A DNA stretch of 64,000 bases from a virus (lineage: Duplodnaviria; Heunggongvirae; Uroviricota; Caudoviricetes). Positions 1 through 64,000 of this stretch are shown piece after piece. The DNA is taken from IMG/VR virus record IMGVR_UViG_3300035670_000017, positions 64,850 to 128,849 of that record, one strand, 5' to 3'. Numbering within the stretch: the stretch's first letter is position 1; each line of letters opens with the position of its first letter. The notes beneath the pieces were generated by a model. That model was not told the origin of the DNA. It saw only the letters and a list, made by a program, of their open reading frames with translations, and made no database searches. Both the position numbers and the translations under genes were made by a program.

Positions 1-444
1 GTTCCCAGATACTCCTTAAGAAAGACCATCCATATGCAACTCTTTGACGATTGGCAAACCGACGTAACCTATAGCTTTGACTCGACTGTCCCAGCTATCT
101 TACCTACCCGGTACACGCAAGTTAAACTGGAAGGCGTCACTACCTTTGAGATCGCTAAGATCATCGAAGGACCAAACGCTTACTCCATGTGGCGCCGCAT
201 CTATCCTTCGCTGACTGATGTCACTGACGATCCTGCAGCTGTCAAATGGCTGTTGTTCCGTGCAAGTAACGGAGAGCGTATCACTTTGGCAAATCCTTGG
301 ATCTTGTCGTCCAGTGTGACTCCAGTGAACTTCATCCAGCAGCGCATCATCTTGACCCAGACCAGCGATGCTCAGGTCGCCAAGGTGACTGCCTTCTTAG
401 ATGCTATTCAGGCTAAATACACATCTGAACGAATCGTGACATAA
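1..444 (+). CDS. hypothetical protein, probably 5'-truncated at the window edge (frame open from nt 1; first ATG at 34)
   Basis: Open frame from position 1 to TAA at 442-444; no stop upstream of the first ATG. Confidence 0.4.
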   Translation, partial: VPRYSLRKTIHMQLFDDWQTDVTYSFDSTVPAILPTRYTQVKLEGVTTFEIAKIIEGPNAYSMWRRIYPSLTDVTDDPAAVKWLLFRASNGERITLANPWILSSSVTPVNFIQQRIILTQTSDAQVAKVTAFLDAIQAKYTSERIVT

Positions 445-450
445 TACCAG

Positions 451-478
451 CACTACCTGAGCAAAAGCTCAGGTAGTG
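451..478 (+). other. perfect stem-loop (cactacctgagc/gctcaggtagtg) between genes, no T-run
   Basis: 12-bp inverted repeat with AAAA loop directly before the RBS of the next ORF. Could be an RNA processing or translational control hairpin. Confidence 0.3.
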
Positions 479-491
479 CGTGAGGACTAAT

Positions 492-998
492 ATGAAAAGA
501 GAATTATTGAAAGCTATGAGAAGATCCGGCATTAAGACCGATCAAATTCAGATCCATCCTCGCTTCTCTATTAAGAATGGGTATCATCCTAAGTACTTGG
601 ATAATCTCTTAAGTAATGAGGATTGCCTTAGTATCGGTTTGACCTGGGCCAGTGAAAAAGGGTATCAGTATGGTTTTGCTGTCATTGAAACCACTCAGTC
701 TAATGCATATCAAAACGACGTAAGCGTAGTTACCCTATGTTTCTATAAAAGAGAATATCTATTTTTCAATAATGGAGGTCCTCCTCTCGAAGTTGGAATC
801 AGGGGAGAGACACTATACTTCGACAGCGGAGGCTGGGGTATAGAAAGAGACTCTATGGGTAAAGAACCTATTCATGTTTATAGCGGAATCCCCAAAAGAG
901 TACCCAAAGAGTTATTTACAGAAACTACTGCAATTAGAACTGCATTAGGTAGAGTGCGTAAAACTAGAACATTCGTCCTAGATAGCTTATTGACATGA
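492..998 (+). CDS. hypothetical protein (168 aa from ATG 492; the track's GTG start at 480 is less likely)
   Basis: ORF with GAGGA-like RBS before ATG 492. Stop overlaps the next start (ATGA). Confidence 0.45.
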   Translation: MKRELLKAMRRSGIKTDQIQIHPRFSIKNGYHPKYLDNLLSNEDCLSIGLTWASEKGYQYGFAVIETTQSNAYQNDVSVVTLCFYKREYLFFNNGGPPLEVGIRGETLYFDSGGWGIERDSMGKEPIHVYSGIPKRVPKELFTETTAIRTALGRVRKTRTFVLDSLLT

Positions 999-1384
999 AT
1001 GACAAACTAATCAAACTCAACAAAAGAATCCTGATCACACAAGGACACCATAAGAACCCTATTGAGTTCTATCAGGAAAAGGACGCCGGACAAGACTTTG
1101 TCCATGTCCAGGCTGTCTTAGCTACAGATAGCGAGTATCCCGTCTTAGTGGATCTGACACAAGACCTGCATTACACCTACTGTGACCAAAAGCTCCATCT
1201 GTATATCGATGGGTTTGATTTGAAGAAGACGTTCAGTCTATCCTTGGATCACTACCGTGTTGGATATATCTCCAAGGAACTCAAAGAGAAAATTATCAAA
1301 GAGAAGTATGATGGTCTGGCGTATCGTCGGATAGAATACGCACCGACTGGGATATTCAAACAAAACAAAAAGGACGATGACTAA
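995..1384 (+). CDS. hypothetical protein (129 aa)
   Basis: ORF translationally coupled to both neighbours (ATGA / TAATG overlaps). Confidence 0.45.
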   Translation: MNDKLIKLNKRILITQGHHKNPIEFYQEKDAGQDFVHVQAVLATDSEYPVLVDLTQDLHYTYCDQKLHLYIDGFDLKKTFSLSLDHYRVGYISKELKEKIIKEKYDGLAYRRIEYAPTGIFKQNKKDDD

Positions 1385-1944
1385 TGGCTAGAAAAACATC
1401 ACTGTACTCTCTCCAAGACAGAGTGATCATGGTAACCAAGGGAGACATTCCTTGGTGGCAATTCGGAATGGATAAGATAAAAACTGATTGCCTTCCTAAT
1501 AAAAACCGCTATCTTGGGTTTTTTGAACCTAAACTAATTTGGTGGAATGACACAATGCCTAACTTATTGGCTAGGTTTTTGTCATGTTTACCACAGGCAG
1601 CGACTGTTCCTATGGATACTCAGCGGTACACAGCAGTGATCGAAACCGATCCATCGACTTTTCGTATCCAGAGGGTTACACTGAACGCTATTGAACCCGA
1701 GACCGTAGTGACTCTTGGAGGAGTCGAATTCCTTGAGTCTGTGGTATGTCGGGCTGATTTCAGAAAAATCCCTAAAGACACACATGAACAAGTCCTGACC
1801 TATCGCAGTAATTGCTGGACCACAGATGCCAGTATCAGAAGTGTGTCACTTCAAGGGCCTGGCGCACCTACGAATGTCCAGTACATTTTCGATATCACTA
1901 AAGAGTGTCTTGATGTGATTCGTAAATATAACCTAAGCTCTTGA
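1384..1944 (+). CDS. hypothetical protein (186 aa)
   Basis: ORF with start overlapping the upstream stop. Confidence 0.45.
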   Translation: MARKTSLYSLQDRVIMVTKGDIPWWQFGMDKIKTDCLPNKNRYLGFFEPKLIWWNDTMPNLLARFLSCLPQAATVPMDTQRYTAVIETDPSTFRIQRVTLNAIEPETVVTLGGVEFLESVVCRADFRKIPKDTHEQVLTYRSNCWTTDASIRSVSLQGPGAPTNVQYIFDITKECLDVIRKYNLSS

Positions 1945-1981
1945 GTGTAAACTCTTTGAGCTACAAACAAAAGGAAAACAA

Positions 1982-2440
1982 ATGGAACTCAAAGAGATTC
2001 TACAACTCAAGCCTGCTAAGTATGAAGTTAAAAATGGAGTACCCATGTTGGAGAAGAATCTTCATCTTGGCTCCACTTTACAGGACATGATGTCAATTGG
2101 TCTGGGCGTAGCTGAGTACCATAAATGCCCATTAAACATCATCACTGTTTCAAAAGTTCATGGGCGATCTATTTTCCTATCAGTGGAGATGTTCGCTAAT
2201 CAAATAAATCGAAGGCATGAGCGCTGCAAAGCTTTCATGTTTTCCATTGAGGCTACCAATGGCTTAGAAGATGTTTACCTAGAGCCATGGTTAGTCGGTG
2301 TGAGTGAGATTCCGGAATTCATACACAGCATCGAAAAACTAAACAATGAGATCGATGTCCACTTTGATGACGGATATACTGAGCTGTGTACCAGTAACGA
2401 TATTCAAGTAACCTATGTACTGAAGAAAGCATGCAGCTAA
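1982..2440 (+). CDS. hypothetical protein (152 aa), paralog of the next gene
   Basis: AAGGAAAACAA RBS. Shares PMLEKNLHLGSTLQDMMSIGLGVAEYH with PVMEKNLNLQSSLNDFLGTGLGIAKHF in 2431..2892. Confidence 0.5.
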   Translation: MELKEILQLKPAKYEVKNGVPMLEKNLHLGSTLQDMMSIGLGVAEYHKCPLNIITVSKVHGRSIFLSVEMFANQINRRHERCKAFMFSIEATNGLEDVYLEPWLVGVSEIPEFIHSIEKLNNEIDVHFDDGYTELCTSNDIQVTYVLKKACS

Positions 2441-2892
2441 AAGACATCTACAAAATACCTCCGTATCGATTTCATTTCGATAAGAATCGAAAACCTGTAA
2501 TGGAGAAGAACCTAAATCTTCAATCGTCGCTGAATGATTTTCTGGGCACTGGGTTAGGCATAGCGAAACATTTCTCTCATTTGACATCGATCATTGATTT
2601 GGTCTACATGCCTGGCGACTACCATAAACTGACTGTGTTATCTTACCGTCTTCTCAAAGGCTGTAACCATACAGGTTCTGGGCAAGAAAGTAGCTTGATA
2701 ATCGAAAAGACGCGCTACGGAGAAACACTTAAATGGATCAACTGTCGTTTCAGGTCGAGTTATATTCCATACCCAGAAGACTTTGTTGTTCCCCTTGAAC
2801 GAAGTGATGTTCCATTGACGAGGTATTCCGCAAAAAGTGCTCCGTCCACTAATGACCTAGCAATTTGCCTGACTATCAATGGTGAAATATAA
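2431..2892 (+). CDS. hypothetical protein (153 aa), tandem paralog of 1982..2440
   Basis: Sequence similarity to the upstream ORF over the first ~60 aa. Start overlaps the upstream stop. Confidence 0.5.
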   Translation: MQLKDIYKIPPYRFHFDKNRKPVMEKNLNLQSSLNDFLGTGLGIAKHFSHLTSIIDLVYMPGDYHKLTVLSYRLLKGCNHTGSGQESSLIIEKTRYGETLKWINCRFRSSYIPYPEDFVVPLERSDVPLTRYSAKSAPSTNDLAICLTINGEI

Positions 2893-3032
2893 TTTTCACA
2901 TATATAATGGAGAAACAATCGCATTTCGCAATTAGGAGGCTACAACGTCGTGGATCGCCTCATGATGAAATGGTTGTTTTCTGTGGTCTTAAGCCGGACT
3001 GCAGAGGGACTCTGAAGGTGAAGGGAAGGGAT

Positions 3033-3075
3033 ATACCCAGGAGCCTTCGGGCTCCTGGGTATATTTTGTTTGGCC
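3033..3075 (+). terminator. intrinsic terminator-like hairpin (tatacccaggagcc ttcg ggctcctgggtata) plus T-rich tail
   Basis: 14-bp perfect stem, 4-nt loop, followed by ttttgtttgg. Confidence 0.55.
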
Positions 3076-3099
3076 AATTTTTAAAACACAAGAAGAAGT

Positions 3100-3516
3100 A
3101 TGCAAGTAAGTTACACAACACAAGACCTGAAGCAGTTTCAAAATACGAAAAAGGACTACGATCTTATTGAGATCACCAGCGGCAATACCACTTCGTTTAG
3201 TGATGACACTGAATGGAAGTCCCATTTGTCTATCGGGATCGGTAACCGCAATCTCATCGAAGCACTGAAGACCATCAGTCGCTCGTTCAATACCAATAGC
3301 CATAAGCTGTCGAATGTTCTGGTCGCACAGAGTATCGGCCTTTCCGATTATGCAATCGGAGTGGCTCACGGTATCGCACAAGGTATGGAGCAGGATATCG
3401 TTTACAAGATGCAGGATGGAAAACAGCTACCCTCTTTGATTCCTGCGACTTCCATGGATATCATTCGAATCAAAAACATTATAGCTAACTCTATCCGGAG
3501 TTCAGCTATGTATTAA
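3100..3516 (+). CDS. hypothetical protein (138 aa)
   Basis: ORF downstream of the terminator hairpin. No recognisable motif. Confidence 0.4.
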   Translation: MQVSYTTQDLKQFQNTKKDYDLIEITSGNTTSFSDDTEWKSHLSIGIGNRNLIEALKTISRSFNTNSHKLSNVLVAQSIGLSDYAIGVAHGIAQGMEQDIVYKMQDGKQLPSLIPATSMDIIRIKNIIANSIRSSAMY

Positions 3517-3526
3517 AAGGAAGTAC

Positions 3527-3988
3527 ATGAATATAGAACAAGTGAAGAAATACCGACAAGGTATGTGGCTTGCAAATGACGCCGGACTGAAACGAGTACT
3601 AAGAGATTCTAAAGATAGAATTAGTGGTCTTTCATTTTTAGACTTCGAAAAGAACGTCAACTTTTATACTGAGTTTTCAGATATACTAAGCATACTCTAT
3701 TGTATGCATTTCCTTGTTTTCCGGGATCATTTCCATCCCAAAGCAGTATTGATGAAAGACCACAGGAATAAAATTTTTAAATACTCAATGTATCTTGGCG
3801 TCTCAACTAAAAGTGAACCTTATCCGGAGTATTTTCTCCTTAAATACAACTTGAATGAAAAATATCAGCTCCGAAAAGAAGAAGTGAGTGGAGTTATGAC
3901 ATTTAAACATGGCGATATGTATGATTATAATCACACTGAGGACATTGAGATACTGATCACTGACTTCACCGGAGGAATCCTTCAATGA
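3527..3988 (+). CDS. hypothetical protein (153 aa)
   Basis: AAGGAAGTACATG RBS-start. ORF in the + array. Confidence 0.5.
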   Translation: MNIEQVKKYRQGMWLANDAGLKRVLRDSKDRISGLSFLDFEKNVNFYTEFSDILSILYCMHFLVFRDHFHPKAVLMKDHRNKIFKYSMYLGVSTKSEPYPEYFLLKYNLNEKYQLRKEEVSGVMTFKHGDMYDYNHTEDIEILITDFTGGILQ

Positions 3989-4461
3989 ACTTTTCATCTG
4001 AAAAAGAACGTATCCGGGAAGTGTCTAGTGGATTGACTCTCGATAAAAACGTAATTATTCGCGACATTAAGCAAGAGGTAAGTTTTGGGTATAATAAGAA
4101 CATCTCCATTGATATGAATATCACGGATTTAGTTCGGTTTTTATACACTGTTCGCTGGAGATTAATCTCTCCGACCAATACAGCAAGCATCACTATCCAT
4201 CGAAATTACACACGAAATATTTTCTTCTATGCGCTCGATGTAAATCTCAGTCGCAAGAGACTCGATGTCACTAATAATCTACTGGTTGATTTTTCGCTAG
4301 TGAATAGTCAGCAAGATGCAGATGTGTTGCTAGTGATTCGACAGGATCATTCAGTTGGGCTTCAGATTTATGAAACACCGATGGCTATGGAAGAACTCAA
4401 AGACGGTGAACATACAGAAACCATAACCTTCCCATTGTTCAAAAACGGACATCCTATCTAG
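3985..4461 (+). CDS. hypothetical protein (158 aa)
   Basis: Start overlaps the upstream stop (ATGA). No motif recognised. Confidence 0.45.
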   Translation: MNFSSEKERIREVSSGLTLDKNVIIRDIKQEVSFGYNKNISIDMNITDLVRFLYTVRWRLISPTNTASITIHRNYTRNIFFYALDVNLSRKRLDVTNNLLVDFSLVNSQQDADVLLVIRQDHSVGLQIYETPMAMEELKDGEHTETITFPLFKNGHPI

Positions 4462-4515
4462 ATTTGTTGGTAGGTAACTCTACTCCCTTCTCTTCCCTTT
4501 CTTTAAAGAAACCCA

Positions 4516-6159
4516 ATGACCAAACCCGCTTTCCAAACATACATTGATTTTGTTAACTCCACTGATCTGGAGAACAACCCTCGTCGAGTTATCGTCTTCC
4601 ATCATGGTGACATGGATGGCTACATGGGTGCCGCAGCTGCTTTGCGCGGCTTCCATAGCTTTTGTATCGACGGCAACTATGCCGTATCCAAGGGTCACCA
4701 GAACCTGCTGCAAAACATCATCTTCAAGGAAGTCAATTACGGTCGCATTGATGACGAGGAAATCTTGAACATGATCCATCAGCCCGGTACTGATGTGTTC
4801 ATGGTTGATTTCTCCTTCCTGGAAGATCTGTGCGAGAAGATCTACGCTAAGGCGGACTTCTTCCTGATCCTGGATCATCACATTTCCAGTGAGCGTGTTC
4901 TCAAGGGTAAGCCCTATGCTTACTTTGACCCACAAGCATCTGGTGCCAAGATGGCGTTCGAATACTTCAGCCCCGGTGTGGAAGTTCCCTTGGCTGTTCA
5001 GCTGGTGGATAATCGCGACCTTTGGAAAAAGGACACTGGCTGGGAGGACGAATTCCACGAAGCTCTGTATGCACGATTTGTTCGCGCCAAGGAACAAGGC
5101 GAGAACTACAATCAGGCTTTTGTGTCGGAACTGTTCACTGACTATCTGCAGTATCCAGCTGACCCTCTGGGAATGGTGCACAAAATGATTCGCATAGGCA
5201 CGCCCATGGTTGAACGTCGTGATATCGGTATCCGTTCTATGTGCAGCGACAAGCGTTTGATCGAGACTATCATCGGTGGCCATCCCGCTATCGCAGTGAA
5301 CGCTCCTTTGGACCAATCGGATGCCGGTGAATACTTGTACAACCAAGACAAGTACAAGAACCACATCATCGCTTTGTTCAATGTCTTGAACGACAAGATG
5401 ACCTTCAGTCTGCGTCGTAACGAGAACTTGGATATTGATTTGTCAGCGCTTGCTCAAAAGCACTATGGTGGTGGCGGTCATTCTCCTGCGGCTGGTTTTG
5501 CAGTTCCATTGCAGCGTGGCCTGAATATCATCCAGAACAAGGAGAAGTGGGCGCTTTGCTGGCCAACAGCGGCTGTCAAGCAGGCCATGGGTGCAGCTGA
5601 TCTGGCGCAAGTGGCTCAGGATCTGAGCGTCATCACACCCGAGCTGCATTCGCGTGCTGTCTGTGAGACAAATCTGGACCTACTGCAGATCCTCCCTTAC
5701 ATCGTGATCAAGCACACTGACGGAACCTATTTCACATACAACCGTCCTTCCTCTGGCACTGAGTCTCGCTTGCATGGTAATGACTCGGTTGGCCTGGGTG
5801 GACATGTGGATACAGCTCCTGCTGCTGGTGTCTCGATTGGCCTGCATCTGGGATTGGAAGCTCAGCGTGAACTCATGGAAGAAGTTGGATTCAGTGATGA
5901 ATCTCTCCCCACTCAGATCGAACAAGCGTTCTACAACGGTCAATTTGCTTTGATCAATGTGAACACTCGTCCTGTGGATGCGGTTCATCTGGGAATCGTC
6001 TTCGTGATTGAAGTCACTGACAAAGCACATCTGACCAAGATCGAAGAGTCTGAAGTGATCAATCCTCGTTGGTCTACTTTGGAAGAGCTGCGCAATCTGC
6101 CAAATCCTGAAACATGGACGCGCATTTTCGCACATGAGCTGCTGCAAAATCCGATGTAA
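4516..6159 (+). CDS. DHH/DHHA1 phosphoesterase fused to a C-terminal Nudix hydrolase domain (547 aa)
   Basis: DHH motifs VFHHGDMDG and LILDHHISS. DHHA1 GGGH box HYGGGGHSPAAGFAV. C-terminal Nudix-box-like GLHLGLEAQRELMEEVGF (REuxEExGu). Confidence 0.7.
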   Translation: MTKPAFQTYIDFVNSTDLENNPRRVIVFHHGDMDGYMGAAAALRGFHSFCIDGNYAVSKGHQNLLQNIIFKEVNYGRIDDEEILNMIHQPGTDVFMVDFSFLEDLCEKIYAKADFFLILDHHISSERVLKGKPYAYFDPQASGAKMAFEYFSPGVEVPLAVQLVDNRDLWKKDTGWEDEFHEALYARFVRAKEQGENYNQAFVSELFTDYLQYPADPLGMVHKMIRIGTPMVERRDIGIRSMCSDKRLIETIIGGHPAIAVNAPLDQSDAGEYLYNQDKYKNHIIALFNVLNDKMTFSLRRNENLDIDLSALAQKHYGGGGHSPAAGFAVPLQRGLNIIQNKEKWALCWPTAAVKQAMGAADLAQVAQDLSVITPELHSRAVCETNLDLLQILPYIVIKHTDGTYFTYNRPSSGTESRLHGNDSVGLGGHVDTAPAAGVSIGLHLGLEAQRELMEEVGFSDESLPTQIEQAFYNGQFALINVNTRPVDAVHLGIVFVIEVTDKAHLTKIEESEVINPRWSTLEELRNLPNPETWTRIFAHELLQNPM

Positions 6160-6173
6160 GTAATCCTACTACT

Positions 6174-6218
6174 CACCTCCTGGCTCGATGCCAGGAGGTG
6201 TTGTAGGGTTATTTTTTC
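6174..6218 (+). terminator. intrinsic terminator (cacctcctgg ctcgatg ccaggaggtg + T-run)
   Basis: 10-bp GC-rich stem followed by ttgtagggttattttttcgtg. Confidence 0.7.
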
Positions 6219-6245
6219 GTGCTGTTTGTAAACGATTTCATTCAC

Positions 6246-6263
6246 ATATACTCTACTTGAGGA
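6246..6263 (+). promoter_or_regulatory. copy 1 of the conserved 18-bp motif ATATACTCTACTTGAGGA (putative phage promoter)
   Basis: Member of the 11-copy family yATATACTTyACTTGAGG. Lies 70 bp upstream of ATG 6334, just after a terminator. Confidence 0.55.
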
Positions 6264-6333
6264 TAGATAGCAGTATATCCTTACAAATCAAAATACTTGT
6301 TTAACCCCTGCTAAAATTTAAAAGGAAATTCTT

Positions 6334-6837
6334 ATGAAATTCAATTCCGCAGATCCATCTGTAACATTCAACGAGATGCTGGCAGCTATTCACGATCAGT
6401 TCATTCGTGACAAGTGGAACATCCGTAAGTTGGCTGAGCATACTGGCTACAGCTATGGCGCAGTACGCGCAGCTTTGTTCAATCGTATCGTGCGAAATAC
6501 CGGCGAGGCTTCTACCTCTCGCCGTATGTGCACACTGATTGACATCTGTCGTGCTCTGAAGCTGGCGATCATCGTCAAGAGCTATAAGGAAGAGTTCGAT
6601 ATCACCGACGCTGGTTACGATGAGCTTCCTGTCAAGGCTTACGAAGCCATCATCAAGAACAAGACCAGCTTGAAGAATCTGGAACTTTTGACTGGCTTGG
6701 CTGGTACATCCATCCGTGGTGCGATCAAGGAAAAGGGTGAGATTACCCCGAAGATCGGCATCGTTCAGTACATGCGCTTTTATGACGGTCTGGTCGCTCA
6801 ACTGTATGTTGAGATCCGTGACATCAGCGCTGAGTAA
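6334..6837 (+). CDS. hypothetical protein (167 aa)
   Basis: AAAGGAAATTCTTATG RBS-start. First gene after a promoter motif. Confidence 0.55.
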   Translation: MKFNSADPSVTFNEMLAAIHDQFIRDKWNIRKLAEHTGYSYGAVRAALFNRIVRNTGEASTSRRMCTLIDICRALKLAIIVKSYKEEFDITDAGYDELPVKAYEAIIKNKTSLKNLELLTGLAGTSIRGAIKEKGEITPKIGIVQYMRFYDGLVAQLYVEIRDISAE

Positions 6838-6901
6838 TTAAATAACACCCATACTTATCGAGTGATAGGTATGGGTTTCCAAATTCAATAGAAAGAAACA
6901 T

Positions 6902-7090
6902 ATGTTCATCATTCGCATCATCTGCATCGTGATTCTGGTTATCGGTGGCCTGTCCCTGATGTCCATGGCTAATCAACCCGGCATTGCTTGGGCTCTGCTG
7001 GCTGCCGCTGCTGTCTTGTACGGCTTCTTCCTGCGCTCGACTGAAATGTCGGACAAAGAAGCGCTGGACAAAGCCCTGACTCCCAAATAA
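6902..7090 (+). CDS. small membrane protein (62 aa, 2 predicted TM helices)
   Basis: Hydrophobic stretches IICIVILVIGGLSLMSM and AWALLAAAAVLYGFFL. Confidence 0.4.
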   Translation: MFIIRIICIVILVIGGLSLMSMANQPGIAWALLAAAAVLYGFFLRSTEMSDKEALDKALTPK

Positions 7091-7124
7091 GTTCAACCCT
7101 CTCAAATCAAAAGGAACCTGCATC

Positions 7125-7556
7125 ATGAAAAAGATTCACAAACAAATCATCGCCAAGCAAGCTCGTTGCATCGACAAGGCCCTCAAACGCCACAATTTCA
7201 AGGAACGTCGAAAAATCTACTTCGACCGTATGCAACGGGGTCGTGATCAGGAGTTCCGTGAAATCCTGGGTAATAATCACCTGGTATTCTCCCGAGCCTA
7301 TGATCAGATGCTGGGTAGCTCCGATGGCGACAAGGCAAAGGCACTGCGTTCATTGTTTCGAACAACCCACTTCAACCACTGGCGGAATAACGAGAACGCC
7401 ATGCGTAACAAAACAGGTCGGTCGTCGGCCCTTTGGCACTATGCAGGGGACTACTGTCTCAAATTCCATGTAGCGTCTCAAATGTTCCCGGTCCAGCGCA
7501 CTGAGTACGCCAGGACCAGCGACATCGTCAAGCTCATGGCGAAGAATTTCCGGTAA
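7125..7556 (+). CDS. hypothetical basic protein (143 aa)
   Basis: AAAGGAACCTGCATCATG RBS-start. Lys/Arg-rich. Confidence 0.5.
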   Translation: MKKIHKQIIAKQARCIDKALKRHNFKERRKIYFDRMQRGRDQEFREILGNNHLVFSRAYDQMLGSSDGDKAKALRSLFRTTHFNHWRNNENAMRNKTGRSSALWHYAGDYCLKFHVASQMFPVQRTEYARTSDIVKLMAKNFR

Positions 7557-7589
7557 TCCGTTTGCAGCTACAATAGAGAGAGTATAGAG

Positions 7590-8348
7590 ATGACACAACA
7601 AAAAGACGCCATTGATCTTTGCATTAAAGATCTGACACTGCCTCGAAACCTGGAGCATTTCGAAACCATCATGAAGGAGTTGGAGTTGTATGGCTTTTGG
7701 AAGGCCATCAACGCCGACGCCAAGTATGGAGTGTTACAAGACGTCGCAATGGACCGCGCCCTCAATTTCTACGAGGGTGCGACTATGGGAGGGTTGACCA
7801 TCCATCAAGTTCGCATCGGCTTGGTGACGGTGATCATGACCGCGGTATTGGAGCTGGGTAACGACATCTCCAATACTCCTTATTCTCGCGCTACCTACTC
7901 GATCTTCTGCCCAGTCGGAGGTTTCAAGTTGTTGGATCTTCCACTGGGTTGCTTGGCCATCACTCAGATCGAGATGGCTGAGAAGATGATTAAGATCCTG
8001 AGCCGTGGTGTCAACTCTCGTACCAAGGCCAATCTCAATCGTGTCATGGACCCTGTGGGTAATTACATCTTGGACGCTTTGAAGTTCTGGGTGTTTTCCA
8101 CCAACTCGAATCTGCTGGACATCCTGGCGTTTCGAGGTGATCGATTTGATTATCTGCCTAACCGGGCACGGGACTCATACAACCTGCAGATCCAGTTGGG
8201 TAAAGGTGACATCACCATGTATCCTTCTTTGAACGCAGACTACTGCTTGCAAAATACCCCATGGGGTCGCATGAAGTGGATCAAGTTCAATGGACCAGCT
8301 ACTATCAACCATTTGACAAAGAAAGGCACCAGGTCTTTGGTCTGGTAA
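7590..8348 (+). CDS. hypothetical protein (252 aa)
   Basis: AGAGAGAGTATAGAGATG RBS-start. Confidence 0.5.
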   Translation: MTQQKDAIDLCIKDLTLPRNLEHFETIMKELELYGFWKAINADAKYGVLQDVAMDRALNFYEGATMGGLTIHQVRIGLVTVIMTAVLELGNDISNTPYSRATYSIFCPVGGFKLLDLPLGCLAITQIEMAEKMIKILSRGVNSRTKANLNRVMDPVGNYILDALKFWVFSTNSNLLDILAFRGDRFDYLPNRARDSYNLQIQLGKGDITMYPSLNADYCLQNTPWGRMKWIKFNGPATINHLTKKGTRSLVW

Positions 8349-8352
8349 AAAT

Positions 8353-8643
8353 ATGGACGCCTCTGAAAAATTAGTGACTCAGAACTCCTACCTTACCGTT
8401 AAGGTAAGTGAGGCAGAGTTTCGCCAAGCAATGAATAAGGGTCCAGAGAGCTGTGTAAAGATCAGCGCCCAGGACTTCTATTACAAAGTAACTGATCTTC
8501 AGTACAACTTTGAAATAAAGTTATTGGTCGATGCAGTGTCTGAGAAAGAAGTGTTCATCACTACATTCGCTGACAAGAACATCTCTCCCCGCTTAATCCT
8601 GAATTTGATCGACGGATTGTTCGGTCTGGATAACGCTGTTTAA
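8353..8643 (+). CDS. hypothetical protein (96 aa)
   Basis: ORF closely following the upstream stop. Confidence 0.4.
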   Translation: MDASEKLVTQNSYLTVKVSEAEFRQAMNKGPESCVKISAQDFYYKVTDLQYNFEIKLLVDAVSEKEVFITTFADKNISPRLILNLIDGLFGLDNAV

Positions 8644-8675
8644 GGAAAGGACTGGATTGAATCCAGTAAAGCAAA

Positions 8676-9092
8676 ATGAAAGCTAAAGAATATACAGCTA
8701 AGTACTTCTCTGATGTGACCGCGAATACCACTGTTGGTGAGTTGTCCGCGAAGATCGCAGACTGTTACAACGAATTCTCCAAGGAAATCATTCCTTTGTT
8801 GAAAAGCGTCCAAGCTACTACCAGCCTGGCAGCCAAGCTGGATGAGGTCAATAAGAAATGGCAGGCCGTCTTCAAGCCGCTGCAAAACAGTCTGATGGAC
8901 CAAGTCTCAGAAACAGCTCCAATGACCCCGGAGGGTAAGTTGGATCCAGATGCAGTTATCTCCAAGATCATGCTTCAGGGTACCGGTTTGGTATTTGAGC
9001 GTAACTTGGAGGATAATCATCCTGAGTTATTCGCTCTATTGAAGACCCGGCGCGAGGTGCCACTCTGGCGCAACGCTGGCCAGTGCATGTAA
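8676..9092 (+). CDS. hypothetical protein (138 aa)
   Basis: ORF followed by a strong terminator. Confidence 0.45.
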   Translation: MKAKEYTAKYFSDVTANTTVGELSAKIADCYNEFSKEIIPLLKSVQATTSLAAKLDEVNKKWQAVFKPLQNSLMDQVSETAPMTPEGKLDPDAVISKIMLQGTGLVFERNLEDNHPELFALLKTRREVPLWRNAGQCM

Positions 9093-9102
9093 ACCAAAGT
9101 AA

Positions 9103-9150
9103 GCTAGCATCTCGGTCTCCCGAGATGCTAGCCCTTTGTATGTTTTTTAA
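9103..9150 (+). terminator. intrinsic terminator (gctagcatctcgg tctc ccgagatgctagc + T-run)
   Basis: 13-bp perfect stem followed by cctttgtatgttttttaatt. Confidence 0.75.
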
Positions 9151-9154
9151 TTAC

Positions 9155-9173
9155 TATATACTTCACTTGAGGA
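9155..9173 (+). promoter_or_regulatory. motif copy 2 TATATACTTCACTTGAGGA
   Basis: Conserved motif 31 bp upstream of ATG 9204. Confidence 0.55.
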
Positions 9174-9203
9174 ATAGTTCTCGAATCAACTTAAAGGAAA
9201 CAA

Positions 9204-9803
9204 ATGCTGTTTATCGAAGATGCATCCGTCACTGAATTCATGGCAAAACTGGAAGAGCGCACCAATTGCGCTCTTGATCCTGATCAGGTCGATGATCTGG
9301 TTCTGACGGTTTCTTGTATTCATCGGGATATTGAAGGCCATGCTCCGACTGTCCTGGAGTTCGTCTCTGTGGAAGAAGAAAACATCCGTCACGAAGCATC
9401 CATGACGTTTGATCAGATCACTGAGCTGATGGAGTACCTGGTTGTCAAAGCCAAGGAACACGGCATCATCATCAACCAGTATCCGATCTCGATCATCCAT
9501 CAGGCAATGCTCAATGCTTTCGAGCAAGAGCTGGATGTCCAGGAGATGCAAGAGCAGATGCTACAAAGCGTGTATGGTCGAACGATCATGCAAGGCATGG
9601 CGTCCCATCTGACGATCACCCTCAATCCGAAGGAGTTGAACATCGATTACAGCTTGATGGCTGAGATCTATGCGGATACTTCCTCCGAAGAGCGCGCGGT
9701 TGCTCAGGAATTGGGCATCACGCAATTCACTCCGTCTAACCCCAGCAAATTGGTCAAACTGATCAGTTTCTCTGCTGGATCTTTCCGCAACATCATGGAG
9801 TGA
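9204..9803 (+). CDS. hypothetical acidic protein (199 aa)
   Basis: AAAGGAAACAAATG RBS-start. GC-rich codon choice. Confidence 0.55.
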   Translation: MLFIEDASVTEFMAKLEERTNCALDPDQVDDLVLTVSCIHRDIEGHAPTVLEFVSVEEENIRHEASMTFDQITELMEYLVVKAKEHGIIINQYPISIIHQAMLNAFEQELDVQEMQEQMLQSVYGRTIMQGMASHLTITLNPKELNIDYSLMAEIYADTSSEERAVAQELGITQFTPSNPSKLVKLISFSAGSFRNIME

Positions 9804-9806
9804 GTT

Positions 9807-10091
9807 GTGTCTGTGATTGAAACACAATTGAATACAGGAGATATCTGTACTTGCAAACTCACTGCAAGTCGTGACAACACTAGAGATGTCTCCATCATCA
9901 TGACTCGCTCGAAAAGCGGGTCTCCCGATTCACCCGTGGTGTTTGGATGGGTGACACTAGCGCCAGGTGAGTCAGTCTTCATGGAAGTTGACCCTCATCA
10001 AGGTGACTTGATTCAAGCTCGCCTGCAAAGCGACGATATGGGAATAACTAAGTTCTCCCTTAGCGTCTTCTTCGGTAAAATGTACCAATAA
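9807..10091 (+). CDS. hypothetical protein (94 aa), paralog of 10109..10387
   Basis: Shares LAPGESVFMEVD with LNPGESVIFEID in the next ORF. Confidence 0.45.
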   Translation: MSVIETQLNTGDICTCKLTASRDNTRDVSIIMTRSKSGSPDSPVVFGWVTLAPGESVFMEVDPHQGDLIQARLQSDDMGITKFSLSVFFGKMYQ

Positions 10092-10108
10092 ACAAAAGGA
10101 AGTTATCA

Positions 10109-10387
10109 ATGCAGGAATATAAATTACCCGTACGGAGTGCAGTCTGGATGAAGATCACCGCGCTCGACGGACCGATTAATCAGACAGTTAACCTGGAGCT
10201 ATGGTTCGGGACAAAACCAGATACTCCTTCTGAGAAAATTAAATTTGCAGACCTCAGTCTCAATCCAGGAGAGAGTGTGATTTTTGAGATCGACACCTTT
10301 AGATACGGACCAAACATTTTCATCGACGAAGTCATCAGTGGAAATGGTTACCATATCAGCGACTCTATATTCAAAATGTCTAACTGA
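10109..10387 (+). CDS. hypothetical protein (92 aa), tandem paralog of 9807..10091
   Basis: AAAGGAAGTTATCAATG RBS-start. Paralogy noted above. Confidence 0.5.
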   Translation: MQEYKLPVRSAVWMKITALDGPINQTVNLELWFGTKPDTPSEKIKFADLSLNPGESVIFEIDTFRYGPNIFIDEVISGNGYHISDSIFKMSN

Positions 10388-10398
10388 AAGAAACTAAT

Positions 10399-11265
10399 AT
10401 GAAAAATCCTCAAATCGCAGCACTGCTCAAAACTATCGCCGACATCGAGGAACAAGGAGCGCGACCTTACATCGTGATTAAACTTGGTGAAGGTGTTCGT
10501 GCTTGGCCAGCAATTGACTTGCAGCAATTCCTCACCGGAGACGACCTCATTTTGAACGTCGGCTCTGAGGCAATTCAAAATGGCTTGATCACGGAACTGG
10601 AAGATGGATGGATCACATTTACATCTCGCTTCCGTGGCCTGCCGGTAGCTTTAACAATCCATATTTCAGCTATCAAGAGCGTTGGTAGTCCGGATCTTCC
10701 GGAGATCATTCAGCAATCGATGACGTCGATCCAGGACCAAGAGTTTCAGCGTCGTATGACCAATCATGAGTTGATCAAAGCGGCACTCAAACTCTACAAT
10801 GTCACCCCAACTTCGACAGTGGGTATTGAGGTGCAGACTGACATCGAAGATGATTTCATCGATTCTGAGATGTTCCTGTACTCTCATCCCGAAACAGGGG
10901 CTATCTGTTTTTGGGACGAAGAGAAGGGTGATCGAGAACTGACGTTTGATCAGGAGCGTCAGGTCTATATGCCTGGTGACTTCAATATTCTATCGGTGCT
11001 GATCCGTGACCATGAGACCAAGCATTTCTTGGCTATGTCTGATCCCCTTCAGTGCGTCGTCTTCGATCAGAAACTCATGGATGCTTTGAGTACACTCCAA
11101 GTGCCTGAGCAAAAAGCTCAACCGGAAGTCCCTAAGAATCCTGCTCAAGTTCTTCAGTTCCCAGGAAGAACAAAAGCTTCCGCGGATGAAACCGTTGCCA
11201 CTCCTTCCGCCGATACCGAACACACTAACAATGTGATCGATCTGGCTTCTCATCGCAAGAAATAA
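10399..11265 (+). CDS. hypothetical protein (288 aa)
   Basis: ORF followed by a terminator. Confidence 0.5.
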   Translation: MKNPQIAALLKTIADIEEQGARPYIVIKLGEGVRAWPAIDLQQFLTGDDLILNVGSEAIQNGLITELEDGWITFTSRFRGLPVALTIHISAIKSVGSPDLPEIIQQSMTSIQDQEFQRRMTNHELIKAALKLYNVTPTSTVGIEVQTDIEDDFIDSEMFLYSHPETGAICFWDEEKGDRELTFDQERQVYMPGDFNILSVLIRDHETKHFLAMSDPLQCVVFDQKLMDALSTLQVPEQKAQPEVPKNPAQVLQFPGRTKASADETVATPSADTEHTNNVIDLASHRKK

Positions 11266-11272
11266 CCATCTA

Positions 11273-11321
11273 CCATCTACGAGCCAAAAGCTCGTAGATG
11301 GCGGATAGTTTTATTTTTTCG
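11273..11321. terminator. terminator hairpin between convergent genes (ccatctacgagc caaaa gctcgtagatgg + T-run)
   Basis: 12-bp stem followed by ttttattttttcg on +. Sits between the + gene ending 11265 and the - gene ending 11322. Confidence 0.65.
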
Positions 11322-11984
11322 TCAAATTAGAACTCTTCGAATAGCTCTCACGTACCGCGTAGTTGTTTTACCGGTTCCGATTTGGTTACCTGAATTAAGA
11401 TTTTGAATCCATGTTTCACCAGCATCTTTCTGAGTCGACGTCCAGTAATAGTTTTGAATGAATGCTTGTGCACCACCAGTAACAAAGATAGTAGAAGACG
11501 TTATGGCTGGATTTGTGGTCGTATAAGCTGCACCGACTGGAATACTAGATGGATTAAAGCCATTGGCGCCGTTAGGATATCCCGCCGCACCTACAGTGTT
11601 GCTAGCTGTAGTGGGCTTAAGATTTCGATAGCAAATTTCTAGCTCATTGACGCTTGGTAAATACCAGTCGTTGTATCCGTCGATGATCAGAGATCGGCAA
11701 TATGCGGCGGCGCTATGGATATCGGCTCCTGCCTCAACCAGGGCCAATGTGTTACTCCAGCCATCATTTAAGCTTCCAGTATTAGGAGTATTTGTGTTAC
11801 TGGCCTTAAATCGAATAGTGCCTGCAGGCTCCCCTTGTGCTTTAGGAGATACAATCAATGCATAAGTCTTACCGTCGTACTGAATCTTTCCTGCGTAATA
11901 GCCGCCTTCAAAGGGAGTACCTGGTACCGAAGGCGTCACAGGAGTTCCTGGTGAACCTGAATTAATCATTAAATTTTCTAGCAT
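11322..11984 (-). CDS. tail-fibre-like protein with DUF1566/Lcl-type C-terminal domain (220 aa)
   Basis: GTPFEGGYYAGKIQYDGKTYALIVSPKAQGE, DWYLPSVNELEICYRNLKP and VRAIRRV are paralogous to the C-terminus of 48260..49833. Confidence 0.6.
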   Translation of the reverse strand: MLENLMINSGSPGTPVTPSVPGTPFEGGYYAGKIQYDGKTYALIVSPKAQGEPAGTIRFKASNTNTPNTGSLNDGWSNTLALVEAGADIHSAAAYCRSLIIDGYNDWYLPSVNELEICYRNLKPTTASNTVGAAGYPNGANGFNPSSIPVGAAYTTTNPAITSSTIFVTGGAQAFIQNYYWTSTQKDAGETWIQNLNSGNQIGTGKTTTRYVRAIRRVLI

Positions 11985-12108
11985 ATATTTTCCCCTATAA
12001 AAGTATTAACCATAGGATACTCTAGGCGTTTGTCCAATAATGACGATATCCCTATATCCCATAGTAGAGAACATGTCACTAGTATTAGAGGGATAGTTAT
12101 GTCTAATG

Positions 12109-14219
12109 ATTTCATTTGGCCAGAGGAAAAATACCAACAGCAGATCAATCCTGTCAAACAGTACATCGATCAAGCGAGTAAGTTTATCTCCGTTAACCGC
12201 GGGATAACTCTGGACAAAGCCAGAAACTTTATTGTTCAAAAGCTCAAGAACAAACAGACCAACTTCAAAGATCCTCAAATCACCTACTTCGAGCGAAACG
12301 ACAACTGGGTACGTGAACTCAAGCAAGGAACTTTGTCGGGATACTTGAAGTCGGCGATTGATAACAAGGAAGTTATCGTCCCTACGTTTACAACCTATGT
12401 CAGTCCGGATGTAGAGCAGTCCTTGATCTCGCTTTTCATGAAGCGAAACGCAGGTCGGCGTGGCGTTTTGAAGAAACAAGCGCAAGTTGAAGAGATGCGC
12501 GGCAATAAAGAGCTAGCTTACCAGCTCAATAACCAACAGGACAACGCCAAGCGCAATAATAACTCCATGTCTGGGGTGATGGCCGCTGCTGGTAGTATCT
12601 TCGAGAATCCTACAGGTCACAACACGTTGACCTCTATGACTCGTTCGATGTCTTCTATCAGTAACGCTCTCAATGAACGCATGATCGGTGGCAATCGCCA
12701 CTATCTGGACAGTGAAGCAGCCCTGAACAACATGACTGCTTTGATCAGCACTATGGATATCGAATTGGTTCATCAAGCTATGGTCAAGTACAACCTAGCT
12801 GAACCCACTCCCGATGACATCGTGCGTATTGTTTCTCGCAGTGCTGATAAATACTGGCGAGATCCTCGTCACGTCAAATACATCTGGGATTATGCATCCA
12901 AGATGACTGGTCTGGAACGTGCAGCTGTCGCTTATACCCAAGACTTGTACCATATTCGTGAACTCAATCCTCAGTTCATGCGTAACTTCATTGAAGACTT
13001 TGCGCTGTGGGATAGTTCCATTGAAATTGTAGACCCCATTGACTTCATCAATAAGATCGACCCACTGATTGCTAACTACGCGCACCAGGTTTTCATCACT
13101 GATCTGCGTGGGCAAGACAAAGACCGTCGCCGCTGGAAGCCTGAACTTCAGATGAAGGTAGCTCAAGCATGTGCAACTATCGAGCGAGCCATCAAGAAGT
13201 ACAAATGTCTTATTGATGCATTCCTGGTAGTCCGTACCCTACCTTGCACTACGGCCCACATCAACCACATGGCTCGTGAATCCGTGGTTCTCTCGGATAC
13301 AGACTCGACCATGTTCGCAGTAGATGACTGGGTGATCTGGTACTTCGGTGATCTACAGTTCTCTGACTTGGCTTTTGCCGTAGCAGGCTCGATCATGTTT
13401 GTGTCGACACAGTTGATTGCCCACGGCATGGCTTTGTTGTCAGCCAATATGAACGTAGCTCGTGATAAGCTATTCGTTCTGGCTATGAAGCCGGAGTTCG
13501 TGTTCCCTGTGTTCGCTCAGACCCCTGTGGCCAAGCACTACTTCTGTTCCGTGTCTGTGAAGGAAGGCGGCGTCTACAAGGAAAATGAATACGAAATCAA
13601 GGGCGTGCATTTGAAGAGTTCCGCGTCTCCTATCGAGATTGTGGGTGCTGCTCAAGATCGCATGCGATTCATCCTGGATGAGATTCAAGCAGGTCGCAAA
13701 CTTGACGGCTATGCTGAATACAAACGTGTTGCTGATCTGGAACGAAAGATTGAAGAATCTATTCGCAAGGGTGAATCTGTCTTCTTGAAGAAGATGTTCA
13801 TCAAGACAGCAGCAAGCTATGCCAAGGGACCTGAAGAATCTCCTTATCGCTACCATACTCTTTGGAACGAAGTCTTCGCTCCATCGTACAGCAGTTTGGA
13901 AGAGCCTCCGTACGTGGTGTTGAAGTTTCCTATGACCACGGAGTCTAAATCGAAGATGGCGGCATGGATTGCTTCCTTTGAAGACCGTGGACTGGCAGAC
14001 CGATACATTCGGTACCTGCAAAAAGTTCAAAAGACTGAAATCAAGACGATGTACATTGCTAAGGACTACGTGGAAGCTTATGGCATCCCTAAGGAAATCC
14101 TGCGAGCAGTGGACATCAAGCGCGTTATCTTGGACTTGACGGTGATCGACCGGATGGTTCTCGAAACAATCGGCCTCAAACCTAAACATGAAACTCTCGT
14201 TTCCGAGATGGGATATTGA
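12109..14219 (+). CDS. large conserved hypothetical protein (703 aa from ATG 12109; frame open from 12030)
   Basis: AGAGGGATAGTTATG RBS-start. Motifs KRNNNSMSG, VLSDTDST and AKHY are faintly polymerase-palm-like but no motif A was found. No Walker A. Confidence 0.55.
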
Positions 14220-14220
14220 T

Positions 14221-14652
14221 ATGGAAAACCAAACAACTGAAAAACAAGACCGAGTTGAGCTGGCTCGAAATTACATCATGTCCTCTATGGAGAAGATGTT
14301 CTTGGAAACAAAAACAACAGTGCTGGTGTATAACTCAATCGACGCACTACTTCGGTTGCGATTTCATGACCTGTATCGGAGCCAAGAAATTAATTGGCCT
14401 GAAAAATCTCGCGCAGAAGCACTTCAAACGACGCACGACGAATTTCGGGAAAAGGGCTTGGGTGTTTTATGGATCAGCGGTGAGATGACAATGACTACCA
14501 CTTATGATCTAGGTCTCATTGAATCCTCCGAAGGTATCTGTATGTTTCTATTAAAGACACCGAACACAACAGGTAGGAACGCGAGACTAGAAGACAAAGG
14601 CTCTGCTATTCATCAAGCCTGTATCGACATTGCTCCTGTGTTTACAGAATAA
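14221..14652 (+). CDS. hypothetical protein (143 aa from ATG 14221)
   Basis: ATG immediately after the upstream TGA. The track's 14188 start overlaps the previous gene. Confidence 0.45.
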   Translation: MENQTTEKQDRVELARNYIMSSMEKMFLETKTTVLVYNSIDALLRLRFHDLYRSQEINWPEKSRAEALQTTHDEFREKGLGVLWISGEMTMTTTYDLGLIESSEGICMFLLKTPNTTGRNARLEDKGSAIHQACIDIAPVFTE

Positions 14653-14658
14653 ACCACA

Positions 14659-14693
14659 TATACCCTATCCCGGATAAAACCGGGATAGGGTAT
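14659..14693. terminator. bidirectional terminator hairpin (ataccctatcccgg ataaaa ccgggatagggtat)
   Basis: 14-bp perfect stem between the convergent + gene (ends 14652) and - gene (ends 14699). Confidence 0.65.
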
Positions 14694-14698
14694 AGTGA

Positions 14699-15514
14699 TT
14701 ACAGTCCAATGGGAAGTTGAGCACGGATGAAACGGTTGTAGCGTTCGCTATCCATAAAGGCTGCTTTAGCCCATTTGGTTCGCAGGAATGTTCGATAGTT
14801 CTCTTCTGCGTCAGCGTATTCATCCACCGTGGATTTGAATGCACCAAGCTCACTACCTCCTTCGATGAAGGCTTTATCGATGCGTACTCGCAAAGTCCGA
14901 TAGATATAAGCTTTGACAGCAAAGGCACATAGAGTGGAGAAAGTCTCGAAGTACCGGGGGTTGATCTTACTCAGGTAGTTGTTGTCCGTCACGTAGCAGC
15001 TGATGCTGTATGACGTATTATAACGCTGAGCATCTTCAAGCAAAATAGTGTTCTCACCGATCAACTCCACACGAGCAGTAGCTACGTTTGGAATAGCTGA
15101 GGAAGCTTCAACCATTTGCTGAGCAGCAGTCATGGTGTCTTGTGTGAACATGGGACCCACACCACCGTAAGCGTAACCGAAAGAGCCTGCGCCGCCGGTG
15201 TAAGGCATGTACGAGACACTCAGTACAGACAAGATAGTCTTTCCTGGGATCTTCCATTCAGGAATCTCATAGATGCAGCGGTAGTCTTCGATGACCTTAG
15301 CTTGCACATCACCGAGCCAGATGCGCATATGCTCGCCTTTGGCGATGTTTGCGTCAGGAATGACACGAGGACGTATCACTTTAGTCAAGATGGCATCCTC
15401 CATGCTACCGGCACGGGAGGTGTAACTGTTGTGAGTGTTCATGAAAGTTTGTACGAGTACCTCATTGGGTATCTCATACAAGATGTCTTGTATAGCTTTG
15501 ACCAATACGTTCAT
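14699..15514 (-). CDS. hypothetical protein (271 aa), minus-strand island gene
   Basis: Long ORF with compositionally protein-like sequence. Flanked by bidirectional terminators. Confidence 0.5.
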   Translation of the reverse strand: MNVLVKAIQDILYEIPNEVLVQTFMNTHNSYTSRAGSMEDAILTKVIRPRVIPDANIAKGEHMRIWLGDVQAKVIEDYRCIYEIPEWKIPGKTILSVLSVSYMPYTGGAGSFGYAYGGVGPMFTQDTMTAAQQMVEASSAIPNVATARVELIGENTILLEDAQRYNTSYSISCYVTDNNYLSKINPRYFETFSTLCAFAVKAYIYRTLRVRIDKAFIEGGSELGAFKSTVDEYADAEENYRTFLRTKWAKAAFMDSERYNRFIRAQLPIGL

Positions 15515-15550
15515 AGATATGAATCCCTAATTGAAAGCGAGTTAAACAAT

Positions 15551-16090
15551 ATGACCAAGATGTTAAATACTGCAAATTACCCAGGGTGTTACGATCCAGT
15601 TAAGATCAAAGACTTCATGTGCAATATGTTCACGAGCCATTTGCCTCCACATGGACCGTATACTGAGACACTCCGAGATGTAGTCATAGGATCCATTCAG
15701 AATGATCTGGGGTACAACGACGAAAAGTCCGAAGCCGATAAGGAAATTGAAGAAAAAAGAAAGCGTCGTCGCAAGTTCTTTGATGAACTACCTGAAGCTT
15801 TTCGTAAAGTGTATCTAGACTACGATACCCTCGAATTGCAAGAAGATAAGAAGTTAGTGATTGCGATTTATTTCGAGATCCCTGATGAGAAGTCCAGTAA
15901 TATCAATGAAGCTGAAATGTTTTCAGTCATACAAGTACCGGACTGCTTGAATTTGGTACATGCCTTAGATAGGACTTATGCACTGAAGGTCGATGAGCTG
16001 CTGGAAAAAGATTTCACGATCAAGCAAACCGACTCTTTGGTCATGAACTGGGCTCCCTGGGTAGAAGTAGCTAAAGAAGTAGCGAATTAA
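15551..16090 (+). CDS. hypothetical protein (179 aa from ATG 15551)
   Basis: The upstream part of the track ORF 15116.. is the antisense of 14699..15514. The Lys/Glu-rich protein starts MTKMLNTANYPG. Confidence 0.45.
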   Translation: MTKMLNTANYPGCYDPVKIKDFMCNMFTSHLPPHGPYTETLRDVVIGSIQNDLGYNDEKSEADKEIEEKRKRRRKFFDELPEAFRKVYLDYDTLELQEDKKLVIAIYFEIPDEKSSNINEAEMFSVIQVPDCLNLVHALDRTYALKVDELLEKDFTIKQTDSLVMNWAPWVEVAKEVAN

Positions 16091-16093
16091 ACT

Positions 16094-16128
16094 CACACAC
16101 TCTAGCCCGTTTGGGCTAGAGTGTGTAG
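16094..16128. terminator. bidirectional terminator hairpin (ctcacacactctagccc gttt gggctagagtgtgtag)
   Basis: 16-bp stem between convergent genes. Confidence 0.65.
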
Positions 16129-16133
16129 TTCTA

Positions 16134-17198
16134 TTACAGCTTCAAATATTTAGACAAGGATATGTCGTAGAATGCAGCCATGTTGTCACTCATGTTTAGA
16201 TAAGGGACCTTAGCAGCTCTTACCTGACGAGCAAACACCTTGAGCTTCGTGATAAAGCCTTGATTAGCCCTACGCCCACCGGGACCACCGACATCCAACA
16301 AGAAGTTGATCACCTTCATCCGAGTAGCCAGCATTGCCCAATCTACTTGTGTAGTGGGGATGAAGTCCGGCAGCGTCAAAGCTTCCAAAGCACTAGAAGC
16401 GTAGACACAAGGAATGTTTTGCAGCATATCCTTATACTGCATCCGAGTATCAGAGATACGCTCTAGTACAAACCGAGCAATCTTTTCAAACTCAGCACTG
16501 TATGAAGGAAGGTAATAATTAGAGTTGACCCGAGACATGTATCGGTAGTCTCCATCATAGACAGCGATGAGTGCTGAGATCATCGTGATGTCCGCTTGAG
16601 ACTCTAATATAGAAGGAAGTACAAACGTAGCAACGAACTGATCTTCCCCCAGGACCATTGCTTTGAACTTAGGATCTTCTTTGAAGCCTTTATACATCAA
16701 AGCCATCAGAGGTATGTCCAGGTGTACAGCGGCTAGTCCGTCTTGGATTTGCAAGTTAGCATTCGGGACACTCATATCCAGATGGTCTTGATCCAACCAC
16801 ATGGCCTTGAGTGGCCTCAATGAACTCCAGTTACTAACAGCCTGATAAGGTCGAACATAATTGGTCGACGTATAAATCATGTTGTCAGTAAAAGAGTAGA
16901 CTTTGTGCTTCAAGAAGGAGCCAGGGTTAAACTCAGTAGTGAACTGAAAGTTCTTAGAGATATAAGGAGATCTAACTATGGCGTTGTTCTGAAGATCAAC
17001 GGCGTCATATGTATAGACCCCAGAGTGCTTGAGCGCTTGTACGAAAGGATGAGCCGAAGGAACACTACGGACATTACTGGCGTAGTACTCTTGCATCCGT
17101 GTGACGTTTTGTTTGATCTTGTTTCTGAAGTTATCTATGCCAGGAGCATTTGAGACAAGGGCTCTGGCTTGGTAAGTGTTGGTGAAAATGTCCAGCAT
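16134..17198 (-). CDS. hypothetical protein (354 aa), minus-strand island gene
   Basis: Long ORF divergent from the chimallin-like gene. No motif recognised. Confidence 0.55.
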   Translation of the reverse strand: MLDIFTNTYQARALVSNAPGIDNFRNKIKQNVTRMQEYYASNVRSVPSAHPFVQALKHSGVYTYDAVDLQNNAIVRSPYISKNFQFTTEFNPGSFLKHKVYSFTDNMIYTSTNYVRPYQAVSNWSSLRPLKAMWLDQDHLDMSVPNANLQIQDGLAAVHLDIPLMALMYKGFKEDPKFKAMVLGEDQFVATFVLPSILESQADITMISALIAVYDGDYRYMSRVNSNYYLPSYSAEFEKIARFVLERISDTRMQYKDMLQNIPCVYASSALEALTLPDFIPTTQVDWAMLATRMKVINFLLDVGGPGGRRANQGFITKLKVFARQVRAAKVPYLNMSDNMAAFYDISLSKYLKL

Positions 17199-17406
17199 AT
17201 CTTTGTACTAGTTATCGAAAGTGAAGGGAGTCTTATCAATGACCATACTATCGGTTTGAGTTGGTAGTAAATAAAAATAAGTTTTTGTATATACTGTGGA
17301 CAAAACCCTATGCAGCCTTCGGGCTGCGGGTGGGAGATGTTCGGGTATTTTACAAATAGGGAAATAAGGCGTAATAAAAAACCCCTTTCTAAAATATTTA
17401 GACCCT

Positions 17407-17424
17407 ATATACTCTACTTGAGGT
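17407..17424 (+). promoter_or_regulatory. motif copy 3 TATATACTCTACTTGAGG
   Basis: In the 330-bp divergent region, 108 bp upstream of ATG 17532. Confidence 0.55.
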
Positions 17425-17531
17425 AAAGCTGCTTCTTGTAGTAATCTCACAGACTCGTGCAATAAAATGCGGCGAGTAGATAACAACCCCCAACCCTTCA
17501 TCAACAAAGACTTTTTCGAAAAGGATACATC

Positions 17532-19460
17532 ATGGCTATCAATGTCGACCTGAACAACCTGGGCAACAACGGTGACGCACCCAAGCCCCAACCAAGCACT
17601 GACCGCAGCGAGGGTCAGCGTCCTTCCTCGGACAATTCTCGCACCTTCACTCAACAGACGAAAAACATGAGCAACATCTTCAATCCCTTCGACAACACCG
17701 GCGGTCAAGTTCTGGGCCGCATGATCCATCCTGAGTCCGGCTCCGAAGCGTTCAAGCGCGTGGTTGAGCTGCTGACCAAGACAGCTGCTGAAACCAACGG
17801 CGCTATCGAGATCTTCCCCTTCCCTCGCGAAATCCACACCGACCTGAGCCACTCGGTCATCGCTGTGGTCCGCAGCAACAAGGTCCCCGTGGGTCCCGGT
17901 CGCCCCAAGCACGATTTCGTGACTTGCCAGATCTGGATCATGGAAGCCACTGGCGAAGTGCCTCGTGCTCATGAAGTGGTCGAAGGTGGCAAGCGCTGGA
18001 TGGTGACACCCACCATCGAAGACAGCCATAACACCATCCTGGTCGAATACGTGTCTTCGACCCTGCGCAACCACTACGGCCAAGAAACCCTGGTCATGAC
18101 GATCGATCCCCTGATCATTCCTCGTGAACAAGATCTGACCAAGGACGAACGCCTGGTGGCTCAGCTGGACGTGTCGATCACCGCTGTGAACACCCGCACC
18201 TATGTGCGCATCGACGGCTTCCAGGACTACAACTACGTTGCCAACCACGGCGGCAAGGATGTTATCCTGGCTGTGTCGACCAGCATCCGTCCCGAGACCC
18301 GCACCGACCTGCAAAACCGTCCCTTCTACTCCGACGCCGAAGTGGTGGTCTCCGTGGAAAAGAACGGTCCTCGCACTCAAGGCGAAGTGTTCCACCAGCC
18401 TTCCACGACCAAGGATGTCTGCGCGACTTCCGTGATGGTGGACCTGGTGCCCGTGGACGCTGAGCTGCTGGAAGTCAACCGTTCGCACCGTGGTTCGGGT
18501 TTCCGTCCCAAGGCTGCATGGGCTCCTCGTCTGACTGCCGTCAACGTCGACCAGTTCTTCACCCGCACTCCTGCTGGTATCCTGTTTGCGCTGACCTCGA
18601 TGACACAGCTGGCTGCTGACCGCGCATACGCTGAGACTTTCCGTCCCAGCAAGCAACGCGACGCAGTGAACCTGCGTGACATCGGCTACCTGAACATCGA
18701 AGCCAACCTGGACGACGAAGAAGGCGAATACGGCAGCCGCGTGCCTGTGCAAGACGCCAGCGACAGCGAAATCGGCAAGTTCCTGGACCTGACCGTGACC
18801 CGCTTCCCTATCCTGGCCGTCGACTGCATGACCACTGGTCCTCAGGCGTACTACACCACCGGTCTGTACAACGTGGCTCGTGGCCGCAGCGACAGCGCTC
18901 GTCGCGCTCAAGCCGAACTGTATCACAGCCTGCGCTGCGCTACCAACGGCCTGATCGAGAACTTCGTCAGTCCTGACGAATCGTTCGTGGCTGACGAAGG
19001 TGAGCTGATCCATGTCGGTTACTGGATCGATGACAACGGCCGTCGCCGTGACCTGCGTGAGCTGGACAACTATCTGGCTGTGGCTGCTCTGTCCAAGAAC
19101 AACCCTCGCCTGATCGACGACTGGTGCGCTACCTACCACCGCATCGACATCGCTGAAGCTCGCCGCATGAGCGACCGCTGGAACATCCTGATGGCCATCT
19201 CGGCCAATGAGGCTGTCCAGACCGGCACCGCGCTGCGCGTGGGTATCAACGACAAGGTGGTGAGTGGTTTCGTGGACGCTCTGAGCGAAGCCAAGCTGCC
19301 TATGGTCAGCCGTGGCAGCGGCAATGGCGACGCGTTCGCAGTGCATCGTGCTGTCAGCCGTACCGCTGGCCGCTCCATGTACCGTGGTCAAGGCATGGCC
19401 CACAGCCAAGTCGCCGCCGGTGGCCGCGCTACCAGCCGTTGGGCTGCAGACCGCTTCTAA
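17532..19460 (+). CDS. highly expressed 642-aa protein; candidate phage-nucleus shell protein (chimallin-like); major capsid protein is the alternative
   Basis: GC3-rich codon usage unlike its neighbours. Disordered N-terminus (~60 aa) and C-terminus (~50 aa) flank a ~530-aa core. Followed by the RNAP beta-prime N gene, as in phiKZ gp54-gp55. Confidence 0.5.
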   Translation: MAINVDLNNLGNNGDAPKPQPSTDRSEGQRPSSDNSRTFTQQTKNMSNIFNPFDNTGGQVLGRMIHPESGSEAFKRVVELLTKTAAETNGAIEIFPFPREIHTDLSHSVIAVVRSNKVPVGPGRPKHDFVTCQIWIMEATGEVPRAHEVVEGGKRWMVTPTIEDSHNTILVEYVSSTLRNHYGQETLVMTIDPLIIPREQDLTKDERLVAQLDVSITAVNTRTYVRIDGFQDYNYVANHGGKDVILAVSTSIRPETRTDLQNRPFYSDAEVVVSVEKNGPRTQGEVFHQPSTTKDVCATSVMVDLVPVDAELLEVNRSHRGSGFRPKAAWAPRLTAVNVDQFFTRTPAGILFALTSMTQLAADRAYAETFRPSKQRDAVNLRDIGYLNIEANLDDEEGEYGSRVPVQDASDSEIGKFLDLTVTRFPILAVDCMTTGPQAYYTTGLYNVARGRSDSARRAQAELYHSLRCATNGLIENFVSPDESFVADEGELIHVGYWIDDNGRRRDLRELDNYLAVAALSKNNPRLIDDWCATYHRIDIAEARRMSDRWNILMAISANEAVQTGTALRVGINDKVVSGFVDALSEAKLPMVSRGSGNGDAFAVHRAVSRTAGRSMYRGQGMAHSQVAAGGRATSRWAADRF

Positions 19461-19506
19461 TAGAAGCACAGCCTCTAGCAATAGGGGCTTTTAACTGAAG
19501 CATACT

Positions 19507-19539
19507 CTACACTCTACCGCTTAATGCGGTAGAGTGTAG
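19507..19539 (+). terminator. terminator-like hairpin (ctacactctaccgc ttaat gcggtagagtgtag)
   Basis: 14-bp perfect stem 47 bp after the stop. Weak T-run. Confidence 0.5.
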
Positions 19540-19927
19540 GGATATGTATTTGACTACAAATTCTCTCCGTCAAGAAAATGGTATCCGCAACTGTTCGCAC
19601 AAATCTGGGTGTATTCATCGAAACCGATCGTAACATCGAGACGTCCGATTTCCTCAAAAAGTTGAAACAGAAATTCCAGCACCACCAAGATATCCGCATT
19701 CAGATCAACACCGTTGGAAACCATTTCCTGCTGGAGGGTCGCCTAAGTCAGTTTAGGCTTAAAGGGTCCTAGTAGTTCCATGTATAGCGTCTTCTCCTTC
19801 ATGGACAAGGCGACTATACATGGGGCTGCTGGGACTCTTCTTTTTTACCCTCTGTAAATATATAGACAGTAGTCTATTACTTTGAGAGCCATCTCATCCC
19901 TTCCCTTCTCAACCCTCAAGGATACTT

Positions 19928-20467
19928 ATGTCTGAAAAACAATTTTCCATGGACGATCTGAAAAAGCGCATCGAAGAGTCCGTCATCGTGAACATGGGTA
20001 TGATGATGCCTGAAGAGGCATTGAAAGAATTGGTGACCAAAGCCATCGATCGTTTCTTTTCAGCACAAGAGAAATTCGTCGTGACCCGCAATCATGATAA
20101 CGGATACAGTTCGTCGCGTGTACCGAATGTGTCATGTACCATGGAATGCTCTACGTTCGAGATGATGGTCTGGAATGCTATCTTCCCGATTGTCAAAGAG
20201 CACTTGAAGAAATTTGTGGAAGACACCAAGAGCGAACTCAATAAGGTCGTTGAGGAGACCACTAATAATCTCAACGAGAAGCTCAAGACACTGACCCTGC
20301 AAAACGCTGTCTCTGTGATCCCTGTTATACAGGAATATAAATTGCTTACTTCGGTGAACGACACCATGCGAAACATGTTGGCTAGTATCCATACTACTTT
20401 CTGTGTGAACCGATTGGAAACCGGTACACTCAAAGACCCTCTGACCGGTAACACTCCATTCTGTTGA
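19928..20467 (+). CDS. hypothetical protein (179 aa)
   Basis: CAAGGATACTTATG RBS-start. Confidence 0.5.
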   Translation: MSEKQFSMDDLKKRIEESVIVNMGMMMPEEALKELVTKAIDRFFSAQEKFVVTRNHDNGYSSSRVPNVSCTMECSTFEMMVWNAIFPIVKEHLKKFVEDTKSELNKVVEETTNNLNEKLKTLTLQNAVSVIPVIQEYKLLTSVNDTMRNMLASIHTTFCVNRLETGTLKDPLTGNTPFC

Positions 20468-20500
20468 TCAATGGATACCTCTTGTAAAAATAACAAATAA

Positions 20501-20518
20501 TATATACTTCACTTGAGG
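20501..20518 (+). promoter_or_regulatory. motif copy 4 TATATACTTCACTTGAGG
   Basis: 47 bp upstream of GTG 20565. Overlaps the left arm of hairpin 20518-20536. Confidence 0.5.
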
Positions 20519-20548
20519 ACCGATGACGTATCGGTCTTTTTGTTATTG
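20518..20548 (+). terminator. hairpin gaccgat gacgt atcggtc + TTTTTGTT (terminator/attenuator-like) between motif and RBS
   Basis: 7-bp stem plus T-run immediately downstream of the promoter-like motif. Confidence 0.45.
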
Positions 20549-20564
20549 AAAGGAAGGTATAAGA

Positions 20565-21734
20565 GTGCCTATTATTAATAGGTTTGTAAATCATGATGAG
20601 CTTTATGAAAAAGCGATCGCATCGGGAATCACCCCGATCATCATCAATGATCTACCGAATACTACAGAAGCCGACAAGCAGTACATCCGAGATCTGACAC
20701 TCACTCAACTTACCAGCGACACGATCAACACGATCCCCAGCTGTAAGTGTGGAGCTACCCGTGGCAAATATGCCATCGGCAAGGTCTGCCCGATTCCTAC
20801 ATGCGGAGACGTCGTCAAGACTAACATCGAAGACTCCTCTCGGTCTTTGCTCTGGGTGCGAGCACCTGAGGGTGTAGATGCATTGGTATCTCCGGTGGTT
20901 TGGAAGATGCTCTCCGCGTACTTCACCAAGAACAACCACAATGCGATTGCGTGGCTGACTGACTCTCACTATACAAGTGCTTCTCGAACTCCCGTGGAGA
21001 TTGATAAGCTGTATCGCAAGGGTCACGAGAGGGATCTGAATTATTTCATCAGGAATTTCGACACGATCTTGTTGGACCTGATGGAGATCTTCCCTGAAAA
21101 GCCAAATCGCAGGTATAACAAACTGCGGCATTTCATCGACGAACACCGAGACATCATCTTCAGTCGCTTTCAACCGATTGCTTCCCGGAACTTGTTCATC
21201 ACGGACAAGACCAATCTGGGTATCTACATGGAAGATGCGATCAAGGATGCCCTGGACACCATCTATCACTTTGTGTCGATCGACGCAGAGTTCTATGATC
21301 GGTCTCCTAAGGTGATCGCTAATCGAACAGCGCGCTTTCTTGCCAGACAAGCGGAGTTCTATCCCGACTACATCACTACGAACTTTCAGCCAAAGCCGGG
21401 TCACTACCGACGCTATATGCTGGGTGCTCGTAACATCTTCTCTGCTCGCGGTGTGATCACATCAGTCACAGGTGAGCATAAGTATGACGAAGTCGGTATA
21501 CCGTGGCGTATCGCAGTTCCGATGTATAGTCATGACCTCATGGGTAAACTCATGCGGTACGGCTATAACTTCAATGAAGCTCTTGGCTATGTGATGCGAA
21601 AGGTTGTCGTATATGACAAACTGATCCATCGCTTCTTGGATGAGATCTTCAGTGAGTCTCCTGGTGGACGTGGACCTTCGATGATCTTACATCGGAACCC
21701 AACGCTTATACATTCAATATATTCATACATATAG
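20565..21734 (+). CDS. multisubunit RNA polymerase beta-prime, N-terminal fragment, exon 1 (reading frame runs into intron 1)
   Basis: GTG start with AGGAAGG RBS. Zn ribbon CKCG-x11-CPIPTCG. RRYMLGARNIFSARGVITSV matches GKRVDFSGRSVI. ILHRNPTLIHS matches NRAPTLH. Confidence 0.8.
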   Translation: MPIINRFVNHDELYEKAIASGITPIIINDLPNTTEADKQYIRDLTLTQLTSDTINTIPSCKCGATRGKYAIGKVCPIPTCGDVVKTNIEDSSRSLLWVRAPEGVDALVSPVVWKMLSAYFTKNNHNAIAWLTDSHYTSASRTPVEIDKLYRKGHERDLNYFIRNFDTILLDLMEIFPEKPNRRYNKLRHFIDEHRDIIFSRFQPIASRNLFITDKTNLGIYMEDAIKDALDTIYHFVSIDAEFYDRSPKVIANRTARFLARQAEFYPDYITTNFQPKPGHYRRYMLGARNIFSARGVITSVTGEHKYDEVGIPWRIAVPMYSHDLMGKLMRYGYNFNEALGYVMRKVVVYDKLIHRFLDEIFSESPGGRGPSMILHRNPTLIHSIYSYI

Positions 21735-23150
21735 TATGAGAGTATTGAAGCGTCGATATCTCTCTTATTTAAGCTAGGGAAATACCGATGTCTAATGAAA
21801 CTGTAATTAACTTTGACGGAGAAGACTGGAAAGCTGTTCCAGGGTTTTCAGATGTTTACGTGACTAAAACCGGACGAGTTGCCGGTAGACGTCGGGGAAT
21901 AATGATCGAGAGAATATACCAGAAAAGCAATCGCTTATACGGTATCGATGAAAATGGAAACGAATCCAGATACATCCTCGTGACTCTTCCCGGTAAAAAA
22001 GGAGGTAGATCCCGGACAAGCACAGGCGTTCATCGTCTTGTTTGTTTGACTTGGAACGGACCGCCACCATCTGACGATAAGAAATATGAAGTTAACCACA
22101 TAGACGGAAACAAGGCTAATAATAACGCCAAGAATCTGGAATGGGTTACCGGATCTAAGAATGTTCAACATTGTTACAACATCGGAAAGCACTCTGTTGC
22201 TCGACGAATAGTTGCCACCAATGTTGATACTGGTTTGGTTAAATACTATCGCTCGGGAAAACAATTAGCCGACGAATACGGATTTAATCATTTCCACGTC
22301 TCATCTTTCCTCAATAAACATGAAACCGACCCCTTGGATGGGTGGGTTTTTGAATACGAGGCGACGGATGAATCTACTTCTTATCGACATCACTCTTCGC
22401 GTCAAATAGCTTATAAAGACTATCTAACTAATGTAATACATCTCTTGCCGTCTTGCAGAGCAGCTTCTAGCCTATCTAAAGTCAAATGCGGAACTATTGT
22501 TTCCGCTGTACGATATAATAGACTCAATGGGCCGCGCTTAACAGGACAATTCGTTTTTCAGGATCTAACCGCGAATATGGTCTGGCCTGAATATACGAAG
22601 GAGGAGATTGAGACAAGTATAGAAAGTATGCGTAAGCGTTCGTTACTTACAGCGAAACGACATCGTTTCTAAAGTTTAAATAAGGGAGATATTGGCGAGT
22701 AGGCCGATTATCTAGAAATAGGTAATTGAAATCTACCTTTTTGCGGGGAACTCTCGTTAGGCTCTATCTACCAAGTACAATGAGTAATTGTTGTATGGCT
22801 TGTCTAGTCAGCAAGGTACGGTAACAAGGATAGAGATAGAGACAATCGCGCAGCGAAGCTCCCACTGGGAGTAGCGTTCAACGACTAGAGCTGAAATGCT
22901 CGTAGGGCCCAAGCGGGCGTGCAACTTGCACCGTAAGCCGAAATGGTAGACACCTGACCAGGTAATGCTGAAGGTGAAGATATAGTCTGTTCCATCTCTG
23001 AACTGACAGAGAGTAATGAGCGAAAGCTCTGGCGGGTGTCCTAGCGCACCGGCTTAATTCAAAGATCGACGTGAGTCGTGGCGGTTTTAAGCGGACATTA
23101 AGGCAACAAGGTTCCATGCAGCGCTTCTTTGGTAAGCTGAAGACTGATCC
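21735..23150 (+). mobile_element. group I intron 1 (about 1.4 kb, boundaries approximate) carrying an HNH homing-endonuclease ORF
   Basis: Core elements downstream of the HEG: P 22741 TTGCGGGGAA, Q 22844 AATCGCGCAGC, R 22876 GTTCAACGACTAGA, S 22977 AAGATATAGTC. No protein-coding signal 22673-23150 apart from the micro-exon. Confidence 0.6.
21788..22672 (+). CDS. HNH homing endonuclease (294 aa), intron-encoded
   Basis: HNH motif VHRLVCLTWNG...YEVNHIDGNKANNNAKNLEWVT. N-terminal NUMOD-like WKAVPGFSDVYVTKTGRV. Own RBS GGGAAATACCGATG. Confidence 0.8.
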   Translation: MSNETVINFDGEDWKAVPGFSDVYVTKTGRVAGRRRGIMIERIYQKSNRLYGIDENGNESRYILVTLPGKKGGRSRTSTGVHRLVCLTWNGPPPSDDKKYEVNHIDGNKANNNAKNLEWVTGSKNVQHCYNIGKHSVARRIVATNVDTGLVKYYRSGKQLADEYGFNHFHVSSFLNKHETDPLDGWVFEYEATDESTSYRHHSSRQIAYKDYLTNVIHLLPSCRAASSLSKVKCGTIVSAVRYNRLNGPRLTGQFVFQDLTANMVWPEYTKEEIETSIESMRKRSLLTAKRHRF

Positions 23151-23214
23151 AACCGATCCAAGTATCGGGATGAGCATTCTGACAGTCGTACCGCCTAACG
23201 CTGACTTCGACGGT
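23150..23214 (+). CDS. beta-prime micro-exon 2 encoding ...SIGMSILTVVPPNADFDG (5' boundary approximate)
   Basis: Aligns to beta-prime IQLHPLVCAAYNADFDG. The 3' end is fixed by P1 pairing of exon GACGGT with intron GCCGTC (23224-23229), with U.G at the splice site. Confidence 0.5.
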
Positions 23215-23512
23215 AAACATATTGCCGTCTCTAAACTCTTTTAATTGCTGGGAACTCCTTAGAGCCTAATAGACCACTGCGAGTCGAAAGACAAAGCCAA
23301 GGTTTGACAACTATCAGGATTGGATAATCAGCAGCTAAGCCCCTTGAGTGCTAATTGACATAGGGGAAAGTTCACAGATCATCGAAAGGGTAGGCTAAAA
23401 GCCGAGTAACCGAGTAGAGTAGAATCCACTAGCGGTAAGGTGGAAAGAAATGGAGAGCACTCTGTAAAGAGTGAAGATATGATCGGTCCGCTTCGAAAGA
23501 ACGCGGGATGTG
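23215..23512 (+). other. group I intron 2 (about 298 nt, ORF-less)
   Basis: IGS GCCGTC 23224-23229. P 23242 AATTGCTGGGAA, Q 23326 AATCAGCAGC, R 23370 GTTCACAGATCAT, S 23474 AAGATATGATCGG. The 3' exon start AAAATG can pair with CATATT (P10). Confidence 0.55.
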
Positions 23513-23757
23513 GATAAAATGACCTACCACATGACTCAGGGTACGCTCCTGAGGAAAGCTCTGACGAGTTAATGGTCCACGGATGCACTCAACCTCATGA
23601 GAGCTGTTGATAAGAAGATGGCTGATTTCTGGGAAGTATTCGCTACCCATTACAACATCTTCTTGCTGGATAACCCGATGGAAGCATCTGGTAATCTGGC
23701 CCTTACTAAGCCTATCGTGATGAGCGGTGGTGCTTGGCTGGAAGACGAAGACGACTA
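23513..23757 (+). CDS. beta-prime exon 3: DKMTYH... completes NADFDG|DKMTYH; stops at TAA 23570 overlapping ATG 23572; a second frame continues to 23757 (frameshift or extra split unresolved)
   Basis: NADFDGDKMTYH compares with the universal NADFDGDQMAVH. The downstream frame ...NIFLLDNPMEASGNLALTKPIVMSGG resembles beta-prime [20 protein letters not shown]. Confidence 0.45.
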
Positions 23758-23767
23758 ACAACAATCT

Positions 23768-23812
23768 ATCTCTAGATACCCCAAAAGGGTATCTAGAGAT
23801 ATTTCTTTTTTA
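23768..23812 (+). terminator. intrinsic terminator (tctctagataccc caaaa gggtatctagaga + T-run)
   Basis: 13-bp stem followed by tatttcttttttagg. Confidence 0.75.
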
Positions 23813-23824
23813 GGAGAACTAAAA

Positions 23825-24187
23825 ATGACGAGTGTAGAAATTCTTCCCTCCGATATATGCCAGGAATATGAGCACGAAGCACAAAAAGTCGATAAGGATT
23901 ATGTTTTCGAAGAAGGGGAATTATTTATCCCGATAGCTGGGTGTTATGAGGATAGGACGGTTTACCCTCCATATCGAGTCTTTAAGCGATTTTCGATTCA
24001 GCGGGTCATTGATAAATTCAAAGATAATTTATCATTGGGCTCATGCTTAATAGAAGAGCAAGTCAATGTTCTCCTAGAATTGATGACGAAAGAAGGATAT
24101 ATCGTCAAACAACCGAGCGTCAAATCCTATTCTTTCGGAGATTATTATTTCCTCAATAATCATGCTCTTAATAAATCTCAGAATTAA
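23825..24187 (+). CDS. hypothetical protein (120 aa)
   Basis: TAGGAGAACTAAAAATG RBS-start. Confidence 0.5.
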   Translation: MTSVEILPSDICQEYEHEAQKVDKDYVFEEGELFIPIAGCYEDRTVYPPYRVFKRFSIQRVIDKFKDNLSLGSCLIEEQVNVLLELMTKEGYIVKQPSVKSYSFGDYYFLNNHALNKSQN

Positions 24188-24207
24188 TTAAGCAAGGAAT
24201 AACTGAC

Positions 24208-24486
24208 ATGTTATCTCTCATAGTCGAGACTAATCAGAAGAACCAGCTGGCTTGTCATTGGGTTTTGGAAACCCATACTCTTGAGGAAGCCGAAAAGCGT
24301 ATCTCGGAGACTCCTTTGATGCGGGGAAATAAACGCACAGTCTACACCAACATCAACCCATTAACTGTGGGTGATGTCGAGGGTGCTCCTAGTACTGTCT
24401 TTGTTGATCTTGGAAATGTCCAGGATAACAGCGTTCTTCACATCTGCCAGGACATCCACCGACTGGTTCTCAAAATGCAAAACTGA
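24208..24486 (+). CDS. hypothetical protein (92 aa)
   Basis: AAGGAATAACTGACATG RBS-start. Confidence 0.5.
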   Translation: MLSLIVETNQKNQLACHWVLETHTLEEAEKRISETPLMRGNKRTVYTNINPLTVGDVEGAPSTVFVDLGNVQDNSVLHICQDIHRLVLKMQN

Positions 24487-24491
24487 TAAAT

Positions 24492-24818
24492 ATGGAAAAA
24501 CTAAAATTGACCATTCAGCGACCTATTGATGACGAAAATATCGTCATTGATTTGTCCAGTATTCCAAACGCAGCTCACTATTTGTTCTGCTACCGGGAAC
24601 CTAAGGGTTTTAAATCTATACCTAGAAAATATCTCAGTGGGTATGATTTTGAAAACGCCGCATATGAGATCCAAGTATCGGATATCCTTGATGCCGATTA
24701 CAGTGTCCGACTAGATACAGGAATGACTGCTCTTGAACACTTAGGAAAAGAGTGGGAAAAGGTCCTGGAAAAATTACAGTCGTACAGAGGAGAAAAAATT
24801 GTCGCATCGAACATATAA
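24492..24818 (+). CDS. hypothetical protein (108 aa)
   Basis: ORF in a tightly packed + array. Confidence 0.45.
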   Translation: MEKLKLTIQRPIDDENIVIDLSSIPNAAHYLFCYREPKGFKSIPRKYLSGYDFENAAYEIQVSDILDADYSVRLDTGMTALEHLGKEWEKVLEKLQSYRGEKIVASNI

Positions 24819-25233
24819 AATTAAACAATTCCAGGATTTCTTTCCTGAAATATTCAAGGGCATCTCAGTGGTGAAGGATTTACCTATTGAAGATGGAGTC
24901 CAATCTTTTCCATTAGAGAATATTAGCACTGTTTCTCCAACTAGTAGTGACGAAGAGAAGGCGCTTGCTGTTCAGTCAGCTAAATGGGCATCGATGCTTC
25001 GGGTATCCAAATTGATTATCGATGTATTTTTGAGTCGAGGTAAAGTGACGGATGGTAACTTCAAGTTCATTTTGACAGATCCAGTTACAGCGGCGAGGCT
25101 GTCAAATTCCAATGAGAATCGAAAAGATTTCATTTCTGTTTCTCTTGACTGCCGACTACACGACATCTCGTTTCATTATAATCAAATCACGCTCAGTTTT
25201 GTCAAGGATAAGATCCTGATCAAAATAGACTAA
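24799..25233 (+). CDS. hypothetical protein (144 aa)
   Basis: ORF overlapping the upstream gene's 3' end by 20 nt. Confidence 0.4.
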   Translation: MSHRTYKIKQFQDFFPEIFKGISVVKDLPIEDGVQSFPLENISTVSPTSSDEEKALAVQSAKWASMLRVSKLIIDVFLSRGKVTDGNFKFILTDPVTAARLSNSNENRKDFISVSLDCRLHDISFHYNQITLSFVKDKILIKID

Positions 25234-25243
25234 AGGAATAGAA

Positions 25244-25483
25244 ATGGAAACAAAATTCTGGGATATTTGGGTTGAGGGATGGGCTGCTACAGGCGGAGGT
25301 TCAAAAGCGAGCCTGGTGGTTTCCAAGGTAGAGGCTCCTACATTTACAGAAGCTATTGAAAAGTATGCTTCGGGTGATCCTGAGTTCAAAAAATACCTCG
25401 CTAAACAACGGGACGGAACATATACACACTGGGGTTGTCGTTTGTTCGACAATGAAAAAGACGCCAGAAAGTTTCTGGGTTAA
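25244..25483 (+). CDS. hypothetical protein (79 aa)
   Basis: AAAGGAATAGAAATG RBS-start. Confidence 0.5.
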   Translation: METKFWDIWVEGWAATGGGSKASLVVSKVEAPTFTEAIEKYASGDPEFKKYLAKQRDGTYTHWGCRLFDNEKDARKFLG

Positions 25484-25513
25484 TTACAGGAAACACCTAA
25501 CCTTTAAAATAAA

Positions 25514-26455
25514 ATGTCCATTTATTCACTTCCTCAAACACCTCCTTACGACTACGTCCGTTTCAAACAGATCTGTCACGGCTATGAAATTGTGTCCTCG
25601 GCTTCTCTTTTTCAAGAGAGAGTGGAATTCAGTCATATTCGCGATATGAAGACTGGTGAGACAGTCTATTATCGCTTCTTCGAGAATACACCGAAGGCGT
25701 TCTATAAAACAGTAATCGATGACGTTCAACGCGATGCCCAAAAATGGTCTAAACTTTCCAAAGAAGAAATTGAAAAGGTAATTGAAGAATACTCCAAGAA
25801 ACCAAACAAATTCCGCAATGCAAGTTTATCCGGTCGTCAGGAACCTCTTGGTGGCTTCATGTCAATTGAGTTCGAGCCTTTCGATAATTGGCTCGAAGTT
25901 TTCCTTGGACAAGAGCCTCCTATCCGTAGACACTTCTGTATTCTTCGAGATGATTGCGGAGAACAACTGTTCAAACTTTTAGACCATACATTCCAAGGAG
26001 ATGGCTTTAAGATCAATGCAGAAGTTTCACTCGAAGACGACGATTTGATTGATATCACCTACGCTGGCAGTCGACTGACTGATGATATCTTGAACTCAAT
26101 TCGTGATCTAGGTGTGACGACTAGATTTCTCAGACACTTGATCGCCTGTCCGAATAACGAGCATGCTAAACAAATGTTTGAGAAAGAGCGTATTCGGGTA
26201 GTGCGCAACCAACTCGATCTTGACCTACTGGTGAAATATGTGTTGGAACCAGAGGCTGAGTACGAAGAAGATCGCGAAGCTCTTGAACTGATGGAAAATA
26301 TCAAGAACGCAGGAGAAATTGAATTCCCATTCATTATTGGAGAGGAAAAAGTCGAGACCTACGGGTTCCCAGCTCTGGCCTGGAAATCTATCAATACTCG
26401 AATCAAAGAACTGGAAGCACAAATTCTTGATCTCCGAATTCTAAAGCAACATTAA
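25514..26455 (+). CDS. hypothetical protein (313 aa)
   Basis: Long ORF. Acidic C-terminal region. Confidence 0.5.
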   Translation: MSIYSLPQTPPYDYVRFKQICHGYEIVSSASLFQERVEFSHIRDMKTGETVYYRFFENTPKAFYKTVIDDVQRDAQKWSKLSKEEIEKVIEEYSKKPNKFRNASLSGRQEPLGGFMSIEFEPFDNWLEVFLGQEPPIRRHFCILRDDCGEQLFKLLDHTFQGDGFKINAEVSLEDDDLIDITYAGSRLTDDILNSIRDLGVTTRFLRHLIACPNNEHAKQMFEKERIRVVRNQLDLDLLVKYVLEPEAEYEEDREALELMENIKNAGEIEFPFIIGEEKVETYGFPALAWKSINTRIKELEAQILDLRILKQH

Positions 26456-26459
26456 ACAT

Positions 26460-26753
26460 ATGACAAAATTCATCGTTGTAACCGTGATGGACACGCAGTC
26501 TTTGACTGATGAGCAAAAAACTGAACTCAGAGTAGCTATTGCTACCGCTGGGTTTAAGACGCAGCATGCTTATAGTCAGACCTGTTTCTTTGATTTCCCT
26601 CCTGGGACATACGAGTATATTTCTGACACTAAGGCCAGTCATGACGTGGTTGGTATATTCACCAGCTTGGCTGCGCCTTATTTCAAACAACCACCAAAGG
26701 TGATGTGTGTCTCTTTTGGTCAGTTTTCCAGCAACCATCTCATCCGAAAGTAA
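26460..26753 (+). CDS. hypothetical protein (97 aa)
   Basis: ORF 4 nt after the upstream stop. Confidence 0.45.
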   Translation: MTKFIVVTVMDTQSLTDEQKTELRVAIATAGFKTQHAYSQTCFFDFPPGTYEYISDTKASHDVVGIFTSLAAPYFKQPPKVMCVSFGQFSSNHLIRK

Positions 26754-26765
26754 AAGGAAATCTTC

Positions 26766-27284
26766 ATGAACACGGAACGTATTCATCAAGTCACCATCCC
26801 GCTCATCAAAGAGTACCTCGAAAAAGAAATTCGAAACCGCTTCATGAGTCTGGTGTTTGACAAGGCCAAATATTCCGCTTTGGTATCAATTGCTGCTGAC
26901 CTGGCAGCTATGTGTACTAAAGAGTTCAATATCACACCTTTGGTAACTAACGACCACAAAGCTATCTTAGATCTTTCTATTACTCAAACAGAAAAGCCGA
27001 AGATAATCGTAGCGTATCCAGCTCCTCTGGATGTTGAAGACGCAGATGTTGGGTCAAACACTCGACACATGCGGCGTGGTCTTAATAACATGCGTTTAAT
27101 GAAAGCGTTGGCAGAGCTTCCTACTCCGATTTTAGTCATATTGATTAACGGCTGCCAGTACGACGAATTGAAGCAACCTCATTTCCGTCGTTTAGATTTT
27201 GGTGAACAGAGTTTCTATCTGTCATCGTCAGTTAAACTATTCACTGAGGATGAAGTCCTAACACTACGCGACAATAAATTCTGA
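26766..27284 (+). CDS. hypothetical protein (172 aa)
   Basis: AAAAGGAAATCTTCATG RBS-start. Confidence 0.5.
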   Translation: MNTERIHQVTIPLIKEYLEKEIRNRFMSLVFDKAKYSALVSIAADLAAMCTKEFNITPLVTNDHKAILDLSITQTEKPKIIVAYPAPLDVEDADVGSNTRHMRRGLNNMRLMKALAELPTPILVILINGCQYDELKQPHFRRLDFGEQSFYLSSSVKLFTEDEVLTLRDNKF

Positions 27285-27295
27285 AAGGAATCAAC

Positions 27296-27928
27296 ATGTG
27301 CAAAATTCTCTCTACTATCGTCATTGATCACGCTCAGACACCTTCCCAGGTTCCAGGTTACGCTCAGATCGTCAAGAACTTTAAGTTCATCTCTGATGAA
27401 AGTCAAATCACGGATGATGTACCTATGGCTGTCGTAGTCTGGGATAACTATGACTTCGGTCGAAAAATGGCTCTTCTGAAGAAAGCGATGAAAAAGGGTA
27501 CCTGGGTAACTATGGTTACTTTCGGCACAGGGTTTAATCCCAGTCGCTGGACATGGTGGGATAAGAACGCCTCATTAGTTGTCTCTCTCAGTGCCGATGG
27601 TAGTATCGATTTTGATGCAGAGGGAGAGCGTTACGCTCTGTCACCTGACGAAATCAATAAACAACTCACGCGTGGCTTCGAATCAGGTAATTACCACTAT
27701 ACGGTAGTCCAGCTCAGTGACCTACAATCAGAGATGGACATGATCTGGCTTAAACCTGGTGCGTCTCTCTATGACGTATGTGCTCTGGCGACTGCGTTGA
27801 ATGCAGGTATCATCTCTCCGAGCATCGGAGCTACAGATTCATTCAATGAAGCAGCTGCTTTCGGATTATCGATGGAATCCATGAAGCACGACCAGACACT
27901 CGCTATTCGACGGGCACCTAAAAGCTAA
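27296..27928 (+). CDS. hypothetical protein (210 aa)
   Basis: AAAGGAATCAACATG RBS-start. Confidence 0.5.
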   Translation: MCKILSTIVIDHAQTPSQVPGYAQIVKNFKFISDESQITDDVPMAVVVWDNYDFGRKMALLKKAMKKGTWVTMVTFGTGFNPSRWTWWDKNASLVVSLSADGSIDFDAEGERYALSPDEINKQLTRGFESGNYHYTVVQLSDLQSEMDMIWLKPGASLYDVCALATALNAGIISPSIGATDSFNEAAAFGLSMESMKHDQTLAIRRAPKS

Positions 27929-27932
27929 CCAC

Positions 27933-28145
27933 ATGAAGATACTCCATACGGCGTTTGGAGAAACTCGGGAGGTCTCTGTCGACATCTATCAAAATGGAAC
28001 TAAGATAGAGGCCACTGAGTATGATCAGGTTCTCTGGGTGGAGCGGGAAGAAGATTGGTATGCTCTGATTAGCCCAAAGTTACGTAAACAAAAAGTCGCA
28101 GTCGTCATTGCGCAGAAATGGAGAGACAGTGAAAATAATCTCTGA
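27933..28145 (+). CDS. hypothetical protein (70 aa)
   Basis: Short ORF directly after the upstream stop. Confidence 0.35.
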   Translation: MKILHTAFGETREVSVDIYQNGTKIEATEYDQVLWVEREEDWYALISPKLRKQKVAVVIAQKWRDSENNL

Positions 28146-28305
28146 TAACTGGTCGAAGAAAAAGATCAGTTTTGAAAAGCTTTCTTTTGTTCATTTTCCT
28201 TCTGCTTTCACTGAGTAATAGGGAGAAATGGGGTAAGTACACGGAGTTGAAGATTAAAAGAAGAGCCTATAAATTCATAGGCAACCAAGCAATCAAAAAC
28301 TAAGG

Positions 28306-28809
28306 ATGTCTCAAATGAGAATCACTGATCCAACACTCGTCAAAGATTATCTGATCTTTGCGTATCATGATTGTATCCATAAAAATACAGTCAAGAACAA
28401 GCATGAATACCTTATGCGGGTTTTCATGCCTAAACTGCCTGTTCTACAGGACATTGGTCAGTTGACCAGGTTCACGGATGGGTACATCAATGTACTGGAG
28501 CAAGTCGTTGCTAGATCTTTGACGTCTTTCGATGTCGATTATCTCCCGACCATGATGCTTGCCTCGTCCATTGAAATCATCCAGGAGCTAAAGGAATCCG
28601 TCTTGAGCAATCACGACTACACCCTTTATCTGAGCTGGGATGACTATGATCGAGCGATGCTCTTGCATCCGGAAGAATACATCAGCCATGAGAGTACGCG
28701 AAATGAAAGCCTGCGTACACTTTTCTCTAAGGAAGCTTATTTCACACTGAACCAAGCAACCTCAAAGCAATTCCTTCAGGCCATCATAGACTTTTACAAA
28801 GAAGTGTAG
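28306..28809 (+). CDS. hypothetical protein (167 aa)
   Basis: CTAAGGATGTCTCAAATG RBS-start. Preceded by a 160-bp non-coding spacer. Confidence 0.5.
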   Translation: MSQMRITDPTLVKDYLIFAYHDCIHKNTVKNKHEYLMRVFMPKLPVLQDIGQLTRFTDGYINVLEQVVARSLTSFDVDYLPTMMLASSIEIIQELKESVLSNHDYTLYLSWDDYDRAMLLHPEEYISHESTRNESLRTLFSKEAYFTLNQATSKQFLQAIIDFYKEV

Positions 28810-28837
28810 AAGTCTTTTACACTTTTAGAGACTAGTC

Positions 28838-29224
28838 ATGATCACCTTCATCTTAATTGTCGCGCAAGACAAGATCAGTCACCGGACAGCCCAAAGAGCT
28901 TTGCCTTTGTGGCTTCCGTCATTCGGCCCGCTTGTGTCTCGGTCTGAGATTCCTTTGGATAAGGATAGCCTAGTCTTGGGTCATCCTTATTTGAAAACCA
29001 CTGAGCAACCCGAAGGTAACTTTGTATCAGTGGCTCTTGTCACTGAACCGGAAACACAAGGTAAACGATTAGTCACCTGTGATCTTCGCTTCGAGTACAA
29101 GGACCGAGTCATGACCCCAGTCGGAATCACTGCGGCATTGGGCTTGAAGCCGATCAACGACTTTTCCCAAGTTCACCGTTTGGTGAAATTCATCAAGGAA
29201 AATAAAGACAATTCAACTAAATGA
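28838..29224 (+). CDS. hypothetical protein (128 aa)
   Basis: ORF in the + array. Confidence 0.4.
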   Translation: MITFILIVAQDKISHRTAQRALPLWLPSFGPLVSRSEIPLDKDSLVLGHPYLKTTEQPEGNFVSVALVTEPETQGKRLVTCDLRFEYKDRVMTPVGITAALGLKPINDFSQVHRLVKFIKENKDNSTK

Positions 29225-29272
29225 GTTGGCGTTACCTACCCTTCGTCAACTTTTCTCATGAGAGATTATAAA

Positions 29273-30037
29273 ATGCAAAAGAAAATCATCGCAGTAGCAG
29301 TGGCGTCTGCTATTACCCTCACAGCTTGCGGTCCTGATACTCCTACAGAAGAACAGTTTCGAAACTCTGTAGTCAGTCAGGCTGCTATGGATTCCAGCAA
29401 CCGTGACAAGATCATGGCTGAAAAGATCCAAGCTCAGATGAAGCTCCTGGATCCTTCTATCGTCGGAGTAGATCCAGCGTTCGCTGACAATCTACCCACT
29501 GTCTCCATTCATCGTCAGACAGCTGATGGTGCATATGAGAGTTGGACTATGCCACCCAAGGACTATGAGCGATTGATCGCAGAGATCTCACCGCAGTTAC
29601 GGGAAAACAAAAGCGATGACGACTACGGCATCGGCTCAGTCGTAGCTGCCGGCGCAGCCGGTATGTTGGCAGGTGCTCTGATCAGCAACATGGCGAACGC
29701 CACCAACCGCACGCGCATCCCTGATCAGACTTCCTTGGCTAACTATCGTAACGGGACTCGTTCAGTCTATAATCGACTGACTGTGGCGCGCCAAGGACGT
29801 AAGTTCGACAATGAGCGTGAGAAGGAACGCCGTGGTGGGGGCGGGTATGTATCCCCTTACATCAACCAAAACAACGCCAATACCACGCACACAAACTCCG
29901 CCGGGTATTCTGGAAAGAGCTTCCGACCAAACTCTACATCCTCCTCCAGTAGCTACTCTGCACCATCTTCTCCATCACGCTCTAGTTCGTCGGGCCGTGC
30001 ATTCTCTTCCGGTGCTCGGGGCTCGGTCAGTGGTTAA
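29273..30037 (+). CDS. lipoprotein with glycine-zipper segment and Ser-rich C-terminal tail (254 aa from ATG 29273)
   Basis: Signal peptide plus lipobox AITLTAC. Gly-zipper GIGSVVAAGAAGMLAGALISNMANA (SlyB/Pcp-like). C-terminal SSSSYSAPSSPSRSSSSG low complexity. Confidence 0.55.
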   Translation: MQKKIIAVAVASAITLTACGPDTPTEEQFRNSVVSQAAMDSSNRDKIMAEKIQAQMKLLDPSIVGVDPAFADNLPTVSIHRQTADGAYESWTMPPKDYERLIAEISPQLRENKSDDDYGIGSVVAAGAAGMLAGALISNMANATNRTRIPDQTSLANYRNGTRSVYNRLTVARQGRKFDNEREKERRGGGGYVSPYINQNNANTTHTNSAGYSGKSFRPNSTSSSSSYSAPSSPSRSSSSGRAFSSGARGSVSG

Positions 30038-30054
30038 ACAATCTGAAAGACAAT

Positions 30055-31350
30055 ATGACATTTCCCTTCATCGCAAAGAAAAAACTGACTCAACCTTTCT
30101 TGACAGTACAGGAAATTGCTGATCGCGAGACAGTCTTTTTGCAAGCTATGCTGCAAGATCCCCTGTTCAAGCGGAACTTCCTGGAGTGGTTTGAGTACTA
30201 CGATAAAAATCGTGAGAACATGCACATCTACTCCGTCAAGCGCAAGTGGGCTGAAGACATCGGTCAGCTTCTGACTGGTCTGACGACTGAATTGCATCGT
30301 TTCGTCAAAGAAGTTCTGCAACGCCACTCTCCCGAAGAACTGTTCCAGCTCTACCCGATGCCAGGTGTGAGTCAAGAGCGCTTCATCGAGTTCGCTAAAT
30401 ATGCGAAGTGGACAGCAGAGCAAAACCATCGCAACATTGGCTCTCGTTACGACTTTGCGATCAATCCATCCGGCAATATCTTCATCTATGAAATCAATGC
30501 CGACACTCCGTCGATGCTGTTTGAATCGATGAACTTGCAGAACTTGATGTCTGAGCATCTGGGTAACACTGAAGCTCAGTTCAATGAGATCTGGGAGATG
30601 TCTAAGGATAATCCTTTTGTCGGGCCTGATGAAACCGTCGCAATCGTGACGCATGACAAGTCGGGTGAAGACTTTGGTTCGGTGGAATCGATTGCTCAGT
30701 TGGCTGAGAATGGTGGCGGTACTGTTTTGTTCAGCACTTTGGATGACTTGATGTTCGACCCTGAAGAAGAGCATCGTAGTCCATTCTTCCTAAAGTCGAT
30801 CCCTGAAACAGAACTGGATAGCCTCTACGTCATGCTTCCTTGGGAAGAGATGCTTGAGTCGGAAATGAAGATCATTGAGAACTGGGAGAAGTGGTGTGAA
30901 TACGTCAACTTCTTCGAACCAGCTTGGGCTTGGTTCCTTTCCCATAAGTTCTTGCTGGCTGATTTCTGTGCTGAATACGGACGCAGTTTCTCGATCGACG
31001 GTATCACGCCGATTATCCATTTGGATTCTTCTCGAACACCAGTCGCAATTGGTGAATATGTGAGCAAGCCGGTGGTTGGACGCAAGTCTTCCGACGTAGC
31101 GATTCATTGTGCTATGTCTATCGGCCCACAAGGTCAGATATACCTGCATAAATCCAAGAACGAAACCTATTCACATGTTCCTATGGTCTATCAGCCTCTT
31201 CGTGAGACGATCAAGATCGACGGAGCAAGTGCTATGGGATGCATGTGGACTTACGGCCCATCAGCGGCTTGTCTGAGCTTCCGTGAATTCGATGGCCCTA
31301 TCCTGGAAGTTGATAACGAACGTGTCATCATGCACGAACTCGTTGATTAA
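30055..31350 (+). CDS. GSP_synth-family ATP-grasp enzyme (glutathionylspermidine synthetase-like, 431 aa)
   Basis: Motif NIFIYEINADTPSMLFES recalls the EFNADTP signature of glutathionylspermidine synthetase / YgiC-YjfC ATP-grasp proteins. Confidence 0.45.
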   Translation: MTFPFIAKKKLTQPFLTVQEIADRETVFLQAMLQDPLFKRNFLEWFEYYDKNRENMHIYSVKRKWAEDIGQLLTGLTTELHRFVKEVLQRHSPEELFQLYPMPGVSQERFIEFAKYAKWTAEQNHRNIGSRYDFAINPSGNIFIYEINADTPSMLFESMNLQNLMSEHLGNTEAQFNEIWEMSKDNPFVGPDETVAIVTHDKSGEDFGSVESIAQLAENGGGTVLFSTLDDLMFDPEEEHRSPFFLKSIPETELDSLYVMLPWEEMLESEMKIIENWEKWCEYVNFFEPAWAWFLSHKFLLADFCAEYGRSFSIDGITPIIHLDSSRTPVAIGEYVSKPVVGRKSSDVAIHCAMSIGPQGQIYLHKSKNETYSHVPMVYQPLRETIKIDGASAMGCMWTYGPSAACLSFREFDGPILEVDNERVIMHELVD

Positions 31351-31351
31351 A

Positions 31352-31474
31352 ATGACAGAAGAGCAAAAACAAAAGCGTTTCAGCGAACTCATGTCCCTTG
31401 ATGCTTGGTGGTTTCGCTTCCAGCTTCAGGGGAGATGGGATAAGCTATGTAAGCAGTTCCTGAGGAAGATGTAA
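31352..31474 (+). CDS. possible small protein (40 aa)
   Basis: ATG overlaps the upstream stop (TAAAATG). Low confidence. Confidence 0.25.
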   Translation: MTEEQKQKRFSELMSLDAWWFRFQLQGRWDKLCKQFLRKM

Positions 31475-31564
31475 CAATCTAACTAGGTTGCTGGATATTT
31501 TGAGAGAGCGGGCATACCCTTATAAGGATGGGGTTTATCATCCTTGTTTTAAAATGGAAAACAA

Positions 31565-32452
31565 ATGAAGTTTGGAAAAACAATCTGGCGTGCTCTGGCA
31601 GCCGTAGCCCTGGTTGCAGGTTTGACAGCATGCGGTGAAAAGGTGGAAGTACCTCCTGCTCACGTTGGCAAAATCATGACTAAGGATGGTTATCAGGACA
31701 ACCTGATCCCTACATCGAAGTTCCGTCTGGAGAAGTGCTGGGCGTACTGCGATCGCTTGGTTCTGCTGGATGTGTCCGACAAGGCTTATCAGGAATCGAT
31801 GTCGATCTTCATTCCTGAAGACAAGCTGAATCTGGAAGTGACGATTCGTGCTACTCTGAGTATCAACCCAAACAAGACGACCGAGCTGTTCACAGCTATT
31901 TCTCCCAAGGAAGAATCGGACCAAGTCTCGACGATCGCTAATGAGACAGTGTATCGCACCTACGCAAGTCAGATCATTCAGACTGAAGTACGCGAATATC
32001 TGAGCAAGTATTCGATCGCAGAAATCGCTTCCAGTAATGAGAAGATGAATGCAGATCTGCGCACTCAGCTGAGCAAGATCATCGAAGCCCGCACACCTTT
32101 CTCGGTGCGTTATGTCGGCATCACGAATCTGAAGTATCCAAAGATCATCACGGATGCACAAGAGTCTGCCGCTGAACGTCGTGAGGCTATTCAGAAAGAA
32201 GAAGCACAACTGGCCATCTCCAAGGCTCAGCTGGAGCGTCAACTGCAAGAAGCTAAACTGCAACGCGCTATTGACAAGGAAAAGGCTGAAACCGAAGCTC
32301 TGTCTCAGACGGTCTTGGCTCAATCCGTTGACGCGCGTGTGCTACAGTTGCGCAAGCTGGAAAACGAACGCGCCTGGATCGAGAAGTGGAATGGTCAACT
32401 GCCTACGACCGCTTTGGGTGACGCTGTTCCCATGGTGAATCTGAGCAAATGA
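31565..32452 (+). CDS. SPFH/band-7 family lipoprotein (295 aa)
   Basis: Signal peptide plus lipobox GLTAC. SPFH-like core (VGKIMTKDG ... VRYVGITNLKYPKIITDAQESAAERREAIQKEEA). Coiled-coil tail. C-terminal KWNGQLPTT. Confidence 0.55.
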   Translation: MKFGKTIWRALAAVALVAGLTACGEKVEVPPAHVGKIMTKDGYQDNLIPTSKFRLEKCWAYCDRLVLLDVSDKAYQESMSIFIPEDKLNLEVTIRATLSINPNKTTELFTAISPKEESDQVSTIANETVYRTYASQIIQTEVREYLSKYSIAEIASSNEKMNADLRTQLSKIIEARTPFSVRYVGITNLKYPKIITDAQESAAERREAIQKEEAQLAISKAQLERQLQEAKLQRAIDKEKAETEALSQTVLAQSVDARVLQLRKLENERAWIEKWNGQLPTTALGDAVPMVNLSK

Positions 32453-32745
32453 CACTTCTCTATAACCTCATGCTGCCACTCATCCTTTTGAGTGGGTTGT
32501 TCCTGACCTGGAAGTTCAAGAAGATCTGGATCTTGGCGATCACGCTATTGGTCTTGTTCATCTACTTCAAGGCTCAGCCATCTTACCTTCCCAAAGGTCA
32601 GATCAATCGCACCGCGCTACCTGCCTTTGAGGCAAAGCCTGATCTGGAGATCGAAGATCGCTTGAGTAAGCCCAAGGATCCCGATCAACGTCAGGCTGAA
32701 CAGGACGAAAGATACCGCAATGGTCTAGAGTTCATCCAAAAGTAA
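32449..32745 (+). CDS. small membrane protein (98 aa, 2 TM), translationally coupled to the SPFH gene
   Basis: ATGA overlap. TM helices LMLPLILLSGLFLTW and IWILAITLLVLFIYF. Confidence 0.5.
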   Translation: MTLLYNLMLPLILLSGLFLTWKFKKIWILAITLLVLFIYFKAQPSYLPKGQINRTALPAFEAKPDLEIEDRLSKPKDPDQRQAEQDERYRNGLEFIQK

Positions 32746-32752
32746 CCCCAGT

Positions 32753-32794
32753 ACACCAGGAGCGATGCTCCTGGTGTGCGTTACCTTTTTATTC
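32753..32794 (+). terminator. intrinsic terminator (acaccagg agcgatgct cctggtgt + T-run)
   Basis: 8-bp stem followed by gcgttacctttttattc. Confidence 0.6.
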
Positions 32795-32796
32795 AT

Positions 32797-33099
32797 ATGT
32801 CAGTCAAATACAAATACCAGGTTAAAAAGTGGTCTGAAGTCGAAGACGATGCCGAGATTTACTATCCCCTCGGAATTAATTCTGCGACACGCTCAACACT
32901 GAATGATCTGTTAGCTCTAGCATGTGCCTGGACACTGGGAGTCTACCATGTCACGGCCAGTTACGAATTTCTTCCTAAGCTTAGGTGGTTGAGTATCTTC
33001 AATGATTACCATGCTAGTTACGGGCAATCGGACCGGGTCTTCAACGCTTATGAATACGTGATTGTTCGAACAAAAAACGAACTATTTGCCTTGGACTAA
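32797..33099 (+). CDS. hypothetical protein (about 100 aa; start uncertain)
   Basis: ORF between two terminators. No clear RBS. Confidence 0.3.
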   Translation: MSVKYKYQVKKWSEVEDDAEIYYPLGINSATRSTLNDLLALACAWTLGVYHVTASYEFLPKLRWLSIFNDYHASYGQSDRVFNAYEYVIVRTKNELFALD

Positions 33100-33108
33100 T
33101 TAATCATC

Positions 33109-33161
33109 CATCTGAGTCTTAAAGACTCAGATGCAGTACCCTTTGTATTATTTTTTGTTTG
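33109..33161 (+). terminator. intrinsic terminator (catctgagtctt aa agactcagatg + long T-run)
   Basis: 11-bp stem followed by ctttgtattattttttgtttg. Confidence 0.7.
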
Positions 33162-33179
33162 TATATACTTTACTTGAAC
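33162..33179 (+). promoter_or_regulatory. motif copy 5 TATATACTTTACTTGAAC
   Basis: 31 bp upstream of ATG 33210. Confidence 0.5.
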
Positions 33180-33209
33180 TGACTTTGGTTTAAACAAAAG
33201 GAAACTCTC

Positions 33210-33431
33210 ATGACAAACACGCCGATTATTCGCATTTCTGTGAGTATCTATTTGCTGAATGAAGCAGTGGAGTATCACAAGAATAACCCTCATCTCCGTT
33301 TGGGTCAAGCCATCTATGACCATCTCGGTCTAGAGAAGATGAATCAGCACCGAGACCAACTGAATACTCTGTATCAAAAGGATGGGGAAGAAGCAATGGC
33401 TCTTTTCCATAAATTGTTCGAACTCTCTTGA
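33210..33431 (+). CDS. hypothetical protein (73 aa)
   Basis: AAAGGAAACTCTCATG RBS-start. Confidence 0.5.
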   Translation: MTNTPIIRISVSIYLLNEAVEYHKNNPHLRLGQAIYDHLGLEKMNQHRDQLNTLYQKDGEEAMALFHKLFELS

Positions 33432-33719
33432 GTGAAGCACATGGCTAATAAGAAAAAGCAATTCCTAAATAAAAGACAAAGTCAATTGACTTCCAAGATT
33501 CGCAAGACCTTGGTTAAATGGAATCAAGAAAACAAAAGCAACTTCAAGCTTCACATGTATGTCCGGGATGACCGGATTCATTACACTGATCTGGCTAAGG
33601 CTAGTTCTCGTGAAACTATGCTTGAGTTGAAACAAGCGATCGGTATCAATAACAAGCGACTCAATCAAACTGATAAGTGGCTGCGCAAAGCTGTCGCGAC
33701 TTATGACATCTTTCTCTGA
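33432..33719 (+). CDS. hypothetical basic protein (95 aa)
   Basis: Starts at the upstream stop. Lys-rich. Confidence 0.45.
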   Translation: MKHMANKKKQFLNKRQSQLTSKIRKTLVKWNQENKSNFKLHMYVRDDRIHYTDLAKASSRETMLELKQAIGINNKRLNQTDKWLRKAVATYDIFL

Positions 33720-33750
33720 TATCAGAGAAATCCAACCTAAGGAAACCAAT

Positions 33751-34038
33751 ATGCTTTCAGTGGAAGATCTCCAAGATCCTATTTTCAAGACCGACTTTCA
33801 ACCTGAGCCGGGTAAATACCATGTAGCTTTTACCAAAGAGGTACTGACCCAGGTGAACGATGGTCGTAACTTTACGCTGATAAAGACTTTCGACGACGAT
33901 ACTCCAGTAGAAGAATGGCAAGCTTGCGTCTCAAAGCTGTTTAAATCTTTCGACATCTTTGGCGTGCTTTTGATCACTCCCGAAGGAGAGAATCATCTTT
34001 ATTGTCCCAAGCCTCCCAAGAACACCAATCTCAATTGA
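33751..34038 (+). CDS. hypothetical protein (95 aa from ATG 33751)
   Basis: AAGGAAACCAATATG RBS-start. The track's earlier start overlaps the upstream gene. Confidence 0.45.
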   Translation: MLSVEDLQDPIFKTDFQPEPGKYHVAFTKEVLTQVNDGRNFTLIKTFDDDTPVEEWQACVSKLFKSFDIFGVLLITPEGENHLYCPKPPKNTNLN

Positions 34039-34052
34039 CAAAGGAATTCATC

Positions 34053-34436
34053 ATGGGCTACGATATCCGTATTGGTGAAAAGATGCGAGGAGTCCTTGAC
34101 CCCGAAATAGGTGAGCAAACCTATGTGGAAGCGATCTTCATACCTGGCTCTCCTAGTGTAGTTAATACTACACTCCATACGGCGTCCAGTAACGTCGTAT
34201 TCACATCCTATTCCGGGCCGCAGTACGTTATTGAAAATACCGAGATTGAAAAATACGTACGCTTTGCTCATATTGAGCAACCAGTCACGGAAGAAATGGA
34301 GCGAGGACTAGCTGCTTGTATCGCTGCTTATCAAGGCGATCGCCAAGGATACAGTTTTTCCTTGTTGCAATGGATGCACTGGTGGGTAACCTACAGTTTG
34401 GATAATTGCTCCAATCCTGTAATTGTCATGAATTAA
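34053..34436 (+). CDS. hypothetical protein (127 aa from ATG 34053)
   Basis: AAAGGAATTCATCATG RBS-start. Confidence 0.45.
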   Translation: MGYDIRIGEKMRGVLDPEIGEQTYVEAIFIPGSPSVVNTTLHTASSNVVFTSYSGPQYVIENTEIEKYVRFAHIEQPVTEEMERGLAACIAAYQGDRQGYSFSLLQWMHWWVTYSLDNCSNPVIVMN

Positions 34437-34446
34437 TGGATAAATC

Positions 34447-34941
34447 ATGCTCGACTTAATCAACCTTTTTCGTCACGCAGTAATTAGTGTCGGTAAAGAA
34501 CCAAAGATCATCTTTGAACGTCTGATAGCTGCGACTCAGATAACAGAAGCACCTGCTGTAACATTATTAACAGGTCACATAGATTACCATGGTAGCTGCA
34601 GTGCAGACGCAGCCCAAAAGCTCAATAATGAGCTGGTTAAGAAGTTTGGAATTCATTCCTGGGTACACAATGGTTCGTCCAGTGTGGGTGTGGAGGAAAA
34701 TGATGATGCGTATTCGATTATATTCATCGATATCCGATTAGAGCGACTCGTCGAACATGTTTACATCAATAGTGACTACGGTATGAGAACTGATTTCTTA
34801 GGAAATCGTATCCATATCTCGATAACAACTGCGACATCAAAGACCCCCTGGAAATACGCTCTAGAAACAATGCTTACGAGCGTTCTGGACTCTAAGCAGT
34901 TGGAAAATCTGACTTTTAAAGTAGACAAGAAGTCTACTTAA
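34447..34941 (+). CDS. hypothetical protein (164 aa)
   Basis: ORF in the + array. Confidence 0.45.
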   Translation: MLDLINLFRHAVISVGKEPKIIFERLIAATQITEAPAVTLLTGHIDYHGSCSADAAQKLNNELVKKFGIHSWVHNGSSSVGVEENDDAYSIIFIDIRLERLVEHVYINSDYGMRTDFLGNRIHISITTATSKTPWKYALETMLTSVLDSKQLENLTFKVDKKST

Positions 34942-35038
34942 TAAAGATGTTTAGAAAAACATTAGTGGCAAGATTGGTCAGTTGTTACATCCATAACCTG
35001 ATTGATCATCCCAGAAATCCCACATACGTACCGGATAT

Positions 35039-35365
35039 ATGAAAATAGAAATATTTAGCTCGGGTTCGCTCCAACGAGGTAATTTTCAGATTCCGAAAAG
35101 TATCACTGTTATTGTAGCGAGGAATCCTCTTGAAGCCTTAAAGCAATTTGCCAAGATAAATAAGATTGAGGGACAAGAAAATGAAATAGAAATTTACAGT
35201 GACAAATGCATGAAACTCAATGGGTTTCTGTATTACACTGATAAAGAAATAGCTGATAGTAATTTTGCTGATTCTATTCGAACTGCTCTGGGATCAAAGA
35301 TTTTGTCGATTAAAGAGGGTGATGATCGGAGGACATCATTCATATTGGAATACAACGATGAATAA
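35039..35365 (+). CDS. hypothetical protein (108 aa)
   Basis: ORF preceded by about 95 bp of spacer. Confidence 0.4.
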   Translation: MKIEIFSSGSLQRGNFQIPKSITVIVARNPLEALKQFAKINKIEGQENEIEIYSDKCMKLNGFLYYTDKEIADSNFADSIRTALGSKILSIKEGDDRRTSFILEYNDE

Positions 35366-35445
35366 TTGCAACGGGGGTATGGTATTAACCACACCCCCCT
35401 GACTGTTAATTTCATTGTTAGGTGTTTAAATAAAAGGAAATACGA

Positions 35446-36105
35446 ATGTTCAGTAACTTCATTAAAAACAAAGAAACCATTCAATTCCCATTGATGATCG
35501 CCGGTGGAGGTAATACTTATAAATCCACGATCGCTATCATCGTCGCACTGCAAAAGGCATATGAACAAGGCGGAAATTGCTCGGTTCAATTCGTTGCAAA
35601 TTGGAGTCATTTTTGCTTCGAGCAATTGATCCTCGCTGTCTCTCGTGCCACAGGAATTGATTCGCAACTGATTGAGGGGTGGTTAATTAGTAATAAGATA
35701 AACCTAAACGTCTCTTGCGAGATAGATACAAGTTCCGCAGATACCCGGTATATCATCATTGATGAAGTAGTTGAGTATCTTTGGTCGAAAGAATATCCCC
35801 CTGAGGATAGTTCGTATATTAAATATCCGACAACTATTAAGAACAATGCACTGAAGCTCCTGGAACTAACAAAGGACTATGAACTATTGTTGGTATGTCC
35901 GCTTCGAACAAACTTAGTCTTATTCACTGGCCCAGGAAGCCCTGGCCAGAGTCTTCCTCAGAAAAGACTAGACGAAGTAGTTAAAACGACGCTGGTCCCT
36001 GTTTGCAAGTCGTTTATCAATACTTCTCCATTGAAGACCAACTCATCTTTTTCTAACCCCAAGAAAATTAAAACCAGCAACGAATTTATTAAAGTCCTAG
36101 GGTGA
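35446..36105 (+). CDS. putative P-loop NTPase (219 aa, deviant Walker A)
   Basis: AAAAGGAAATACGAATG RBS-start. Walker-A-like MIAGGGNTYKST and Walker-B-like RYIIIDEVVEY. Confidence 0.4.
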   Translation: MFSNFIKNKETIQFPLMIAGGGNTYKSTIAIIVALQKAYEQGGNCSVQFVANWSHFCFEQLILAVSRATGIDSQLIEGWLISNKINLNVSCEIDTSSADTRYIIIDEVVEYLWSKEYPPEDSSYIKYPTTIKNNALKLLELTKDYELLLVCPLRTNLVLFTGPGSPGQSLPQKRLDEVVKTTLVPVCKSFINTSPLKTNSSFSNPKKIKTSNEFIKVLG

Positions 36106-36395
36106 ACATAATGCTATTCCCACATCAAAAACAGTTTATGGATGTCATAGAACAACTGACAACAACTCAAATACCTGAGCGTCCGAAATTCAATATCAAT
36201 CGTGTTTACGGAAGCATGAATTTCGACAAGACCTATGGTTCAGGCTACGATGATACGGAAGTAAGTAAATTGCTAGCGGAGCGTAAAGAAGCTAAGCGCC
36301 AGTATTTCATCAGTCGCAATCGGGTCGCAGTATCGATGAAGATCGCATCCAGTAGCACCTATATCAAAGCGCGCAATCGCAGAAAGAAACTATGA
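36102..36395 (+). CDS. hypothetical protein (97 aa)
   Basis: ATGA overlap with the upstream gene. Confidence 0.4.
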   Translation: MNIMLFPHQKQFMDVIEQLTTTQIPERPKFNINRVYGSMNFDKTYGSGYDDTEVSKLLAERKEAKRQYFISRNRVAVSMKIASSSTYIKARNRRKKL

Positions 36396-36458
36396 AACTG
36401 ATATTCTATCCTTCCCATTATAAGCACAGTGATTCAGGTAACTACCAGGAGAATCACT

Positions 36459-36710
36459 ATGTCCCGAACATTCCGCCACTCTCGCACTCACACCAGCTTC
36501 TTCGCTATGACTGCGGCTGGTCGCCTATTGGCTAAACAGACCAACTTCCATAAGCTCTTGACCGACAACCTTCGCCCTTTCTATAAGAACGAGCTGTTCG
36601 GCTATGAGCGCAAGGAGATATCACGCTTTATGCGCCGCAAGGACAATCAGTCCTTGAAGAAGGATATGGAATCCTTCATCCCTGTGAACAAAAACCAACG
36701 CAAATACTAA
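36459..36710 (+). CDS. small basic protein (83 aa from ATG 36459)
   Basis: AGGAGAATCACTATG RBS-start. Arg/Lys-rich. Confidence 0.45.
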   Translation: MSRTFRHSRTHTSFFAMTAAGRLLAKQTNFHKLLTDNLRPFYKNELFGYERKEISRFMRRKDNQSLKKDMESFIPVNKNQRKY

Positions 36711-36719
36711 TATGACATA

Positions 36720-36764
36720 CTACCTAGACCCTATGCGGTCTAGGTAGTAGTTATCTTTATTTTG
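36720..36764 (+). terminator. intrinsic terminator (ctacctagacc ctatgcg gtctaggtag + T-run)
   Basis: 11-bp stem followed by tagttatctttattttg. Confidence 0.7.
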
Positions 36765-36777
36765 AAAGGATCCATAT

Positions 36778-37455
36778 ATGTACCGAAGTGTTATGACTTC
36801 CAATAACACCCAAGTGTTCTTTCCTGAATTCAAGGCAGAACGTATTCATATGCAAAAGTTCCATAAGGAAGAAGGTCTGCCTGAATATCTCCGCCGATGG
36901 CAGGACACAGTTGACGCAATGTTGGTTGACGTTGATACGGATAATCCCATTTTCATAATGATCGATCAAGGTATTGTGAAAGCCGGGCAGCCTCATCGTC
37001 GTCCAGGTCACCATATCGATGGTTACTGGATAGAGGGCATAAGTGCACATCGCAGTGATCGAGGAGGTAGCCATCAAACAAGAGCACCTAATCATCACAC
37101 ACATCGTCAAACGCACACTTTCCGCGAACCTTCACCCGGTGGCCACGAAAATAGGCCGCGCCATGCTATCGGATCCGGTGATTCGGAATTGTTCTTGAAT
37201 CACCCTGAAGCCATCATCTTGGCTTCGGATGTATCTGGATGCATCGGATACACCGGTTCTTGGACGGGTGAGATTGGTGACGGCGGCGACTTGGAGCATC
37301 TCGATCTCAGCCACATGGAAAAGCATGTATTGCAACCCAATCACTCGTACATCGGTAACGTAGGATTCATTCATGAATCGGTTCCGATTGATTTCGACTG
37401 TCAACGAACCTTAGTTCGACTCAATGTCAAGAACTGGGAACCTAAGTTTCAGTGA
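36778..37455 (+). CDS. hypothetical protein with His/Arg/Gly-rich low-complexity centre (225 aa)
   Basis: AAAGGATCCATATATG RBS-start. Central HRRPGHHIDG...HQTRAPNHHTHRQTHTFREPSPGGHENRPRH. Confidence 0.45.
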   Translation: MYRSVMTSNNTQVFFPEFKAERIHMQKFHKEEGLPEYLRRWQDTVDAMLVDVDTDNPIFIMIDQGIVKAGQPHRRPGHHIDGYWIEGISAHRSDRGGSHQTRAPNHHTHRQTHTFREPSPGGHENRPRHAIGSGDSELFLNHPEAIILASDVSGCIGYTGSWTGEIGDGGDLEHLDLSHMEKHVLQPNHSYIGNVGFIHESVPIDFDCQRTLVRLNVKNWEPKFQ

Positions 37456-37477
37456 ACATTTCAAGAAAGGAAAACAA

Positions 37478-37762
37478 ATGACTGACGCTATTCAACCAGA
37501 TAACCCAAAGCATCCATCGCAGAAAGTTCGAGACCTGCTCGAAACAGTAACTATGACGGAAGATGTCATCCGTCATTATAAGAGCGATCAAGATTGCCCA
37601 GCTTCCGTTCGAACATTAGCTCTTCTGGCACTGAAACCAGCGATCAGTGCGTGTGGTTATATCCGACGTTCTGATCTTGATTGCGATGAAACCACCGCTA
37701 TCAAGATCATTATCATTGACTTGATCGGCATCTATGGAAAAAACGGGCATTACTACGATTAA
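37478..37762 (+). CDS. hypothetical protein (94 aa from ATG 37478)
   Basis: AAAGGAAAACAAATG RBS-start. Confidence 0.45.
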   Translation: MTDAIQPDNPKHPSQKVRDLLETVTMTEDVIRHYKSDQDCPASVRTLALLALKPAISACGYIRRSDLDCDETTAIKIIIIDLIGIYGKNGHYYD

Positions 37763-37773
37763 TCGAAAGGATC

Positions 37774-38343
37774 ATGAACATGAATATCAAACGAACCGCT
37801 GTTTATGCAACTGGATATAGTCCAGCGATCGCGCTAGACTCTCTAGTCAACGGCACTTCATCGGAATATGAAGAAACCATCGTAGTTCCCTATGGTGAAA
37901 AGAAAGATGGTGCTTGGACTACTCCTATCACATTGACTGTTAAGAAAGACAGTGAAAACACTACGCTGACTTATGAGGGTCCCGATTTCACAGAAGAGAT
38001 CATTCATCTTCTCTTGGCGCGAGGACTCAAAGATAGTCACTTTTTCTTGCTACTGACTATTCCTTTGCCGGACGACTTTTCACGAGGCGATCCTCGTTTG
38101 GCTGTTGTTGTCCGAAGTGAGAAGGACTTCCGTCTCCTTAACGAATTCACTACGTTCACTGAACGTCTTCCAGATAAAGACAACTGCTTTCCTTATATCT
38201 TCGGGGTTGAGCAAGAGGAACTCTATGGACGTCACTTCATAGGCGATATGACTGTGCAAGAAGCACTGGAATATTTCTCAGCTCTGACTAATTTCCTAAA
38301 GGAAACAAAAGAACAAATCGAGAATGAAAAAACTGATCATTGA
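37774..38343 (+). CDS. hypothetical protein (189 aa)
   Basis: CGAAAGGATCATG RBS-start. Confidence 0.5.
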   Translation: MNMNIKRTAVYATGYSPAIALDSLVNGTSSEYEETIVVPYGEKKDGAWTTPITLTVKKDSENTTLTYEGPDFTEEIIHLLLARGLKDSHFFLLLTIPLPDDFSRGDPRLAVVVRSEKDFRLLNEFTTFTERLPDKDNCFPYIFGVEQEELYGRHFIGDMTVQEALEYFSALTNFLKETKEQIENEKTDH

Positions 38344-38662
38344 ACGACCGGCGACAGTTGTCATTTTCCTGCTCATATTGTTGCTCACGATATCCTGGCA
38401 GGCGAGTCTAGTAGACAGAAAAGCGATCGAGAACTGTACGACGCCTCAGTTGGTGAAGAGCGTAGATAACTGTCATCGGACAGGTAAGAAATATGTCTGC
38501 AGCATCGAAACTGAAGTCGGTGTATGGAAAACAGCCTTGAAGAATTTCCCTGGAGGAATTGTTCAATCCGGCGATCGGGTCTATACGTGTGACATGAAAC
38601 TGTACGGGCGGTATTATGACAGGGAATACCGTTTAGTCTGTAAGAACTCCCGCTGTCTTTGA
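38324..38662 (+). CDS. membrane-anchored Cys-rich protein (112 aa)
   Basis: N-terminal TM helix VVIFLLILLLTISW, then six Cys. Confidence 0.4.
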   Translation: MKKLIIERPATVVIFLLILLLTISWQASLVDRKAIENCTTPQLVKSVDNCHRTGKKYVCSIETEVGVWKTALKNFPGGIVQSGDRVYTCDMKLYGRYYDREYRLVCKNSRCL

Positions 38663-38671
38663 AAGGAAGTT

Positions 38672-39424
38672 ATGTCAGAGGTAACGAAAGAAAATCAAGC
38701 TGTGCCTTTGGTCTTGTTCTCCGGTGGTTTGGACTCCACTGCTGTACTGGAATGGGCTCTGAAAGAATACCGCAGAGTCGATGTCCTTAGCTTTGAGATG
38801 AGTGGACAGCCTGAGAAATCTCAAAAGGAGGAGAAAGCTCGAAGGGCTATCTTTCTGGAATTATCGAGGCTTCATGCTGAAGATCCTAAGACCTACGGTG
38901 AAATTGGGATGCATTTTGTAGAACGCATTCCCGGCCTTAAGCGTTTTCACTGTTCGTCTCGAATGCCTCAGATGGCAGGTTGGTTAGGTGCTACTCCTAA
39001 TTACGTATCCATGCAGACCAATGCAGTGTATGTCGGCACCGTTTTAGGGGATACGCAAGGCACTCGTTTCACTGACGCACAATGGGCGTGGTCTTATCTC
39101 TGTTCCACTACTGAGACAACTGGTTTCGAAGGCCAAGCTCCTCAGCTAGAAGCCCCTTATCGATATAAGACCAAGAACGAGTTATTGGAGCTGGTGTCTC
39201 CTTCCTTGTTGCAACATGTCCAGTGGTGTGAAGGTAAGGACGAAGGAGATTGCGGTAAGTGTGATTCCTGTCTACGGATGCTGCAAGTCGCAGCCATTTC
39301 TTCGACCCTTCATCCGGAGATTTATGACGCATCTCTGTTAAAGGATCGTCTTCACCAACTGCTGGTGTGTCATCGAAAAACATCATTGTACTCGGAAGAT
39401 GTATCCGTACCGAATACTCAATAA
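38672..39424 (+). CDS. QueC-like PP-loop ATP pyrophosphatase (250 aa)
   Basis: PP-loop LFSGGLDSTAVLEWAL. C-terminal Cys cluster WCEGKDEGDCGKCDSCLRM like the QueC zinc site CxxxxxxxGCGxCxxC. Confidence 0.55.
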   Translation: MSEVTKENQAVPLVLFSGGLDSTAVLEWALKEYRRVDVLSFEMSGQPEKSQKEEKARRAIFLELSRLHAEDPKTYGEIGMHFVERIPGLKRFHCSSRMPQMAGWLGATPNYVSMQTNAVYVGTVLGDTQGTRFTDAQWAWSYLCSTTETTGFEGQAPQLEAPYRYKTKNELLELVSPSLLQHVQWCEGKDEGDCGKCDSCLRMLQVAAISSTLHPEIYDASLLKDRLHQLLVCHRKTSLYSEDVSVPNTQ

Positions 39425-39451
39425 ACCATTTCAAATGAACGGAAAATAAAC

Positions 39452-39904
39452 ATGCATGAACTCCATCAACTCTTAGCTATTGAAGGCTTCACTGGTGCTG
39501 GCTCCATCTTACAAGCTGCTAAGTCTCAGGACAATACACAGTTTGTTCGACCTGAAGAAAACCGTGTCTTCTCCAACGGGATGCGCCCTATCCATCCCGG
39601 TGAGATCATCGGTGAATATCTTCAAGATGGTCAAACCGCGTATGACTTTGCACGTATGCTGAACCAACCCGTCAAGCTAGTAAAGAACATTTTGGCCTGT
39701 AAGGTTCTTCCTCCAGCCACGTTCTATCTGGCCATCGCTCAGTACTTTGACAGTACACTGAACTTCTGGCTCAGTCTTCATAATGAATTCATCGAGAAGA
39801 AGATCAAGCAAGGAAGCACCTGGTACAACCAGACCCACTATCTCTATTTGGATGTGGTCCTCTGGGAAAACCTAAAACCAGTCGGTATGGAAAACATCGA
39901 CTGA
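39452..39904 (+). CDS. HigA/VapI-family HTH (XRE-type) antitoxin-like protein (150 aa)
   Basis: RPIHPGEIIGEYLQD ... LVKNILACKVLPPATFYLAIAQYFDSTLNFWLSLHNEF matches the HigA-family signature. No adjacent HigB-like ORF. Confidence 0.6.
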   Translation: MHELHQLLAIEGFTGAGSILQAAKSQDNTQFVRPEENRVFSNGMRPIHPGEIIGEYLQDGQTAYDFARMLNQPVKLVKNILACKVLPPATFYLAIAQYFDSTLNFWLSLHNEFIEKKIKQGSTWYNQTHYLYLDVVLWENLKPVGMENID

Positions 39905-39914
39905 TCGTTAACTG

Positions 39915-39968
39915 ATATCACACACCCGGGATTTCCCAGGTGTGTGATATAGCTTTTTATTTTTTAGA
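39915..39968 (+). terminator. intrinsic terminator (atatcacacacc ... ggtgtgtgatat + T-run)
   Basis: 12-bp outer stem followed by agctttttattttttag. Confidence 0.7.
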
Positions 39969-39981
39969 ACAAACAAGAACA

Positions 39982-40015
39982 CTCATCACTTCCTGGGAAA
40001 CCAGGAAGTGATGAG
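39982..40015 (+). other. second long hairpin (ctcatcacttcctgg gaaa ccaggaagtgatgag) between terminator and motif copy 6
   Basis: 15-bp perfect stem with GAAA loop. Confidence 0.5.
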
Positions 40016-40036
40016 GTCTTATAAAAGTTTTCATTC

Positions 40037-40055
40037 ACATATACTTAACTTGAGA
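40037..40055 (+). promoter_or_regulatory. motif copy 6 CATATACTTAACTTGAGAG
   Basis: 70 bp upstream of ATG 40125. Confidence 0.5.
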
Positions 40056-40124
40056 GAATAGCCGTTCTCTTAAGTCAATCAGAGCGACTTGCTCTAATCA
40101 TCAATTTTTCGAAGGAGATAGTAT

Positions 40125-40439
40125 ATGTTGAAAACTGAAGCTTACTACGGAGCCAATATCATTAAACAAATAATGACCAATAACGACTTCTCTGATGCCA
40201 CCAACTGGCAACTCTTCGAGCCAGATCTCGATTTACCAAGACCATATGTCCTTCGGGGTGTTCTCATTGATCCAGCTAAAGACTGGAACCAGGATGAAGT
40301 TAGCAGCTACTTCCAGAAAAAGAAACAACGCCTATTAGACAGATACGAAGAAAAGAAAAGGTTAAACGCCATCACTAGACCCCAGGCCAGGGTCATCAAT
40401 AACATTAGCAGGAGCAGTCTTCCACTATATATGCGTTAA
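40125..40439 (+). CDS. hypothetical protein (104 aa)
   Basis: AAGGAGATAGTATATG RBS-start. Confidence 0.55.
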   Translation: MLKTEAYYGANIIKQIMTNNDFSDATNWQLFEPDLDLPRPYVLRGVLIDPAKDWNQDEVSSYFQKKKQRLLDRYEEKKRLNAITRPQARVINNISRSSLPLYMR

Positions 40440-40530
40440 CTCTTTCTTTTAACAAGTCTGCTTTAGGGATATTAAAAAACGACATAAAAGCTTCATACAG
40501 TGACACCAACTCACTGTTTAAGGAGCCGTT

Positions 40531-40890
40531 ATGTTGCCTCTCATCCCTGGTTTGCCTGCTCTCTTGGGAGCTGCGGTAGCCTTTATCGGTAAATCTGTAA
40601 TTCAACAATCTTGCATGCCGTCTCTTCCTGCAAAAGGCCGCTTGCCTTTCCTAGCACACGCTGGAGGTCAATACGACGAACGATTTGTCACATTGGACTC
40701 CACCCTAAGAGACGCTCAAGAACGCGTTAATAACGGCGGCACTAATGACGAAGCTTTTCAACTCATGGCAATAGAGCAGCAAATACAGATCATGAAAGAC
40801 TGTGGTTGTGCTGAATGGGAATTTGAAGGGATCATGGGTGATCTGCGAGAACTCGCTAAAGATAGTCCACTGGACATCGACACATTTTAA
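40531..40890 (+). CDS. hypothetical protein (119 aa)
   Basis: AAGGAGCCGTTATG RBS-start. Confidence 0.55.
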   Translation: MLPLIPGLPALLGAAVAFIGKSVIQQSCMPSLPAKGRLPFLAHAGGQYDERFVTLDSTLRDAQERVNNGGTNDEAFQLMAIEQQIQIMKDCGCAEWEFEGIMGDLRELAKDSPLDIDTF

Positions 40891-40891
40891 A

Positions 40892-40946
40892 GTACACAGT
40901 TACCCTTGTTGGGTAACTGTGTACCTGTTTCTATATTTTTTTGTTT
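40892..40946 (+). terminator. intrinsic terminator (gtacacagttaccc ttgtt gggtaactgtgtac + T-run)
   Basis: 14-bp stem followed by ctgtttctatatttttttgtttatat. Confidence 0.75.
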
Positions 40947-40965
40947 ATATATACCCTACTTGAGT
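40947..40965 (+). promoter_or_regulatory. motif copy 7 TATATACCCTACTTGAGTC
   Basis: 69 bp upstream of ATG 41034. Confidence 0.5.
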
Positions 40966-41033
40966 CATGATGAATAATTGACTTGCGCTCTCTATTAACT
41001 GAGGGGATTTTCTCTCAAACCCAAGGAAACAAA

Positions 41034-42641
41034 ATGTCCGAACAAAATCTGGTTACTTCTATTTCTGAAACCAATCAAAATACTCTGCTCAACGCAGACC
41101 AGGCCAATGCGCGCACACAAGTTCTGCGCGCAGCTATTCGTACACGCATCCAAGATCTGATTACAGAAGGTGCGGCTTTCATTCGCACTGAACGAAAAGT
41201 CAACAAGGCCAACTCCTGGTTGCGTGAACAAATGCAACCCGAAGCGCGTGGCGTCTACAAGTGCCGCTGCTGTAGCGAGTTCTTCGAAGACTTCTCTCGC
41301 GTGGGTTACGTGAACTTCCAGGGCTCTGCGCAAAATATCCTGGCCGAAGTACTGAATGCAACCTTGGGCACGAACTTCCCGACTCGTGCAGAGATCATTG
41401 AATCCATGCGCCTGACTACTGCGATGACTAACGCGGAAAAGGGAGGCTGGGAACATTACTTCGCCTTCACTCCAGAAGAGATCGAACAACTCAACGAAGA
41501 CTATGTCTTCGACCCGATGTTGTCCGCAGTCATTGCACGGAACTACTTCAACAAGCGTTTGCCTGCCAAAGACATCGCTCAATTCATCGCTGACGTAGAA
41601 GAGAAAATCTACAACAAGGCAGCTTTTGGTCCCGTGAAGCAATTCTTGGAGTTCATGAAGACTGCCCCGTTGATGAATGTGTCTGCTGCGCAAGCTGCTG
41701 CTTTGGTCAATGTCAAGGAATACCGCTTCCTGCGGCACCTGAACGGCACGGCTGCTCATACGTACTTTATCAGCCCTCTGCAGTCGGCAGGCGCTTACAA
41801 AGCTGATCCACTTTGGGAAACCAACATCGATGACTTCAACCGCGTGACAGATCCTGATGTCTACAAGAAGAAGGTCGCAGAAGCCAATACTCAAAACTTG
41901 CTCCAGATGCAAAAGCTTTTGGAAGAAAAGGGTTGCGAGAACATCTTCGAGCGCCGCTTGGCTAGCATCGGTGACGTGAAACTCACATGGATGCCTGCCG
42001 AAGATGACAAGCCCGAGCCTGAGGTTAAAGGTACGTCGCTGATGCACAAGCTGGTCAGCAAAGCGGTCAATGAACGTGAAGAGTCGAAGGGAAATGACTA
42101 CTCCTTCAATGGTAATGCGACGAAAGTTTCTCTTGCTACTTTCAGCAAACTCTACCCACAGGCAACAGCCATCAAGATCTTGGGCGGTACCTTCTATGTC
42201 GCCTTCACATCTATCGCTACCAAACCTGGTAACTTCGATGAGATCATGAATTGCGGTGAGAATGCGTCTACAACATTGATGTTCACAAATCCTGTCCAGT
42301 TGGGCGGCACTGTGCACGATGCGATTGCTGCGTTCGAGGCCCCTCCTTATTCTCAGCAAGAAGGACAGGATGTGATTCACTTTGTTATCCAACCAGCGAT
42401 CAAGCATGTCCAAAGCGTCGGCCTGGATAAGCTCAGCGGCGGCATCATCGGTACCTGCATCAAGAGCAAGTACAACGGCATCTCCCGTCCTCTGACGGAG
42501 CTGGCCACCCAGGTGACTCTGGAAGAACCACTGGACAAGGAACCATGGGCTTGCTCGGTACCCGTGTCCATGAAGCGCACAGTAGCTTTGATGGATCCTG
42601 ATGGCATCTGGAAGACCTACCAAATCACTTCTAAGGAATAA
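41034..42641 (+). CDS. hypothetical protein (535 aa from ATG 41034), GC3-rich codon usage (probably highly expressed)
   Basis: CAAGGAAACAAAATG RBS-start. Codon usage resembles 17532..19460. The long antisense ORF 40995..42623 is read as a shadow. Confidence 0.6.
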   Translation: MSEQNLVTSISETNQNTLLNADQANARTQVLRAAIRTRIQDLITEGAAFIRTERKVNKANSWLREQMQPEARGVYKCRCCSEFFEDFSRVGYVNFQGSAQNILAEVLNATLGTNFPTRAEIIESMRLTTAMTNAEKGGWEHYFAFTPEEIEQLNEDYVFDPMLSAVIARNYFNKRLPAKDIAQFIADVEEKIYNKAAFGPVKQFLEFMKTAPLMNVSAAQAAALVNVKEYRFLRHLNGTAAHTYFISPLQSAGAYKADPLWETNIDDFNRVTDPDVYKKKVAEANTQNLLQMQKLLEEKGCENIFERRLASIGDVKLTWMPAEDDKPEPEVKGTSLMHKLVSKAVNEREESKGNDYSFNGNATKVSLATFSKLYPQATAIKILGGTFYVAFTSIATKPGNFDEIMNCGENASTTLMFTNPVQLGGTVHDAIAAFEAPPYSQQEGQDVIHFVIQPAIKHVQSVGLDKLSGGIIGTCIKSKYNGISRPLTELATQVTLEEPLDKEPWACSVPVSMKRTVALMDPDGIWKTYQITSKE

Positions 42642-42652
42642 GTTCCTCCACT

Positions 42653-42695
42653 GATACTACTAGAGGCAGTGCCTCTAGTAGTATCATTTTTAAGG
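42653..42695 (+). terminator. intrinsic terminator (gatactactagaggc agt gcctctagtagtatc + T-run)
   Basis: 15-bp perfect stem followed by atttttaagg. Confidence 0.7.
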
Positions 42696-42700
42696 TTTAC

Positions 42701-43091
42701 TATGACTTTCATGAAATCGAAAATTAGGGAGCTGGCTTCTAGCCTGCTGTTTTGGGACTTGACTACAGACGACGTCGATAAGAAACTTGAACGTAAAGAG
42801 CGTCTGGAGTATTTTACTCTGATTGGTTTGAACGTCAAGGATAATCGTCGAACTCTGGAGATGTTCCGTTCAGCAGCCAACGCTACTCGAATAGAATACC
42901 AGAAACATCGAGCACTGAATGGCGCCGTAGGTGACGATGAGGTGATCAAGAAGCTTCGTAAGATCGAGGATATTGATATTCGCTTACCCGCTTCTGATGT
43001 GATTATCTACATTCAGCCCGCTCATATCTACTTCACAAAGGAAACAATGAAATGCCAACCATCGCTGAGCACATCAAAGCCAAACGTCTGA
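42701..43091 (+). CDS. hypothetical protein (130 aa from ATG 42701)
   Basis: The track's ATG 42669 lies inside the terminator hairpin, so the later ATG is preferred. Confidence 0.4.
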
Positions 43092-43744
43092 TCGAAGTCA
43101 AGTCGGCGGATTCTGTCAGTAAGCTACGGGTAGTGGAGTTCATCTTTGTGAACGATACTCGGCGTGTCGTGTCTGTCGGTAATTCCCGGTGCCCGTTCAC
43201 ATACATGGAGAATTTCTATTCTCGCTGCCGCGGTCGGAAGATAGATAACACAAGTTACATGTCTTTCACTCGGTTGACTGAAAGCACCACAAAGCACGAA
43301 TGGCGAATCTACGCCAGTACGAACAATAAGTTCGGTGCGGATGGAATCATCAGTGATGTGGTCCGTGAAACGGGTTACATGTTTTTAGGTCGTCTGCCTA
43401 AGTACAAAAACAATGAACTGAAGAAAACCAATTTCTCCATGTTCAAGGTAACTGCCAATAAGAGTACATTGGTGCGGTATATTCACACCCGCACTACAAC
43501 TCCTGAGACAGTCATTATTGGACGCGTACTAGGCAACCTCCGATCTGGTATGTCCAGTAGTCAGGGTAATCGGGTCAAACTAGGTATGAACCCAAAGTGG
43601 CCAGAGATCCGAGAAGCATTTATGACTTCCACTGAGTTCAAGGTGACTCGGATGGAGGATCACGAATACAATCTGGACAAGCTCAAGAGCGCTACGACAG
43701 TAAGTCGAGACCTCAATAACCAAGCTATTCGAGAAGCAAAATAA
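43052..43744 (+). CDS. hypothetical protein (230 aa)
   Basis: AAAGGAAACAATGAAATG RBS-start. Confidence 0.5.
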   Translation: MPTIAEHIKAKRLIEVKSADSVSKLRVVEFIFVNDTRRVVSVGNSRCPFTYMENFYSRCRGRKIDNTSYMSFTRLTESTTKHEWRIYASTNNKFGADGIISDVVRETGYMFLGRLPKYKNNELKKTNFSMFKVTANKSTLVRYIHTRTTTPETVIIGRVLGNLRSGMSSSQGNRVKLGMNPKWPEIREAFMTSTEFKVTRMEDHEYNLDKLKSATTVSRDLNNQAIREAK

Positions 43745-44176
43745 ATGAAAGACAACTTCGTAACCATTCACCAGGATATTCTGCATGCCTTGATTCGGCG
43801 TATCGAGAGGTCTGACCATCCGAACCCTTCTTTGACAAACATGGCTCGGCGTCATACTCGTAAATACAATCCGAAATACAAGCAGCTATATCTTCAGCAA
43901 CTGACTGCTAAAAAGCAGGCTGTGTCGGAGAGGGTTACGCAGGCCAAAGCTTTCTTGCGTGCTCATCGAGACAAAGTACTGCGATACCCAGGGTACAACT
44001 ATTGCATGACCAAAGGCATCCCTGAGGCTGAGCATTTAGCCTTATGTGACAAGCTACGGATGCTTTATGTATATAAGGCGTCTGGAGAAATCGTCTGTTC
44101 TGTGGACGATGGGAATTTCAAAACTGAACTTAGGGTTAGTCTTTCCATGATCATGGATCTCAACCCCGAAATTTAA
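43745..44176 (+). CDS. hypothetical protein (143 aa)
   Basis: TAAATG stop-start junction. Confidence 0.45.
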   Translation: MKDNFVTIHQDILHALIRRIERSDHPNPSLTNMARRHTRKYNPKYKQLYLQQLTAKKQAVSERVTQAKAFLRAHRDKVLRYPGYNYCMTKGIPEAEHLALCDKLRMLYVYKASGEIVCSVDDGNFKTELRVSLSMIMDLNPEI

Positions 44177-44190
44177 AAGGACACACAATC

Positions 44191-44844
44191 ATGAAATTCG
44201 GACCACTGGAACTCACTCCTGAAGAGATCGAACAGCTCCCTGTTACTGAAAACTCTCCACTCTCTCCAGAGAGACTGTCCGTGGGTTGGGCGATGACCTG
44301 GAAGATGGGCATTCAGCGTTTTACCCGGGAGGCACTAGAGAGCCTGCTGGAGAAGAAAATGCTCGTTCGTCGAGATGATAATGTATACCTTCGGTCTACC
44401 TTCTATCCGGGCCTAATGTATGAACCTGTTAGCTATGATGAAGGGGTTGTTTACGTCATGTTCCCTGTAGCTTTTGAAGGCGTTTGTGATCTATCCCACG
44501 CTGCCACTAGCTTAGCTCTCCAACACATAGAAATGGCTCTAATCCCTGATTCAAAGCGCGATGCAAGTCCGCTGGAGCAGTATTTCAATCTACACGGGAG
44601 TCAGTATCTGACTGTCGGCAGGGACCGTCCGATCGATTTGGTTGAAAAATGGCTATGGTTGAATAAAATCCCTAAGGTTGTTTGTGCACCGAGTGCCTAT
44701 AAGTGTGACTACCTGCGTTTTAACGTCAAAGAGGAGGGGCCTGGTGATAAGGTCGCATATGTAACTGGATACACGAAAGAAGAGTTGCGACCGATGATCG
44801 GCTCCGAGGTCACCTACTGGACTAACATACTAGTTAACATATAA
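44191..44844 (+). CDS. hypothetical protein (217 aa)
   Basis: AAAAGGACACACAATCATG RBS-start. Confidence 0.5.
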   Translation: MKFGPLELTPEEIEQLPVTENSPLSPERLSVGWAMTWKMGIQRFTREALESLLEKKMLVRRDDNVYLRSTFYPGLMYEPVSYDEGVVYVMFPVAFEGVCDLSHAATSLALQHIEMALIPDSKRDASPLEQYFNLHGSQYLTVGRDRPIDLVEKWLWLNKIPKVVCAPSAYKCDYLRFNVKEEGPGDKVAYVTGYTKEELRPMIGSEVTYWTNILVNI

Positions 44845-44855
44845 GGAGAATCGCT

Positions 44856-45182
44856 ATGAGTTCGCTTCCAGGATTTACACTGGAAGCTTTCCTGAAATGG
44901 TATCTTCACACTGATACCGTTGAAACGGAATTGCTTCTTATTTTTGAGAAGTATCGGGAGCCAGTCGAGGATATGCTCCTGGACTTCGATGAAGAAAAAC
45001 AATCATGGCGTGGGTTTTCCCAACACGTCGAAGAGCGTATTCCTATTGAGGTCTGGACTCAGGCTAATAACTGGATGGGTAAACAACTACAAGTCCTGCG
45101 GGATAAACAAAGACCGCTGGAGCCAGGACTTCAAACACTCTTGTTTGACAACCTAGATAATCTACGTCCAGACGAGGATTAA
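44856..45182 (+). CDS. hypothetical protein (108 aa)
   Basis: AAGGAGAATCGCTATG RBS-start. Confidence 0.5.
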   Translation: MSSLPGFTLEAFLKWYLHTDTVETELLLIFEKYREPVEDMLLDFDEEKQSWRGFSQHVEERIPIEVWTQANNWMGKQLQVLRDKQRPLEPGLQTLLFDNLDNLRPDED

Positions 45183-45187
45183 TAATT

Positions 45188-45631
45188 ATGAGTACTTGGG
45201 CTACAGGGATCGATGTCTATGACGAAAACCAGAAACATGTTTTGGAAATTGACATCGATGATGATGATCAATACTCTTTCATGTATCTCTATTATGCGAT
45301 ATACGGGAGAAAAGGATCTAGGATGCGCGTGCCTGGGATATCCACTCAGGCGAGATCCATGGAAATACCTCAGTGGTTACGTAAAGAGATTTTCCATGCA
45401 AAGGATACTGGGCGTTATTCGGATGATTGTGTAGTCATCGATAAGTCCTTCTTCGATAGCTTCGATGTTAACACTATCCTTCAGTGGCAGTCTTTGAATT
45501 ATCAAACCGAGCAGTTTGAGACCAAGGAAGAGTCCTATTCTGAATTCTGGAGCTGTCAAGAAATCGATGATGCTATCGAAAAGATCAAGCAGTCTCCAGG
45601 TAAATATGTTGTCTTCTGGTTCAACCCTTAA
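45188..45631 (+). CDS. hypothetical acidic protein (147 aa)
   Basis: ORF 5 nt after the upstream stop. Confidence 0.45.
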   Translation: MSTWATGIDVYDENQKHVLEIDIDDDDQYSFMYLYYAIYGRKGSRMRVPGISTQARSMEIPQWLRKEIFHAKDTGRYSDDCVVIDKSFFDSFDVNTILQWQSLNYQTEQFETKEESYSEFWSCQEIDDAIEKIKQSPGKYVVFWFNP

Positions 45632-45636
45632 TTCAA

Positions 45637-45855
45637 ATGGAACACTTCATTATCTCCGGAGGTTTCCATAACCTCCTGGCTTTCTTGGCTGCCGGAATAA
45701 TCGGTGCAATGTTTGGTACTCGTTTGCCTAAAGAAATAGCCAACATGAGTACCCTGTCTTTTTTGATAGGGTTAGTACAAGTGCTGGTTGTAGCCGCAGC
45801 AATCGTTGGTATTATTTACCAGACCGAAATCATGGCTTTTAAATCGAAAGGGTGA
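45637..45855 (+). CDS. small membrane protein (72 aa, 2 TM)
   Basis: TM helices LLAFLAAGIIGAMFG and FLIGLVQVLVVAAAIVGIIY. Confidence 0.45.
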   Translation: MEHFIISGGFHNLLAFLAAGIIGAMFGTRLPKEIANMSTLSFLIGLVQVLVVAAAIVGIIYQTEIMAFKSKG

Positions 45856-46397
45856 ACATGTTAGAAATCATTAAGCGTTGGTTTAAGTATCAGAAAGATC
45901 CAGTAGCTCAAACTCAATCGGGAACTCTTACCAAGAATCCTGTCGGTGAAAAGATTAAGTTCTCTGAAATACAGGAGCTTCAAAAATCAATTCAGGAAAA
46001 GCAAGAGCAGAAGAACCTAGTTGAAATTGAGAGATGGACCACGGATGTTTCTGTCAGACTCGCTAATATCTTTTTAGATAAACTCAGGAGCGGAGAGAAA
46101 ACCGAGCAAACCATGATCATGCCGAGTAACTGGCAGAGTGTGCCTGGTGTGCTGGTCTCTTTTATGCGGAAGACAAAAGACGCGATTCTTGAGTCCTTTG
46201 ACGAAGTTGACCGACCAAAAATCACATTTACTCTCATTCGAAATTATCCAACTGTCGGGGATATTGAGATCAAAGCACGCTTCGATAAATCATCGGACGA
46301 AGATCGACATCCAGTTTTTGTCATGAATTCGGATAAAGAGTTTTCGCCAGTTTTCTCTCTGACTGTCTCTCAAGTTCGTCAAGGAGCCAAATGGTGA
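45852..46397 (+). CDS. hypothetical protein (181 aa)
   Basis: Start overlaps the upstream stop (GTGAACATG). Confidence 0.45.
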   Translation: MNMLEIIKRWFKYQKDPVAQTQSGTLTKNPVGEKIKFSEIQELQKSIQEKQEQKNLVEIERWTTDVSVRLANIFLDKLRSGEKTEQTMIMPSNWQSVPGVLVSFMRKTKDAILESFDEVDRPKITFTLIRNYPTVGDIEIKARFDKSSDEDRHPVFVMNSDKEFSPVFSLTVSQVRQGAKW

Positions 46398-46606
46398 GTT
46401 TGGAAACCATCACTTTTCTTTCGATCTTTGTCTTTTGTAATCTCTGCTATATTGGTTTCATCATCGAACAGGTGAAGGATCCAAGTGTCAAGGTTATGGA
46501 AAACTTGGGTATCTATATCGTTCTCTGGATGTTTGTTCCAGTGATGACTTTTGCCTTTGGCATCCTCCTAATGTCTAATCCTCGTTACCTGGAGTGGTTT
46601 GGATGA
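46391..46606 (+). CDS. small membrane protein (71 aa, 2 TM)
   Basis: TM helices ITFLSIFVFCNLCYIGFII and IYIVLWMFVPVMTFAFGILLM. Confidence 0.45.
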   Translation: MVSLETITFLSIFVFCNLCYIGFIIEQVKDPSVKVMENLGIYIVLWMFVPVMTFAFGILLMSNPRYLEWFG

Positions 46607-47106
46607 AATATCACATCAAATTCGCGGTCATCAGTAGTGACCCAACTTCTACTGTCGCTGAACTCAGTGCTCGGCTTCCAGATTACATCGTAGTCAAGGA
46701 CGGAAGCCAACTGCACAGCCTGACAGGCTACCTCTTGGTGAATGGTCCGTTTCCTTCTTATCTCTTCGGGGATACAGTGGATCGAGATAGCATCACTGTC
46801 GTTGTCATGACTCCAGAGCAATTCAACGAAGCTCTGAAGTCTATGGAAAAACTCAATCCCTGCAATACATTCTACGGGAGGAGCTTGCAGCGACAGTTCA
46901 ATACTGTCTACACCCATGAGGGCGATAGCTTCAATTTCTACGGCGGCAGTTCCATCAATAGCTCCAGAAACAGCATCGAGGACGCACCTAAGGTGATTGC
47001 AAAGCATTGGGAAGCTTACTCTTCACACCACACCATGCTGTACTATCCCATCTACCTAGCCAAACCGAAAGGACACAAGGCACATGAACGACCGGACACC
47101 ATCTGA
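46594..47106 (+). CDS. hypothetical protein (170 aa)
   Basis: Start overlaps the upstream gene's end. Confidence 0.45.
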   Translation: MVWMKYHIKFAVISSDPTSTVAELSARLPDYIVVKDGSQLHSLTGYLLVNGPFPSYLFGDTVDRDSITVVVMTPEQFNEALKSMEKLNPCNTFYGRSLQRQFNTVYTHEGDSFNFYGGSSINSSRNSIEDAPKVIAKHWEAYSSHHTMLYYPIYLAKPKGHKAHERPDTI

Positions 47107-47632
47107 CAAACCCGAGAAAGTTTCATTTCAGCAACCTACCAAGACCACTGTTCTCTGGCGGGAGAATGAAGAAATGAGAAGTGGTGTATGCGTCGCCGAT
47201 GATACCGTTGATTCACGTATTGTCCAGCGAAGTAATCCGCGAGATGTCTACCGAATCAGAAATACTGAACTGATTAACGCCACCAAGGCAGCAGCGGAGA
47301 TGTTACTTAAAATATTCGATGAGCATAATATTCAATCCATTGTGGATGCCGATGAGATGTCACCGGGATTTGCGAAGCGAATGATGGAGACGATTATTCG
47401 TAGTCGGACAATGCCTTTGGATGAAATGAATAGGTGGATTGGTTTCGCTCAATGCATCACTGTCAAAGAGAAGATGGCGACTATGAATGAATTACGTAAC
47501 GCAACGCGTAGTCTATTCTCGCCATTGTACGATGAATGGTTAAAAGATTCTCTGGATATCAGCGATACCTCAGGAAGAGACTTCGTGAATATCTGGACAG
47601 TCAATGTCAATGGTCCCAAAAACACTCCATAA
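47084..47632 (+). CDS. hypothetical protein (182 aa)
   Basis: Start overlaps the upstream gene's end. Confidence 0.45.
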   Translation: MNDRTPSDKPEKVSFQQPTKTTVLWRENEEMRSGVCVADDTVDSRIVQRSNPRDVYRIRNTELINATKAAAEMLLKIFDEHNIQSIVDADEMSPGFAKRMMETIIRSRTMPLDEMNRWIGFAQCITVKEKMATMNELRNATRSLFSPLYDEWLKDSLDISDTSGRDFVNIWTVNVNGPKNTP

Positions 47633-47640
47633 GGAAAAAC

Positions 47641-48135
47641 ATGCCTTTATATCGTTGTCATACATGCGGCTGTGTGGAAAACACAGCACTGGGATGGTTT
47701 CATTGCCGGAACATGAGCGCGTATAAAGACGATCCCGTCTATAAGAACCCGATGTGTTCTGAGTGTACCCCCAATAGGTTCACTGACGGAAGCGAAGCTG
47801 GACGTTACGGTAAATGGCATGGTTCTTTCAATAAGACCTCAGCCGCTGGTTGGTATGTAGATACCACTGGGTACATCTGGGAAACTCCAGCTGGTTCACA
47901 CTGCTTTGGTCCTATCATCGGTAAATACGCCGAAGACGGCACCATTATCCCTCTTACCGAAGAGGAAAAGAAAATCAACGAAGAGGCGCATAAACCTAAA
48001 CCTATTGTTCAAGATAAGTTTCCACCTCCGCACGTCCAATGGGGATATGACGGAAAACCTTTATCTGGACTGGCCGTTGGTCGCAAATGGGTCTCTTTGA
48101 GTAACAAGAAATCCAAACAAAAGAAAAAGAAGTGA
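47641..48135 (+). CDS. Cys-rich putative zinc-binding protein (164 aa from ATG 47641)
   Basis: AAGGAAAAACATG RBS-start. CHTCGC...HCRN...CSECTP cysteine pairs. Lys-rich tail. Confidence 0.5.
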   Translation: MPLYRCHTCGCVENTALGWFHCRNMSAYKDDPVYKNPMCSECTPNRFTDGSEAGRYGKWHGSFNKTSAAGWYVDTTGYIWETPAGSHCFGPIIGKYAEDGTIIPLTEEEKKINEEAHKPKPIVQDKFPPPHVQWGYDGKPLSGLAVGRKWVSLSNKKSKQKKKK

Positions 48136-48139
48136 TGTT

Positions 48140-48190
48140 CTCCTAGTACCCGAAAGGGTACTAGGAGGATATCCTTTATTTTTTATTAAG
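48140..48190 (+). terminator. intrinsic terminator (ctcctagtaccc gaaa gggtactaggag + T-run)
   Basis: 12-bp stem with GAAA loop followed by gatatcctttattttttattaag. Confidence 0.8.
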
Positions 48191-48259
48191 ATTCATCAGT
48201 TGAGAAGAGTCTTAAATGGACGCTTTTGTCATTCAACAACTTTGACAAGGAAATACAAA

Positions 48260-49833
48260 TGGCGACTATTCGTCTTTCAGATATACGAGGTGGAGTATTC
48301 CGTCCCGGCGGAGTCAAACTCGACGGTCCCACTAATATCACCAAAGGTACAACGACTACCTACCGAATCAGTAACTATGATGCTTTTAGTCAATACACAG
48401 CGAGCATTGATCTAGGCACTGTTTCAGTGACAGCTGACAGCGTGAACATCGTTATGCCGGGGGCAACTGTAGGAACGCAGGCTAATTTGACCGTTGGGCA
48501 AAATGGACTGGTGCGAACCGTAGCCATTCCTTTGGAAGATCAGCGTGTAGTACTTATTCCGCGCATTACATCTCCTGCCAATAATTCGACAGGTCTTGGA
48601 ACATCTATTACGTTCCAGGGATCTGCGTTCACGAGTAGTCCTGCTGGGACACTGACACATACATCGACAGATTGGCAAATTAGTCGCAATAGCGCTTTTA
48701 CTCAGTTGATTGTTACTCAAACAGTCTCCAGTGGGGACTTGACGAAGTTTACCGCTACTGTCCCTCTCGGAGAGACGCTATATGCTCGTTTGCGTTATAC
48801 CTCCAATTCAACAGTAAGTGGATGGTCTTCGGCTATCACGCTAAGTACATTGCCTGAAATCACTGCGCCGACAGTGACTGGCCCGGCTACAGAAGCGACA
48901 GCGACTCCTACATTTACATCCAGTGCCTTCACAGTCAAACCAGTTGGCGGCGATACACATGCATCCACATCCTGGATAGTCAAAGACACAGGCGCCAATA
49001 CAACCATTTACAGTCTGCTAAATAGCGCCACGGCTAAGACTGAGATGACTATTCCTGATGGTTTGTTGCGTCCGGCTAGTAACTATTCTGTTACGGCACA
49101 ATATAACGGAGCATTGACCACCAGCGCCATATCGTCGCCGTTTGTCTTTGTGACCAAGAATGACTTCTTCCCGACTACTCCCGGAACACCTTATGAAGGC
49201 GGGTATTATGCTGGACGAATCAAAATCGGCACACAGGTTTATGCATTGATTGTTTCGCCTAGAGCAGAAGGCACCTTCAATGATCGACCTGGCATCGGGA
49301 TAAACAGACCCAACTTCGTACTTACTATGAACGATGGATGGACTAACACTGTCAGACTCTATGAAGTAACCGGTGCCTCATATACCTGTATTTATCGTAC
49401 AGCTAGACTTTTGAGGATTGGCGGGTATTCCGATTGGTATATTCCGTCAATCGCAGAGTTGGATGTTTGTTATCGTAATCTGAAGCCTACAGCAAATAGT
49501 AACGCAGTCTCTTCGACCAGTGGTTTCACAGGCGGGGCATTGGGTTATAATCCATATGCCGTTCCAGAAGGGGCTGCGTACACCAGCTCGAATCCACGTA
49601 TGACAACTAATCCATTGTTTGCCGAGGGAGGATCCGAAGCTTTCTTGATCGGCACTGGGTTGTTTGAGAACATGCACTATACGTCTTCTCAGAATACCAC
49701 AGTCGACGCAGAAGGTGTTAAGACTGTTGAACCATACACTAAACGAATGGACACCGGGGCTGAAGGACGACGACCAATTGACGATTCTCGCCCATACGCT
49801 CGGGCAATTCGCCGAGTGCCAGTACCTGGCTAA
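48260..49833 (+). CDS. tail-fibre protein with repeated Ig/FN3-like segments and DUF1566/Lcl-type C-terminal domain (524 aa from ATG 48260)
   Basis: AAGGAAATACAAATG RBS-start. Repeats around STDWQISRNSAFTQL / STSWIVKDTGANTTIYSL. C-terminus GTPYEGGYYAGRIKIGTQVYALIVSPRAEG ... DWYIPSIAELDVCYRNLKP ... ARAIRRVPV. Confidence 0.65.
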
Positions 49834-49843
49834 ATGACTCACT

Positions 49844-49909
49844 CTATCCATCACCAGGGTAAACCTGGTGATGGATAGATGTGTAGCCCTTTGTACATTT
49901 TTTAATTAG
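49844..49909 (+). terminator. intrinsic terminator (ctatccatcaccagg gtaaa cctggtgatggatag + T-run)
   Basis: 15-bp stem followed by a T-rich stretch cctttgtacattttttaatt. Confidence 0.75.
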
Positions 49910-49928
49910 TATATACTTCACTTGAGGA
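49910..49928 (+). promoter_or_regulatory. motif copy 8 TATATACTTCACTTGAGGA
   Basis: 25 bp upstream of ATG 49953. Confidence 0.55.
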
Positions 49929-49952
49929 CAATCCCAAATTTGAAAGGTTTTT

Positions 49953-50345
49953 ATGGCGATCAAAATTGTTTCTTTGACTCTGACTAAGGACGGAGACGTT
50001 GATCTGGTTTTTAATCGAGGTCCCGCTACGTATCATGTTCTCAATTACTTCACTACCACCAGAGAACTACGGCATGATCTGCGAATGAGTCGTATAGAGT
50101 TGATTTCATTGGGACAAACTTGCCTGGTGCAACAAGCGAGAGATAACTCTAAGCTATTGGAAGAAAAGCTATCGGCTATTCTCATCGATCATCAACATAA
50201 ATTGGCCCAGCGGAAAGACCCATTGTCAGATATCACTGATGAAGAAAAGCTGAATTTTGCTATCGTGTATGAAAGAATGATGGAGCAAACTTCCGTCAAT
50301 CACCGAATCCTCGTACTCGAAGCAGCTTATCAAACGAAAGACTAA
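49953..50345 (+). CDS. hypothetical protein (130 aa)
   Basis: First ORF after the terminator-motif cassette. Confidence 0.5.
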   Translation: MAIKIVSLTLTKDGDVDLVFNRGPATYHVLNYFTTTRELRHDLRMSRIELISLGQTCLVQQARDNSKLLEEKLSAILIDHQHKLAQRKDPLSDITDEEKLNFAIVYERMMEQTSVNHRILVLEAAYQTKD

Positions 50346-50346
50346 T

Positions 50347-50805
50347 ATGAAAATTGCATACTCCTCTAAAAAAGCATTCCAAAAACTGACACCTGATTCG
50401 GATACTCTCGTATTGAGTCTGTTAGGTGAAGGTTCCGAAATGGTGGAAACACCGAACACTGGCTGGAAGAATCATCTGTCGATGAAGTTCTCTGTGTTGC
50501 GTCCTTCGGGACCAGAAGGATCATTCTCGCCGATTGATGATCAAGCTAAGTCTCTAGCTAAGCAACTCAAGCCTCATCTAGCGGGTGTAGAAAAGATCAT
50601 CATTCACTGTGAAGCTGGAGAGATTCGCTCGGCGGCTGTGGCTGCCGGTATCTATGTCTGGGCTCAATTGGAACTCGATACAACTGGACTATACGAGATT
50701 CATTCAAATGGATCCTGGGTGGAAACTGACTTCCCTCATACCGATACGTTTGGCGGGCGCACATGTTCCTGGATAATTCGTATCCTGACTGGAAAGGACG
50801 ACTAA
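50347..50805 (+). CDS. Cys-based phosphatase (PTP/dual-specificity fold, CX5R active site; 152 aa)
   Basis: Active-site motif IIHCEAGEIRSAAVAAG (HCxxGxxRS). Size fits a minimal DSP fold. Confidence 0.55.
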   Translation: MKIAYSSKKAFQKLTPDSDTLVLSLLGEGSEMVETPNTGWKNHLSMKFSVLRPSGPEGSFSPIDDQAKSLAKQLKPHLAGVEKIIIHCEAGEIRSAAVAAGIYVWAQLELDTTGLYEIHSNGSWVETDFPHTDTFGGRTCSWIIRILTGKDD

Positions 50806-51579
50806 ATGAAAAGACTGAGCACAATGATCCTCAAGGCCAGGGAGCTGCATAAGGATCAAATTCGCCGATACACTGGTGAGAAGTATGAGATCCATCTGGC
50901 TGAAGTAGCTGCTTTGGCGATGATGTATTATCACTACGTCCAAGATGACGTGCCTTTGCATGTTTACCTAGCAGTGGCTTGGTGGCACGATGCTGCTGAA
51001 GATCAAGGTCAGACTTTCGAACAGCTGCGTGATTTCGCTCTTGTCACCGGGTTCGAAGAACACGAAGCACTGCAGTTTGCTCTCGGGGTAATGACTCTGT
51101 CGGATATCGAGGGAGATAATCGCGAAGACCGTAATGCTAAGTCTCGATTCAGATTGACCAATGCTGAACTTTGGTTGCAGTTGATCAAGTGCGGTGATTT
51201 GGAAAGCAACACCAAAAGCATCTTCTTGAAGGATCCTGATTTCTTCAAGATCTACTGCGGAGAGAAGAAGAAAATTCTTTCAGTATTGACTAAGGTCGAT
51301 CCTGAAGTCATCAAACGCTTGGACGTCAGCCTGGATGAAATGATGGAATCTATCCTCGACCGCCCATGGTGTTCCACCGCGACCTGCGGCGGTATTCTTA
51401 CGGAAGATACAAGACCCGTATTGTATCGGACCGTCCATGGAAGCTATAAGACCCAGAAGGACGTGAGAGGTCTGTTTTGCACACACTGCAACCATATCCA
51501 GCTATTGGAAAGCCGCGGCTCAACTGAATTGAAGAACCGCCATTCGAAAGGACGTGCATTTTTCGGAATTGAATTATAA
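50806..51579 (+). CDS. HD-domain hydrolase of the SpoT/Mesh1 (small alarmone hydrolase) type with C-terminal Cys4 zinc ribbon (257 aa)
   Basis: ARELHKDQIRRYTGEKYEIHLAEVA and WWHDAAEDQGQTFEQL align with RelA/SpoT HD motifs AHxGQxRxSGEPYxxHPLxVA and LHDVxEDTxxTxEE. C-terminal CSTATCGG...CTHCNH. Confidence 0.6.
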   Translation: MKRLSTMILKARELHKDQIRRYTGEKYEIHLAEVAALAMMYYHYVQDDVPLHVYLAVAWWHDAAEDQGQTFEQLRDFALVTGFEEHEALQFALGVMTLSDIEGDNREDRNAKSRFRLTNAELWLQLIKCGDLESNTKSIFLKDPDFFKIYCGEKKKILSVLTKVDPEVIKRLDVSLDEMMESILDRPWCSTATCGGILTEDTRPVLYRTVHGSYKTQKDVRGLFCTHCNHIQLLESRGSTELKNRHSKGRAFFGIEL

Positions 51580-51586
51580 GGAACAT

Positions 51587-52138
51587 ATGTCAAGTAAAAG
51601 GAGTATCGATAAAATCAGTCGGTTTCTGTCTTATATTCTGAGACATGAACCGGATGACATTGGTCTTGAATTGGATGAGCACGGCTGGGCTGATGTTGAA
51701 GAACTGATCACTAGAACAAACTCTAGTGAGAAGTTTCCAAGCATGAAGCTGACTATGGAGCTACTGAAAGAAACAGTGGCTACAGATGCTAAGCAGCGAT
51801 TTAGTTTCGATGAAGCGGGTACTAAGATTCGCGCTAATCAAGGTCATTCAGTGAAAGTGGATCTAGGTCTTGAAAATCAAGTGCCTCCGGATATCCTCTA
51901 TCACGGAACCATCCAGGCTAACTTGGAATCCATCTTTCGAGATGGTCTCCATGCTGGTGAACGCCACGCGGTGCATCTGTCGAAAGACACTGCCAGAGTG
52001 GTCGGATCTCGAAGAGGTGTTCCTGTGGTCTTGACTATTGACGCTAAGGCTATGCATGAAGCTGGTCTGACGTTTCAATGCTCGGACAACGGGGTCTGGT
52101 TAACAGAGTCTGTGCCCGCTATGCACATAATCCAATAA
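51587..52138 (+). CDS. kptA: RNA 2'-phosphotransferase Tpt1/KptA (183 aa from ATG 51587)
   Basis: N-terminal ISRFLSYILRHEPDDIGLELDEHGWADVEEL. Catalytic LYHGTIQANLESIFRDGL and GERHAVHLS. AAGGAACATATG RBS-start. Confidence 0.8.
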   Translation: MSSKRSIDKISRFLSYILRHEPDDIGLELDEHGWADVEELITRTNSSEKFPSMKLTMELLKETVATDAKQRFSFDEAGTKIRANQGHSVKVDLGLENQVPPDILYHGTIQANLESIFRDGLHAGERHAVHLSKDTARVVGSRRGVPVVLTIDAKAMHEAGLTFQCSDNGVWLTESVPAMHIIQ

Positions 52139-52150
52139 GTGAAAAGTATA

Positions 52151-52401
52151 TGAACTCCCGCAAGCAACAATCTTTCAATAGCTACATTCTTAGTGAAGCG
52201 AATCGAATTCGTCGAGACGCTCAGAATTTCATCACCGACAAAAGCACTGCAGAAGGACTTCGTCAGACTGGTAAATCTCTGACTGCTTATGCTCAGATCC
52301 TGTATCGTCAACAACTCCTGATTAATCCTCTGGCCTTTGTACAACTTCCCAACAAGAAAGTGAAAAATGCTCGTACCTCTGTACATTCTCAGCCCCGCTA
52401 G
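52151..52401 (+). CDS. hypothetical protein (83 aa)
   Basis: ORF 13 nt after the kptA stop. Confidence 0.4.
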
Positions 52402-52648
52402 CCGAAGCGGTCAAAACAACGGCCTCTTCATTTATGACGAAGCAGGCTTCTTCATGGATACCGAAGGTAATTTCATGAAACAAGAAGGAGATGGTATCGG
52501 TATTGCCACCGGGTCTCTGAATGAAGGCCACGGTATCGCTATCAATAACCATGACGTTTGCATGTCTGACCTTAATGGGCGATTGTGCCCATTAATACAA
52601 GGAGTAGACTATGCAAGCATCCCAATCGACTCACAAAACCCTGGCTGA
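52367..52648 (+). CDS. possible hypothetical protein (93 aa; start uncertain)
   Basis: Overlaps both neighbours. No RBS identified. Confidence 0.25.
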   Translation: MLVPLYILSPASRSGQNNGLFIYDEAGFFMDTEGNFMKQEGDGIGIATGSLNEGHGIAINNHDVCMSDLNGRLCPLIQGVDYASIPIDSQNPG

Positions 52649-52922
52649 GAACAAGAACTTCGACGCCAAAATCAATAGCCTCGTGAAATTCCTCAACGAG
52701 GACTACCACGAAGCACCCCGAGTCAAACCCAACAGCAAATCACAGCAATCCTTCCAAAACGGTGGATACCGTATCCCGATCGAGAAAGCCTTCCGTAAGA
52801 ACGCCGAGCACCGATACCGTCAGTTCGCTAAGCGTAAAACGCAACTCTGGGCTCAAACCCTGGATGAAGACTCCATCGTTCCGAATATCGCGTACTGCCA
52901 ACCTTGGGATTGGCGCTGGTAA
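52611..52922 (+). CDS. hypothetical protein (103 aa)
   Basis: CAAGGAGTAGACTATG RBS-start. Confidence 0.5.
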   Translation: MQASQSTHKTLAENKNFDAKINSLVKFLNEDYHEAPRVKPNSKSQQSFQNGGYRIPIEKAFRKNAEHRYRQFAKRKTQLWAQTLDEDSIVPNIAYCQPWDWRW

Positions 52923-52936
52923 TCTGTAACTAACCG

Positions 52937-52972
52937 CTACTCCTGGGCTAACGCTCAGGAGTAGTTTTTATT
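52937..52972 (+). terminator. terminator hairpin (ctactcctgggc taac gctcaggagtag + T-run)
   Basis: 12-bp stem with one mismatch, followed by tttttatttatg. Confidence 0.6.
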
Positions 52973-52973
52973 T

Positions 52974-53291
52974 ATGCCAAAAGAACAACTTTCATCAGAG
53001 ATCATTAAATTTAAGAACGAAGTAGCAGACGCGCTAATCGATAAAATCCAAAAGACTCAAGCAAAAGGAGTAACTCAAGTCGAGATAGCTGAGTTCCTGG
53101 GTATCACACAGCCTCGCCTGTCTAACGTCATCAACTACTACAATTCGAACAATCGAGACAAACTCTCAACAGAATGGATGTTGAGTATCTTGATGAAGCT
53201 ATCTCCTAGATGTTTCAAATATTCCTTTGCTCCCAGGTTCACTATCGCACCTGAGATTAAAAAGCAATTTCGAAAAAAGAAAGTTAAGTAA
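52974..53291 (+). CDS. HTH (XRE-like) DNA-binding protein (105 aa), paralog A
   Basis: HTH TQVEIAEFLGITQPRLSNVINY. Paralogous to 53294..53587. Confidence 0.55.
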   Translation: MPKEQLSSEIIKFKNEVADALIDKIQKTQAKGVTQVEIAEFLGITQPRLSNVINYYNSNNRDKLSTEWMLSILMKLSPRCFKYSFAPRFTIAPEIKKQFRKKKVK

Positions 53292-53293
53292 CC

Positions 53294-53587
53294 ATGGAAA
53301 CTAATCTTCGAGATGCGTTGCATGAAATTCTAGCAGAAAAGATTCGTTACTGTAAGAGTAACGGTCTTAATCAAACTCAAATAGCAGCATTTATAGGGAT
53401 CACTCAGCAACAGGTGTCTTTGTTGATGAATTATAAAAAATATCGGCGTAACTTGTCATATAGCATAGAGCGATTATTCGGTTACATCAACAAGCTATCG
53501 CATGAGCCTGTCGAAATAAAGATAATTTCATCTCTTGCACCATCTGAAGAATTAACAAATTACATCAAATTAATGAAAGTCAAATAG
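53294..53587 (+). CDS. HTH (XRE-like) DNA-binding protein (97 aa), paralog B
   Basis: HTH NQTQIAAFIGITQQQVSLLMNY. Tandem with 52974..53291. Confidence 0.55.
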   Translation: METNLRDALHEILAEKIRYCKSNGLNQTQIAAFIGITQQQVSLLMNYKKYRRNLSYSIERLFGYINKLSHEPVEIKIISSLAPSEELTNYIKLMKVK

Positions 53588-53589
53588 TC

Positions 53590-54378
53590 ATGAAACCAGA
53601 AGCATTGCCTTATATTGTTCTGACGCTCTCTATTGTGTGTTTCTCTTTGTTCTGCTATTGCATCGGTTTGCGATCTCAATTAATCCGATATCAGGAGGAC
53701 GCCGAGCACATCAATAACTTTCCCAGCAAACAAGAATCGCTCGATGAAATCAACGATTACTTAGAGGAGGTTCTCTCTGCTGGTAAAGGTCACATCTTCT
53801 CATTCTTCACCTATTACCTGGACCCTAAGAGTTTCGAGACTATTGAGCCTCTTGTCTATAGCTCCGCGATGATCGCTCATCCGAAATCCTATCAGATTGA
53901 TCTCGATGACAACTGCTTGACTTTGAACATCACCTGGGAAAATGGTCAGTACATAAAGCACTGCATCTATGGTTCTCCTGGTGAAGAATACACTTTGGTC
54001 ACTGGAGACAAACGTAGCTTGGTTATCGGGTTCAACGACACAGGTACGTACATCGTCAGTCGAAACATTCTCTTTACCCCGAATGCCCGTCTGTCATGTA
54101 TCAATCTCGCTACTCTGGAGACCACGATTCGACACTACAAGTCTTGTGTGTCAGTGGAGCTTGCTGATAACAAGGGGACTCTTTTGCTAAAGTCCGATGA
54201 ATTCCGAGTGCGCAAGGATGCTCTGGGTAAAGAGTATGAATTCATCTTGGGACCAGAGTGGATGGACAAGCGTGAGAAAACTTACCACTTGAAGGACATC
54301 GAGAGTATGACCATTCATTACAACATGATGAAGGTTGTCCCATCGTCCGATGGGTATAGTCTGTTCTCCGTCAGTTAG
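53590..54378 (+). CDS. membrane-anchored hypothetical protein (262 aa, N-terminal TM)
   Basis: TM helix LPYIVLTLSIVCFSLFCYCIGL. Confidence 0.5.
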   Translation: MKPEALPYIVLTLSIVCFSLFCYCIGLRSQLIRYQEDAEHINNFPSKQESLDEINDYLEEVLSAGKGHIFSFFTYYLDPKSFETIEPLVYSSAMIAHPKSYQIDLDDNCLTLNITWENGQYIKHCIYGSPGEEYTLVTGDKRSLVIGFNDTGTYIVSRNILFTPNARLSCINLATLETTIRHYKSCVSVELADNKGTLLLKSDEFRVRKDALGKEYEFILGPEWMDKREKTYHLKDIESMTIHYNMMKVVPSSDGYSLFSVS

Positions 54379-54407
54379 ACCTACTGTTAAAAGGGTTATA
54401 CATAAAC

Positions 54408-54460
54408 CACACACCACCTACATCAACTGTAGGTGGTGTGTGTATATTTTTATTTGTCGT
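54408..54460 (+). terminator. intrinsic terminator (cacacaccacctaca tcaa ctgtaggtggtgtgtg + T-run)
   Basis: 15-bp stem followed by tatatttttatttgtcg. Confidence 0.75.
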
Positions 54461-54488
54461 TAAAACCCTTTTCTAACATAAATCGTTC

Positions 54489-54508
54489 ACATATATTCTA
54501 CATGAGGA
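54489..54508 (+). promoter_or_regulatory. motif copy 9 CATATATTCTACATGAGGA
   Basis: 42 bp upstream of ATG 54550. Confidence 0.5.
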
Positions 54509-54549
54509 CAATTCCAATAGTCCATTTTAACCTGAAAGGAAATTAACAA

Positions 54550-55263
54550 ATGCAAAGCAATATTGAAACCGGTCCATCTTTTCGCGATCAACTAAATGCC
54601 CCCATGCATCAACTGCTCACTGAGTGGAAAAACAAGAGCAATCTCAATTGTGAGCAGATTGCAAAGAAACTAGGGATTCGCGCTCAACAAGTGAGCAAAG
54701 TGTTCAAATTTGAAAATCATCGGGCAGTCAAACCTGAAACATATCTGGGTTACATCATGGCTTTCGGGGGTAGTTTCGAAATCCATATGACATCCAAACA
54801 TGATCTGAAAATCAAGCCTTATCACATCTACAAAGATGCGAACGAAGCCCATGCTTGGTTCAAGGCCATGATCAAAGAAATCATGACACTAGGCCGTGTT
54901 AATTTCAAGGGGATCGCTAATGATCTTGATGATCGAGGCATCTCCGGCTTGAACATGCGTAACATCTACTGCTATGACTCATTGCCTTTGACGATGATGC
55001 GTCAAGCTAGTTTACTCGGTTGTAAGTTCCATCTGGTATTCAAGATGCCGGGGACTAAAACCTATAAAGTAGATTACACTGAGGTGACAAATGCTCCTGT
55101 ATTCATCGAGTATGTCACTCAACCGGTTAAGCGCGTCTACCGCCGCATGGGTGATCCTTATCAGGACATCAATGTCGATCCAGTCGAATTGACTTTGATC
55201 TCCAGGATGCAACGCGGGGTCGCTCAGACATCTCTGGGTGAAACGGTTCGAGCCTTCCTGTAA
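54550..55263 (+). CDS. hypothetical protein with HTH-like segment (237 aa)
   Basis: AAAGGAAATTAACAAATG RBS-start. HTH-like NCEQIAKKLGIRAQQVSKVF. Confidence 0.5.
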   Translation: MQSNIETGPSFRDQLNAPMHQLLTEWKNKSNLNCEQIAKKLGIRAQQVSKVFKFENHRAVKPETYLGYIMAFGGSFEIHMTSKHDLKIKPYHIYKDANEAHAWFKAMIKEIMTLGRVNFKGIANDLDDRGISGLNMRNIYCYDSLPLTMMRQASLLGCKFHLVFKMPGTKTYKVDYTEVTNAPVFIEYVTQPVKRVYRRMGDPYQDINVDPVELTLISRMQRGVAQTSLGETVRAFL

Positions 55264-55268
55264 GGATA

Positions 55269-55325
55269 TATCCCACTGGTGCTTTTGGTACCAGTGGGAT
55301 AGCCTTTCCTATGTTTTTTAGTTTG
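55269..55325 (+). terminator. intrinsic terminator (tatcccactggt ... accagtgggata + T-run)
   Basis: 12-bp stem followed by gcctttcctatgttttttagtttg. Confidence 0.7.
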
Positions 55326-55344
55326 TATATACTTTACTTGATAC
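55326..55344 (+). promoter_or_regulatory. motif copy 10 TATATACTTTACTTGATAC
   Basis: 23 bp upstream of ATG 55367. Confidence 0.5.
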
Positions 55345-55366
55345 GAAACCAAATCTGAAAGTTTTT

Positions 55367-55594
55367 ATGCAACAATGGTCTAAGGATTTCATAGAGAGGA
55401 CCATCTCTTTTCCTAATTCAACTCTCTCGGTACTCCGCTATGCTCAGCAGTCCTTCAATCTATTCGCCACCGGCCACTACTTCATGCATCCATTAGCCTT
55501 TGAGCTATGTAGGCAAAAGATTCTTAGCCAAGGGTCTACTCCAGAAAGCGGCCCCATCACAATCCAAGATGTCATGACTAACGATCATAGCTGA
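55367..55594 (+). CDS. hypothetical protein (75 aa), MQQWSK family
   Basis: Begins MQQWSKDF. Paralogous to 55705..56052. Confidence 0.45.
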   Translation: MQQWSKDFIERTISFPNSTLSVLRYAQQSFNLFATGHYFMHPLAFELCRQKILSQGSTPESGPITIQDVMTNDHS

Positions 55595-55704
55595 GTGAAG
55601 AGAATACCGAACGGCGGCGGCTGGCACATATTTTCAGGCACAGTTAAAATGCTCAATCGAGCTTCTTTAGAAGATAGGTTGTTTCGAATGTACGGAGGTT
55701 ATTA

Positions 55705-56052
55705 ATGCAACAATGGTCCAAAGAGTATGTCGAAGAAATTGACTATATCGATTTCGGGATTGGAAATATTGAGCGTTGGTTCCTAGATTTATACCAAAAC
55801 GCCTCTTATGCACGACATGTCTATAAACATGACATACTGCATCCCGTCGGATACGAAATATGCAGAAGTCGCCTTATGCAATCGAAAATGTCTAGTGACG
55901 TAGTGACGACCACTGACATCATTCGCGATGACGGTATATGGTGTAAATCTGCCAGCTATCCCGAATGGTTTAAAGGTCATCATCTCTTTGTCGGATTAAT
56001 GGTGAAAGCTTCTAGAGACAATGAGCTATTCTCTCAGTTCTGGGGTTATTGA
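55705..56052 (+). CDS. hypothetical protein (115 aa), MQQWSK family
   Basis: Begins MQQWSKEY. GGAGGTTATTAATG RBS-start. Confidence 0.5.
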   Translation: MQQWSKEYVEEIDYIDFGIGNIERWFLDLYQNASYARHVYKHDILHPVGYEICRSRLMQSKMSSDVVTTTDIIRDDGIWCKSASYPEWFKGHHLFVGLMVKASRDNELFSQFWGY

Positions 56053-56375
56053 TGCAGCAATACACACACGGATACATCACCAGACTGCACCCATTGAACA
56101 TGGTGTCTTTGTATTTGACTGCCTGTTATTTAAAGGAATACTACGGATATCAAGTGCTTACTGGTGCGTGCTTTTCTCTCTTGACCGCTCGGTTATCGGA
56201 GAACTTTGATTTCATTCAAGAGCATCCTCATGCTTTCTTGATCACACAGGAAAACCTGAAGTCCAATGACACCAGCTTCATCATGGAAAGTAAAGTGCCT
56301 GTCAGAATAGGTTTCGCCGCCAAACAACTTTTAGAAACATCCAGACAAGGAAAGTTATATGAAAGATCAGCTTGA
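56049..56375 (+). CDS. hypothetical protein (108 aa), possible third MQQ-family member
   Basis: Begins MMQQYTHGY. ATGA overlap upstream and overlaps the ligA start. Confidence 0.4.
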   Translation: MMQQYTHGYITRLHPLNMVSLYLTACYLKEYYGYQVLTGACFSLLTARLSENFDFIQEHPHAFLITQENLKSNDTSFIMESKVPVRIGFAAKQLLETSRQGKLYERSA

Positions 56376-58461
56376 GTTAATTCAAGAAATCGATGAACTT
56401 AATTCCGAGATCAAAAAGCATGATCTGGCTTATTATAAGACACTCAAGCCAACTATCCCGGACAGTGAATACGATGCTAAGATCGTGAAGCTTCGTGAAC
56501 TGGTCGATCAGCTAGATGATTCTAGCGTCGTTCGAACTGTGTTGGATGAGCCAGCCTCTGATATACAGGATGTGGTTTGGTCGATGGATCACGAGCGCCC
56601 TATGCTTAGTATTCGCACAGAAGTGGATACTTCGGAAGCTCCTATCGAGAAATTCCATGAGCGGGTGTGTCGTTTGCTTAAGACTACGGATGTGGAATAC
56701 ATCGCGGAACCTAAGTATGACGGTCTCGCTGTCTCTTTGAGATACTCACTCAAACACGGTGTGCCTACTTTGGCATTCTGTTTGACTCGCGGAGACGGGA
56801 CAGCTGGCGAGGACATCTCCGGTAATGTGATCCATGTATCAAATGTACCTCTGCGTCTGCAAGGCGGATTACAGCTGGATAAGATCACTGAGATTCGCGG
56901 GGAGTTGCTACTTCCTAAAAATTGCTTAAAGGAGATCAACGAATATCGCGTGAGGATTGGTAAGCCGGAGTTCGTCAATTGTCGAAATGCCATCGCTGGT
57001 ATCATCAGGCAAAAAGAACCTGACTTGGAGTTACTGAAACGAGCAGTCTTTATGCCGTATGCGGTATTCCAGTCGGAACCTACGATTGGCTTCCAGTCAG
57101 TGGCTTTGGCAGTCCTGGCTCAAGTATGTCCCAATCCGTTCAAGATCAATCCCGTTCGCTACATCGGGGACTACAAAGGACTGTTTGCTGCTTATCAAGA
57201 ACTTGAGCTTCAAAGAGATTCCCTTGATTTTGAAATCGATGGCATTGTCTACAAGGTCAATGACATCAAGCTGCAAGGAAAGCTCGGTGTATCTGGTCGT
57301 GAACCGAAATGGGCGATCGCTCATAAGTTCCGTCCTCAAGAAGCCAAGACCACTTTGCAGAGCATCGACATCCAAGTCGGTCCTTCTGGTCGCATCACAC
57401 CGGTAGCTAGACTGGAGCCTGTATTCGTAGGCGGGACAACTGTTACGAATGTGACGTTATCCAACTTCGATCAGATCCAGCAAAAGGATATCGCTCCCGG
57501 TGACGTCGTCTATGTTCGCCGTGCTGGTGACGTGATTCCTGAGATCATGGGTCGAGCCAGTGAGAGGGTTGGTCCAGTCCCAGAAATCGTAGCTCCGGAT
57601 CATTGTCCGTCTTGTGGTACTCCGGTGACTCGACGAGAAGGAGAGGTCAATTATTACTGCCCAAACACCTATGGCTGTGGTGCTCAAATAGCCGGTGGTA
57701 TCGAACGTATTTGTTCACGCAAGTACTTGGATATACAGGGCATCGGGGAAGTAGTAGCCAAGATGATTCAAGAGTCAGGGAAAGTGAAGAACCCTCTGGA
57801 TCTGTTTACTCTTGGCTTGGATGACTTCAAAGACTTAGGTCTAGGGGATCTGACTGCTTCCAAGATCATGGTTAATCTGTACACTATCCTGAGTACGCCA
57901 TTGCCTTTCAATAAGTTCCTGGAAATTCTAGGAATCTTCGGTATTGGTGAGCGAGCGTCCCTTAAGATCGCGGAACAAGTAGGTAGTCTCGACGGACTGA
58001 TAGCTGCCTTAGGTTCATTGGAGGACCTGAAAGGGATAACTGTCGCTCATGTCCGGGATATCCGTGAGTTCTTTGCCCGCACACAAGTTCCAACGGTGCT
58101 CAGTAATCGTCCTATGACGATGATTGATTTCCTGCGTGAACTGATACAGCGTTTTAAGATCGTGAACTATGAGCCTAATGTCGATGCGATCCTTGGTAAC
58201 AAGACAATCGTTCTGACAGGAAGCACTTCTGGTATCGATCGAAACGACTTCAAGAAGAAATGTCAGCAACTCGGAGCTGTCATCGGAAGCTCTGTCTCTA
58301 AGAACACATCTGTTGTTGTTTACGGAGATGGCGCAGGTGATAAATACGACAAGGCTGTCAAACTGAAAATCCCAACCCTGACTTATGAGGAATTCATTGC
58401 GCAATTTCCTGAGTCCAATCCAAACAAAGAGGAACTATGCTTAACATTGAAGCAAATTTGA
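56359..58461 (+). CDS. ligA: NAD+-dependent DNA ligase (700 aa)
   Basis: N-terminal Ia region (DLAYYKTLKPTIPDSEYD). Adenylation KxDG motif EPKYDGLAVSL. Zn finger CPSCGTPVTRREGEVNYYCPNTYGC. C-terminal BRCT (KTIVLTGSTSGIDRNDFKKKCQQLGAVIGSSVSKNTSVVVYG). Confidence 0.9.
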   Translation: MKDQLELIQEIDELNSEIKKHDLAYYKTLKPTIPDSEYDAKIVKLRELVDQLDDSSVVRTVLDEPASDIQDVVWSMDHERPMLSIRTEVDTSEAPIEKFHERVCRLLKTTDVEYIAEPKYDGLAVSLRYSLKHGVPTLAFCLTRGDGTAGEDISGNVIHVSNVPLRLQGGLQLDKITEIRGELLLPKNCLKEINEYRVRIGKPEFVNCRNAIAGIIRQKEPDLELLKRAVFMPYAVFQSEPTIGFQSVALAVLAQVCPNPFKINPVRYIGDYKGLFAAYQELELQRDSLDFEIDGIVYKVNDIKLQGKLGVSGREPKWAIAHKFRPQEAKTTLQSIDIQVGPSGRITPVARLEPVFVGGTTVTNVTLSNFDQIQQKDIAPGDVVYVRRAGDVIPEIMGRASERVGPVPEIVAPDHCPSCGTPVTRREGEVNYYCPNTYGCGAQIAGGIERICSRKYLDIQGIGEVVAKMIQESGKVKNPLDLFTLGLDDFKDLGLGDLTASKIMVNLYTILSTPLPFNKFLEILGIFGIGERASLKIAEQVGSLDGLIAALGSLEDLKGITVAHVRDIREFFARTQVPTVLSNRPMTMIDFLRELIQRFKIVNYEPNVDAILGNKTIVLTGSTSGIDRNDFKKKCQQLGAVIGSSVSKNTSVVVYGDGAGDKYDKAVKLKIPTLTYEEFIAQFPESNPNKEELCLTLKQI

Positions 58462-58886
58462 CCGGTCTCACTAATATCTCTCTGGCTACTGCATTGGCGA
58501 TGGATTACAAGGGCGCAGCTGTAATCAGAGTCGAAAAGCGTCTGACCTTGACTGATCCAGTCAATATCCATATTCGACGCTCCGAGATTCACGAGGGGAT
58601 GCCCAAGCTTGCCGGAAGTGTTTTTATCAAACACGGAGAGTACACTGATGCTGAAAGTTTCTACATCTCCTACGGAGGCGAAAGCCCTCGGAATAAGTTC
58701 CACCCCATCGTTTACATTGTCACAATCATCGGTGATCCTGCTGATTACGGCACCTCCTTTCGGAAAGACGAAACTAAGTTTGTCTTTCAAATCCTCGGTA
58801 TGCAGGGCGACGAAGATGAGATCAACGGGTATCTGGATAAGGCGGAAGAGTATCTCAAGACTCTGTTCAGGACCGAAATCAATTAA
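58437..58886 (+). CDS. hypothetical protein (149 aa)
   Basis: Overlaps the ligA 3' end by 25 nt. Confidence 0.4.
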   Translation: MLNIEANLTGLTNISLATALAMDYKGAAVIRVEKRLTLTDPVNIHIRRSEIHEGMPKLAGSVFIKHGEYTDAESFYISYGGESPRNKFHPIVYIVTIIGDPADYGTSFRKDETKFVFQILGMQGDEDEINGYLDKAEEYLKTLFRTEIN

Positions 58887-58906
58887 CCTTATAGGAAATT
58901 AAAATC

Positions 58907-59128
58907 ATGGAATTCCTTCCGCATGAACAGCGCGTCATTGATGAAGCGGCACAAAACAAAGACCGTCTGGATAAATTGAAGGCTTTCTTGGATAAGCCGT
59001 TTGTCCAAACACTCAATCCTTACGAGATCGCTGATCTTCAAAGTCAAGCTGAAGTCATGGAGAAACTTCAGGAGATTTTGGATCGTCGTATTTGGCGTTT
59101 CACAAAAGCCAAAACAGATAACTCGTAA
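58907..59128 (+). CDS. hypothetical protein (73 aa)
   Basis: ATAGGAAATTAAAATCATG RBS-start. Confidence 0.45.
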   Translation: MEFLPHEQRVIDEAAQNKDRLDKLKAFLDKPFVQTLNPYEIADLQSQAEVMEKLQEILDRRIWRFTKAKTDNS

Positions 59129-59138
59129 TTAAATATAG

Positions 59139-59194
59139 CTACACACTTACTGGACTATCCAGTAAGTGTGTAGCGGTATTCTTTTATTTTTTAG
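59139..59194 (+). terminator. intrinsic terminator (ctacacacttact ggactatcc agtaagtgtgtag + T-run)
   Basis: 13-bp stem followed by cggtattcttttattttttag. Confidence 0.75.
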
Positions 59195-59200
59195 ATAATC

Positions 59201-59671
59201 ATGCAAATACTTACATCTACAGATCCAGATCTTTCTCATCTTCGACCAAGCATCCATGCTTTGTTAGAGTTGCATACTCGCCAAATGTCCTATATCACGG
59301 GTGACAACCGTGATGAGATGATCACTGATTGGTTCAATGAGTATCGTCTTCCTAATTACTTCATGGTGGAAAATGATGCAGTAATTGGTTTATGTATCAC
59401 GGATACATATATGAACACAGGGCGAGAGATATCTCTGCTATTAACTCATCCTAGTTACTACCGACAAAGTGTAGCAACTTCTCTTTTAGATCACTGCATT
59501 CGTAGATCTGAGTTTTGTGGTTTCACTTCTTTGCATCTACAAGTAGCGAGGGATAACGAAAACGCTATCCGTCTTTACTACAAACATGGCTTTATCTTAG
59601 TCGATAAAACGGGGCACATGTACAAGATGTCTCGAAGTCTATCATCCAATGACTGCTGTTCAAATTTCTAA
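59201..59671 (+). CDS. GNAT-family N-acetyltransferase (156 aa)
   Basis: GNAT motif LHLQVARDNENAIRLYYKHGF. Confidence 0.65.
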   Translation: MQILTSTDPDLSHLRPSIHALLELHTRQMSYITGDNRDEMITDWFNEYRLPNYFMVENDAVIGLCITDTYMNTGREISLLLTHPSYYRQSVATSLLDHCIRRSEFCGFTSLHLQVARDNENAIRLYYKHGFILVDKTGHMYKMSRSLSSNDCCSNF

Positions 59672-59682
59672 GGAGTTACTCT

Positions 59683-60363
59683 ATGACCCCTATTGTGAAT
59701 ATCGACACTGCTCGATTCATCAATATCGCCACCTTTGAGTGGCCTGTATCCTTTCTCGCCATTCAGCGAGCAAATCCGAGTGTGTTCTGGGGCGCTAATG
59801 TCACAACCGAAGACATTCTAGCTTTGGGCTATGCTGAGATCAAGCCGCGTGATCACGAAGCCGGTGACGTGGTTCGTGAGATCGATCCTGAGTTCATCAA
59901 CGGTGAGTTCTTTCAGCGCTGGGAAGTGCGTGGCTTCAATCCTGAAGAACTGGAAGCCAATTTTCAAGCTGCGAAGAGAACTCTTCGCACCCAAGTCATC
60001 GGTTTGAAAAACGACACCTTGGCCAAGGGTTATCCCTATCAGTTTGATTCGGGCATCTACCACGTTCAGATGCGTGATACCGACCGGACCAATATCTTGG
60101 GGATGACTGAAATAGCTCAGCGTGATCCACAAGGCACTCAGGTGTTCCGAGTCTATGAGAATCAAAACATTCCCTTGACTGCTGAAAAACTTAGCTCCAT
60201 GACCGATGCTATCGGTGTCGCTTACTCGCAGCTGATGGCTAAGGTTTGGGAGTTCAAGGACCAAATCGAGGCCGCTACGACTAAGGAACAACTCCCGGTG
60301 ATTCCTTCTACACTCGCAGAATTTTACGCAGACCATCTGCTGTGGCCTGCGCCTGCATCTTAA
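59683..60363 (+). CDS. hypothetical protein (226 aa)
   Basis: AAGGAGTTACTCTATG RBS-start. Confidence 0.5.
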   Translation: MTPIVNIDTARFINIATFEWPVSFLAIQRANPSVFWGANVTTEDILALGYAEIKPRDHEAGDVVREIDPEFINGEFFQRWEVRGFNPEELEANFQAAKRTLRTQVIGLKNDTLAKGYPYQFDSGIYHVQMRDTDRTNILGMTEIAQRDPQGTQVFRVYENQNIPLTAEKLSSMTDAIGVAYSQLMAKVWEFKDQIEAATTKEQLPVIPSTLAEFYADHLLWPAPAS

Positions 60364-60377
60364 GAAAGGACTAGATC

Positions 60378-60830
60378 ATGGGACTGAAAGTTTTCAAAGT
60401 CAACGCTTTACCGGAAACATTGGTCGCTAATGCGATGTACATGATCCCTAACGGCGCAACTGACGTCAAATTGTACCTGACTAACAACACTGGTACGGTG
60501 GCTAGGGTGCTGACTGCTTTGGCTGATTTCACCAGTTATTCTTTGCCAATTGGCACAGGAACCGGCGCGATTGACCTCAGCGTTAATCAAATCTACAAAG
60601 TAAGTCTGACCGCGGCTGGGCAAAAGACTATCTCTTTCACTAATGCCCCTACGGAAGCTATGACGATTGTCATCGAAGCTGTGGGTAATGTGGGCACGAT
60701 TGTCTTCCCTGCGGGTGTTGTCAATGTTACCGGAGTGACTAACACACTGGGTTCTGTCAAGACCTTGTTTGTGTTGTTCTGGGATACTGAAAAGTATTAC
60801 ATTATCAACGTCGCTAAGATCGACGCATAA
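60378..60830 (+). CDS. hypothetical protein (150 aa), Thr/Val/Gly-rich
   Basis: AAAGGACTAGATCATG RBS-start. Confidence 0.5.
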   Translation: MGLKVFKVNALPETLVANAMYMIPNGATDVKLYLTNNTGTVARVLTALADFTSYSLPIGTGTGAIDLSVNQIYKVSLTAAGQKTISFTNAPTEAMTIVIEAVGNVGTIVFPAGVVNVTGVTNTLGSVKTLFVLFWDTEKYYIINVAKIDA

Positions 60831-60836
60831 AGCATG

Positions 60837-60892
60837 CATACACCAGTACCTGCGGATGCAGGTACTGGTGTATGATCTGTTTGTAAAATATG
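60837..60892 (+). terminator. intrinsic terminator (catacaccagtacctgc ggat gcaggtactggtgtatg)
   Basis: 17-bp perfect stem with a weak T tract. Confidence 0.7.
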
Positions 60893-60899
60893 TCATTCT

Positions 60900-60918
60900 C
60901 ATATACTTTATATGATAC
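60900..60918 (+). promoter_or_regulatory. motif copy 11 CATATACTTTATATGATAC
   Basis: 16 bp upstream of ATG 60934. Confidence 0.45.
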
Positions 60919-60933
60919 TTAGTGCAGAAATAA

Positions 60934-61332
60934 ATGAAAGAAAATATGAAAGAGAAAATATATCATCACTATATTCCTAAGAAAGAAGCACGGACATTCA
61001 CTCTAAAAGAGTTTGATTCTTTCTCAACCATCACTCAATATCAGTTAAAAGCCATCCAGGCTTATTTATTGATAACAAACGGAACTCTGATTATGGATGA
61101 GCTGATCTTCCAGCAATCTATCGAGTTAGAATTAGGTGATACGAAGGGCCTTACCTTCCCGAATCGTTTCAAGAAACCATTGAGTGAGATCAAGAATTTA
61201 CCAATGACCATAGATGACTATGTAGGTTATTGGCGCTGGTGGTGTAATACACATAAGGATAGTTGGATGATGAAGTTTGGTAGAGAACTCTATGAACGAG
61301 GGATCCTCTTAGAAATCAATGACTCAAGGTAA
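60934..61332 (+). CDS. paralog-array member 1 (132 aa)
   Basis: Shares the ...YLLITNGTLIMDE... core with the next four ORFs. Confidence 0.5.
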   Translation: MKENMKEKIYHHYIPKKEARTFTLKEFDSFSTITQYQLKAIQAYLLITNGTLIMDELIFQQSIELELGDTKGLTFPNRFKKPLSEIKNLPMTIDDYVGYWRWWCNTHKDSWMMKFGRELYERGILLEINDSR

Positions 61333-61335
61333 AAT

Positions 61336-61725
61336 ATGGTAAAAGATAAAGTAGAGATTCTTCGACTCTATGAGAACCCAAGAACTATTGGCTGTGGGGA
61401 ATATCAAGAACTTCACAGAAGAGTCCAACAAGAATTAATAGATACTCAATTCTATTTACTGGTCACCAAGAATCAATGGTTCCTTGATTCAGTTATTATG
61501 GAGCTAGACCGAATGCATTGGAGATCAATATTTAAATCGTATTCCAGTCTTGACAGTCTCTATGGTTCCCAATTACCCGATATCAAAGTTGAAAGGTCTA
61601 TTGATTTAGCGACCGCTATTCAATCTATGCAAAGAGCTAAATTTTCTGATACTTTCATCAGACATAATGAATATACGATACGAAGAGGTATACTTTTATA
61701 TAAAGAAGAGGATCGTAAACTTTGA
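61336..61725 (+). CDS. paralog-array member 2 (129 aa)
   Basis: RTIGCGEYQELH...FYLLVTKNQWFLDS. Confidence 0.5.
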   Translation: MVKDKVEILRLYENPRTIGCGEYQELHRRVQQELIDTQFYLLVTKNQWFLDSVIMELDRMHWRSIFKSYSSLDSLYGSQLPDIKVERSIDLATAIQSMQRAKFSDTFIRHNEYTIRRGILLYKEEDRKL

Positions 61726-62123
61726 ACAAGCCGACTCGTTTAATTTTAAGCAAGGAATTCCGAACCATTGGTTTCAAGGAGTTCGAGGAGTTTCACCCGG
61801 TCACGCAGACCATTCTGATGAATCTTGATGTTTATCTTTTAGCCACTAGAGGTTATGGGTTTTTGGATTCTTATATCCATGAGCACCGGGATATTCATTC
61901 ATCGAGCCCCGCCTCCATTAATCGCTGGATGGCTCTGTTCACAAATCGACAAAAGGATACCGACCGAACCGTCGATGATCTGAGAATGCATGATGATGAT
62001 TACTGGTTTGAATTTCATGAAAATGAATTCAAAGACGGAGTTGATTTACAATACCGTAAGAATCGTCCTAGGACGCCAAGAACGAATCCCAATCGAGGGA
62101 TCACCAAAAGGAGATTTAAATGA
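61722..62123 (+). CDS. paralog-array member 3 (133 aa)
   Basis: RTIGFKEFEEFH...VYLLATRGYGFLDS. ATGA coupling. Confidence 0.5.
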   Translation: MNKPTRLILSKEFRTIGFKEFEEFHPVTQTILMNLDVYLLATRGYGFLDSYIHEHRDIHSSSPASINRWMALFTNRQKDTDRTVDDLRMHDDDYWFEFHENEFKDGVDLQYRKNRPRTPRTNPNRGITKRRFK

Positions 62124-62470
62124 GTCGCAGGATTCAGTTATTCGCTGAGATCTTTCCGAAAAGATATGAAAGGACATTGACCCGTCAGGAAGTGGATAGT
62201 GTACTGTTCTGGGTCGATGAAATGTTTTTAGCTCAGATTTATCTAATCGCTACTGAAAACTATTACTTCATGGACAGAGAATCACTGGAATCTCTGAGTC
62301 GACGAAAAGGTTTGTTCTTTACGTTCTGGTGGTTTCCGTCTTTCCTCACATACAGGAGTAGTGTCGATGACTTTATCGATGCATATATCCAGTTGCTGAA
62401 ACTACCTGAATATCGTAGTCATGCATCTGAGATAGAAGCAAACATAAATAATGGGATCCAAATCAGATAA
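62120..62470 (+). CDS. paralog-array member 4 (116 aa)
   Basis: RTLTRQEVDS...IYLIATENYYFMDR. ATGA coupling. Confidence 0.5.
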   Translation: MSRRIQLFAEIFPKRYERTLTRQEVDSVLFWVDEMFLAQIYLIATENYYFMDRESLESLSRRKGLFFTFWWFPSFLTYRSSVDDFIDAYIQLLKLPEYRSHASEIEANINNGIQIR

Positions 62471-62828
62471 AATGAATAACTTTCGAATGATAAGTAGCAG
62501 TAGTCTTAGACGTGGATTCTGGGATAGTCCAGAATCAGAATACGTCATACCAGACGAATGTTCTAAGTCATTGACTTATACTGACTCTGGTAGAGTTATT
62601 GGTCGAGTACCGTTCTCGATTCTCGTGGACATCCAGACTTTTATTCTATTGACTAAAGGTCACTATTTCTTGGATGATCATTTCTTTCAGCGGCTGTTAA
62701 CAATTAAATATAAAAGGTTTATCAGCATGACAGAGTCTATCGCTCAAATGCAAATGGAACTATTTCAGATCCCGGGACGGGGTGCTCTTCTGACATCACT
62801 GAGTAAAGAGAAAATCTATCTGAGGTAA
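62451..62828 (+). CDS. paralog-array member 5 (125 aa)
   Basis: RVIGRVPFSIL...FILLTKGHYFLDD. Confidence 0.45.
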   Translation: MGSKSDKMNNFRMISSSSLRRGFWDSPESEYVIPDECSKSLTYTDSGRVIGRVPFSILVDIQTFILLTKGHYFLDDHFFQRLLTIKYKRFISMTESIAQMQMELFQIPGRGALLTSLSKEKIYLR

Positions 62829-62866
62829 GATACATCCAATGAACATCAACATTCAAAGGAGTATCC

Positions 62867-63070
62867 ATGCCTTCCAAATCAGAAGCTCAGAAAAGGTTCT
62901 TCGCCGCAGCGGCCCATAACCCTGAATTCGCTAAGAAAGCCGGAGTCAGTGAAAAAGCTGCAAAAGAGTGGCATGAGGCTGATAAGAAAAAGCCAAATGC
63001 TAAGTTACCTGAAAAGGTAAAATCCACTAACGAGGCCATCTATCACAAGTGGTCTCAAAAATCAACCTAA
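62867..63070 (+). CDS. small Lys/Ala-rich protein (67 aa)
   Basis: AAGGAGTATCCATG RBS-start. SEAQKRFFAAAAHNPEFAKKAG. Confidence 0.5.
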   Translation: MPSKSEAQKRFFAAAAHNPEFAKKAGVSEKAAKEWHEADKKKPNAKLPEKVKSTNEAIYHKWSQKST

Positions 63071-63077
63071 GGATAGA

Positions 63078-63112
63078 CCATACTCCACAGGCCCTTAGCC
63101 TGTGGAGTATGG
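63078..63112 (+). other. stem-loop (ccatactccacagg ... cctgtggagtatgg) immediately before the next start codon
   Basis: 14-bp stem with no T-run. Could be a terminator for 62867..63070 or occlude the next start. Confidence 0.45.
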
Positions 63113-63116
63113 TCAG

Positions 63117-63704
63117 ATGAATATGAAAGTTAAACAATACGTTATCCGTGAAAAGTCTGAAATGCTCGCGTTCGCTGGACAAGGTCTGAAAGAGTTCTAT
63201 GAAGAACAAAAAGAACTCGGAAAACTCACATCAATCGCAGCGGCGTGTCGTTTCCTAGATGTCCCTCGGGATATCCTGGCTGCAGCTATTAAAGGTGATT
63301 TCTTTGACGGCCGGTGCCGTTATGTTGCCAACCTTCAAAGATTGTACCAGATTCACTTTGACAAACAAGATCACTTGCCAGAGATGGTCATCTATGTCGA
63401 ACACAACTGCGGTCTGTCAATCAAATTCAGCTCCAAGCAAGACGATCTTGCGGCGGTCCATGTGGGCCTGAAGGATCTATGTAAGAAACTAGCAAAAGCT
63501 CAATCACCTTATTCAAAAGGTTACAGAGAAGGCTTAGCATATAGGAGCGGTATCGATATTGACACCATCGGCAATCTCCTGTCTCCTTGTTTCAAGGGAT
63601 TTCGACTCACCACGTACCTAGACGTTCTTCGGGGACAAGGTTGCATGGTGGAATTCAAGCTATTTGAAAAGATGAAGGATCCAAATGTTTGTGAGCTTAT
63701 TTGA
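63117..63704 (+). CDS. hypothetical protein (195 aa from ATG 63117)
   Basis: ORF after the hairpin. Confidence 0.45.
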   Translation: MNMKVKQYVIREKSEMLAFAGQGLKEFYEEQKELGKLTSIAAACRFLDVPRDILAAAIKGDFFDGRCRYVANLQRLYQIHFDKQDHLPEMVIYVEHNCGLSIKFSSKQDDLAAVHVGLKDLCKKLAKAQSPYSKGYREGLAYRSGIDIDTIGNLLSPCFKGFRLTTYLDVLRGQGCMVEFKLFEKMKDPNVCELI

Positions 63705-64000
63705 AGACCACAAGGTCTCTGTGCGGAGTGAAACGGTTGAAGCCGACGCAGCGCGCATCCTAGTCCAATATCATCGCTTTCCAGGCACTAATTCGACAGT
63801 GGCGCATGCCAGCATCGATGGCTTTGAACTAGCGGTGGAGACTTCTCCCTGTGTGGATCCTCGTAACTTCCGAGAAGACCTCGGGATTAAATACTCCACT
63901 GAGCGTGTCATGGAGAAGGCAAAGAGTAAGCTATGGGAGATCCATGGCGCAGGTCTGCTGACACTGATGAAGCATTATCAGCAGAAAAGCACGGTCGAGC
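63692..64000 (+). CDS. hypothetical protein, 3'-truncated by the window edge
   Basis: ORF overlaps the upstream stop and stays open to the end of the window. Confidence 0.4.

Follow-up and report, generated by a model that had tools for sequence, protein, structure and literature searches.

Standalone enzymes of the DHH/DHHA1 type, among them NrnA, NrnB, Pde2 of S. aureus, DhhP of B. burgdorferi, the pAp phosphatase of M. thermolithotrophicus and the H. pylori protein 6mtz, are built on a common fold of two lobes, DHH and DHHA1, with four DHH motifs and a GGGH box. NrnB, which degrades 5-mers of both RNA and DNA (PMC2731908), has a clade-specific C-terminal extension, and is separated from NrnA in the NrnB literature by a long helical linker. 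Bacterial NrnB is described as a 3'-to-5' exonuclease of short RNA or DNA that is inactive on pAp and c-di-AMP. Bacteriophages encode DHH phosphoesterases of their own, such as RP12 ORF168, EL gp125 and phiCbK gp060 (phrog_4771), which are single enzymes of about 280-410 aa found mostly in jumbo phages, in neighbourhoods of the replication type.

Nudix proteins of the TM1382 family (PDB 3e57) are likewise normally standalone. TM1382 and B. subtilis YmaB presumably both belong to COG4112. No published mechanism was found for the family, only the preliminary dNTP pyrophosphohydrolase activity of YmaB, the Nudix protein of the B. subtilis nrdI-nrdE-nrdF-ymaB operon (PMC5960316), and the literature on TM1382, COG4112 and 9R7O yielded nothing else of relevance. 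One member of the same clade, P0020, a cellular rather than viral protein encoded in a bacterial dTTP operon, has its Nudix domain at the C terminus, fused to a dCMP deaminase. Among phage proteins, the dCTPase/dUTPase gp56 of T4 turns dNTPs back into dNMPs for pathways that operate at the dNMP level.

A fusion of two complete enzymes

The gene described here occupies 4516..6159 on the + strand of the window (the whole stretch of 64,000 nucleotides that was analysed), exactly as the first-pass annotation had placed it, and consists of an ATG-initiated ORF of 547 codons with a stop codon. In its product two complete proteins, a DHH/DHHA1 phosphoesterase and a Nudix protein, are joined head to tail with no linker between them. 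The N-terminal half shares with the standalone enzymes the two-lobed fold, the four DHH motifs and the GGGH box, and with NrnB the long helical linker between the lobes, but is only 12-18% identical to the solved members; at the position of the C-terminal extension of NrnB, it is followed by a complete Nudix enzyme. Its closest relatives in sequence are the phage DHH phosphoesterases, which are about 26% identical over aa 25-340 (E 1e-23) and, unlike the protein studied here, are not fused. The C-terminal 207 aa (341-547) align from end to end with a standalone 'predicted NUDIX family phosphoesterase' of about 205 aa, so that the Nudix module, previously put at 150 aa, is appreciably longer. 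The AlphaFold model of the whole protein (pLDDT 89, pTM 0.77) matches DHH enzymes and TM1382.

An identical 547-aa protein is encoded on metagenomic contigs of up to 184,740 bp, and 15 full-length homologues with 33-99% identity were aligned (alignment A1). The two halves are conserved to the same degree, with a mean identity of 0.45 in one and 0.425 in the other, and their divergence is correlated (r = 0.71). Directly after the stop codon lies a terminator-like hairpin followed by a U-tract (6158..6214, + strand), with a folding energy of -37.6 kcal/mol (z = -8.6) that none of 200 shuffled sequences equalled. It was not picked up by a simple terminator scan, but probably marks the end of the transcription unit. 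Upstream of the gene, predicted sigma-70 promoters did not rise above background (10, with 6.6 +/- 2.4 expected), although a scan of this kind is uninformative in a phage that has RNA polymerases of its own.

The first-pass annotation had called the fusion unusual, and its distribution bears this out: it accounts for about six cluster representatives among 1.84 billion, and was not found in GenBank phages, IMG/VR or BFVD. Scanning IMG/VR with the fusion alignment gave 131 pattern matches, none of which was confirmed as a fusion; none of 109 GenBank phage records had a Nudix extension on the DHH gene; and the 40 Staphylococcus records returned by a search with the full-length query were matches to the Nudix half. 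The DHH/DHHA1-Nudix arrangement is thus a well-supported case of a rare and undescribed architecture, assembled from two uncharacterised subfamilies.

The DHH/DHHA1 half

The DHH catalytic domain (aa 20-175; 4573..5040, + strand, as for all features below) is matched by Pfam PF01368 over aa 25-151, at 29.2 bits against a gathering threshold of 28.1. Its four motifs can be read directly in the DNA: HHGDMDG (4600-4620), VDF (4804-4812), DHH (4873-4881) and DNRDLW (5008-5025). Residues H29, H30, D32, D34, D98, D120, H121, H122, D165 and D168 are invariant in the 15 homologues. Three helices (177-193, 198-211 and 220-242 according to DSSP on the AF2 model) form the linker to the second lobe (aa 176-245; 5041..5250), which is the least conserved segment, having a mean pairwise identity of 0.285 as against around 0.5 in the lobes. 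The DHHA1 substrate-binding domain (aa 246-340; 5251..5535), assigned from fold matches to DHH/DHHA1 enzymes and from Pfam PF02272 (aa 277-333; 26.1 bits, gathering threshold 25.9), includes the motifs SLRR (5407-5418) and GGGGHSPAAGF (5467-5499), the latter again read in the DNA. S298, R300, G319-G321 and H322 are invariant, GGGGH corresponding to aa 318-322. The DHH motifs and the GGGH of the GGGHxxAAG box noticed at first pass are present and invariant, in domains that score above the Pfam gathering thresholds, and the half combines the features of the DHHA1 subfamily: four metal-binding Asp/His motifs, GGGH, and a two-lobed alpha/beta fold with a linker.

Amongst the PHROGs, phrog_4771 ('DHH phosphoesterase') matches aa 21-358 with an E value of 1e-48. 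The closest solved DHH structure is that of H. pylori 6mtz; other fold neighbours include the c-di-AMP/pApA phosphodiesterases DhhP, GdpP and Pde2, which makes a signalling nucleotide a conceivable substrate, as well as RecJ, archaeal RecJ2 and Cdc45. The RecJ models of NCBIfam were not reached (recJ, 15.4 bits with a cut-off of 396.9; archaeal RecJ, 18.4 with a cut-off of 360), no OB-fold domain is present in the protein, the C-terminal region having a Nudix fold, and none of the nanoRNase models of NCBIfam was matched by this half. The automatic JGI annotation of the fusion protein includes 'oligoribonuclease NrnB'.

The Nudix half

The Nudix module opens with an N-terminal extension of the TM1382 type (aa 341-385; 5536..5670), the standalone protein aligning from aa 341 onwards. 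This extension starts at the conserved, gap-free junction NKEKWALCW (5536-5562) and holds the invariant residues R380 and E384. The fold core that follows (aa 386-547; 5671..6156) has the alpha/beta/alpha sandwich typical of Nudix proteins, and contains the motifs QILPY (5686-5700), ESRLH (5761-5775), GLGGHVD (5791-5811), VHLG (5983-5994) and ETW (6109-6117), with the core of the Nudix box, EAQRELMEEVGF, at 5857-5892 as read in the DNA. The RELMEEVGF core reported earlier is canonical: in this REUXEEXGU half of the box R451, E452, L453, E455, E456, G458 and F459 are invariant in the 15 homologues, so that no catalytic Glu is missing. Upstream, the box departs from the standard form, Gx5Ex7 being replaced by GGHxD and a loop of about 15 residues. 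The Pfam NUDIX model gives the fusion protein 18.9 bits, under its cut-off of 21.1, which the relatives P0022, P0207 and P0211 pass. With the DHH motifs, GGGH and REx2EE all invariant in the 15 homologues, both halves look catalytically competent as far as can be read from the alignment.

All 16 columns that are invariant in a 30-sequence alignment of the family (A2) are carried by the query, which displays the TM1382-family signature R..E, Q..PY, ExRL, GGH, RExxEE, H.G and W over the full ~205 aa. The family profile matches TM1382 residues 10-202 (E 4e-43), whilst no characterised Nudix protein in the PDB was found by it with an E value better than 0.1; phrog_8902 matches the Nudix half with an E value of 6e-32. 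At E<=1e-10 the family comprises 1,199 proteins, and it is represented in the genomes of at least 598 bacterial species. A scan of genome contigs with alignment A3 returned Verrucomicrobiota only, no match in the homologue search with alignment A2 bore the name YmaB, and extra domains on P0276, P0298, P0186 and other relatives gave no informative Pfam match.

Specificity within the Nudix superfamily can sometimes be read from marks outside the box. According to a heuristic said to go back to Dunn and colleagues in 1999, a Pro about 15-16 or a Tyr about 16-18 aa downstream reportedly distinguishes the enzymes acting on ADP-ribose and ApnA respectively; other marks are SQPWPFPxS for NADH and an upstream NuCoA motif for CoA. 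A conserved Pro or Tyr 15-18 residues past the box is absent from the 15 homologues, as is SQPWPFPxS; positions 473-477 read F/I/L-x-x-G-x, with only G475 conserved.

Genomic context of the fusion and of its standalone relatives

Every representative of the fusion belongs to a single colinear core block, found in jumbo phages that encode chimallin. Four divergent phages keep the gene at the same place, with an SH3DP gene on one side and, some 6 kb downstream on the other, a divergent DNA polymerase gene; DUF7484 follows the polymerase at all four loci, and chimallin lies further downstream where the sequence reaches that far. At the two loci that extend far enough, a DHFR gene is found 7-10 kb upstream; on the parent contig the distance is about 10 kb. 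Neither PHROGs nor Pfam annotates the small ORFs that flank the fusion gene, hence the argument from context rests on the relatives and on genes 6-10 kb away. Elsewhere in the window there are genes of the RNA-repair type, encoding Tpt1 (51554-52138), a phosphohydrolase (50806-51579) and an NAD ligase. A QueC-like gene at 38672 suggested a 7-deazaguanine pathway and a role in clearing dGTP; this was dropped, as ten neighbouring ORFs had no Pfam match, and no evidence for DNA modification by this phage was found.

The standalone Nudix relatives keep company that is largely concerned with deoxynucleotides. The gene for the dCMP deaminase-Nudix fusion P0020 is directly upstream of those for thymidylate kinase and ThyX; the gene for P0060 is three genes after a dCTP deaminase, and the Nudix gene of jumbo phage PaBG 2.5 kb after one, on the same strand. 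The genes for P0023 and P0030, on contigs of one shared lineage, directly follow or overlap a dNMP-kinase-like gene with only faint and weak Pfam DNMK matches, and that for P0036 has Tmk and thymidylate synthase on one side and DHFR on the other. In Staphylococcus phage 6ec the Nudix gene is found directly after the DNA polymerase, in a module that also includes NrdI/E/F, and in an SP15-type Listeria phage it comes after the primase; several other contexts were uninformative. P0020 shows that pathways producing (d)NMPs recruit this clade as a module. As for the DHH relatives, the gene order is NAD ligase, a hypothetical gene, RNase H, DHH and RNA ligase in EL, dNMP phosphatase, DHH and RNase H in phiCbK, and helicase, DHH and NAD ligase in RP12. 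Some phage annotations, all automatic, name the DHH homologues 'ssDNA-specific exonuclease'.

The standalone DHH and Nudix families are found in largely different phage groups; they rarely share a phage genome and were never adjacent where this was checked, and a coupling of the two therefore lacks Rosetta-stone support. A 'phosphohydrolase' two genes from the PaBG Nudix gene was rejected as a DHH partner, not being a DHH protein, and the 'RecJ-like' gene of 6ec, located 13 kb away from the Nudix gene, is related to DHH proteins only remotely (E 2e-5).

Possible functions of the fusion

The reading that we prefer, whose chances we put at about even, is that of a replication-associated enzyme of a nucleus-forming jumbo phage, predicted from its sequence and relatives to make (d)NMPs from oligonucleotides and (d)NTPs. 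The protein would then be a bifunctional recycler within the phage machinery for replication and deoxynucleotide supply. Its DHH/DHHA1 half is predicted to be a metal-dependent phosphodiesterase from the class acting on small substrates (NrnA, NrnB, Pde2, DhhP, pAp-phosphatase and archaeal RecJ2), which would cut short oligonucleotides of RNA or DNA down to nucleoside 5'-monophosphates; it might act on the breakdown products of host nucleic acids and on the primer fragments released by RNase H. The Nudix half would be a pyrophosphohydrolase of the TM1382/YmaB type, converting (d)NTPs into (d)NMPs and pyrophosphate, and given the genomic company of the family its most likely substrates would be pyrimidine dNTPs, for example dCTP or dUTP. 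Both active sites would yield (d)NMPs, and these could feed dNMP kinases and the thymidylate cycle. The role proposed for the Nudix half would be that of T4 gp56, by functional analogy only; gp56 has an unrelated fold and no fused nuclease. On this reading the substrates, and the view that the fusion serves co-localised production of (d)NMPs, are inferred. A point against recycling is that the reason for joining a dNTP-to-dNMP step to an oligonucleotidase is not obvious.

Alternatively, the two sites may act successively on a single kind of molecule for which both chemistries are required, either decapping and digesting short RNAs such as primers, abortive transcripts and nanoRNA primers, or erasing two sorts of immune signal, cyclic oligonucleotides and ADPR-linked messengers, a possibility to which we give some weight, though clearly less than to recycling. 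In the RNA version, which taken singly we consider rather unlikely, the Nudix half would free short RNAs with a 5'-triphosphate or a cap from their pyrophosphate or NAD-type cap, as RppH and NudC do, and the DHH half would then degrade primer fragments, abortive transcripts or host mRNAs to NMPs; action at successive sites on a single molecule would explain the fusion. The rigid, conserved and linker-less junction, with the pTM of 0.77, suggests from the model that the sites may be coupled, and RNA decay is finished by NrnA/NrnB enzymes. The proximity of phage DHH genes to RNase H, the standalone Nudix gene after the primase in the SP15-type phage, and the Tpt1, phosphohydrolase and NAD ligase genes of the window are in keeping with a substrate of this kind. 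However, the Nudix clade is unrelated to RppH and NudC beyond the level of the superfamily, its fusions and neighbours point to the metabolism of deoxynucleotides and not of RNA, and enzymes of the NrnB type begin at the 3' end, so the status of the 5' end would matter for the last dinucleotide only. A further alternative combines a MutT-like sanitiser of 8-oxo-dGTP, dUTP or dITP with a RecJ-like ssDNA exonuclease acting on flaps and gaps. The nearby DNA polymerase, the fold matches to RecJ, archaeal RecJ2 and Cdc45, the 'exonuclease' annotations of some phage homologues and weak MutT profile matches all suit a role in fidelity or repair; yet the annotations are automatic, the clade is distinct from MutT (E 0.1), and the protein has neither the OB fold or other DNA-binding extension of true RecJ nor scores near the NCBIfam RecJ models (15-18 bits against 360-397). 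We regard it as the least probable of the readings considered here.

In the anti-defence reading, which the first-pass annotation had raised, the DHH half would linearise or degrade the cyclic di- and oligonucleotides of CBASS and type III CRISPR (cOA), and the Nudix half would cleave the ADPR-derived messengers of Thoeris or their products. Enzymes of the DHH/DHHA1 type are able to degrade c-di-AMP and cA4, DhhP, GdpP and Pde2 are fold neighbours, and counter-defence genes are numerous in jumbo phages. Iyer et al. 2021 (PMC7824862) predicted that DHH phosphodiesterases of jumbo phages act against the signals of SMODS and type III systems, and that ADPr is processed by phage Nudix domains; these are predictions only, and no phage DHH protein or TM1382-type Nudix was found in the literature to do so. 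In published assays NrnB proteins, including that of H. pylori, left c-di-AMP uncleaved. The Nudix clade is linked to dNTP metabolism and not to genes for NAD or ADPR; across four divergent phages, the gene keeps its place in a colinear core block that also holds the DNA polymerase, rather than in a variable island; and no Pro or Tyr is conserved downstream of the box. Searches against PADLOC gave no similarity at E<=0.1, which is weak evidence, since PADLOC models defence and not anti-defence proteins. The suggestion thus gained no positive support, and we consider it improbable, though marginally less so than fidelity or repair. The same annotation had rated nucleotide salvage as equally possible; salvage is the better supported of the two. 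The evidence favours nucleotide recycling over the erasing of immune signals.

Implications

If decapping and digestion or the erasing of two signals were nonetheless to prove correct, the fusion would be a single-polypeptide pathway undescribed in phages, and would provide the first function for the widespread TM1382/COG4112 Nudix clade; an attack on immune messengers or capped RNAs would make it a counter-defence or RNA-decay enzyme of a new kind. The metabolic role of nucleotide recycling would be ordinary-looking, but would add a piece to the precursor supply of compartmentalised replication in nucleus-forming phages. Both halves come from large subfamilies: the phage DHH phosphoesterases, which jumbo phages and giant viruses carry, and the Nudix proteins of the TM1382 type, which occur in considerably more than a thousand lineages of bacteria and phages. 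As a natural fusion strongly hints at one pathway, characterising this protein could annotate both families.

Two complete proteins joined in one gene

The gene at 4516-6159 (forward strand, ATG start) encodes a 547 aa protein in which Pfam detects a DHH domain at aa 25-151 (29.2 bits, cut-off 28.1), a DHHA1 domain at aa 277-333 (26.1 bits, cut-off 25.9) and a sub-threshold NUDIX match at aa 449-529 (18.9 bits, cut-off 21.1). PHROGs splits it cleanly in two: aa 21-358 match phrog_4771, 'DHH phosphoesterase' (E = 1e-48), and aa 382-543 match phrog_8902, 'unknown function' (E = 6e-32). NCBIfam RecJ models gave only negligible matches (15-18 bits, cut-offs 360-397). The C-terminal part matches the T. 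maritima 'putative Nudix hydrolase' TM1382 (PDB 3e57, E = 1e-7). Fifteen full-length homologues, 33-99% identical, were aligned, and the motif coordinates were verified in the DNA. The DHH motifs noticed in the first-pass annotation are present and invariant in all 15 (H29, H30, D32, D34, D98, D120, H121, H122, D165, D168 and G319-H322), as is the Nudix core of R451, E452, E455, E456 and G458, so the catalytic glutamates are not missing.

An AlphaFold2 model based on this alignment was confident (pLDDT 89.4, pTM 0.77), and its N-terminal half resembles DHH/DHHA1 enzymes, including H. pylori 6mtz (Foldseek E = 1e-13). Alignment with 29 standalone or otherwise-fused relatives revealed that aa 341-547 correspond to the entire standalone Nudix protein of around 205 aa, including its N-terminal extension, so that the gene is two complete proteins joined head-to-tail without a linker. 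The junction, NKEKWALCW, is conserved and gap-free. Conservation is equal in both halves (mean pairwise identities of 0.45 and 0.425) and their divergences correlate (r = 0.71), a pattern that fits one ancestral fusion with both activities under selection. The stop codon is followed by a strong hairpin and U-tract (6158-6214, dG -37.6 kcal/mol, z = -8.6).

The Nudix box is atypical: the canonical REUxEExGU is present, but the upstream Gx5Ex7 gives way to an invariant GGH and a variable loop. The family signature comprises R380, E384, Q391, E416, R418, L419, G428, G429, H430, R451, E452, E455, E456, H491, G493 and W534. Whilst the family profile covers residues 10-202 of TM1382 (E = 4e-43), every functionally characterised Nudix protein in the PDB scored an E value of at least 0.1 against it; hence TM1382-type proteins form a distinct, uncharacterised Nudix clade. 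YmaB may belong to this clade, via COG4112. YmaB is the Nudix protein of the B. subtilis nrdI-nrdE-nrdF-ymaB operon, with dNTP pyrophosphohydrolase activity reported from preliminary work (PMC5960316).

Rarity and synteny of the fusion

The fusion is as unusual as had been supposed. When 1.84 billion cluster representatives were scanned exhaustively with HMMER, only about six full-length examples (over 650 bits) and three fragments (347-363 bits) emerged before scores dropped to about 220 bits, at and below which matches were standalone DHH (around 300 aa) or standalone Nudix (around 210 aa) proteins. Of the GenBank phage records, 109 carry the DHH half and 70 the Nudix half, none with both in one gene; no fusion was obtained from IMG/VR, and no BFVD viral structure spanned more than one half (top TMq 0.46). 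The searched literature held no description of the architecture, although the JGI pipeline tags the protein with both COG names; it is assembled from two known superfamilies.

This architecture is confined to a single uncultivated phage clade. Across four divergent phages the gene's position is constant within a colinear block ordered SH3DP, ..., DHH-Nudix, ..., DNA polymerase, DUF7484, ..., chimallin. Here the polymerase is about 70% identical, the fusion 41-51% and the flanking genes 24-46%. In the two loci where the retrieved DNA extends far enough, a dihydrofolate reductase (DHFR) gene lies 7-10 kb upstream on the same strand (L099 1-339; L108 2813-3403). On the window's parent contig, DHFR sits just beyond the window edge.

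Genome setting

The window encodes a divergent DNA polymerase (12030-14219), DUF7484 (14699-15514, reverse strand), the phage-nucleus shell protein chimallin (17532-19460, forward; Pfam 59 bits, cut-off 27) and a phiKZ-type RNA polymerase beta fragment (20565-21734, forward), along with glutathionylspermidine-synthase-like, QueC-like PP-loop, HD-type phosphohydrolase, RNA 2'-phosphotransferase and NAD-dependent DNA ligase products. From this gene content, the source is a nucleus-forming, Chimalliviridae-like jumbo phage, seen in metagenomes only. Identical fusion proteins occur on contigs of up to 184,740 bp; no near-identical DNA was found in GenBank phages.

The RNA polymerase fragment, 389 aa long, corresponds to positions 1-383 of a 478-position profile and is immediately followed by an HNH endonuclease, the pair spanning 20565-22672 (forward); the endonuclease may be a homing enzyme that sits next to the polymerase gene or interrupts it. 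G+C content is raised around the chimallin gene (0.56 at 18-20 kb, about 0.45 elsewhere), which is shadowed by an antisense ORF of 757 aa (17208-19481, reverse); similar long ORFs shadow the DHH-Nudix gene (4480-5364) and the segment 40983-42641. The QueC-like protein (38672-39424, forward) matches Pfam QueC at aa 13-61 (E = 2e-11) and phrog_1550, 'QueC-like queuosine biosynthesis' (E = 8e-24); no QueD, QueE, FolE or DpdA was seen nearby, the ten neighbouring ORFs lacking Pfam matches. Modification of the DNA with 7-deazaguanine is conceivable but has no support. A metal-dependent phosphohydrolase (phrog_990) overlaps the RNA 2'-phosphotransferase (Tpt1/KptA, phrog_5470, E = 4e-63) at 50806-52138 (forward), a few kb before the ligase (56359-58461, forward), and together these look like an RNA-repair-type gene set. 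The glutathionylspermidine-synthase-like protein of this jumbo phage is encoded at 30055-31350 (forward; phrog_6215, E = 3e-59). Upstream of the fusion gene, tandem paralogues of around 152 aa (1982-2440 and 2431-2892, forward; 37% identity over 62 aa, E = 2e-11) had no PHROGs match, and ORFs of 138-158 aa at 3100-4461 may share their expansion.

Genomic company of the relatives

As the immediate neighbours of the fusion gene are unannotated ORFs, contextual evidence was drawn from its relatives' neighbourhoods. On a bacterial contig (Logan SRR25013194; L002 6653-9360), P0020, which joins a TM1382-type Nudix to a dCMP deaminase, directly precedes thymidylate kinase and ThyX; together they form a compact operon for dTTP synthesis, to which the Nudix presumably contributes dCMP or dUMP. 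A dCTP deaminase sits three genes before the Nudix P0060, and in jumbo phage PaBG the Nudix, annotated 'phosphoesterase (MutT family)', lies 2.5 kb past a dCTP deaminase on the same strand. P0036 is flanked by Tmk and thymidylate synthase on one side and DHFR on the other; a dNMP-kinase-like gene precedes or overlaps P0023 and P0030, with faint to weak Pfam matches on two contigs of shared lineage. In Staphylococcus phage 6ec the Nudix comes directly after DNA polymerase, and their module also includes NrdI/E/F, deoxyribosyltransferase and guanylate kinase; in an SP15-type phage the Nudix comes after primase. Three further neighbourhoods were uninformative.

On another bacterial contig (L009 3003-6630), dCTP deaminase, an APH-kinase with a TCAD9 domain, an AIR-synthase-like protein and the Nudix occur in an order repeated on a second contig (L010); as TCAD9 is a domain of nucleotide-centred conflict systems, this cluster may be other than plain metabolism. 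P0068 (295 aa, JGI), with a HARE-HTH DNA-binding domain ahead of the Nudix, is a further unexplained architecture.

Phage relatives of the DHH half also keep replicative company: NAD ligase, a hypothetical gene, RNase H, DHH and RNA ligase in phage EL; dNMP phosphatase, DHH and RNase H in phiCbK; and helicase, DHH and NAD ligase in RP12. In the phage genomes checked, the standalone DHH and Nudix families were never adjacent. The modelled DHH half has a long three-helix linker between its lobes (aa 177-242), like the long helical linker that a 2025 study named as distinguishing NrnB from NrnA; fold rankings did not single out NrnB. Published work has NrnB degrading short RNAs 3'-to-5', and DNA 5-mers similarly, with neither pAp activity nor c-di-AMP cleavage.

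Proposed function

The best-supported reading, with roughly even chances of being right, is a replication-associated nucleotide-recycling enzyme, in line with the salvage role that was one of two original proposals. The DHH half would convert oligonucleotides, and the Nudix half (d)NTPs, probably pyrimidine dNTPs, to (d)NMPs, as input for pathways at the dNMP level, for example the thymidylate cycle, for which the phage carries DHFR nearby. The rationale for joining these activities is not obvious, and it is best accounted for if the protein serially uncaps and digests short 5'-triphosphorylated or capped RNAs, which we consider unlikely. The other original proposal, an anti-defence enzyme, has published predictions as its sole basis and finds no support in family, context, synteny or PADLOC, making it improbable; a fidelity or repair role seems the least probable. 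Ordinary nucleotide housekeeping is the most likely function, and the fusion protein is a useful starting point for working out what two large uncharacterised subfamilies do.

Follow-up and report, generated by a model that had tools for sequence, protein, structure and literature searches.

Eleven copies of a 41-bp element in a 64,000-nt stretch of phage DNA (the window) are, with a probability of roughly 0.8, early promoters of an uncultured nucleus-forming jumbo phage (Chimalliviridae-like), probably read by its virion RNA polymerase (vRNAP). The motif is most likely a clade-specific version of the promoter mapped in phiKZ, and thus of a kind already known, judging from a gapless sequence alignment.

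A tripartite 41-bp element

The sequence-only reading had described an 18-mer, yATATACTTyACTTGAGG. The motif is real, but only three of the eleven copies fit it exactly (9155, 20501, and 49910, versus 0.00 expected), and a pattern search of the window with up to three mismatches gave 10 matches (0.15 expected), all on the + strand. The eleventh copy, at 60900 (CATATACTTTATATGATA), has four mismatches and was accepted because the upstream box is present and its leave-one-out PWM score is 32.2 bits. Six of the previously listed starts were exact, while five were off by 1 (true starts 6245, 17406, 40038, 40948, and 54490). The true element comprises ccTTTsTAaa, then 12 nt, then yATATACT-TyACTT-G-AGG, and every one of the eleven copies carries the first block, missed earlier, at a distance of exactly 14 nt upstream from the 18-mer. 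The predicted transcription start is the conserved G at position 15 of the 18-mer, which coincides with the reported phiKZ-type start position in the gapless alignment. Relative to it, ccTTTsTAaa occupies -36 to -27, yATATACT -14 to -7, and the initiator ACTTGAGG -4 to +4.

With a 41-bp PWM, the 11 sites scored 43.6 to 55.2 bits (leave-one-out, 30.7 to 50.3), the next-highest matches in the window were -3.6 bits (+ strand) and 1.3 bits (- strand), and 30 Markov nulls reached 14 at most. Given this gap between the sites and everything else, the window holds exactly 11 copies. The scan found none on the - strand or within genes, and the intergenic gaps, about 9% of the window, nevertheless hold 11/11; mapping against ORFs thus bore out the earlier claim of eleven intergenic, + strand copies. 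All point the same way as the downstream gene, 20 to 112 nt ahead of its start, and the distance from 18-mer end to start codon (16 to 108 nt) agrees with the 16 to 110 bp given before. The elements and the hairpins beside them are as follows (all + strand).

6174..6200, +, terminator hairpin after ORF 4516..6159; extended stem 6161-6212, own T-tract TTATTTTTT, upstream 71 nt fold at -35.7 kcal/mol
6222..6262, +, putative promoter element 1 (CTGTTTGTAAACGATTTCATTCACATATACTCTACTTGAGG); predicted TSS G6259, ahead of ORF 6334..6837; PWM 52.5 bits, leave-one-out 46.0
9103..9132, +, terminator hairpin, 13 bp; adjoins the element 2 box, with box and spacer as its T-tract
9132..9172, +, putative promoter element 2; predicted TSS G9169, ahead of ORF 9204..9803; PWM 54.9 bits, leave-one-out 50.3
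17383..17423, +, putative promoter element 3; predicted TSS G17420, ahead of chimallin 17532..19460 with a 112-nt leader; PWM 52.1 bits
20478..20518, +, putative promoter element 4; predicted TSS G20515, ahead of the nvRNAP beta'-N gene (20565..); PWM 44.0 bits
33110..33132, +, terminator hairpin, 10-bp stem CATCTGAGTC/GACTCAGATG; upstream of element 5
33139..33179, +, putative promoter element 5; predicted TSS G33176, ahead of ORF 33210..33431; PWM 49.5 bits
39975..40020, +, terminator hairpin, 15-bp core stem; overlaps the start of element 6; -31.1 kcal/mol
40015..40055, +, putative promoter element 6; predicted TSS G40052, ahead of ORF 40125..40439; PWM 43.6 bits, leave-one-out 30.7
40892..40924, +, terminator hairpin, 14 bp; adjoins element 7 directly
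40925..40965, +, putative promoter element 7; predicted TSS G40962, ahead of a 535-aa ORF from ATG 41034; PWM 49.0 bits
49840..49888, +, terminator hairpin, 19-bp core stem; adjoins element 8; -38.5 kcal/mol
49887..49927, +, putative promoter element 8; predicted TSS G49924, ahead of ORF 49953..50345; PWM 55.2 bits
54408..54442, +, terminator hairpin, 15 bp, own T-tract; ends 48 nt ahead of the element 9 18-mer; -27.1 kcal/mol
54467..54507, +, putative promoter element 9; predicted TSS G54504, ahead of ORF 54550..55263; PWM 45.5 bits
55269..55301, +, terminator hairpin, 15 bp; adjoins element 10; -31.5 kcal/mol
55303..55343, +, putative promoter element 10; predicted TSS G55340, ahead of ORF 55367..55594; PWM 49.6 bits
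60837..60874, +, terminator hairpin, 17 bp; adjoins element 11; -35.4 kcal/mol
60877..60917, +, putative promoter element 11, with the weakest core; predicted TSS G60914, ahead of ORF 60934..61332; PWM 43.6 bits, leave-one-out 32.2

Contigs of 36 to 57% GC gave 44 distinct sites, phylogenetically not all independent, and a logo from the relatives alone reproduces that of the window. The motif is kept in relatives whose chimallin is only 43 to 79% identical, and where chimallin identity is 43 to 69%, no stretch upstream of this gene is better conserved than the 41-bp block; the ortholog of element 3, retained in L013 to L016, is the most conserved block of that alignment. Among strains L003, L004, and L008 the element 2 site is identical, while the adjoining hairpin 9103..9132 has its loop inverted between strains with the stem preserved. 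A PWM scan of 2.07 Mb of other chimallivirus loci found no sites of at least 16 bits.

The same sites allow a host reading to be weighed, in which the bacterial sigma-70 holoenzyme would take TTTGTA (or TTGTAa) as -35 and TATACT as -10. TATACT at -12 to -7 does match TATAAT at 5/6 positions, A-11 and T-7 included, with a T-rich hexamer 15 to 16 bp upstream, and TTTGTA-N16-TATACT has the geometry of a weak sigma-70 promoter, so that the earlier statement that the motif is unlike -35/-10 architecture holds for the pattern of conservation but not for this superficial geometry. However, the best -35 matches reach only 3/6 (spacer 16) or 4/6 (spacer 15), the invariant box bases T-30 (44/44) and A-29 (42/44) sit on mismatch positions, and no box position varies more than -31 (G23 C13 A5 T3), where the critical G of TTG would have to stand. 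C-8, A-4, T-1, G+1, and A+2 are near-invariant though unread by sigma-70, and one 41-bp consensus persists across contigs of 36 to 57% GC, presumably from different hosts. A sigma-70 consensus scan flagged 0/3 sites in 1-20 kb, and sigma-70-like sites showed no excess (24 versus 29 expected). As to the polymerase, some RNAP-encoding jumbo phages are rifampicin-sensitive (RSL2 and RSF1; PMC7598289), but phiKZ uses its homologous promoters without depending on host RNAP. We consider host recognition very unlikely.

Hairpins beside the elements

Strong hairpins precede 9/11 copies (the exceptions being 17406 and 20501), with stems of 10 to 19 bp, fold energies of the upstream 71 nt from -16.5 to -38.5 kcal/mol, and 3' ends 16 to 48 nt ahead of the 18-mer. 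The count of nine given before was right, but "strong intrinsic terminator" was slightly generous, T-tracts being interrupted at several of them (CCTTTGTATGTTTTTT). Element 3 lacks an upstream terminator because its intergenic region is divergent.

The hairpin adjoins the promoter box in 7/11 copies, and one might take the box for a conserved tail like the YTTAT of phiKZ terminators. Together with the strong +1 to +4 conservation and the leader hairpins, which could mean an RNA-level signal, this might suggest that the motif is no promoter at all, but a conserved terminator tail, an RNA-processing site, or a binding site for a phage regulator or a partition/packaging protein. Against this, the distance between box and 18-mer is fixed at 14 nt throughout the window, and the box is present both without a hairpin (17406 and 20501) and beside terminators with their own T-tract (6245 and 54490), whereas six other terminators in the window carry neither box nor motif. 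Moreover, the intergenic region around 17406 and its orthologs is divergent and has no upstream gene running in the same direction, every copy is oriented with the gene that follows it, and the element is in register with experimentally mapped phiKZ promoters. A non-promoter role is thus highly improbable, and we infer that the copies are promoters.

Downstream, hairpins with a 5' arm beginning exactly at the predicted +1 are enriched, at 21/44 sites versus 8.4±2.3 with shuffled leaders and 13.0±2.5 with leaders swapped among sites, and a register scan peaked at offset 0.

Downstream genes and the reading enzyme

As the sequence-only reading had proposed, the genes behind the motif include those for chimallin (ORF 17532, directly behind copy 17406) and the nvRNAP beta'-N subunit (ORF 20565, a PHIKZ055 ortholog; 7OGP_A, E=1.9e-54). 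At locus L009, the motif precedes a gp68-like nvRNAP subunit gene. Ahead of the orthologs of phiKZ gp42 and of the virion protein gp52, both on the minus strand, the PWM scan found none; gp52 carries the annotation "structural head protein," and 201phi2-1 gp98 was detected by mass spectrometry.

The earlier proposal of an early or middle phage-RNAP promoter of the phiKZ kind stands for the early class, with its gapless match, but not for the middle class, since the phiKZ A-rich repeat with TACT near -22 does not fit. Under a middle assignment, nvRNAP, alone or with a factor, would read the copies, and the true early motif would be different and located elsewhere. Several nvRNAP subunit genes of 201phi2-1 are indeed nearest to middle or late promoters, and DNA polymerase, ligase, and nucleotide-metabolism genes, often middle genes, are present in the window. 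However, the sequence fits neither phiKZ middle promoters (a weak AT-rich motif near -24, or an A-rich repeat then TACT) nor the late class (TATG only), and in these phages promoters of the middle and late classes are reportedly too weak for bioinformatic detection (PMC7598289), whereas this motif exceeds 40 bits. The window gaps without the motif show no other repeated intergenic motif, and the genes directly behind the motif include chimallin and those of two nvRNAP subunits. This assignment therefore appears unlikely.

Under the early-promoter reading, a multisubunit vRNAP packaged in the virion would enter the cell with the DNA and read the 11 copies, giving transcripts that start 5'-GAGG. 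At about half of the sites the transcript would form a stem-loop from +1, probably stabilizing the mRNA, and the leaders of 20 to 112 nt would hold the ribosome-binding site. Hairpin terminators would end the preceding unit and, in 7/11 copies, promoter box and T-rich spacer may also act as the terminator U-tract, resulting in compact, insulated early units. These would express chimallin, non-virion RNAP subunits, and many small proteins without known function. An early position of the nvRNAP genes is expected because nvRNAP cannot make its own first copies, an argument that is not watertight, since some 201phi2-1 nvRNAP genes are behind middle or late promoters (PMC11512511). No vRNAP gene was found in 82 kb of the phage, and for this clade word-based and profile searches plus three collection scans recovered those of other clades only; the presence of vRNAP here would follow from a statement at family level, which counts the msRNAP subunits among the core genes of phages that encode chimallin.

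Comparison with known promoters

Early promoters of jumbo phages have been found bioinformatically ahead of early operons as AT-rich blocks centred near -10, and vRNAP reads them; early transcription is rifampicin-independent and needs no protein synthesis, and the early genes include those of nvRNAP (PMC7598289). The start lies 6 nt after the AT-rich block (PMC5312081), and the early promoters of phiKZ and 201phi2-1 are conserved at -10, -20, and -30 (PMC11512511).

The closest known systems are the vRNAP-dependent early promoters of phiKZ (Ceyssens 2014, Wicke 2020, Putzeys 2024) and their 201phi2-1 counterparts. The phiKZ early sites, ATTCAAAc-N12-TATATTAC-taACTT-G, align without gaps to ccTTTsTAaa-N12-yATATACT-TyACTT-G, with core identity at 12/16 positions and related boxes at -34 to -28 (aTTcAAA in phiKZ, TTTsTAA in the window). 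In 50 kb of phiKZ, 7/7 TATATTAC sites are on the + strand, 42 to 80 nt ahead of a CDS, with TG as the sixth and seventh nt past the 8-mer; PHIKZ054, which has an early promoter (PMC8244752), is among the genes. The top match of the window PWM in 150 kb of phiKZ was one such early-type site (18.2 bits), and Burkholderia phage FLC9 carries ATTCAAAA-N12-CATATCAC-TAACTT-G upstream of chimallin. Shared with phiKZ are the box at about -34 to -28, an A/T-rich spacer, an 8-nt AT block at -14 to -7, an ACTTG-type initiator, and a G six nt later, as well as the coding-strand, intergenic position ahead of chimallin and early genes, often right after a hairpin terminator. The differences are an invariant T at -30 here (A in phiKZ), ACT rather than TAC at -9 to -7, GG at +3/+4, an initiator conserved as strongly as the -10 block, and a terminator often fused to the box, where phiKZ has a cTTTATG tail between; the elements described here are known from sequence alone.

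The early promoters of AR9 and PBS1 (AAATATATATTAT-N6-G+1) share a TATAT-containing AT-rich block with a G start after a further six nt, and were likewise predicted bioinformatically ahead of early operons, the AR9 class being confirmed as vRNAP-dependent. However, AR9 has uracil DNA, no chimallin, and no reported upstream box, and the likeness is confined to the -10 block and the spacing. Sigma-70 promoters share the two blocks, with a TATAAT-like hexamer at -12 to -7 and a T-rich hexamer about 16 bp upstream, but conservation here is unlike TTGACA, positions -8, -4, -1, +1, and +2 are invariant, and the consensus is constant across GC contents. Promoters of single-subunit phage RNAPs (T7; the 20-bp motifs of phiKMV-like phages) are also long, highly conserved, phage-specific, and findable by motif search, and span the start site; they have no sequence similarity to the element and belong to another enzyme class, whereas a multisubunit beta/beta'-like RNAP probably reads the copies described here.

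The 41-bp element in the window and in related phages

The 18-mer yATATACTTyACTTGAGG was found in the window as three exact matches (0.00 expected) and, with up to three mismatches, as ten copies (0.15 expected), all on the + strand; an eleventh copy, at 60900, carries four mismatches. In 11/11 copies a box, ccTTTsTAaa, precedes the 18-mer by exactly 14 nt. A 41-bp weight matrix (PWM) covering box, N12 spacer and 18-mer was trained on the eleven window copies and scored them at 43.6 to 55.2 bits (30.7 to 50.3 in leave-one-out), with runners-up in the window of -3.6 bits on the + strand and 1.3 bits on the - strand and a top score of 14 across 30 Markov-chain nulls. From this gap we conclude that the window has exactly eleven sites and that neither the other strand nor any gene contains one. 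All eleven are intergenic, although gaps make up only ~9% of the window in a conservative gene map, and they lie 16 to 108 nt from the start codon. The PWM and gene map thus bear out the eleven intergenic + strand copies described in the sequence-only reading, which would have been undermined by a motif just as frequent inside genes or on the - strand; the PWM scan of the window placed none in either. Six of its start coordinates were exact, while five were off by one and appear corrected in the list below.

Starts of the 18-mer in the window and the two named genes behind it (coordinates, strand, feature)
6245, +, 18-mer (corrected)
9155, +, 18-mer
17406, +, 18-mer (corrected), ahead of the chimallin ORF
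17532..19460, +, chimallin ORF
20501, +, 18-mer, ahead of the nvRNAP beta'-N gene
20565-23758, +, beta'-N gene of the non-virion RNA polymerase (nvRNAP)
33162, +, 18-mer
40038, +, 18-mer (corrected)
40948, +, 18-mer (corrected)
49910, +, 18-mer
54490, +, 18-mer (corrected)
55326, +, 18-mer
60900, +, 18-mer

Four further + strand sites lie in sequence extending the window. An 18-mer match in locus L001 has no upstream box and was rejected as a chance match.

The window corresponds to ~25.1-89.1 kb of the metagenomic contig ENA ERZ4201046 NODE_9 (184,740 bp). Its chimallin matches the PHROG nuclear shell protein (6e-43) and Pfam Chimallin_Phikzvirus, with only 22-24% identity to the chimallins of cultured phages, and a divergent family-B DNA polymerase, an NAD-dependent ligase and many small ORFs are also encoded. 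Synteny is like that of phiKZ, with a gp50-like polymerase (gp numbers denote phiKZ genes), gp42-like and gp52-like genes on the minus strand, chimallin and a gp55-like gene. The chimallin and this gene order point to an uncultured, deep-branching nucleus-forming jumbo phage.

Public assemblies hold chimallin homologs at 79-39% identity, and we scanned the loci L013 (69%), L014 (66%), L015 (43%) and L016 (44%) together with the IMG/VR contigs L002 and L009-L012. Strong + strand PWM sites were present in every relative locus fetched, over a range of 36-57% GC, including the ortholog of the chimallin promoter ~110 nt ahead of chimallin; in the aligned chimallin-upstream region, no near-invariant stretch is longer than the 41-bp block. 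Pooling gave 44 distinct sites, 29 from other phages and not all independent, and the logo from the relatives alone reproduces that of the window. Counting from the conserved G at position 15 of the 18-mer, the predicted +1, the near-invariant positions are T-30, A-29, A-13 to T-7, A-4, T-1, G+1 and A+2. The nvRNAP beta'-N gene has a site directly ahead or one small gene upstream in all relatives. No PWM site of at least 16 bits was found in 2.07 Mb of other chimallivirus loci.

Predicted upstream terminators, predicted start site and leaders

RNAfold on the 71 nt upstream of each site returned strong hairpins at 9/11 sites (stems of 10-19 bp, -16.5 to -38.5 kcal/mol) with 3' ends 16-48 nt ahead of the 18-mer, in agreement with the nine upstream terminators claimed earlier; the sites without one are 17406, in a divergent intergenic region, and 20501. 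All nine follow a stop codon and combine a GC-containing stem-loop with a T/U-rich tract, as predicted intrinsic terminators, their T-tracts being in part interrupted (CCTTTGTATGTTTTTT). At seven sites the hairpin adjoins the box, so that box and T-rich spacer would serve as the terminator T-tract. Boxes are also found at sites lacking a hairpin and at two (6245, 54490) whose terminator brings its own T-tract, and neither box nor motif accompanies six other terminators of the window, from which we conclude that the box belongs to the motif. A mere terminator tail was ruled out by the fixed spacing and by boxes without hairpins. That the whole element might not be a promoter is scarcely credible: besides the same two observations, its co-orientation with the downstream gene, the site in the divergent region and its homology to mapped promoters all contradict this.

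The six other terminators are strong hairpins with ordinary T-tracts (19505-19541, 23767-23801, 36718-36749, 48134-48173, 52936-52965 and 59138-59174); with no motif after them, the genes downstream would need read-through or an unrecognised promoter class. At the terminator 9103-9132, the loop and inner stem are inverted relative to ~1596-1625 of L003, L004 and L008, strains close to the window phage (ggtctcc versus gggagac), with the hairpin kept; the promoter element beside it is identical in all four.

In N4-type promoters of virion-packaged RNA polymerase (vRNAP), a DNA hairpin of defined size and fixed position is the recognition element. A promoter of this type was rejected here, since the hairpins differ in sequence, in length (10-19 bp) and in how far they lie from the 18-mer (3' ends at -16 to -48), and are missing at 17406 and 20501.

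We placed +1 at the conserved G following two independent rules, the spacing rule of phiKZ and AR9 and the position of TATACT at -12..-7. In 21/44 sites GAGG (+1..+4) forms the 5' arm of a hairpin within the 30-nt leader, compared with 8.4±2.3 (max 15) for shuffled leaders and 13.0±2.5 (max 19) for leaders swapped among sites. Register 0 gives the highest count, the other offsets giving 1-13; this is indirect support for the assignment of +1, the sites being not all independent. These folds suggest that the +1 stem-loop is a 5'-terminal stabilising structure.

Two leaders deserve separate mention. A terminator-like hairpin with a T-run (ACCGATgacgtATCGGTCTTTTT, 20519-20541; leader fold -12.5 kcal/mol, z=-3.1) lies directly behind the nvRNAP beta'-N transcript start as predicted here, and L014 has a similar one behind its own site (~12383-12410). 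Conditional terminators in 5'UTRs have been described for phiKZ, and by analogy this hairpin could act as a 5'UTR attenuator. The 21-nt leader ATAGATAGCAGTATATCCTTA is common to two different promoter copies, at 6263-6283 of the window and ~16866-16886 of L020, with related leaders at L013 180 and L014 369, and may reflect a duplicated promoter-leader-gene module.

Other elements around the chimallin and polymerase genes

The nvRNAP beta'-N gene (20565-23758) is in three exons (~20565-21707, ~23104-23214 and ~23531-23758) separated by introns at ~21708-23103 and ~23214-23530, where Rfam group I introns were recognized at 22686-23009 (57 bits) and 23205-23505 (61 bits). Intron 1 holds an HNH endonuclease ORF (21788-22672), and intron 2 splits the catalytic NADFDG|D motif at ~23213. 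The sister strains L003 (13035-14844) and L004 have intron 2 and lack intron 1 with its HNH gene. The intron core is also the sole nucleotide-level match to phiKZ (81% over 100 bp). Ahead of ORF 19928..20467 lies a degenerate motif-like relic with wrong spacing (19848-19888, CCCTCTGTAAA ... CTATTACTTTGAGAG); L013 and L014 have their strong site at this position and none directly ahead of the RNAP gene, a difference that suggests turnover of promoters. The genes 11322-11984 (-) and 48226-49833 (+) both belong to PHROG 4245, with a weak Lcl_C-terminal domain match, and the minus-strand copy is kept in all relatives and adjoins the DNA polymerase gene.

The divergent region upstream of chimallin contains a second conserved element (17269-17334) with orthologs in L013-L016, made up of an A-rich tract, TATATACTGT and a conserved hairpin (GCAGCC/GGCTGC); it is recognisable down to 43% chimallin identity, with only one compensatory pair. 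PHIKZ054, the phiKZ chimallin gene, has an early TSS and also a middle one, and by that comparison the element might be a leader or a further promoter, of the middle type. The published giant-phage sRNA was excluded as an identity for the hairpin, since that sRNA is located before the gp182 tail gene. On the minus strand, the conserved GACCATACTATCG at 17241-17253 lies ~45-55 nt upstream of the gp52-like virion gene (16134..17198), and its reverse complement contains TATG, the phiKZ late-promoter core, making it a candidate late promoter.

Relation to the early promoters of phiKZ-type phages

RNAP-encoding jumbo phages have a detectable AT-rich motif centred near -10 ahead of early operons, which is read by the injected virion RNAP (PMC7598289). 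Early transcription of phiKZ and AR9 is independent of host RNAP and of new protein synthesis; rifampicin resistance together with this independence is established for these two phages only, and nvRNAP genes are early genes (PMC7598289). The AR9 early consensus is AAATATATATTAT-N6-G+1, with the start 6 nt past the block, and the same paper reports this spacing for phiKZ and phiR1-37 as well (PMC5312081). Early promoters of phiKZ and 201phi2-1 mirror each other, with conservation at -10, -20 and -30 (PMC11512511), and one of them stands at PHIKZ054 (PMC8244752).

The element follows this pattern. Its AT-rich block, of the expected 8-10 nt near -10, is yATATACT at -14..-7 (A-13 to T-7 conserved in 41-44 of 44 sites), a G follows 6 nt past it in 43/44, and the -20/-30 conservation is represented by the box at -36..-27 (T-30 in 44/44, A-29 in 42/44), in register with the box ATTCAAA of phiKZ and the Burkholderia phage FLC9; the spacer is T-rich in many sites. 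The first 50 kb of phiKZ contain seven exact TATATTAC sites, 7/7 on the + strand and 42-80 nt ahead of a CDS, one of them ahead of chimallin gp54, with the form ...ATTCAAAc-N12-TATATTAC-taACTT-G-A... and with TG at nt 6-7 past the block in 7/7. When the window consensus (ccTTTsTAaa-N12-yATATACT-TyACTT-G-AGG) was aligned to phiKZ without gaps and anchored on the G, 12/16 core positions were identical (TATAT at -14..-10, T-6 and ACTTGA at -4..+2), and the upstream boxes were co-positioned and related (aTTcAAA in phiKZ, TTTsTAA in the window). When both strands of 150 kb of phiKZ were scanned with the window PWM, the best match was a genuine TATATTAC site (4516, 18.2 bits).

A 19-nt core-only PWM was too unspecific across cultured chimalliviruses, and chimallin-upstream regions were inspected instead. 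That of FLC9 contains ATTCAAAA-N12-CATATCAC-TAACTT-G and that of 201phi2-1 TATATTAC-TACTGT-G; no clear comparable site was seen in the Eowyn region inspected. Searching the literature for the motif strings yielded nothing relevant. In phiKZ, hairpins with cTTTATG tails lie directly upstream of the box, so the terminator-promoter cassette layout is common to phiKZ and the window. L104 (JGI Ga0192494_1000004), which belongs to a different low-GC clade, has a phiKZ-type site at 9431-9471, CATATATTAC-TTACAT-G, behind a hairpin and T-run; small genes follow closely, and after them a gp178-like vRNAP gene. The TATATTAC-N6-G core is thus present in yet another lineage.

Host sigma-70 promoters combine a TTGACA-like -35, with TTG most conserved, and a TATAAT-like -10 at 17±1 bp. 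The sites could be read as such on the strength of TATACT (-12..-7), which matches TATAAT at 5/6 positions, but C-8 is invariant and the flanks of TATACT are fixed too, unlike the sigma-70 pattern. The best -35 reaches only 3/6 (spacer 16) or 4/6 (spacer 15), with the invariant T-30 and A-29 as mismatches and the would-be G of TTG as the most variable position of the box. Positions unread by sigma-70 are invariant, the consensus is constant over a 21-point GC range, and a sigma-70 scan reported 0/3 sites within 1-20 kb. We consider host promoters very unlikely.

Middle promoters read by nvRNAP are improbable as well. In 201phi2-1 the nvRNAP genes can lie behind middle promoters (PMC11512511), but the phiKZ middle promoter is a weak AT-rich motif, or TACT after an A-rich repeat, 22-24 nt upstream of the TSS (PMC7598289, PMC8244752), an arrangement absent from the 41-bp element, which at >40 bits is unlike this weak class and is early in sequence. 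The genes directly downstream of sites, namely chimallin, the gp55-like (nvRNAP beta'-N) gene and, in L009, the gp68-like nvRNAP subunit gene, also place the element before early genes, co-oriented and intergenic. In a small sample of late genes, no site precedes the minus-strand gp42-like gene or the minus-strand ortholog of the virion protein gp52 of phiKZ (gp98 of 201phi2-1). The proposal of an early or middle phage-RNAP promoter therefore stands as to the phage class, by the phiKZ match, and narrows to early.

We infer vRNAP as the reading enzyme from the promoter homology and because chimallin-encoding phages are stated to have msRNAP subunits among their core genes (Chimalliviridae core genome). 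Searches for its genes relied on word indexing and exact peptide patterns. With tblastn, phiKZ gp80, gp149, gp178 and gp180 had no match in the window and its 17 kb of extensions (82 kb in all) or in any relative's locus. A word-indexed gp178 search, which reached proteins of at least 43% identity, found other clades only, as did a profile of 16 divergent gp178 homologs among the matches listed; the three most promising contigs (L102-L104) proved to be phages of low GC that lack the motif. In IMG/VR (scanned twice) and JGI metagenomes, at least 237 vRNAP loci were obtained, with 0 on motif-bearing contigs and 0 with a motif site among the matches listed.

By its sequence, the element is predicted to belong, as a new and clade-specific member, to the known family of phiKZ-type early promoters read by vRNAP, and like them it stands in terminator-promoter units. 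What this chiefly adds is the depth to which the element is conserved, together with a precise model by which uncultured relatives can be annotated: at >40 bits, the 41-bp model can be used on metagenomic contigs to predict the early regulon of a whole uncultured nucleus-forming lineage. Were the cognate polymerase reconstituted, the compact units could be used as insulated, orthogonal parts.

A broader reading, possible but on balance doubtful, is that the tripartite early-promoter layout is ancestral to nucleus-forming jumbo phages, that vRNAP recognition is ancient and that GAGG with its stem-loop is a functional RNA. If so, the box near -32, the TATAT block near -10 and the ACTTG(+1) initiator would have been kept in register from phiKZ and FLC9 to the window clade, and promoter recognition by vRNAP would evolve slowly instead of being "different from phage to phage." The few bases changed in this clade (-30, -9..-7 and +3/+4) would then mark co-evolution with vRNAP, and the GAGG start and +1 stem-loop would serve to stabilise or handle the earliest transcripts, which are produced before there is a phage nucleus.

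Compared with known systems, the phiKZ early-promoter layout extends base for base to phages with proteins diverged almost beyond recognition, and this in-register layout constrains DNA recognition by the sigma-less vRNAP, with contacts predicted from ~-36 to +4. Current understanding is not overturned by this; a known principle is extended to a new clade.

Follow-up and report, generated by a model that had tools for sequence, protein, structure and literature searches.

Structures of chimallin (ChmA), the major shell protein of the phage nucleus, are available for phages 201phi2-1 (gp105; PDB 7SQQ/7SQR/7SQS and 8IGG), phiPA3 (PhuN, gp53; PDB 8FNE), and Goslar (PDB 7SQT-7SQV), the latter two having Pseudomonas and E. 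coli, respectively, as hosts. In 201phi2-1 ChmA, the N-terminal tail (residues 1-47) is dispensable, the NTS (residues 48-61) holds tetramers together, and CTS1 (residues 590-611) and CTS2 (residues 622-631) link tetramers via flexible linkers (PMC9365700). According to the literature, chmA and the nvRNAP genes are the first to be transcribed by vRNAP, and ChmA belongs to the most abundant proteins made early. The early promoters of vRNAP are AT-rich motifs that can be detected bioinformatically (PMC7598289), and the early promoter of phiKZ, of which gp54 uses one, consists of an extended -10 element plus an upstream T-rich tract (PMC8244752).

Here we have analysed a stretch of 64,000 nucleotides of phage DNA (IMG/VR record IMGVR_UViG_3300035670_000017, positions 64,850 to 128,849), referred to below as the window. 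A previous sequence-only reading had noted in it a codon-optimised 642-aa ORF and considered the product a candidate chimallin; the ORF, here termed chmA, is present exactly as described.

The chmA gene and its product

The gene and the segments of its product are the following:

17532..19460, + strand: chmA, coding very probably for chimallin, the major phage-nucleus shell protein; 642 aa plus stop, ATG start
17424..17531, + strand: putative chmA 5' UTR with Shine-Dalgarno sequence, from direct sequence reading
17532..17675, + strand: N-tail, residues 1-48; variable, N/Q/S/T/P-rich, predicted disordered, pLDDT about 30
17676..17720, + strand: putative NTS-equivalent, residues 49-63 (IFNPFDNTGGQVLGR); conserved block in the disordered N-terminus
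17721..19304, + strand: predicted two-domain core, residues 64-591; N-terminal alpha/beta domain and GNAT-like C-terminal domain
19305..19391, + strand: putative CTS1-equivalent, residues 592-620 (MVSRGSGNGDAFAVHRAVSRTAGRSMYRG); conserved block, low pLDDT
19422..19457, + strand: putative CTS2-equivalent, residues 631-642 (GRATSRWAADRF); conserved terminal block after a variable linker

An AAGGA Shine-Dalgarno sequence can be read at 17521-17525, 6 nt 5' of the ATG, and the family alignment shows that the MAxN N-terminus is kept throughout the family. The 5' UTR exceeds the distance seen at other genes that bear the promoter motif described below (35-89 nt), and RNA folding detected no significant structure in it (z -0.49). 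Since each of the 16 nucleotide changes seen between strains is synonymous, chmA appears to be under purifying selection between strains of this phage. A 757-aa antisense ORF (17208-19481, - strand) had no family match and was discarded as a by-product of the chmA codon bias.

The chmA product was recognized by Pfam family PF25677 (Chimallin_Phikzvirus) with 59 bits, the gathering cut-off being 27 (residues 15-589), and by PHROG 4795, 'nuclear shell protein', at 6e-43 (residues 16-635); PF25677 is also carried by the existing precomputed annotation of the protein. A phmmer search of the PDB matched only phiPA3 PhuN (1e-8) and chimallin (4e-5). Comparison of the clade profile with 201phi2-1 gp105 using hhalign resulted in a probability of 99.9% (E 2.8e-31) over 488 columns, in an alignment that spans residues 71-591 here and 71-578 of gp105 and leaves the tails outside.

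An AlphaFold model based on a shallow 14-sequence clade alignment (pTM 0.76, mean pLDDT 75.7) was confident for a core comprising residues 70-603 and had pLDDT values below 50 at residues 1-69 and 604-642, in good agreement with the low-complexity tails of about 60 and 50 aa and the core of about 530 aa that had been read from the sequence. The model predicts the two-domain core fold of the solved chimallin structures, with a C-terminal domain of GNAT-related fold. The Foldseek check that had been proposed for such a model returned nine significant PDB matches, all of them chimallins (201phi2-1, phiPA3, and Goslar; E 1e-30 to 1e-25, TM 0.75-0.81), and the best non-chimallin match had an E value of 0.17.

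These searches also bear on the possibility that the protein is a major capsid protein with an HK97 fold, in which case its signs of high expression would stem from the bulk production of virions late in infection. Capsid genes, too, are typically strongly codon-optimised, and the phiKZ capsid gene gp120 shows a ChmA-like shift (GC3 of 0.42-0.43 in chmA and gp120 as compared to 0.24-0.30 in 13 other genes; r = 0.87 between the codon-preference deviations of the two), so that composition alone cannot separate capsid from shell protein. However, an HK97 fold, named beforehand as a finding that would favour a capsid, was absent from both structure searches of the model, and all of the previously proposed checks that were run spoke for chimallin; the capsid reading is refuted by the fold search, and its probability is negligible.

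Alternatively, the protein may be a chimallin-fold paralog with another role, such as an accessory or minor shell protein or the relic of a GNAT-type toxin. This would be compatible with the large divergence from characterised ChmAs and with the distant resemblance of the C-terminal domain to the fold of GNAT tRNA-acetylating toxins (AtaT/TacT), a likeness that covers only about 110-145 residues. However, no other gene of the chimallin family was seen in the window, and chmA is located at the syntenic position of its orthologs. Its product has kept the full-length architecture including both tails, and such an extreme expression signature is in keeping with a structural protein made in bulk. 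Pfam gave no acetyltransferase family match, no sequence-family match to GNAT toxins was found in the chmA product, and nothing suggests an enzymatic activity. We thus give a paralog only a very slight chance. The 642-aa protein is a very divergent chimallin, and as such a further member of a known family, and we are highly confident that it is the major nuclear-shell protein and an ortholog of phiKZ gp54, 201phi2-1 gp105, and Goslar ChmA, at an identity to characterised ChmAs of only 16-24%.

The tails appear to possess the NTS, CTS1, and CTS2 layout of 201phi2-1 ChmA, the segments having been equated by position and conservation pattern and not by significant sequence alignment. The N-tail (residues 1-48) is the counterpart of the dispensable tail of 201phi2-1 ChmA and has the lowest conservation in the chimallin clade alignment, and residues 49-63 align with the 201phi2-1 NTS (alignment A2). 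The CTS1-equivalent contains the conserved residues LPxVSR, GxGDxF, R, and YRG, and its position matches that of 201phi2-1 CTS1, whereas the C-terminal aromatic residue is common to the ChmA proteins of phiKZ, 201phi2-1, FLC9, and AgentSmith and to this protein. The chimallin tail architecture claimed previously is thus borne out by conserved blocks at the NTS, CTS1, and CTS2 positions, and by analogy with 201phi2-1, residues 49-63, 592-620, and 631-642 would have a docking role. That a tail architecture presumed to hold the shell lattice together persists at large divergence helps to define the residues that matter for assembly.

Gene neighbourhood and transcription signals

The chmA gene is located in a conserved Chimalliviridae core block, beside the nvRNAP beta' N-fragment gene. 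The features surrounding it are:

12030-14219: family B DNA polymerase gene (divergent, PolB), from a Pfam search
16134..17198, - strand: phiKZ gp52 / 201phi2-1 gp98-like gene; BLASTP 2e-8 to gp98, PHROG 3938
17382..17423, + strand: early-promoter-like motif consisting of CCCCTTTCTAAA, an AT-rich spacer, and TATATACTCTACTTGAGG; from recurrence and conservation
19500..19547, + strand: terminator-like hairpin with a T-rich tail; dG -35 kcal/mol, z -9.4, terminator scan
20565..23572, + strand: nvRNAP beta' N-fragment gene, PHROG 2987; predicted exons at 20565-21707, 23104-23214, and 23507-23572
21708-23103, + strand: intron 1 of this gene, with an HNH endonuclease ORF (21788-22672); missing from near-identical strains
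23215-23506, + strand: intron 2, splitting the catalytic motif between NADFDG and D

A DUF7484 gene is found within the block, between PolB and the gp52-like gene. The order PolB, gp52-like gene (- strand), chmA, and nvRNAP beta' is common to phiKZ, 201phi2-1, Eowyn, LucasX, and AgentSmith, in a synteny check that comprised four core genes and not the 21 Chimalliviridae-specific genes. The divergent arrangement of the gp52-like gene and chmA is also present in phiKZ, Eowyn, LucasX, and AgentSmith, and in FLC9 unannotated ORFs of similar size follow one another as in the chmA block. Two statements of the sequence-only reading on this neighbourhood proved correct, namely, the adjacency of the phiKZ gp54-gp55 type, seen in the same gene order in phiKZ and 201phi2-1, and the presence of one small gene between chmA and the beta' N-fragment gene, which is a lone 179-aa ORF (19928-20467). 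This ORF has no similarity to 201phi2-1 gp106 or to anything in two relatives, L006 and L005, whose ChmA proteins are 69% and 43% identical to that of the window. Given this lack of a counterpart in relatives, the slot between chmA and the RNAP gene is variable and does not contain a conserved partner. A Pfam match of the 179-aa ORF to Baculo_p74, in which no domain passed alone, was attributed to chance. Within the 64-kb window, neither tRNA genes nor a PhuZ tubulin were recognised.

Two group I introns (Rfam RF00028, 57 and 61 bits) are predicted within the nvRNAP beta' N-fragment gene; their boundaries were derived from a strain without intron 1 and from the restoration of NADFDGD. The predicted splicing of intron 2 would restore NADFDGDVDKMTYH. 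The number of introns in this place varies from one to four among relatives, and phiPA3 provides a published precedent for a mobile intron in the RNAP gene of a chimallivirus (bioRxiv 10.1101/2023.09.30.560319).

Upstream of chmA, TATATACTCTACTTGAGG is found at 17406-17423 with CCCCTTTCTAAA 5' of it. The pattern TATATACNNNACTTGA, allowing up to two mismatches, had 10 matches in the window, whereas 1.4 would be expected, and none of 100 shuffled sequences gave as many. The own promoter motif that had been claimed for chmA turned out to be one copy of an extended element, composed of CCCTTTGTA, a T-run, and TATATAC(T)NNACTTGAGG, that is present at nine intergenic sites on the + strand, 35-126 nt 5' of ORF starts; the nvRNAP beta' N-fragment gene has its own copy at 20501, and the motif recurs at seven further sites of the window. 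It is kept 109-126 nt 5' of the chmA ATG in both L006 and L005. Its architecture, an extended -10 element plus an upstream T-rich tract, matches published vRNAP early promoters, which suggests by analogy that it functions as one, and we infer on good grounds that chmA is transcribed early. A scan for sigma-70 promoters was uninformative, with 1 site found and 1.7 expected.

The terminator that had been claimed corresponds to the hairpin that follows the chmA stop codon, and in L006 and L005 hairpins of different sequence are located at the same position 3' of chmA. An upstream hairpin (17311-17326) was not significant in energy (z -1.5), though it is kept in relatives.

The GC and codon island of chmA

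The sequence-only reading had contrasted a GC content of about 58% with about 45% in the neighbours and had noted a GC3 bias, and both were confirmed by measurement. The GC content is 60.0% for the chmA ORF and 58.3% for the range 17407-19539, and chmA deviates with z = 6.3 from 576 other 1.9-kb segments (mean 44.8%, sd 2.4, max 49.6), making it the sole GC island of the window. The GC content at the first, second, and third codon positions is 0.63, 0.45, and 0.73 as compared to 0.53, 0.38, and 0.52 in 13 reference genes, with the third position contributing most. The effective codon use is also narrow, the ENC of chmA being 31.4, whereas the values of 35 other window genes lie at 41-58. All 42 Leu codons are CTG and 31 of the 32 Ile codons are ATC; GGA/GGG, AGA/AGG/CGA/CGG, and CCG are absent, leaving only GGC/GGT for Gly and CGC/CGT for Arg; Pro is encoded by CCT/CCC, Ala mostly by GCT, and 49% of the third positions are C and 8% A. 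The Fop of chmA is 0.80, and the other genes of the window use the same codons in a graded way (0.34-0.62), the lowest value being that of the homing-endonuclease (HNH) gene. At the residue level, Arg and Lys account for 8.3% and 2.6% of the chmA product, respectively, as compared to 5.2% and 5.6% elsewhere. The anomaly of chmA is a bias in codon choice rather than a plain enrichment in GC.

Clade relatives keep the island on backgrounds of 42%, 45%, and 51% GC, and it was present in 9 of the 9 chimalliviruses tested, with shifts of +6 to +15.5 GC points and ENC values of 28-40, the largest shift being that of the window. The GC and codon island is thus a family-wide trait.

If chmA had recently been acquired horizontally from a phage of higher GC content, such an island might also have arisen in the absence of translational selection, and the 15-point GC jump with sharp edges, the raised GC1 and GC2, and the replacement of Lys by Arg could be read in this way. 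However, the island is retained in the relatives of 69% and 43% identity, on backgrounds of 42% and 51% GC, and in six distant isolated chimalliviruses. Furthermore, C- and T-ending codons are favoured and CCG, GGG, CGG, and GCG avoided, all of which plain GC pressure would raise, and the graded preference of other genes in the window for the same codons also speaks against acquisition, as does the report that ChmA trees follow the genome trees and that there is little transfer (bioRxiv 10.1101/2023.02.24.529968). An acquisition is therefore highly improbable. Long-term translational selection on a bulk protein is favoured instead, because the island is conserved across relatives and chimalliviruses, is shared by the capsid gene in phiKZ, and coincides with inter-strain differences that are synonymous. 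A sharp island in GC and codon bias may serve as an annotation rule that helps to find chmA in metagenomic contigs, and the codon set of chmA could supply the preferred codons of the host for host prediction.

The following mechanism is proposed. The injected virion RNA polymerase would recognise the TATATAC-type early promoter at about 17406 and generate a monocistronic chmA mRNA that would end at the hairpin at 19500-19547. Because of the extremely narrow set of preferred codons, a bias that is directly observed, host ribosomes would translate this mRNA very efficiently. The core (residues 64-591, with a fold obtained by modelling) would form tetramers via the N-terminal segment at about residues 49-63. 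The C-terminal segments at about residues 592-620 and 631-642, carried on disordered linkers, would dock on neighbouring protomers and stitch the tetramers into a flexible square lattice, which would surround the replicating phage DNA and exclude host nucleases.

The island could also have a role beyond translation speed and shield or direct the first critical mRNA, or the DNA encoding it, during the vulnerable interval before the shell is formed, for example, by evading AT-biased host nucleases or by helping export from the early infection vesicle. This proposal, together with the separate idea of a new host group, according to which the hosts of the lineage may belong to a group that is not known to have nucleus-forming phages, is speculative and unlikely.

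Relatives and comparison with known systems

The locus had no megablast match among 50,697 phage records, and the phage is therefore not a deposited isolate. Among these records, the maximal identities to isolates are about 25% for ChmA and 36% for PolB; relatives of the chmA product in IMG/VR are 31% identical or less, and none were found among 185,579 reference genomes. The window sequence is identical to part of the ENA contig ERZ4201046 NODE_9 (184.7 kb), and the same ChmA protein occurs in JGI and Logan assemblies. The 69%-identical ChmA relative originates from farm wastewater, and QXGG01, the sole sample accession that was identified in a literature search, corresponds to farm wastewater.

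A word-indexed protein search identified 14 relatives of the chmA product. An exhaustive search with the clade profile retrieved 1,314 representative clusters, of which 839 had E <= 1e-30; among the 150 clusters listed, nearly all were 590-700 aa long and matched over most of their length. Given this number of clusters, divergent uncultivated chimallins are common. Judged by its sequence, the phage appears to be an uncultivated, deeply branching chimallivirus. These data extend the family of nucleus-forming phages to a deeply divergent uncultivated lineage, and the current understanding of phage-nucleus function is unchanged by them.

The closest isolate ChmAs are those of Burkholderia phage FLC9 (gp382; 24% identity over 82% of the query) and Bacillus phage AgentSmith (gp98; 22% over 83%), as determined by tblastn against the 50,697 phage records. 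PolB points likewise to these two phages (35-36%), which are too distant for this phage to be placed in their genera. The identity to phiPA3 PhuN and Goslar ChmA is 16-20%. With 201phi2-1 gp105, the protein shares 18-23% identity, the tails being not significantly alignable; the intervening small ORFs of the two phages are unrelated, and the GC shift is larger here (+15.5 points). The identity to phiKZ gp54 is about 17% (alignment A2), and phiKZ differs in that gp53 is located between gp52 and gp54 and that there is no ORF between gp54 and gp55. However, phiKZ has, like the locus described here, the arrangement of gp52 (- strand), gp54, and gp55, a GC and codon island at gp54 (+12 points), and an early promoter with an extended -10 element and a T-rich tract (PMC8244752).

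Promoter-like elements and the leader of chmA

An extended conserved promoter-like element, consisting of CCCTTTGTA, a T-run, and TATATAC(T)NNACTTGAGG, is found upstream of nine genes of the window, at a distance of 35 to 126 nt from the ORF start, and the extended form is also present in the relative L005. This element is probably the early promoter of the phage lineage, used by the virion RNAP.

Copies of the promoter-like element in the window (all + strand)
6245
9155
17406
20501
33162
40038
40948
49910
55326

Among the nine motif-bearing genes, the chimallin gene chmA has the longest 5' UTR (17424-17531, about 110 nt from motif to ATG), a length that is kept in relatives (109-126 nt), and no significant structure was predicted in it. 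Between the chmA promoter and the gp52-like gene, which is divergently oriented, there is a further segment; a recognisable version of it is retained in L006 and L005, two relatives with ChmA proteins of 69% and 43% identity, respectively.

17287-17345, second copy of TATATACT, part of the palindrome GTATATAC, followed by the small hairpin GCAGCCttcgGGCTGC

This segment could be a second (middle) start site like the one reported for phiKZ gp54; alternatively, it could be a signal serving the minus-strand gene.

An antisense frame and other genes of the window

The entire chmA gene is covered by a minus-strand ORF of 757 aa (17208-19481) of odd composition that gave no family match. It was rejected as a gene: the frame is an artefact produced by chmA's strong codon bias, and a naive longest-ORF caller would choose it. 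Four auxiliary genes were annotated in the window, and most of the remaining ORFs had no PHROG match.

Auxiliary genes
4516-6159, DHH phosphoesterase
30055-31350, glutathionylspermidine synthase
38672-39424, QueC-like protein
56359-58461, NAD-dependent DNA ligase

Insertions and introns downstream of chmA

The stretch 3' of chmA (19548-20467), comprising an intergenic region of roughly 380 nt and a 179-aa ORF, is a variable insertion slot separating two core genes; no counterpart was found in L005, L006, or the reference phages. The next core gene, encoding the nvRNAP beta' N-fragment (20565-23572), is interrupted by a pair of group I introns (RF00028 in Rfam, with scores of 57 and 61 bits), and its predicted spliced product has 439 aa.

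Introns and last exon of the nvRNAP beta' gene
21708-23103, intron 1, holding an HNH homing-endonuclease ORF (21788-22672)
23215-23506, intron 2, with a U.G pair at its 5' splice site, splitting the catalytic motif as NADFDG|D
23507-23572, exon 3, short, bringing back NADFDGDVDKMTYH

The number of introns at this locus differs between strains and relatives (L001/L002, 13035-14579; L006, 15192-15937; L005, 14973-16536). The near-identical strains L001 and L002 carry intron 2 without intron 1, and there are two Rfam matches in L006 and four in L005. Between-strain identity is 97% in exon 1 but only 79% in exon 2, where a co-conversion tract could have been left by intron homing.

The GC and codon-bias island at chmA

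All nine chimalliviruses tested, among them phiKZ, L007, L008, and L010 to L012, have a GC/codon-bias island at chmA, amounting to +6 to +15.5 GC points. No mention of this island as a chimallivirus-wide trait was found in the literature searched. In phiKZ (L009, 7941-9821, and L017, 10269-12512), the codon shift of chmA is common to the major capsid gene (r = 0.87).
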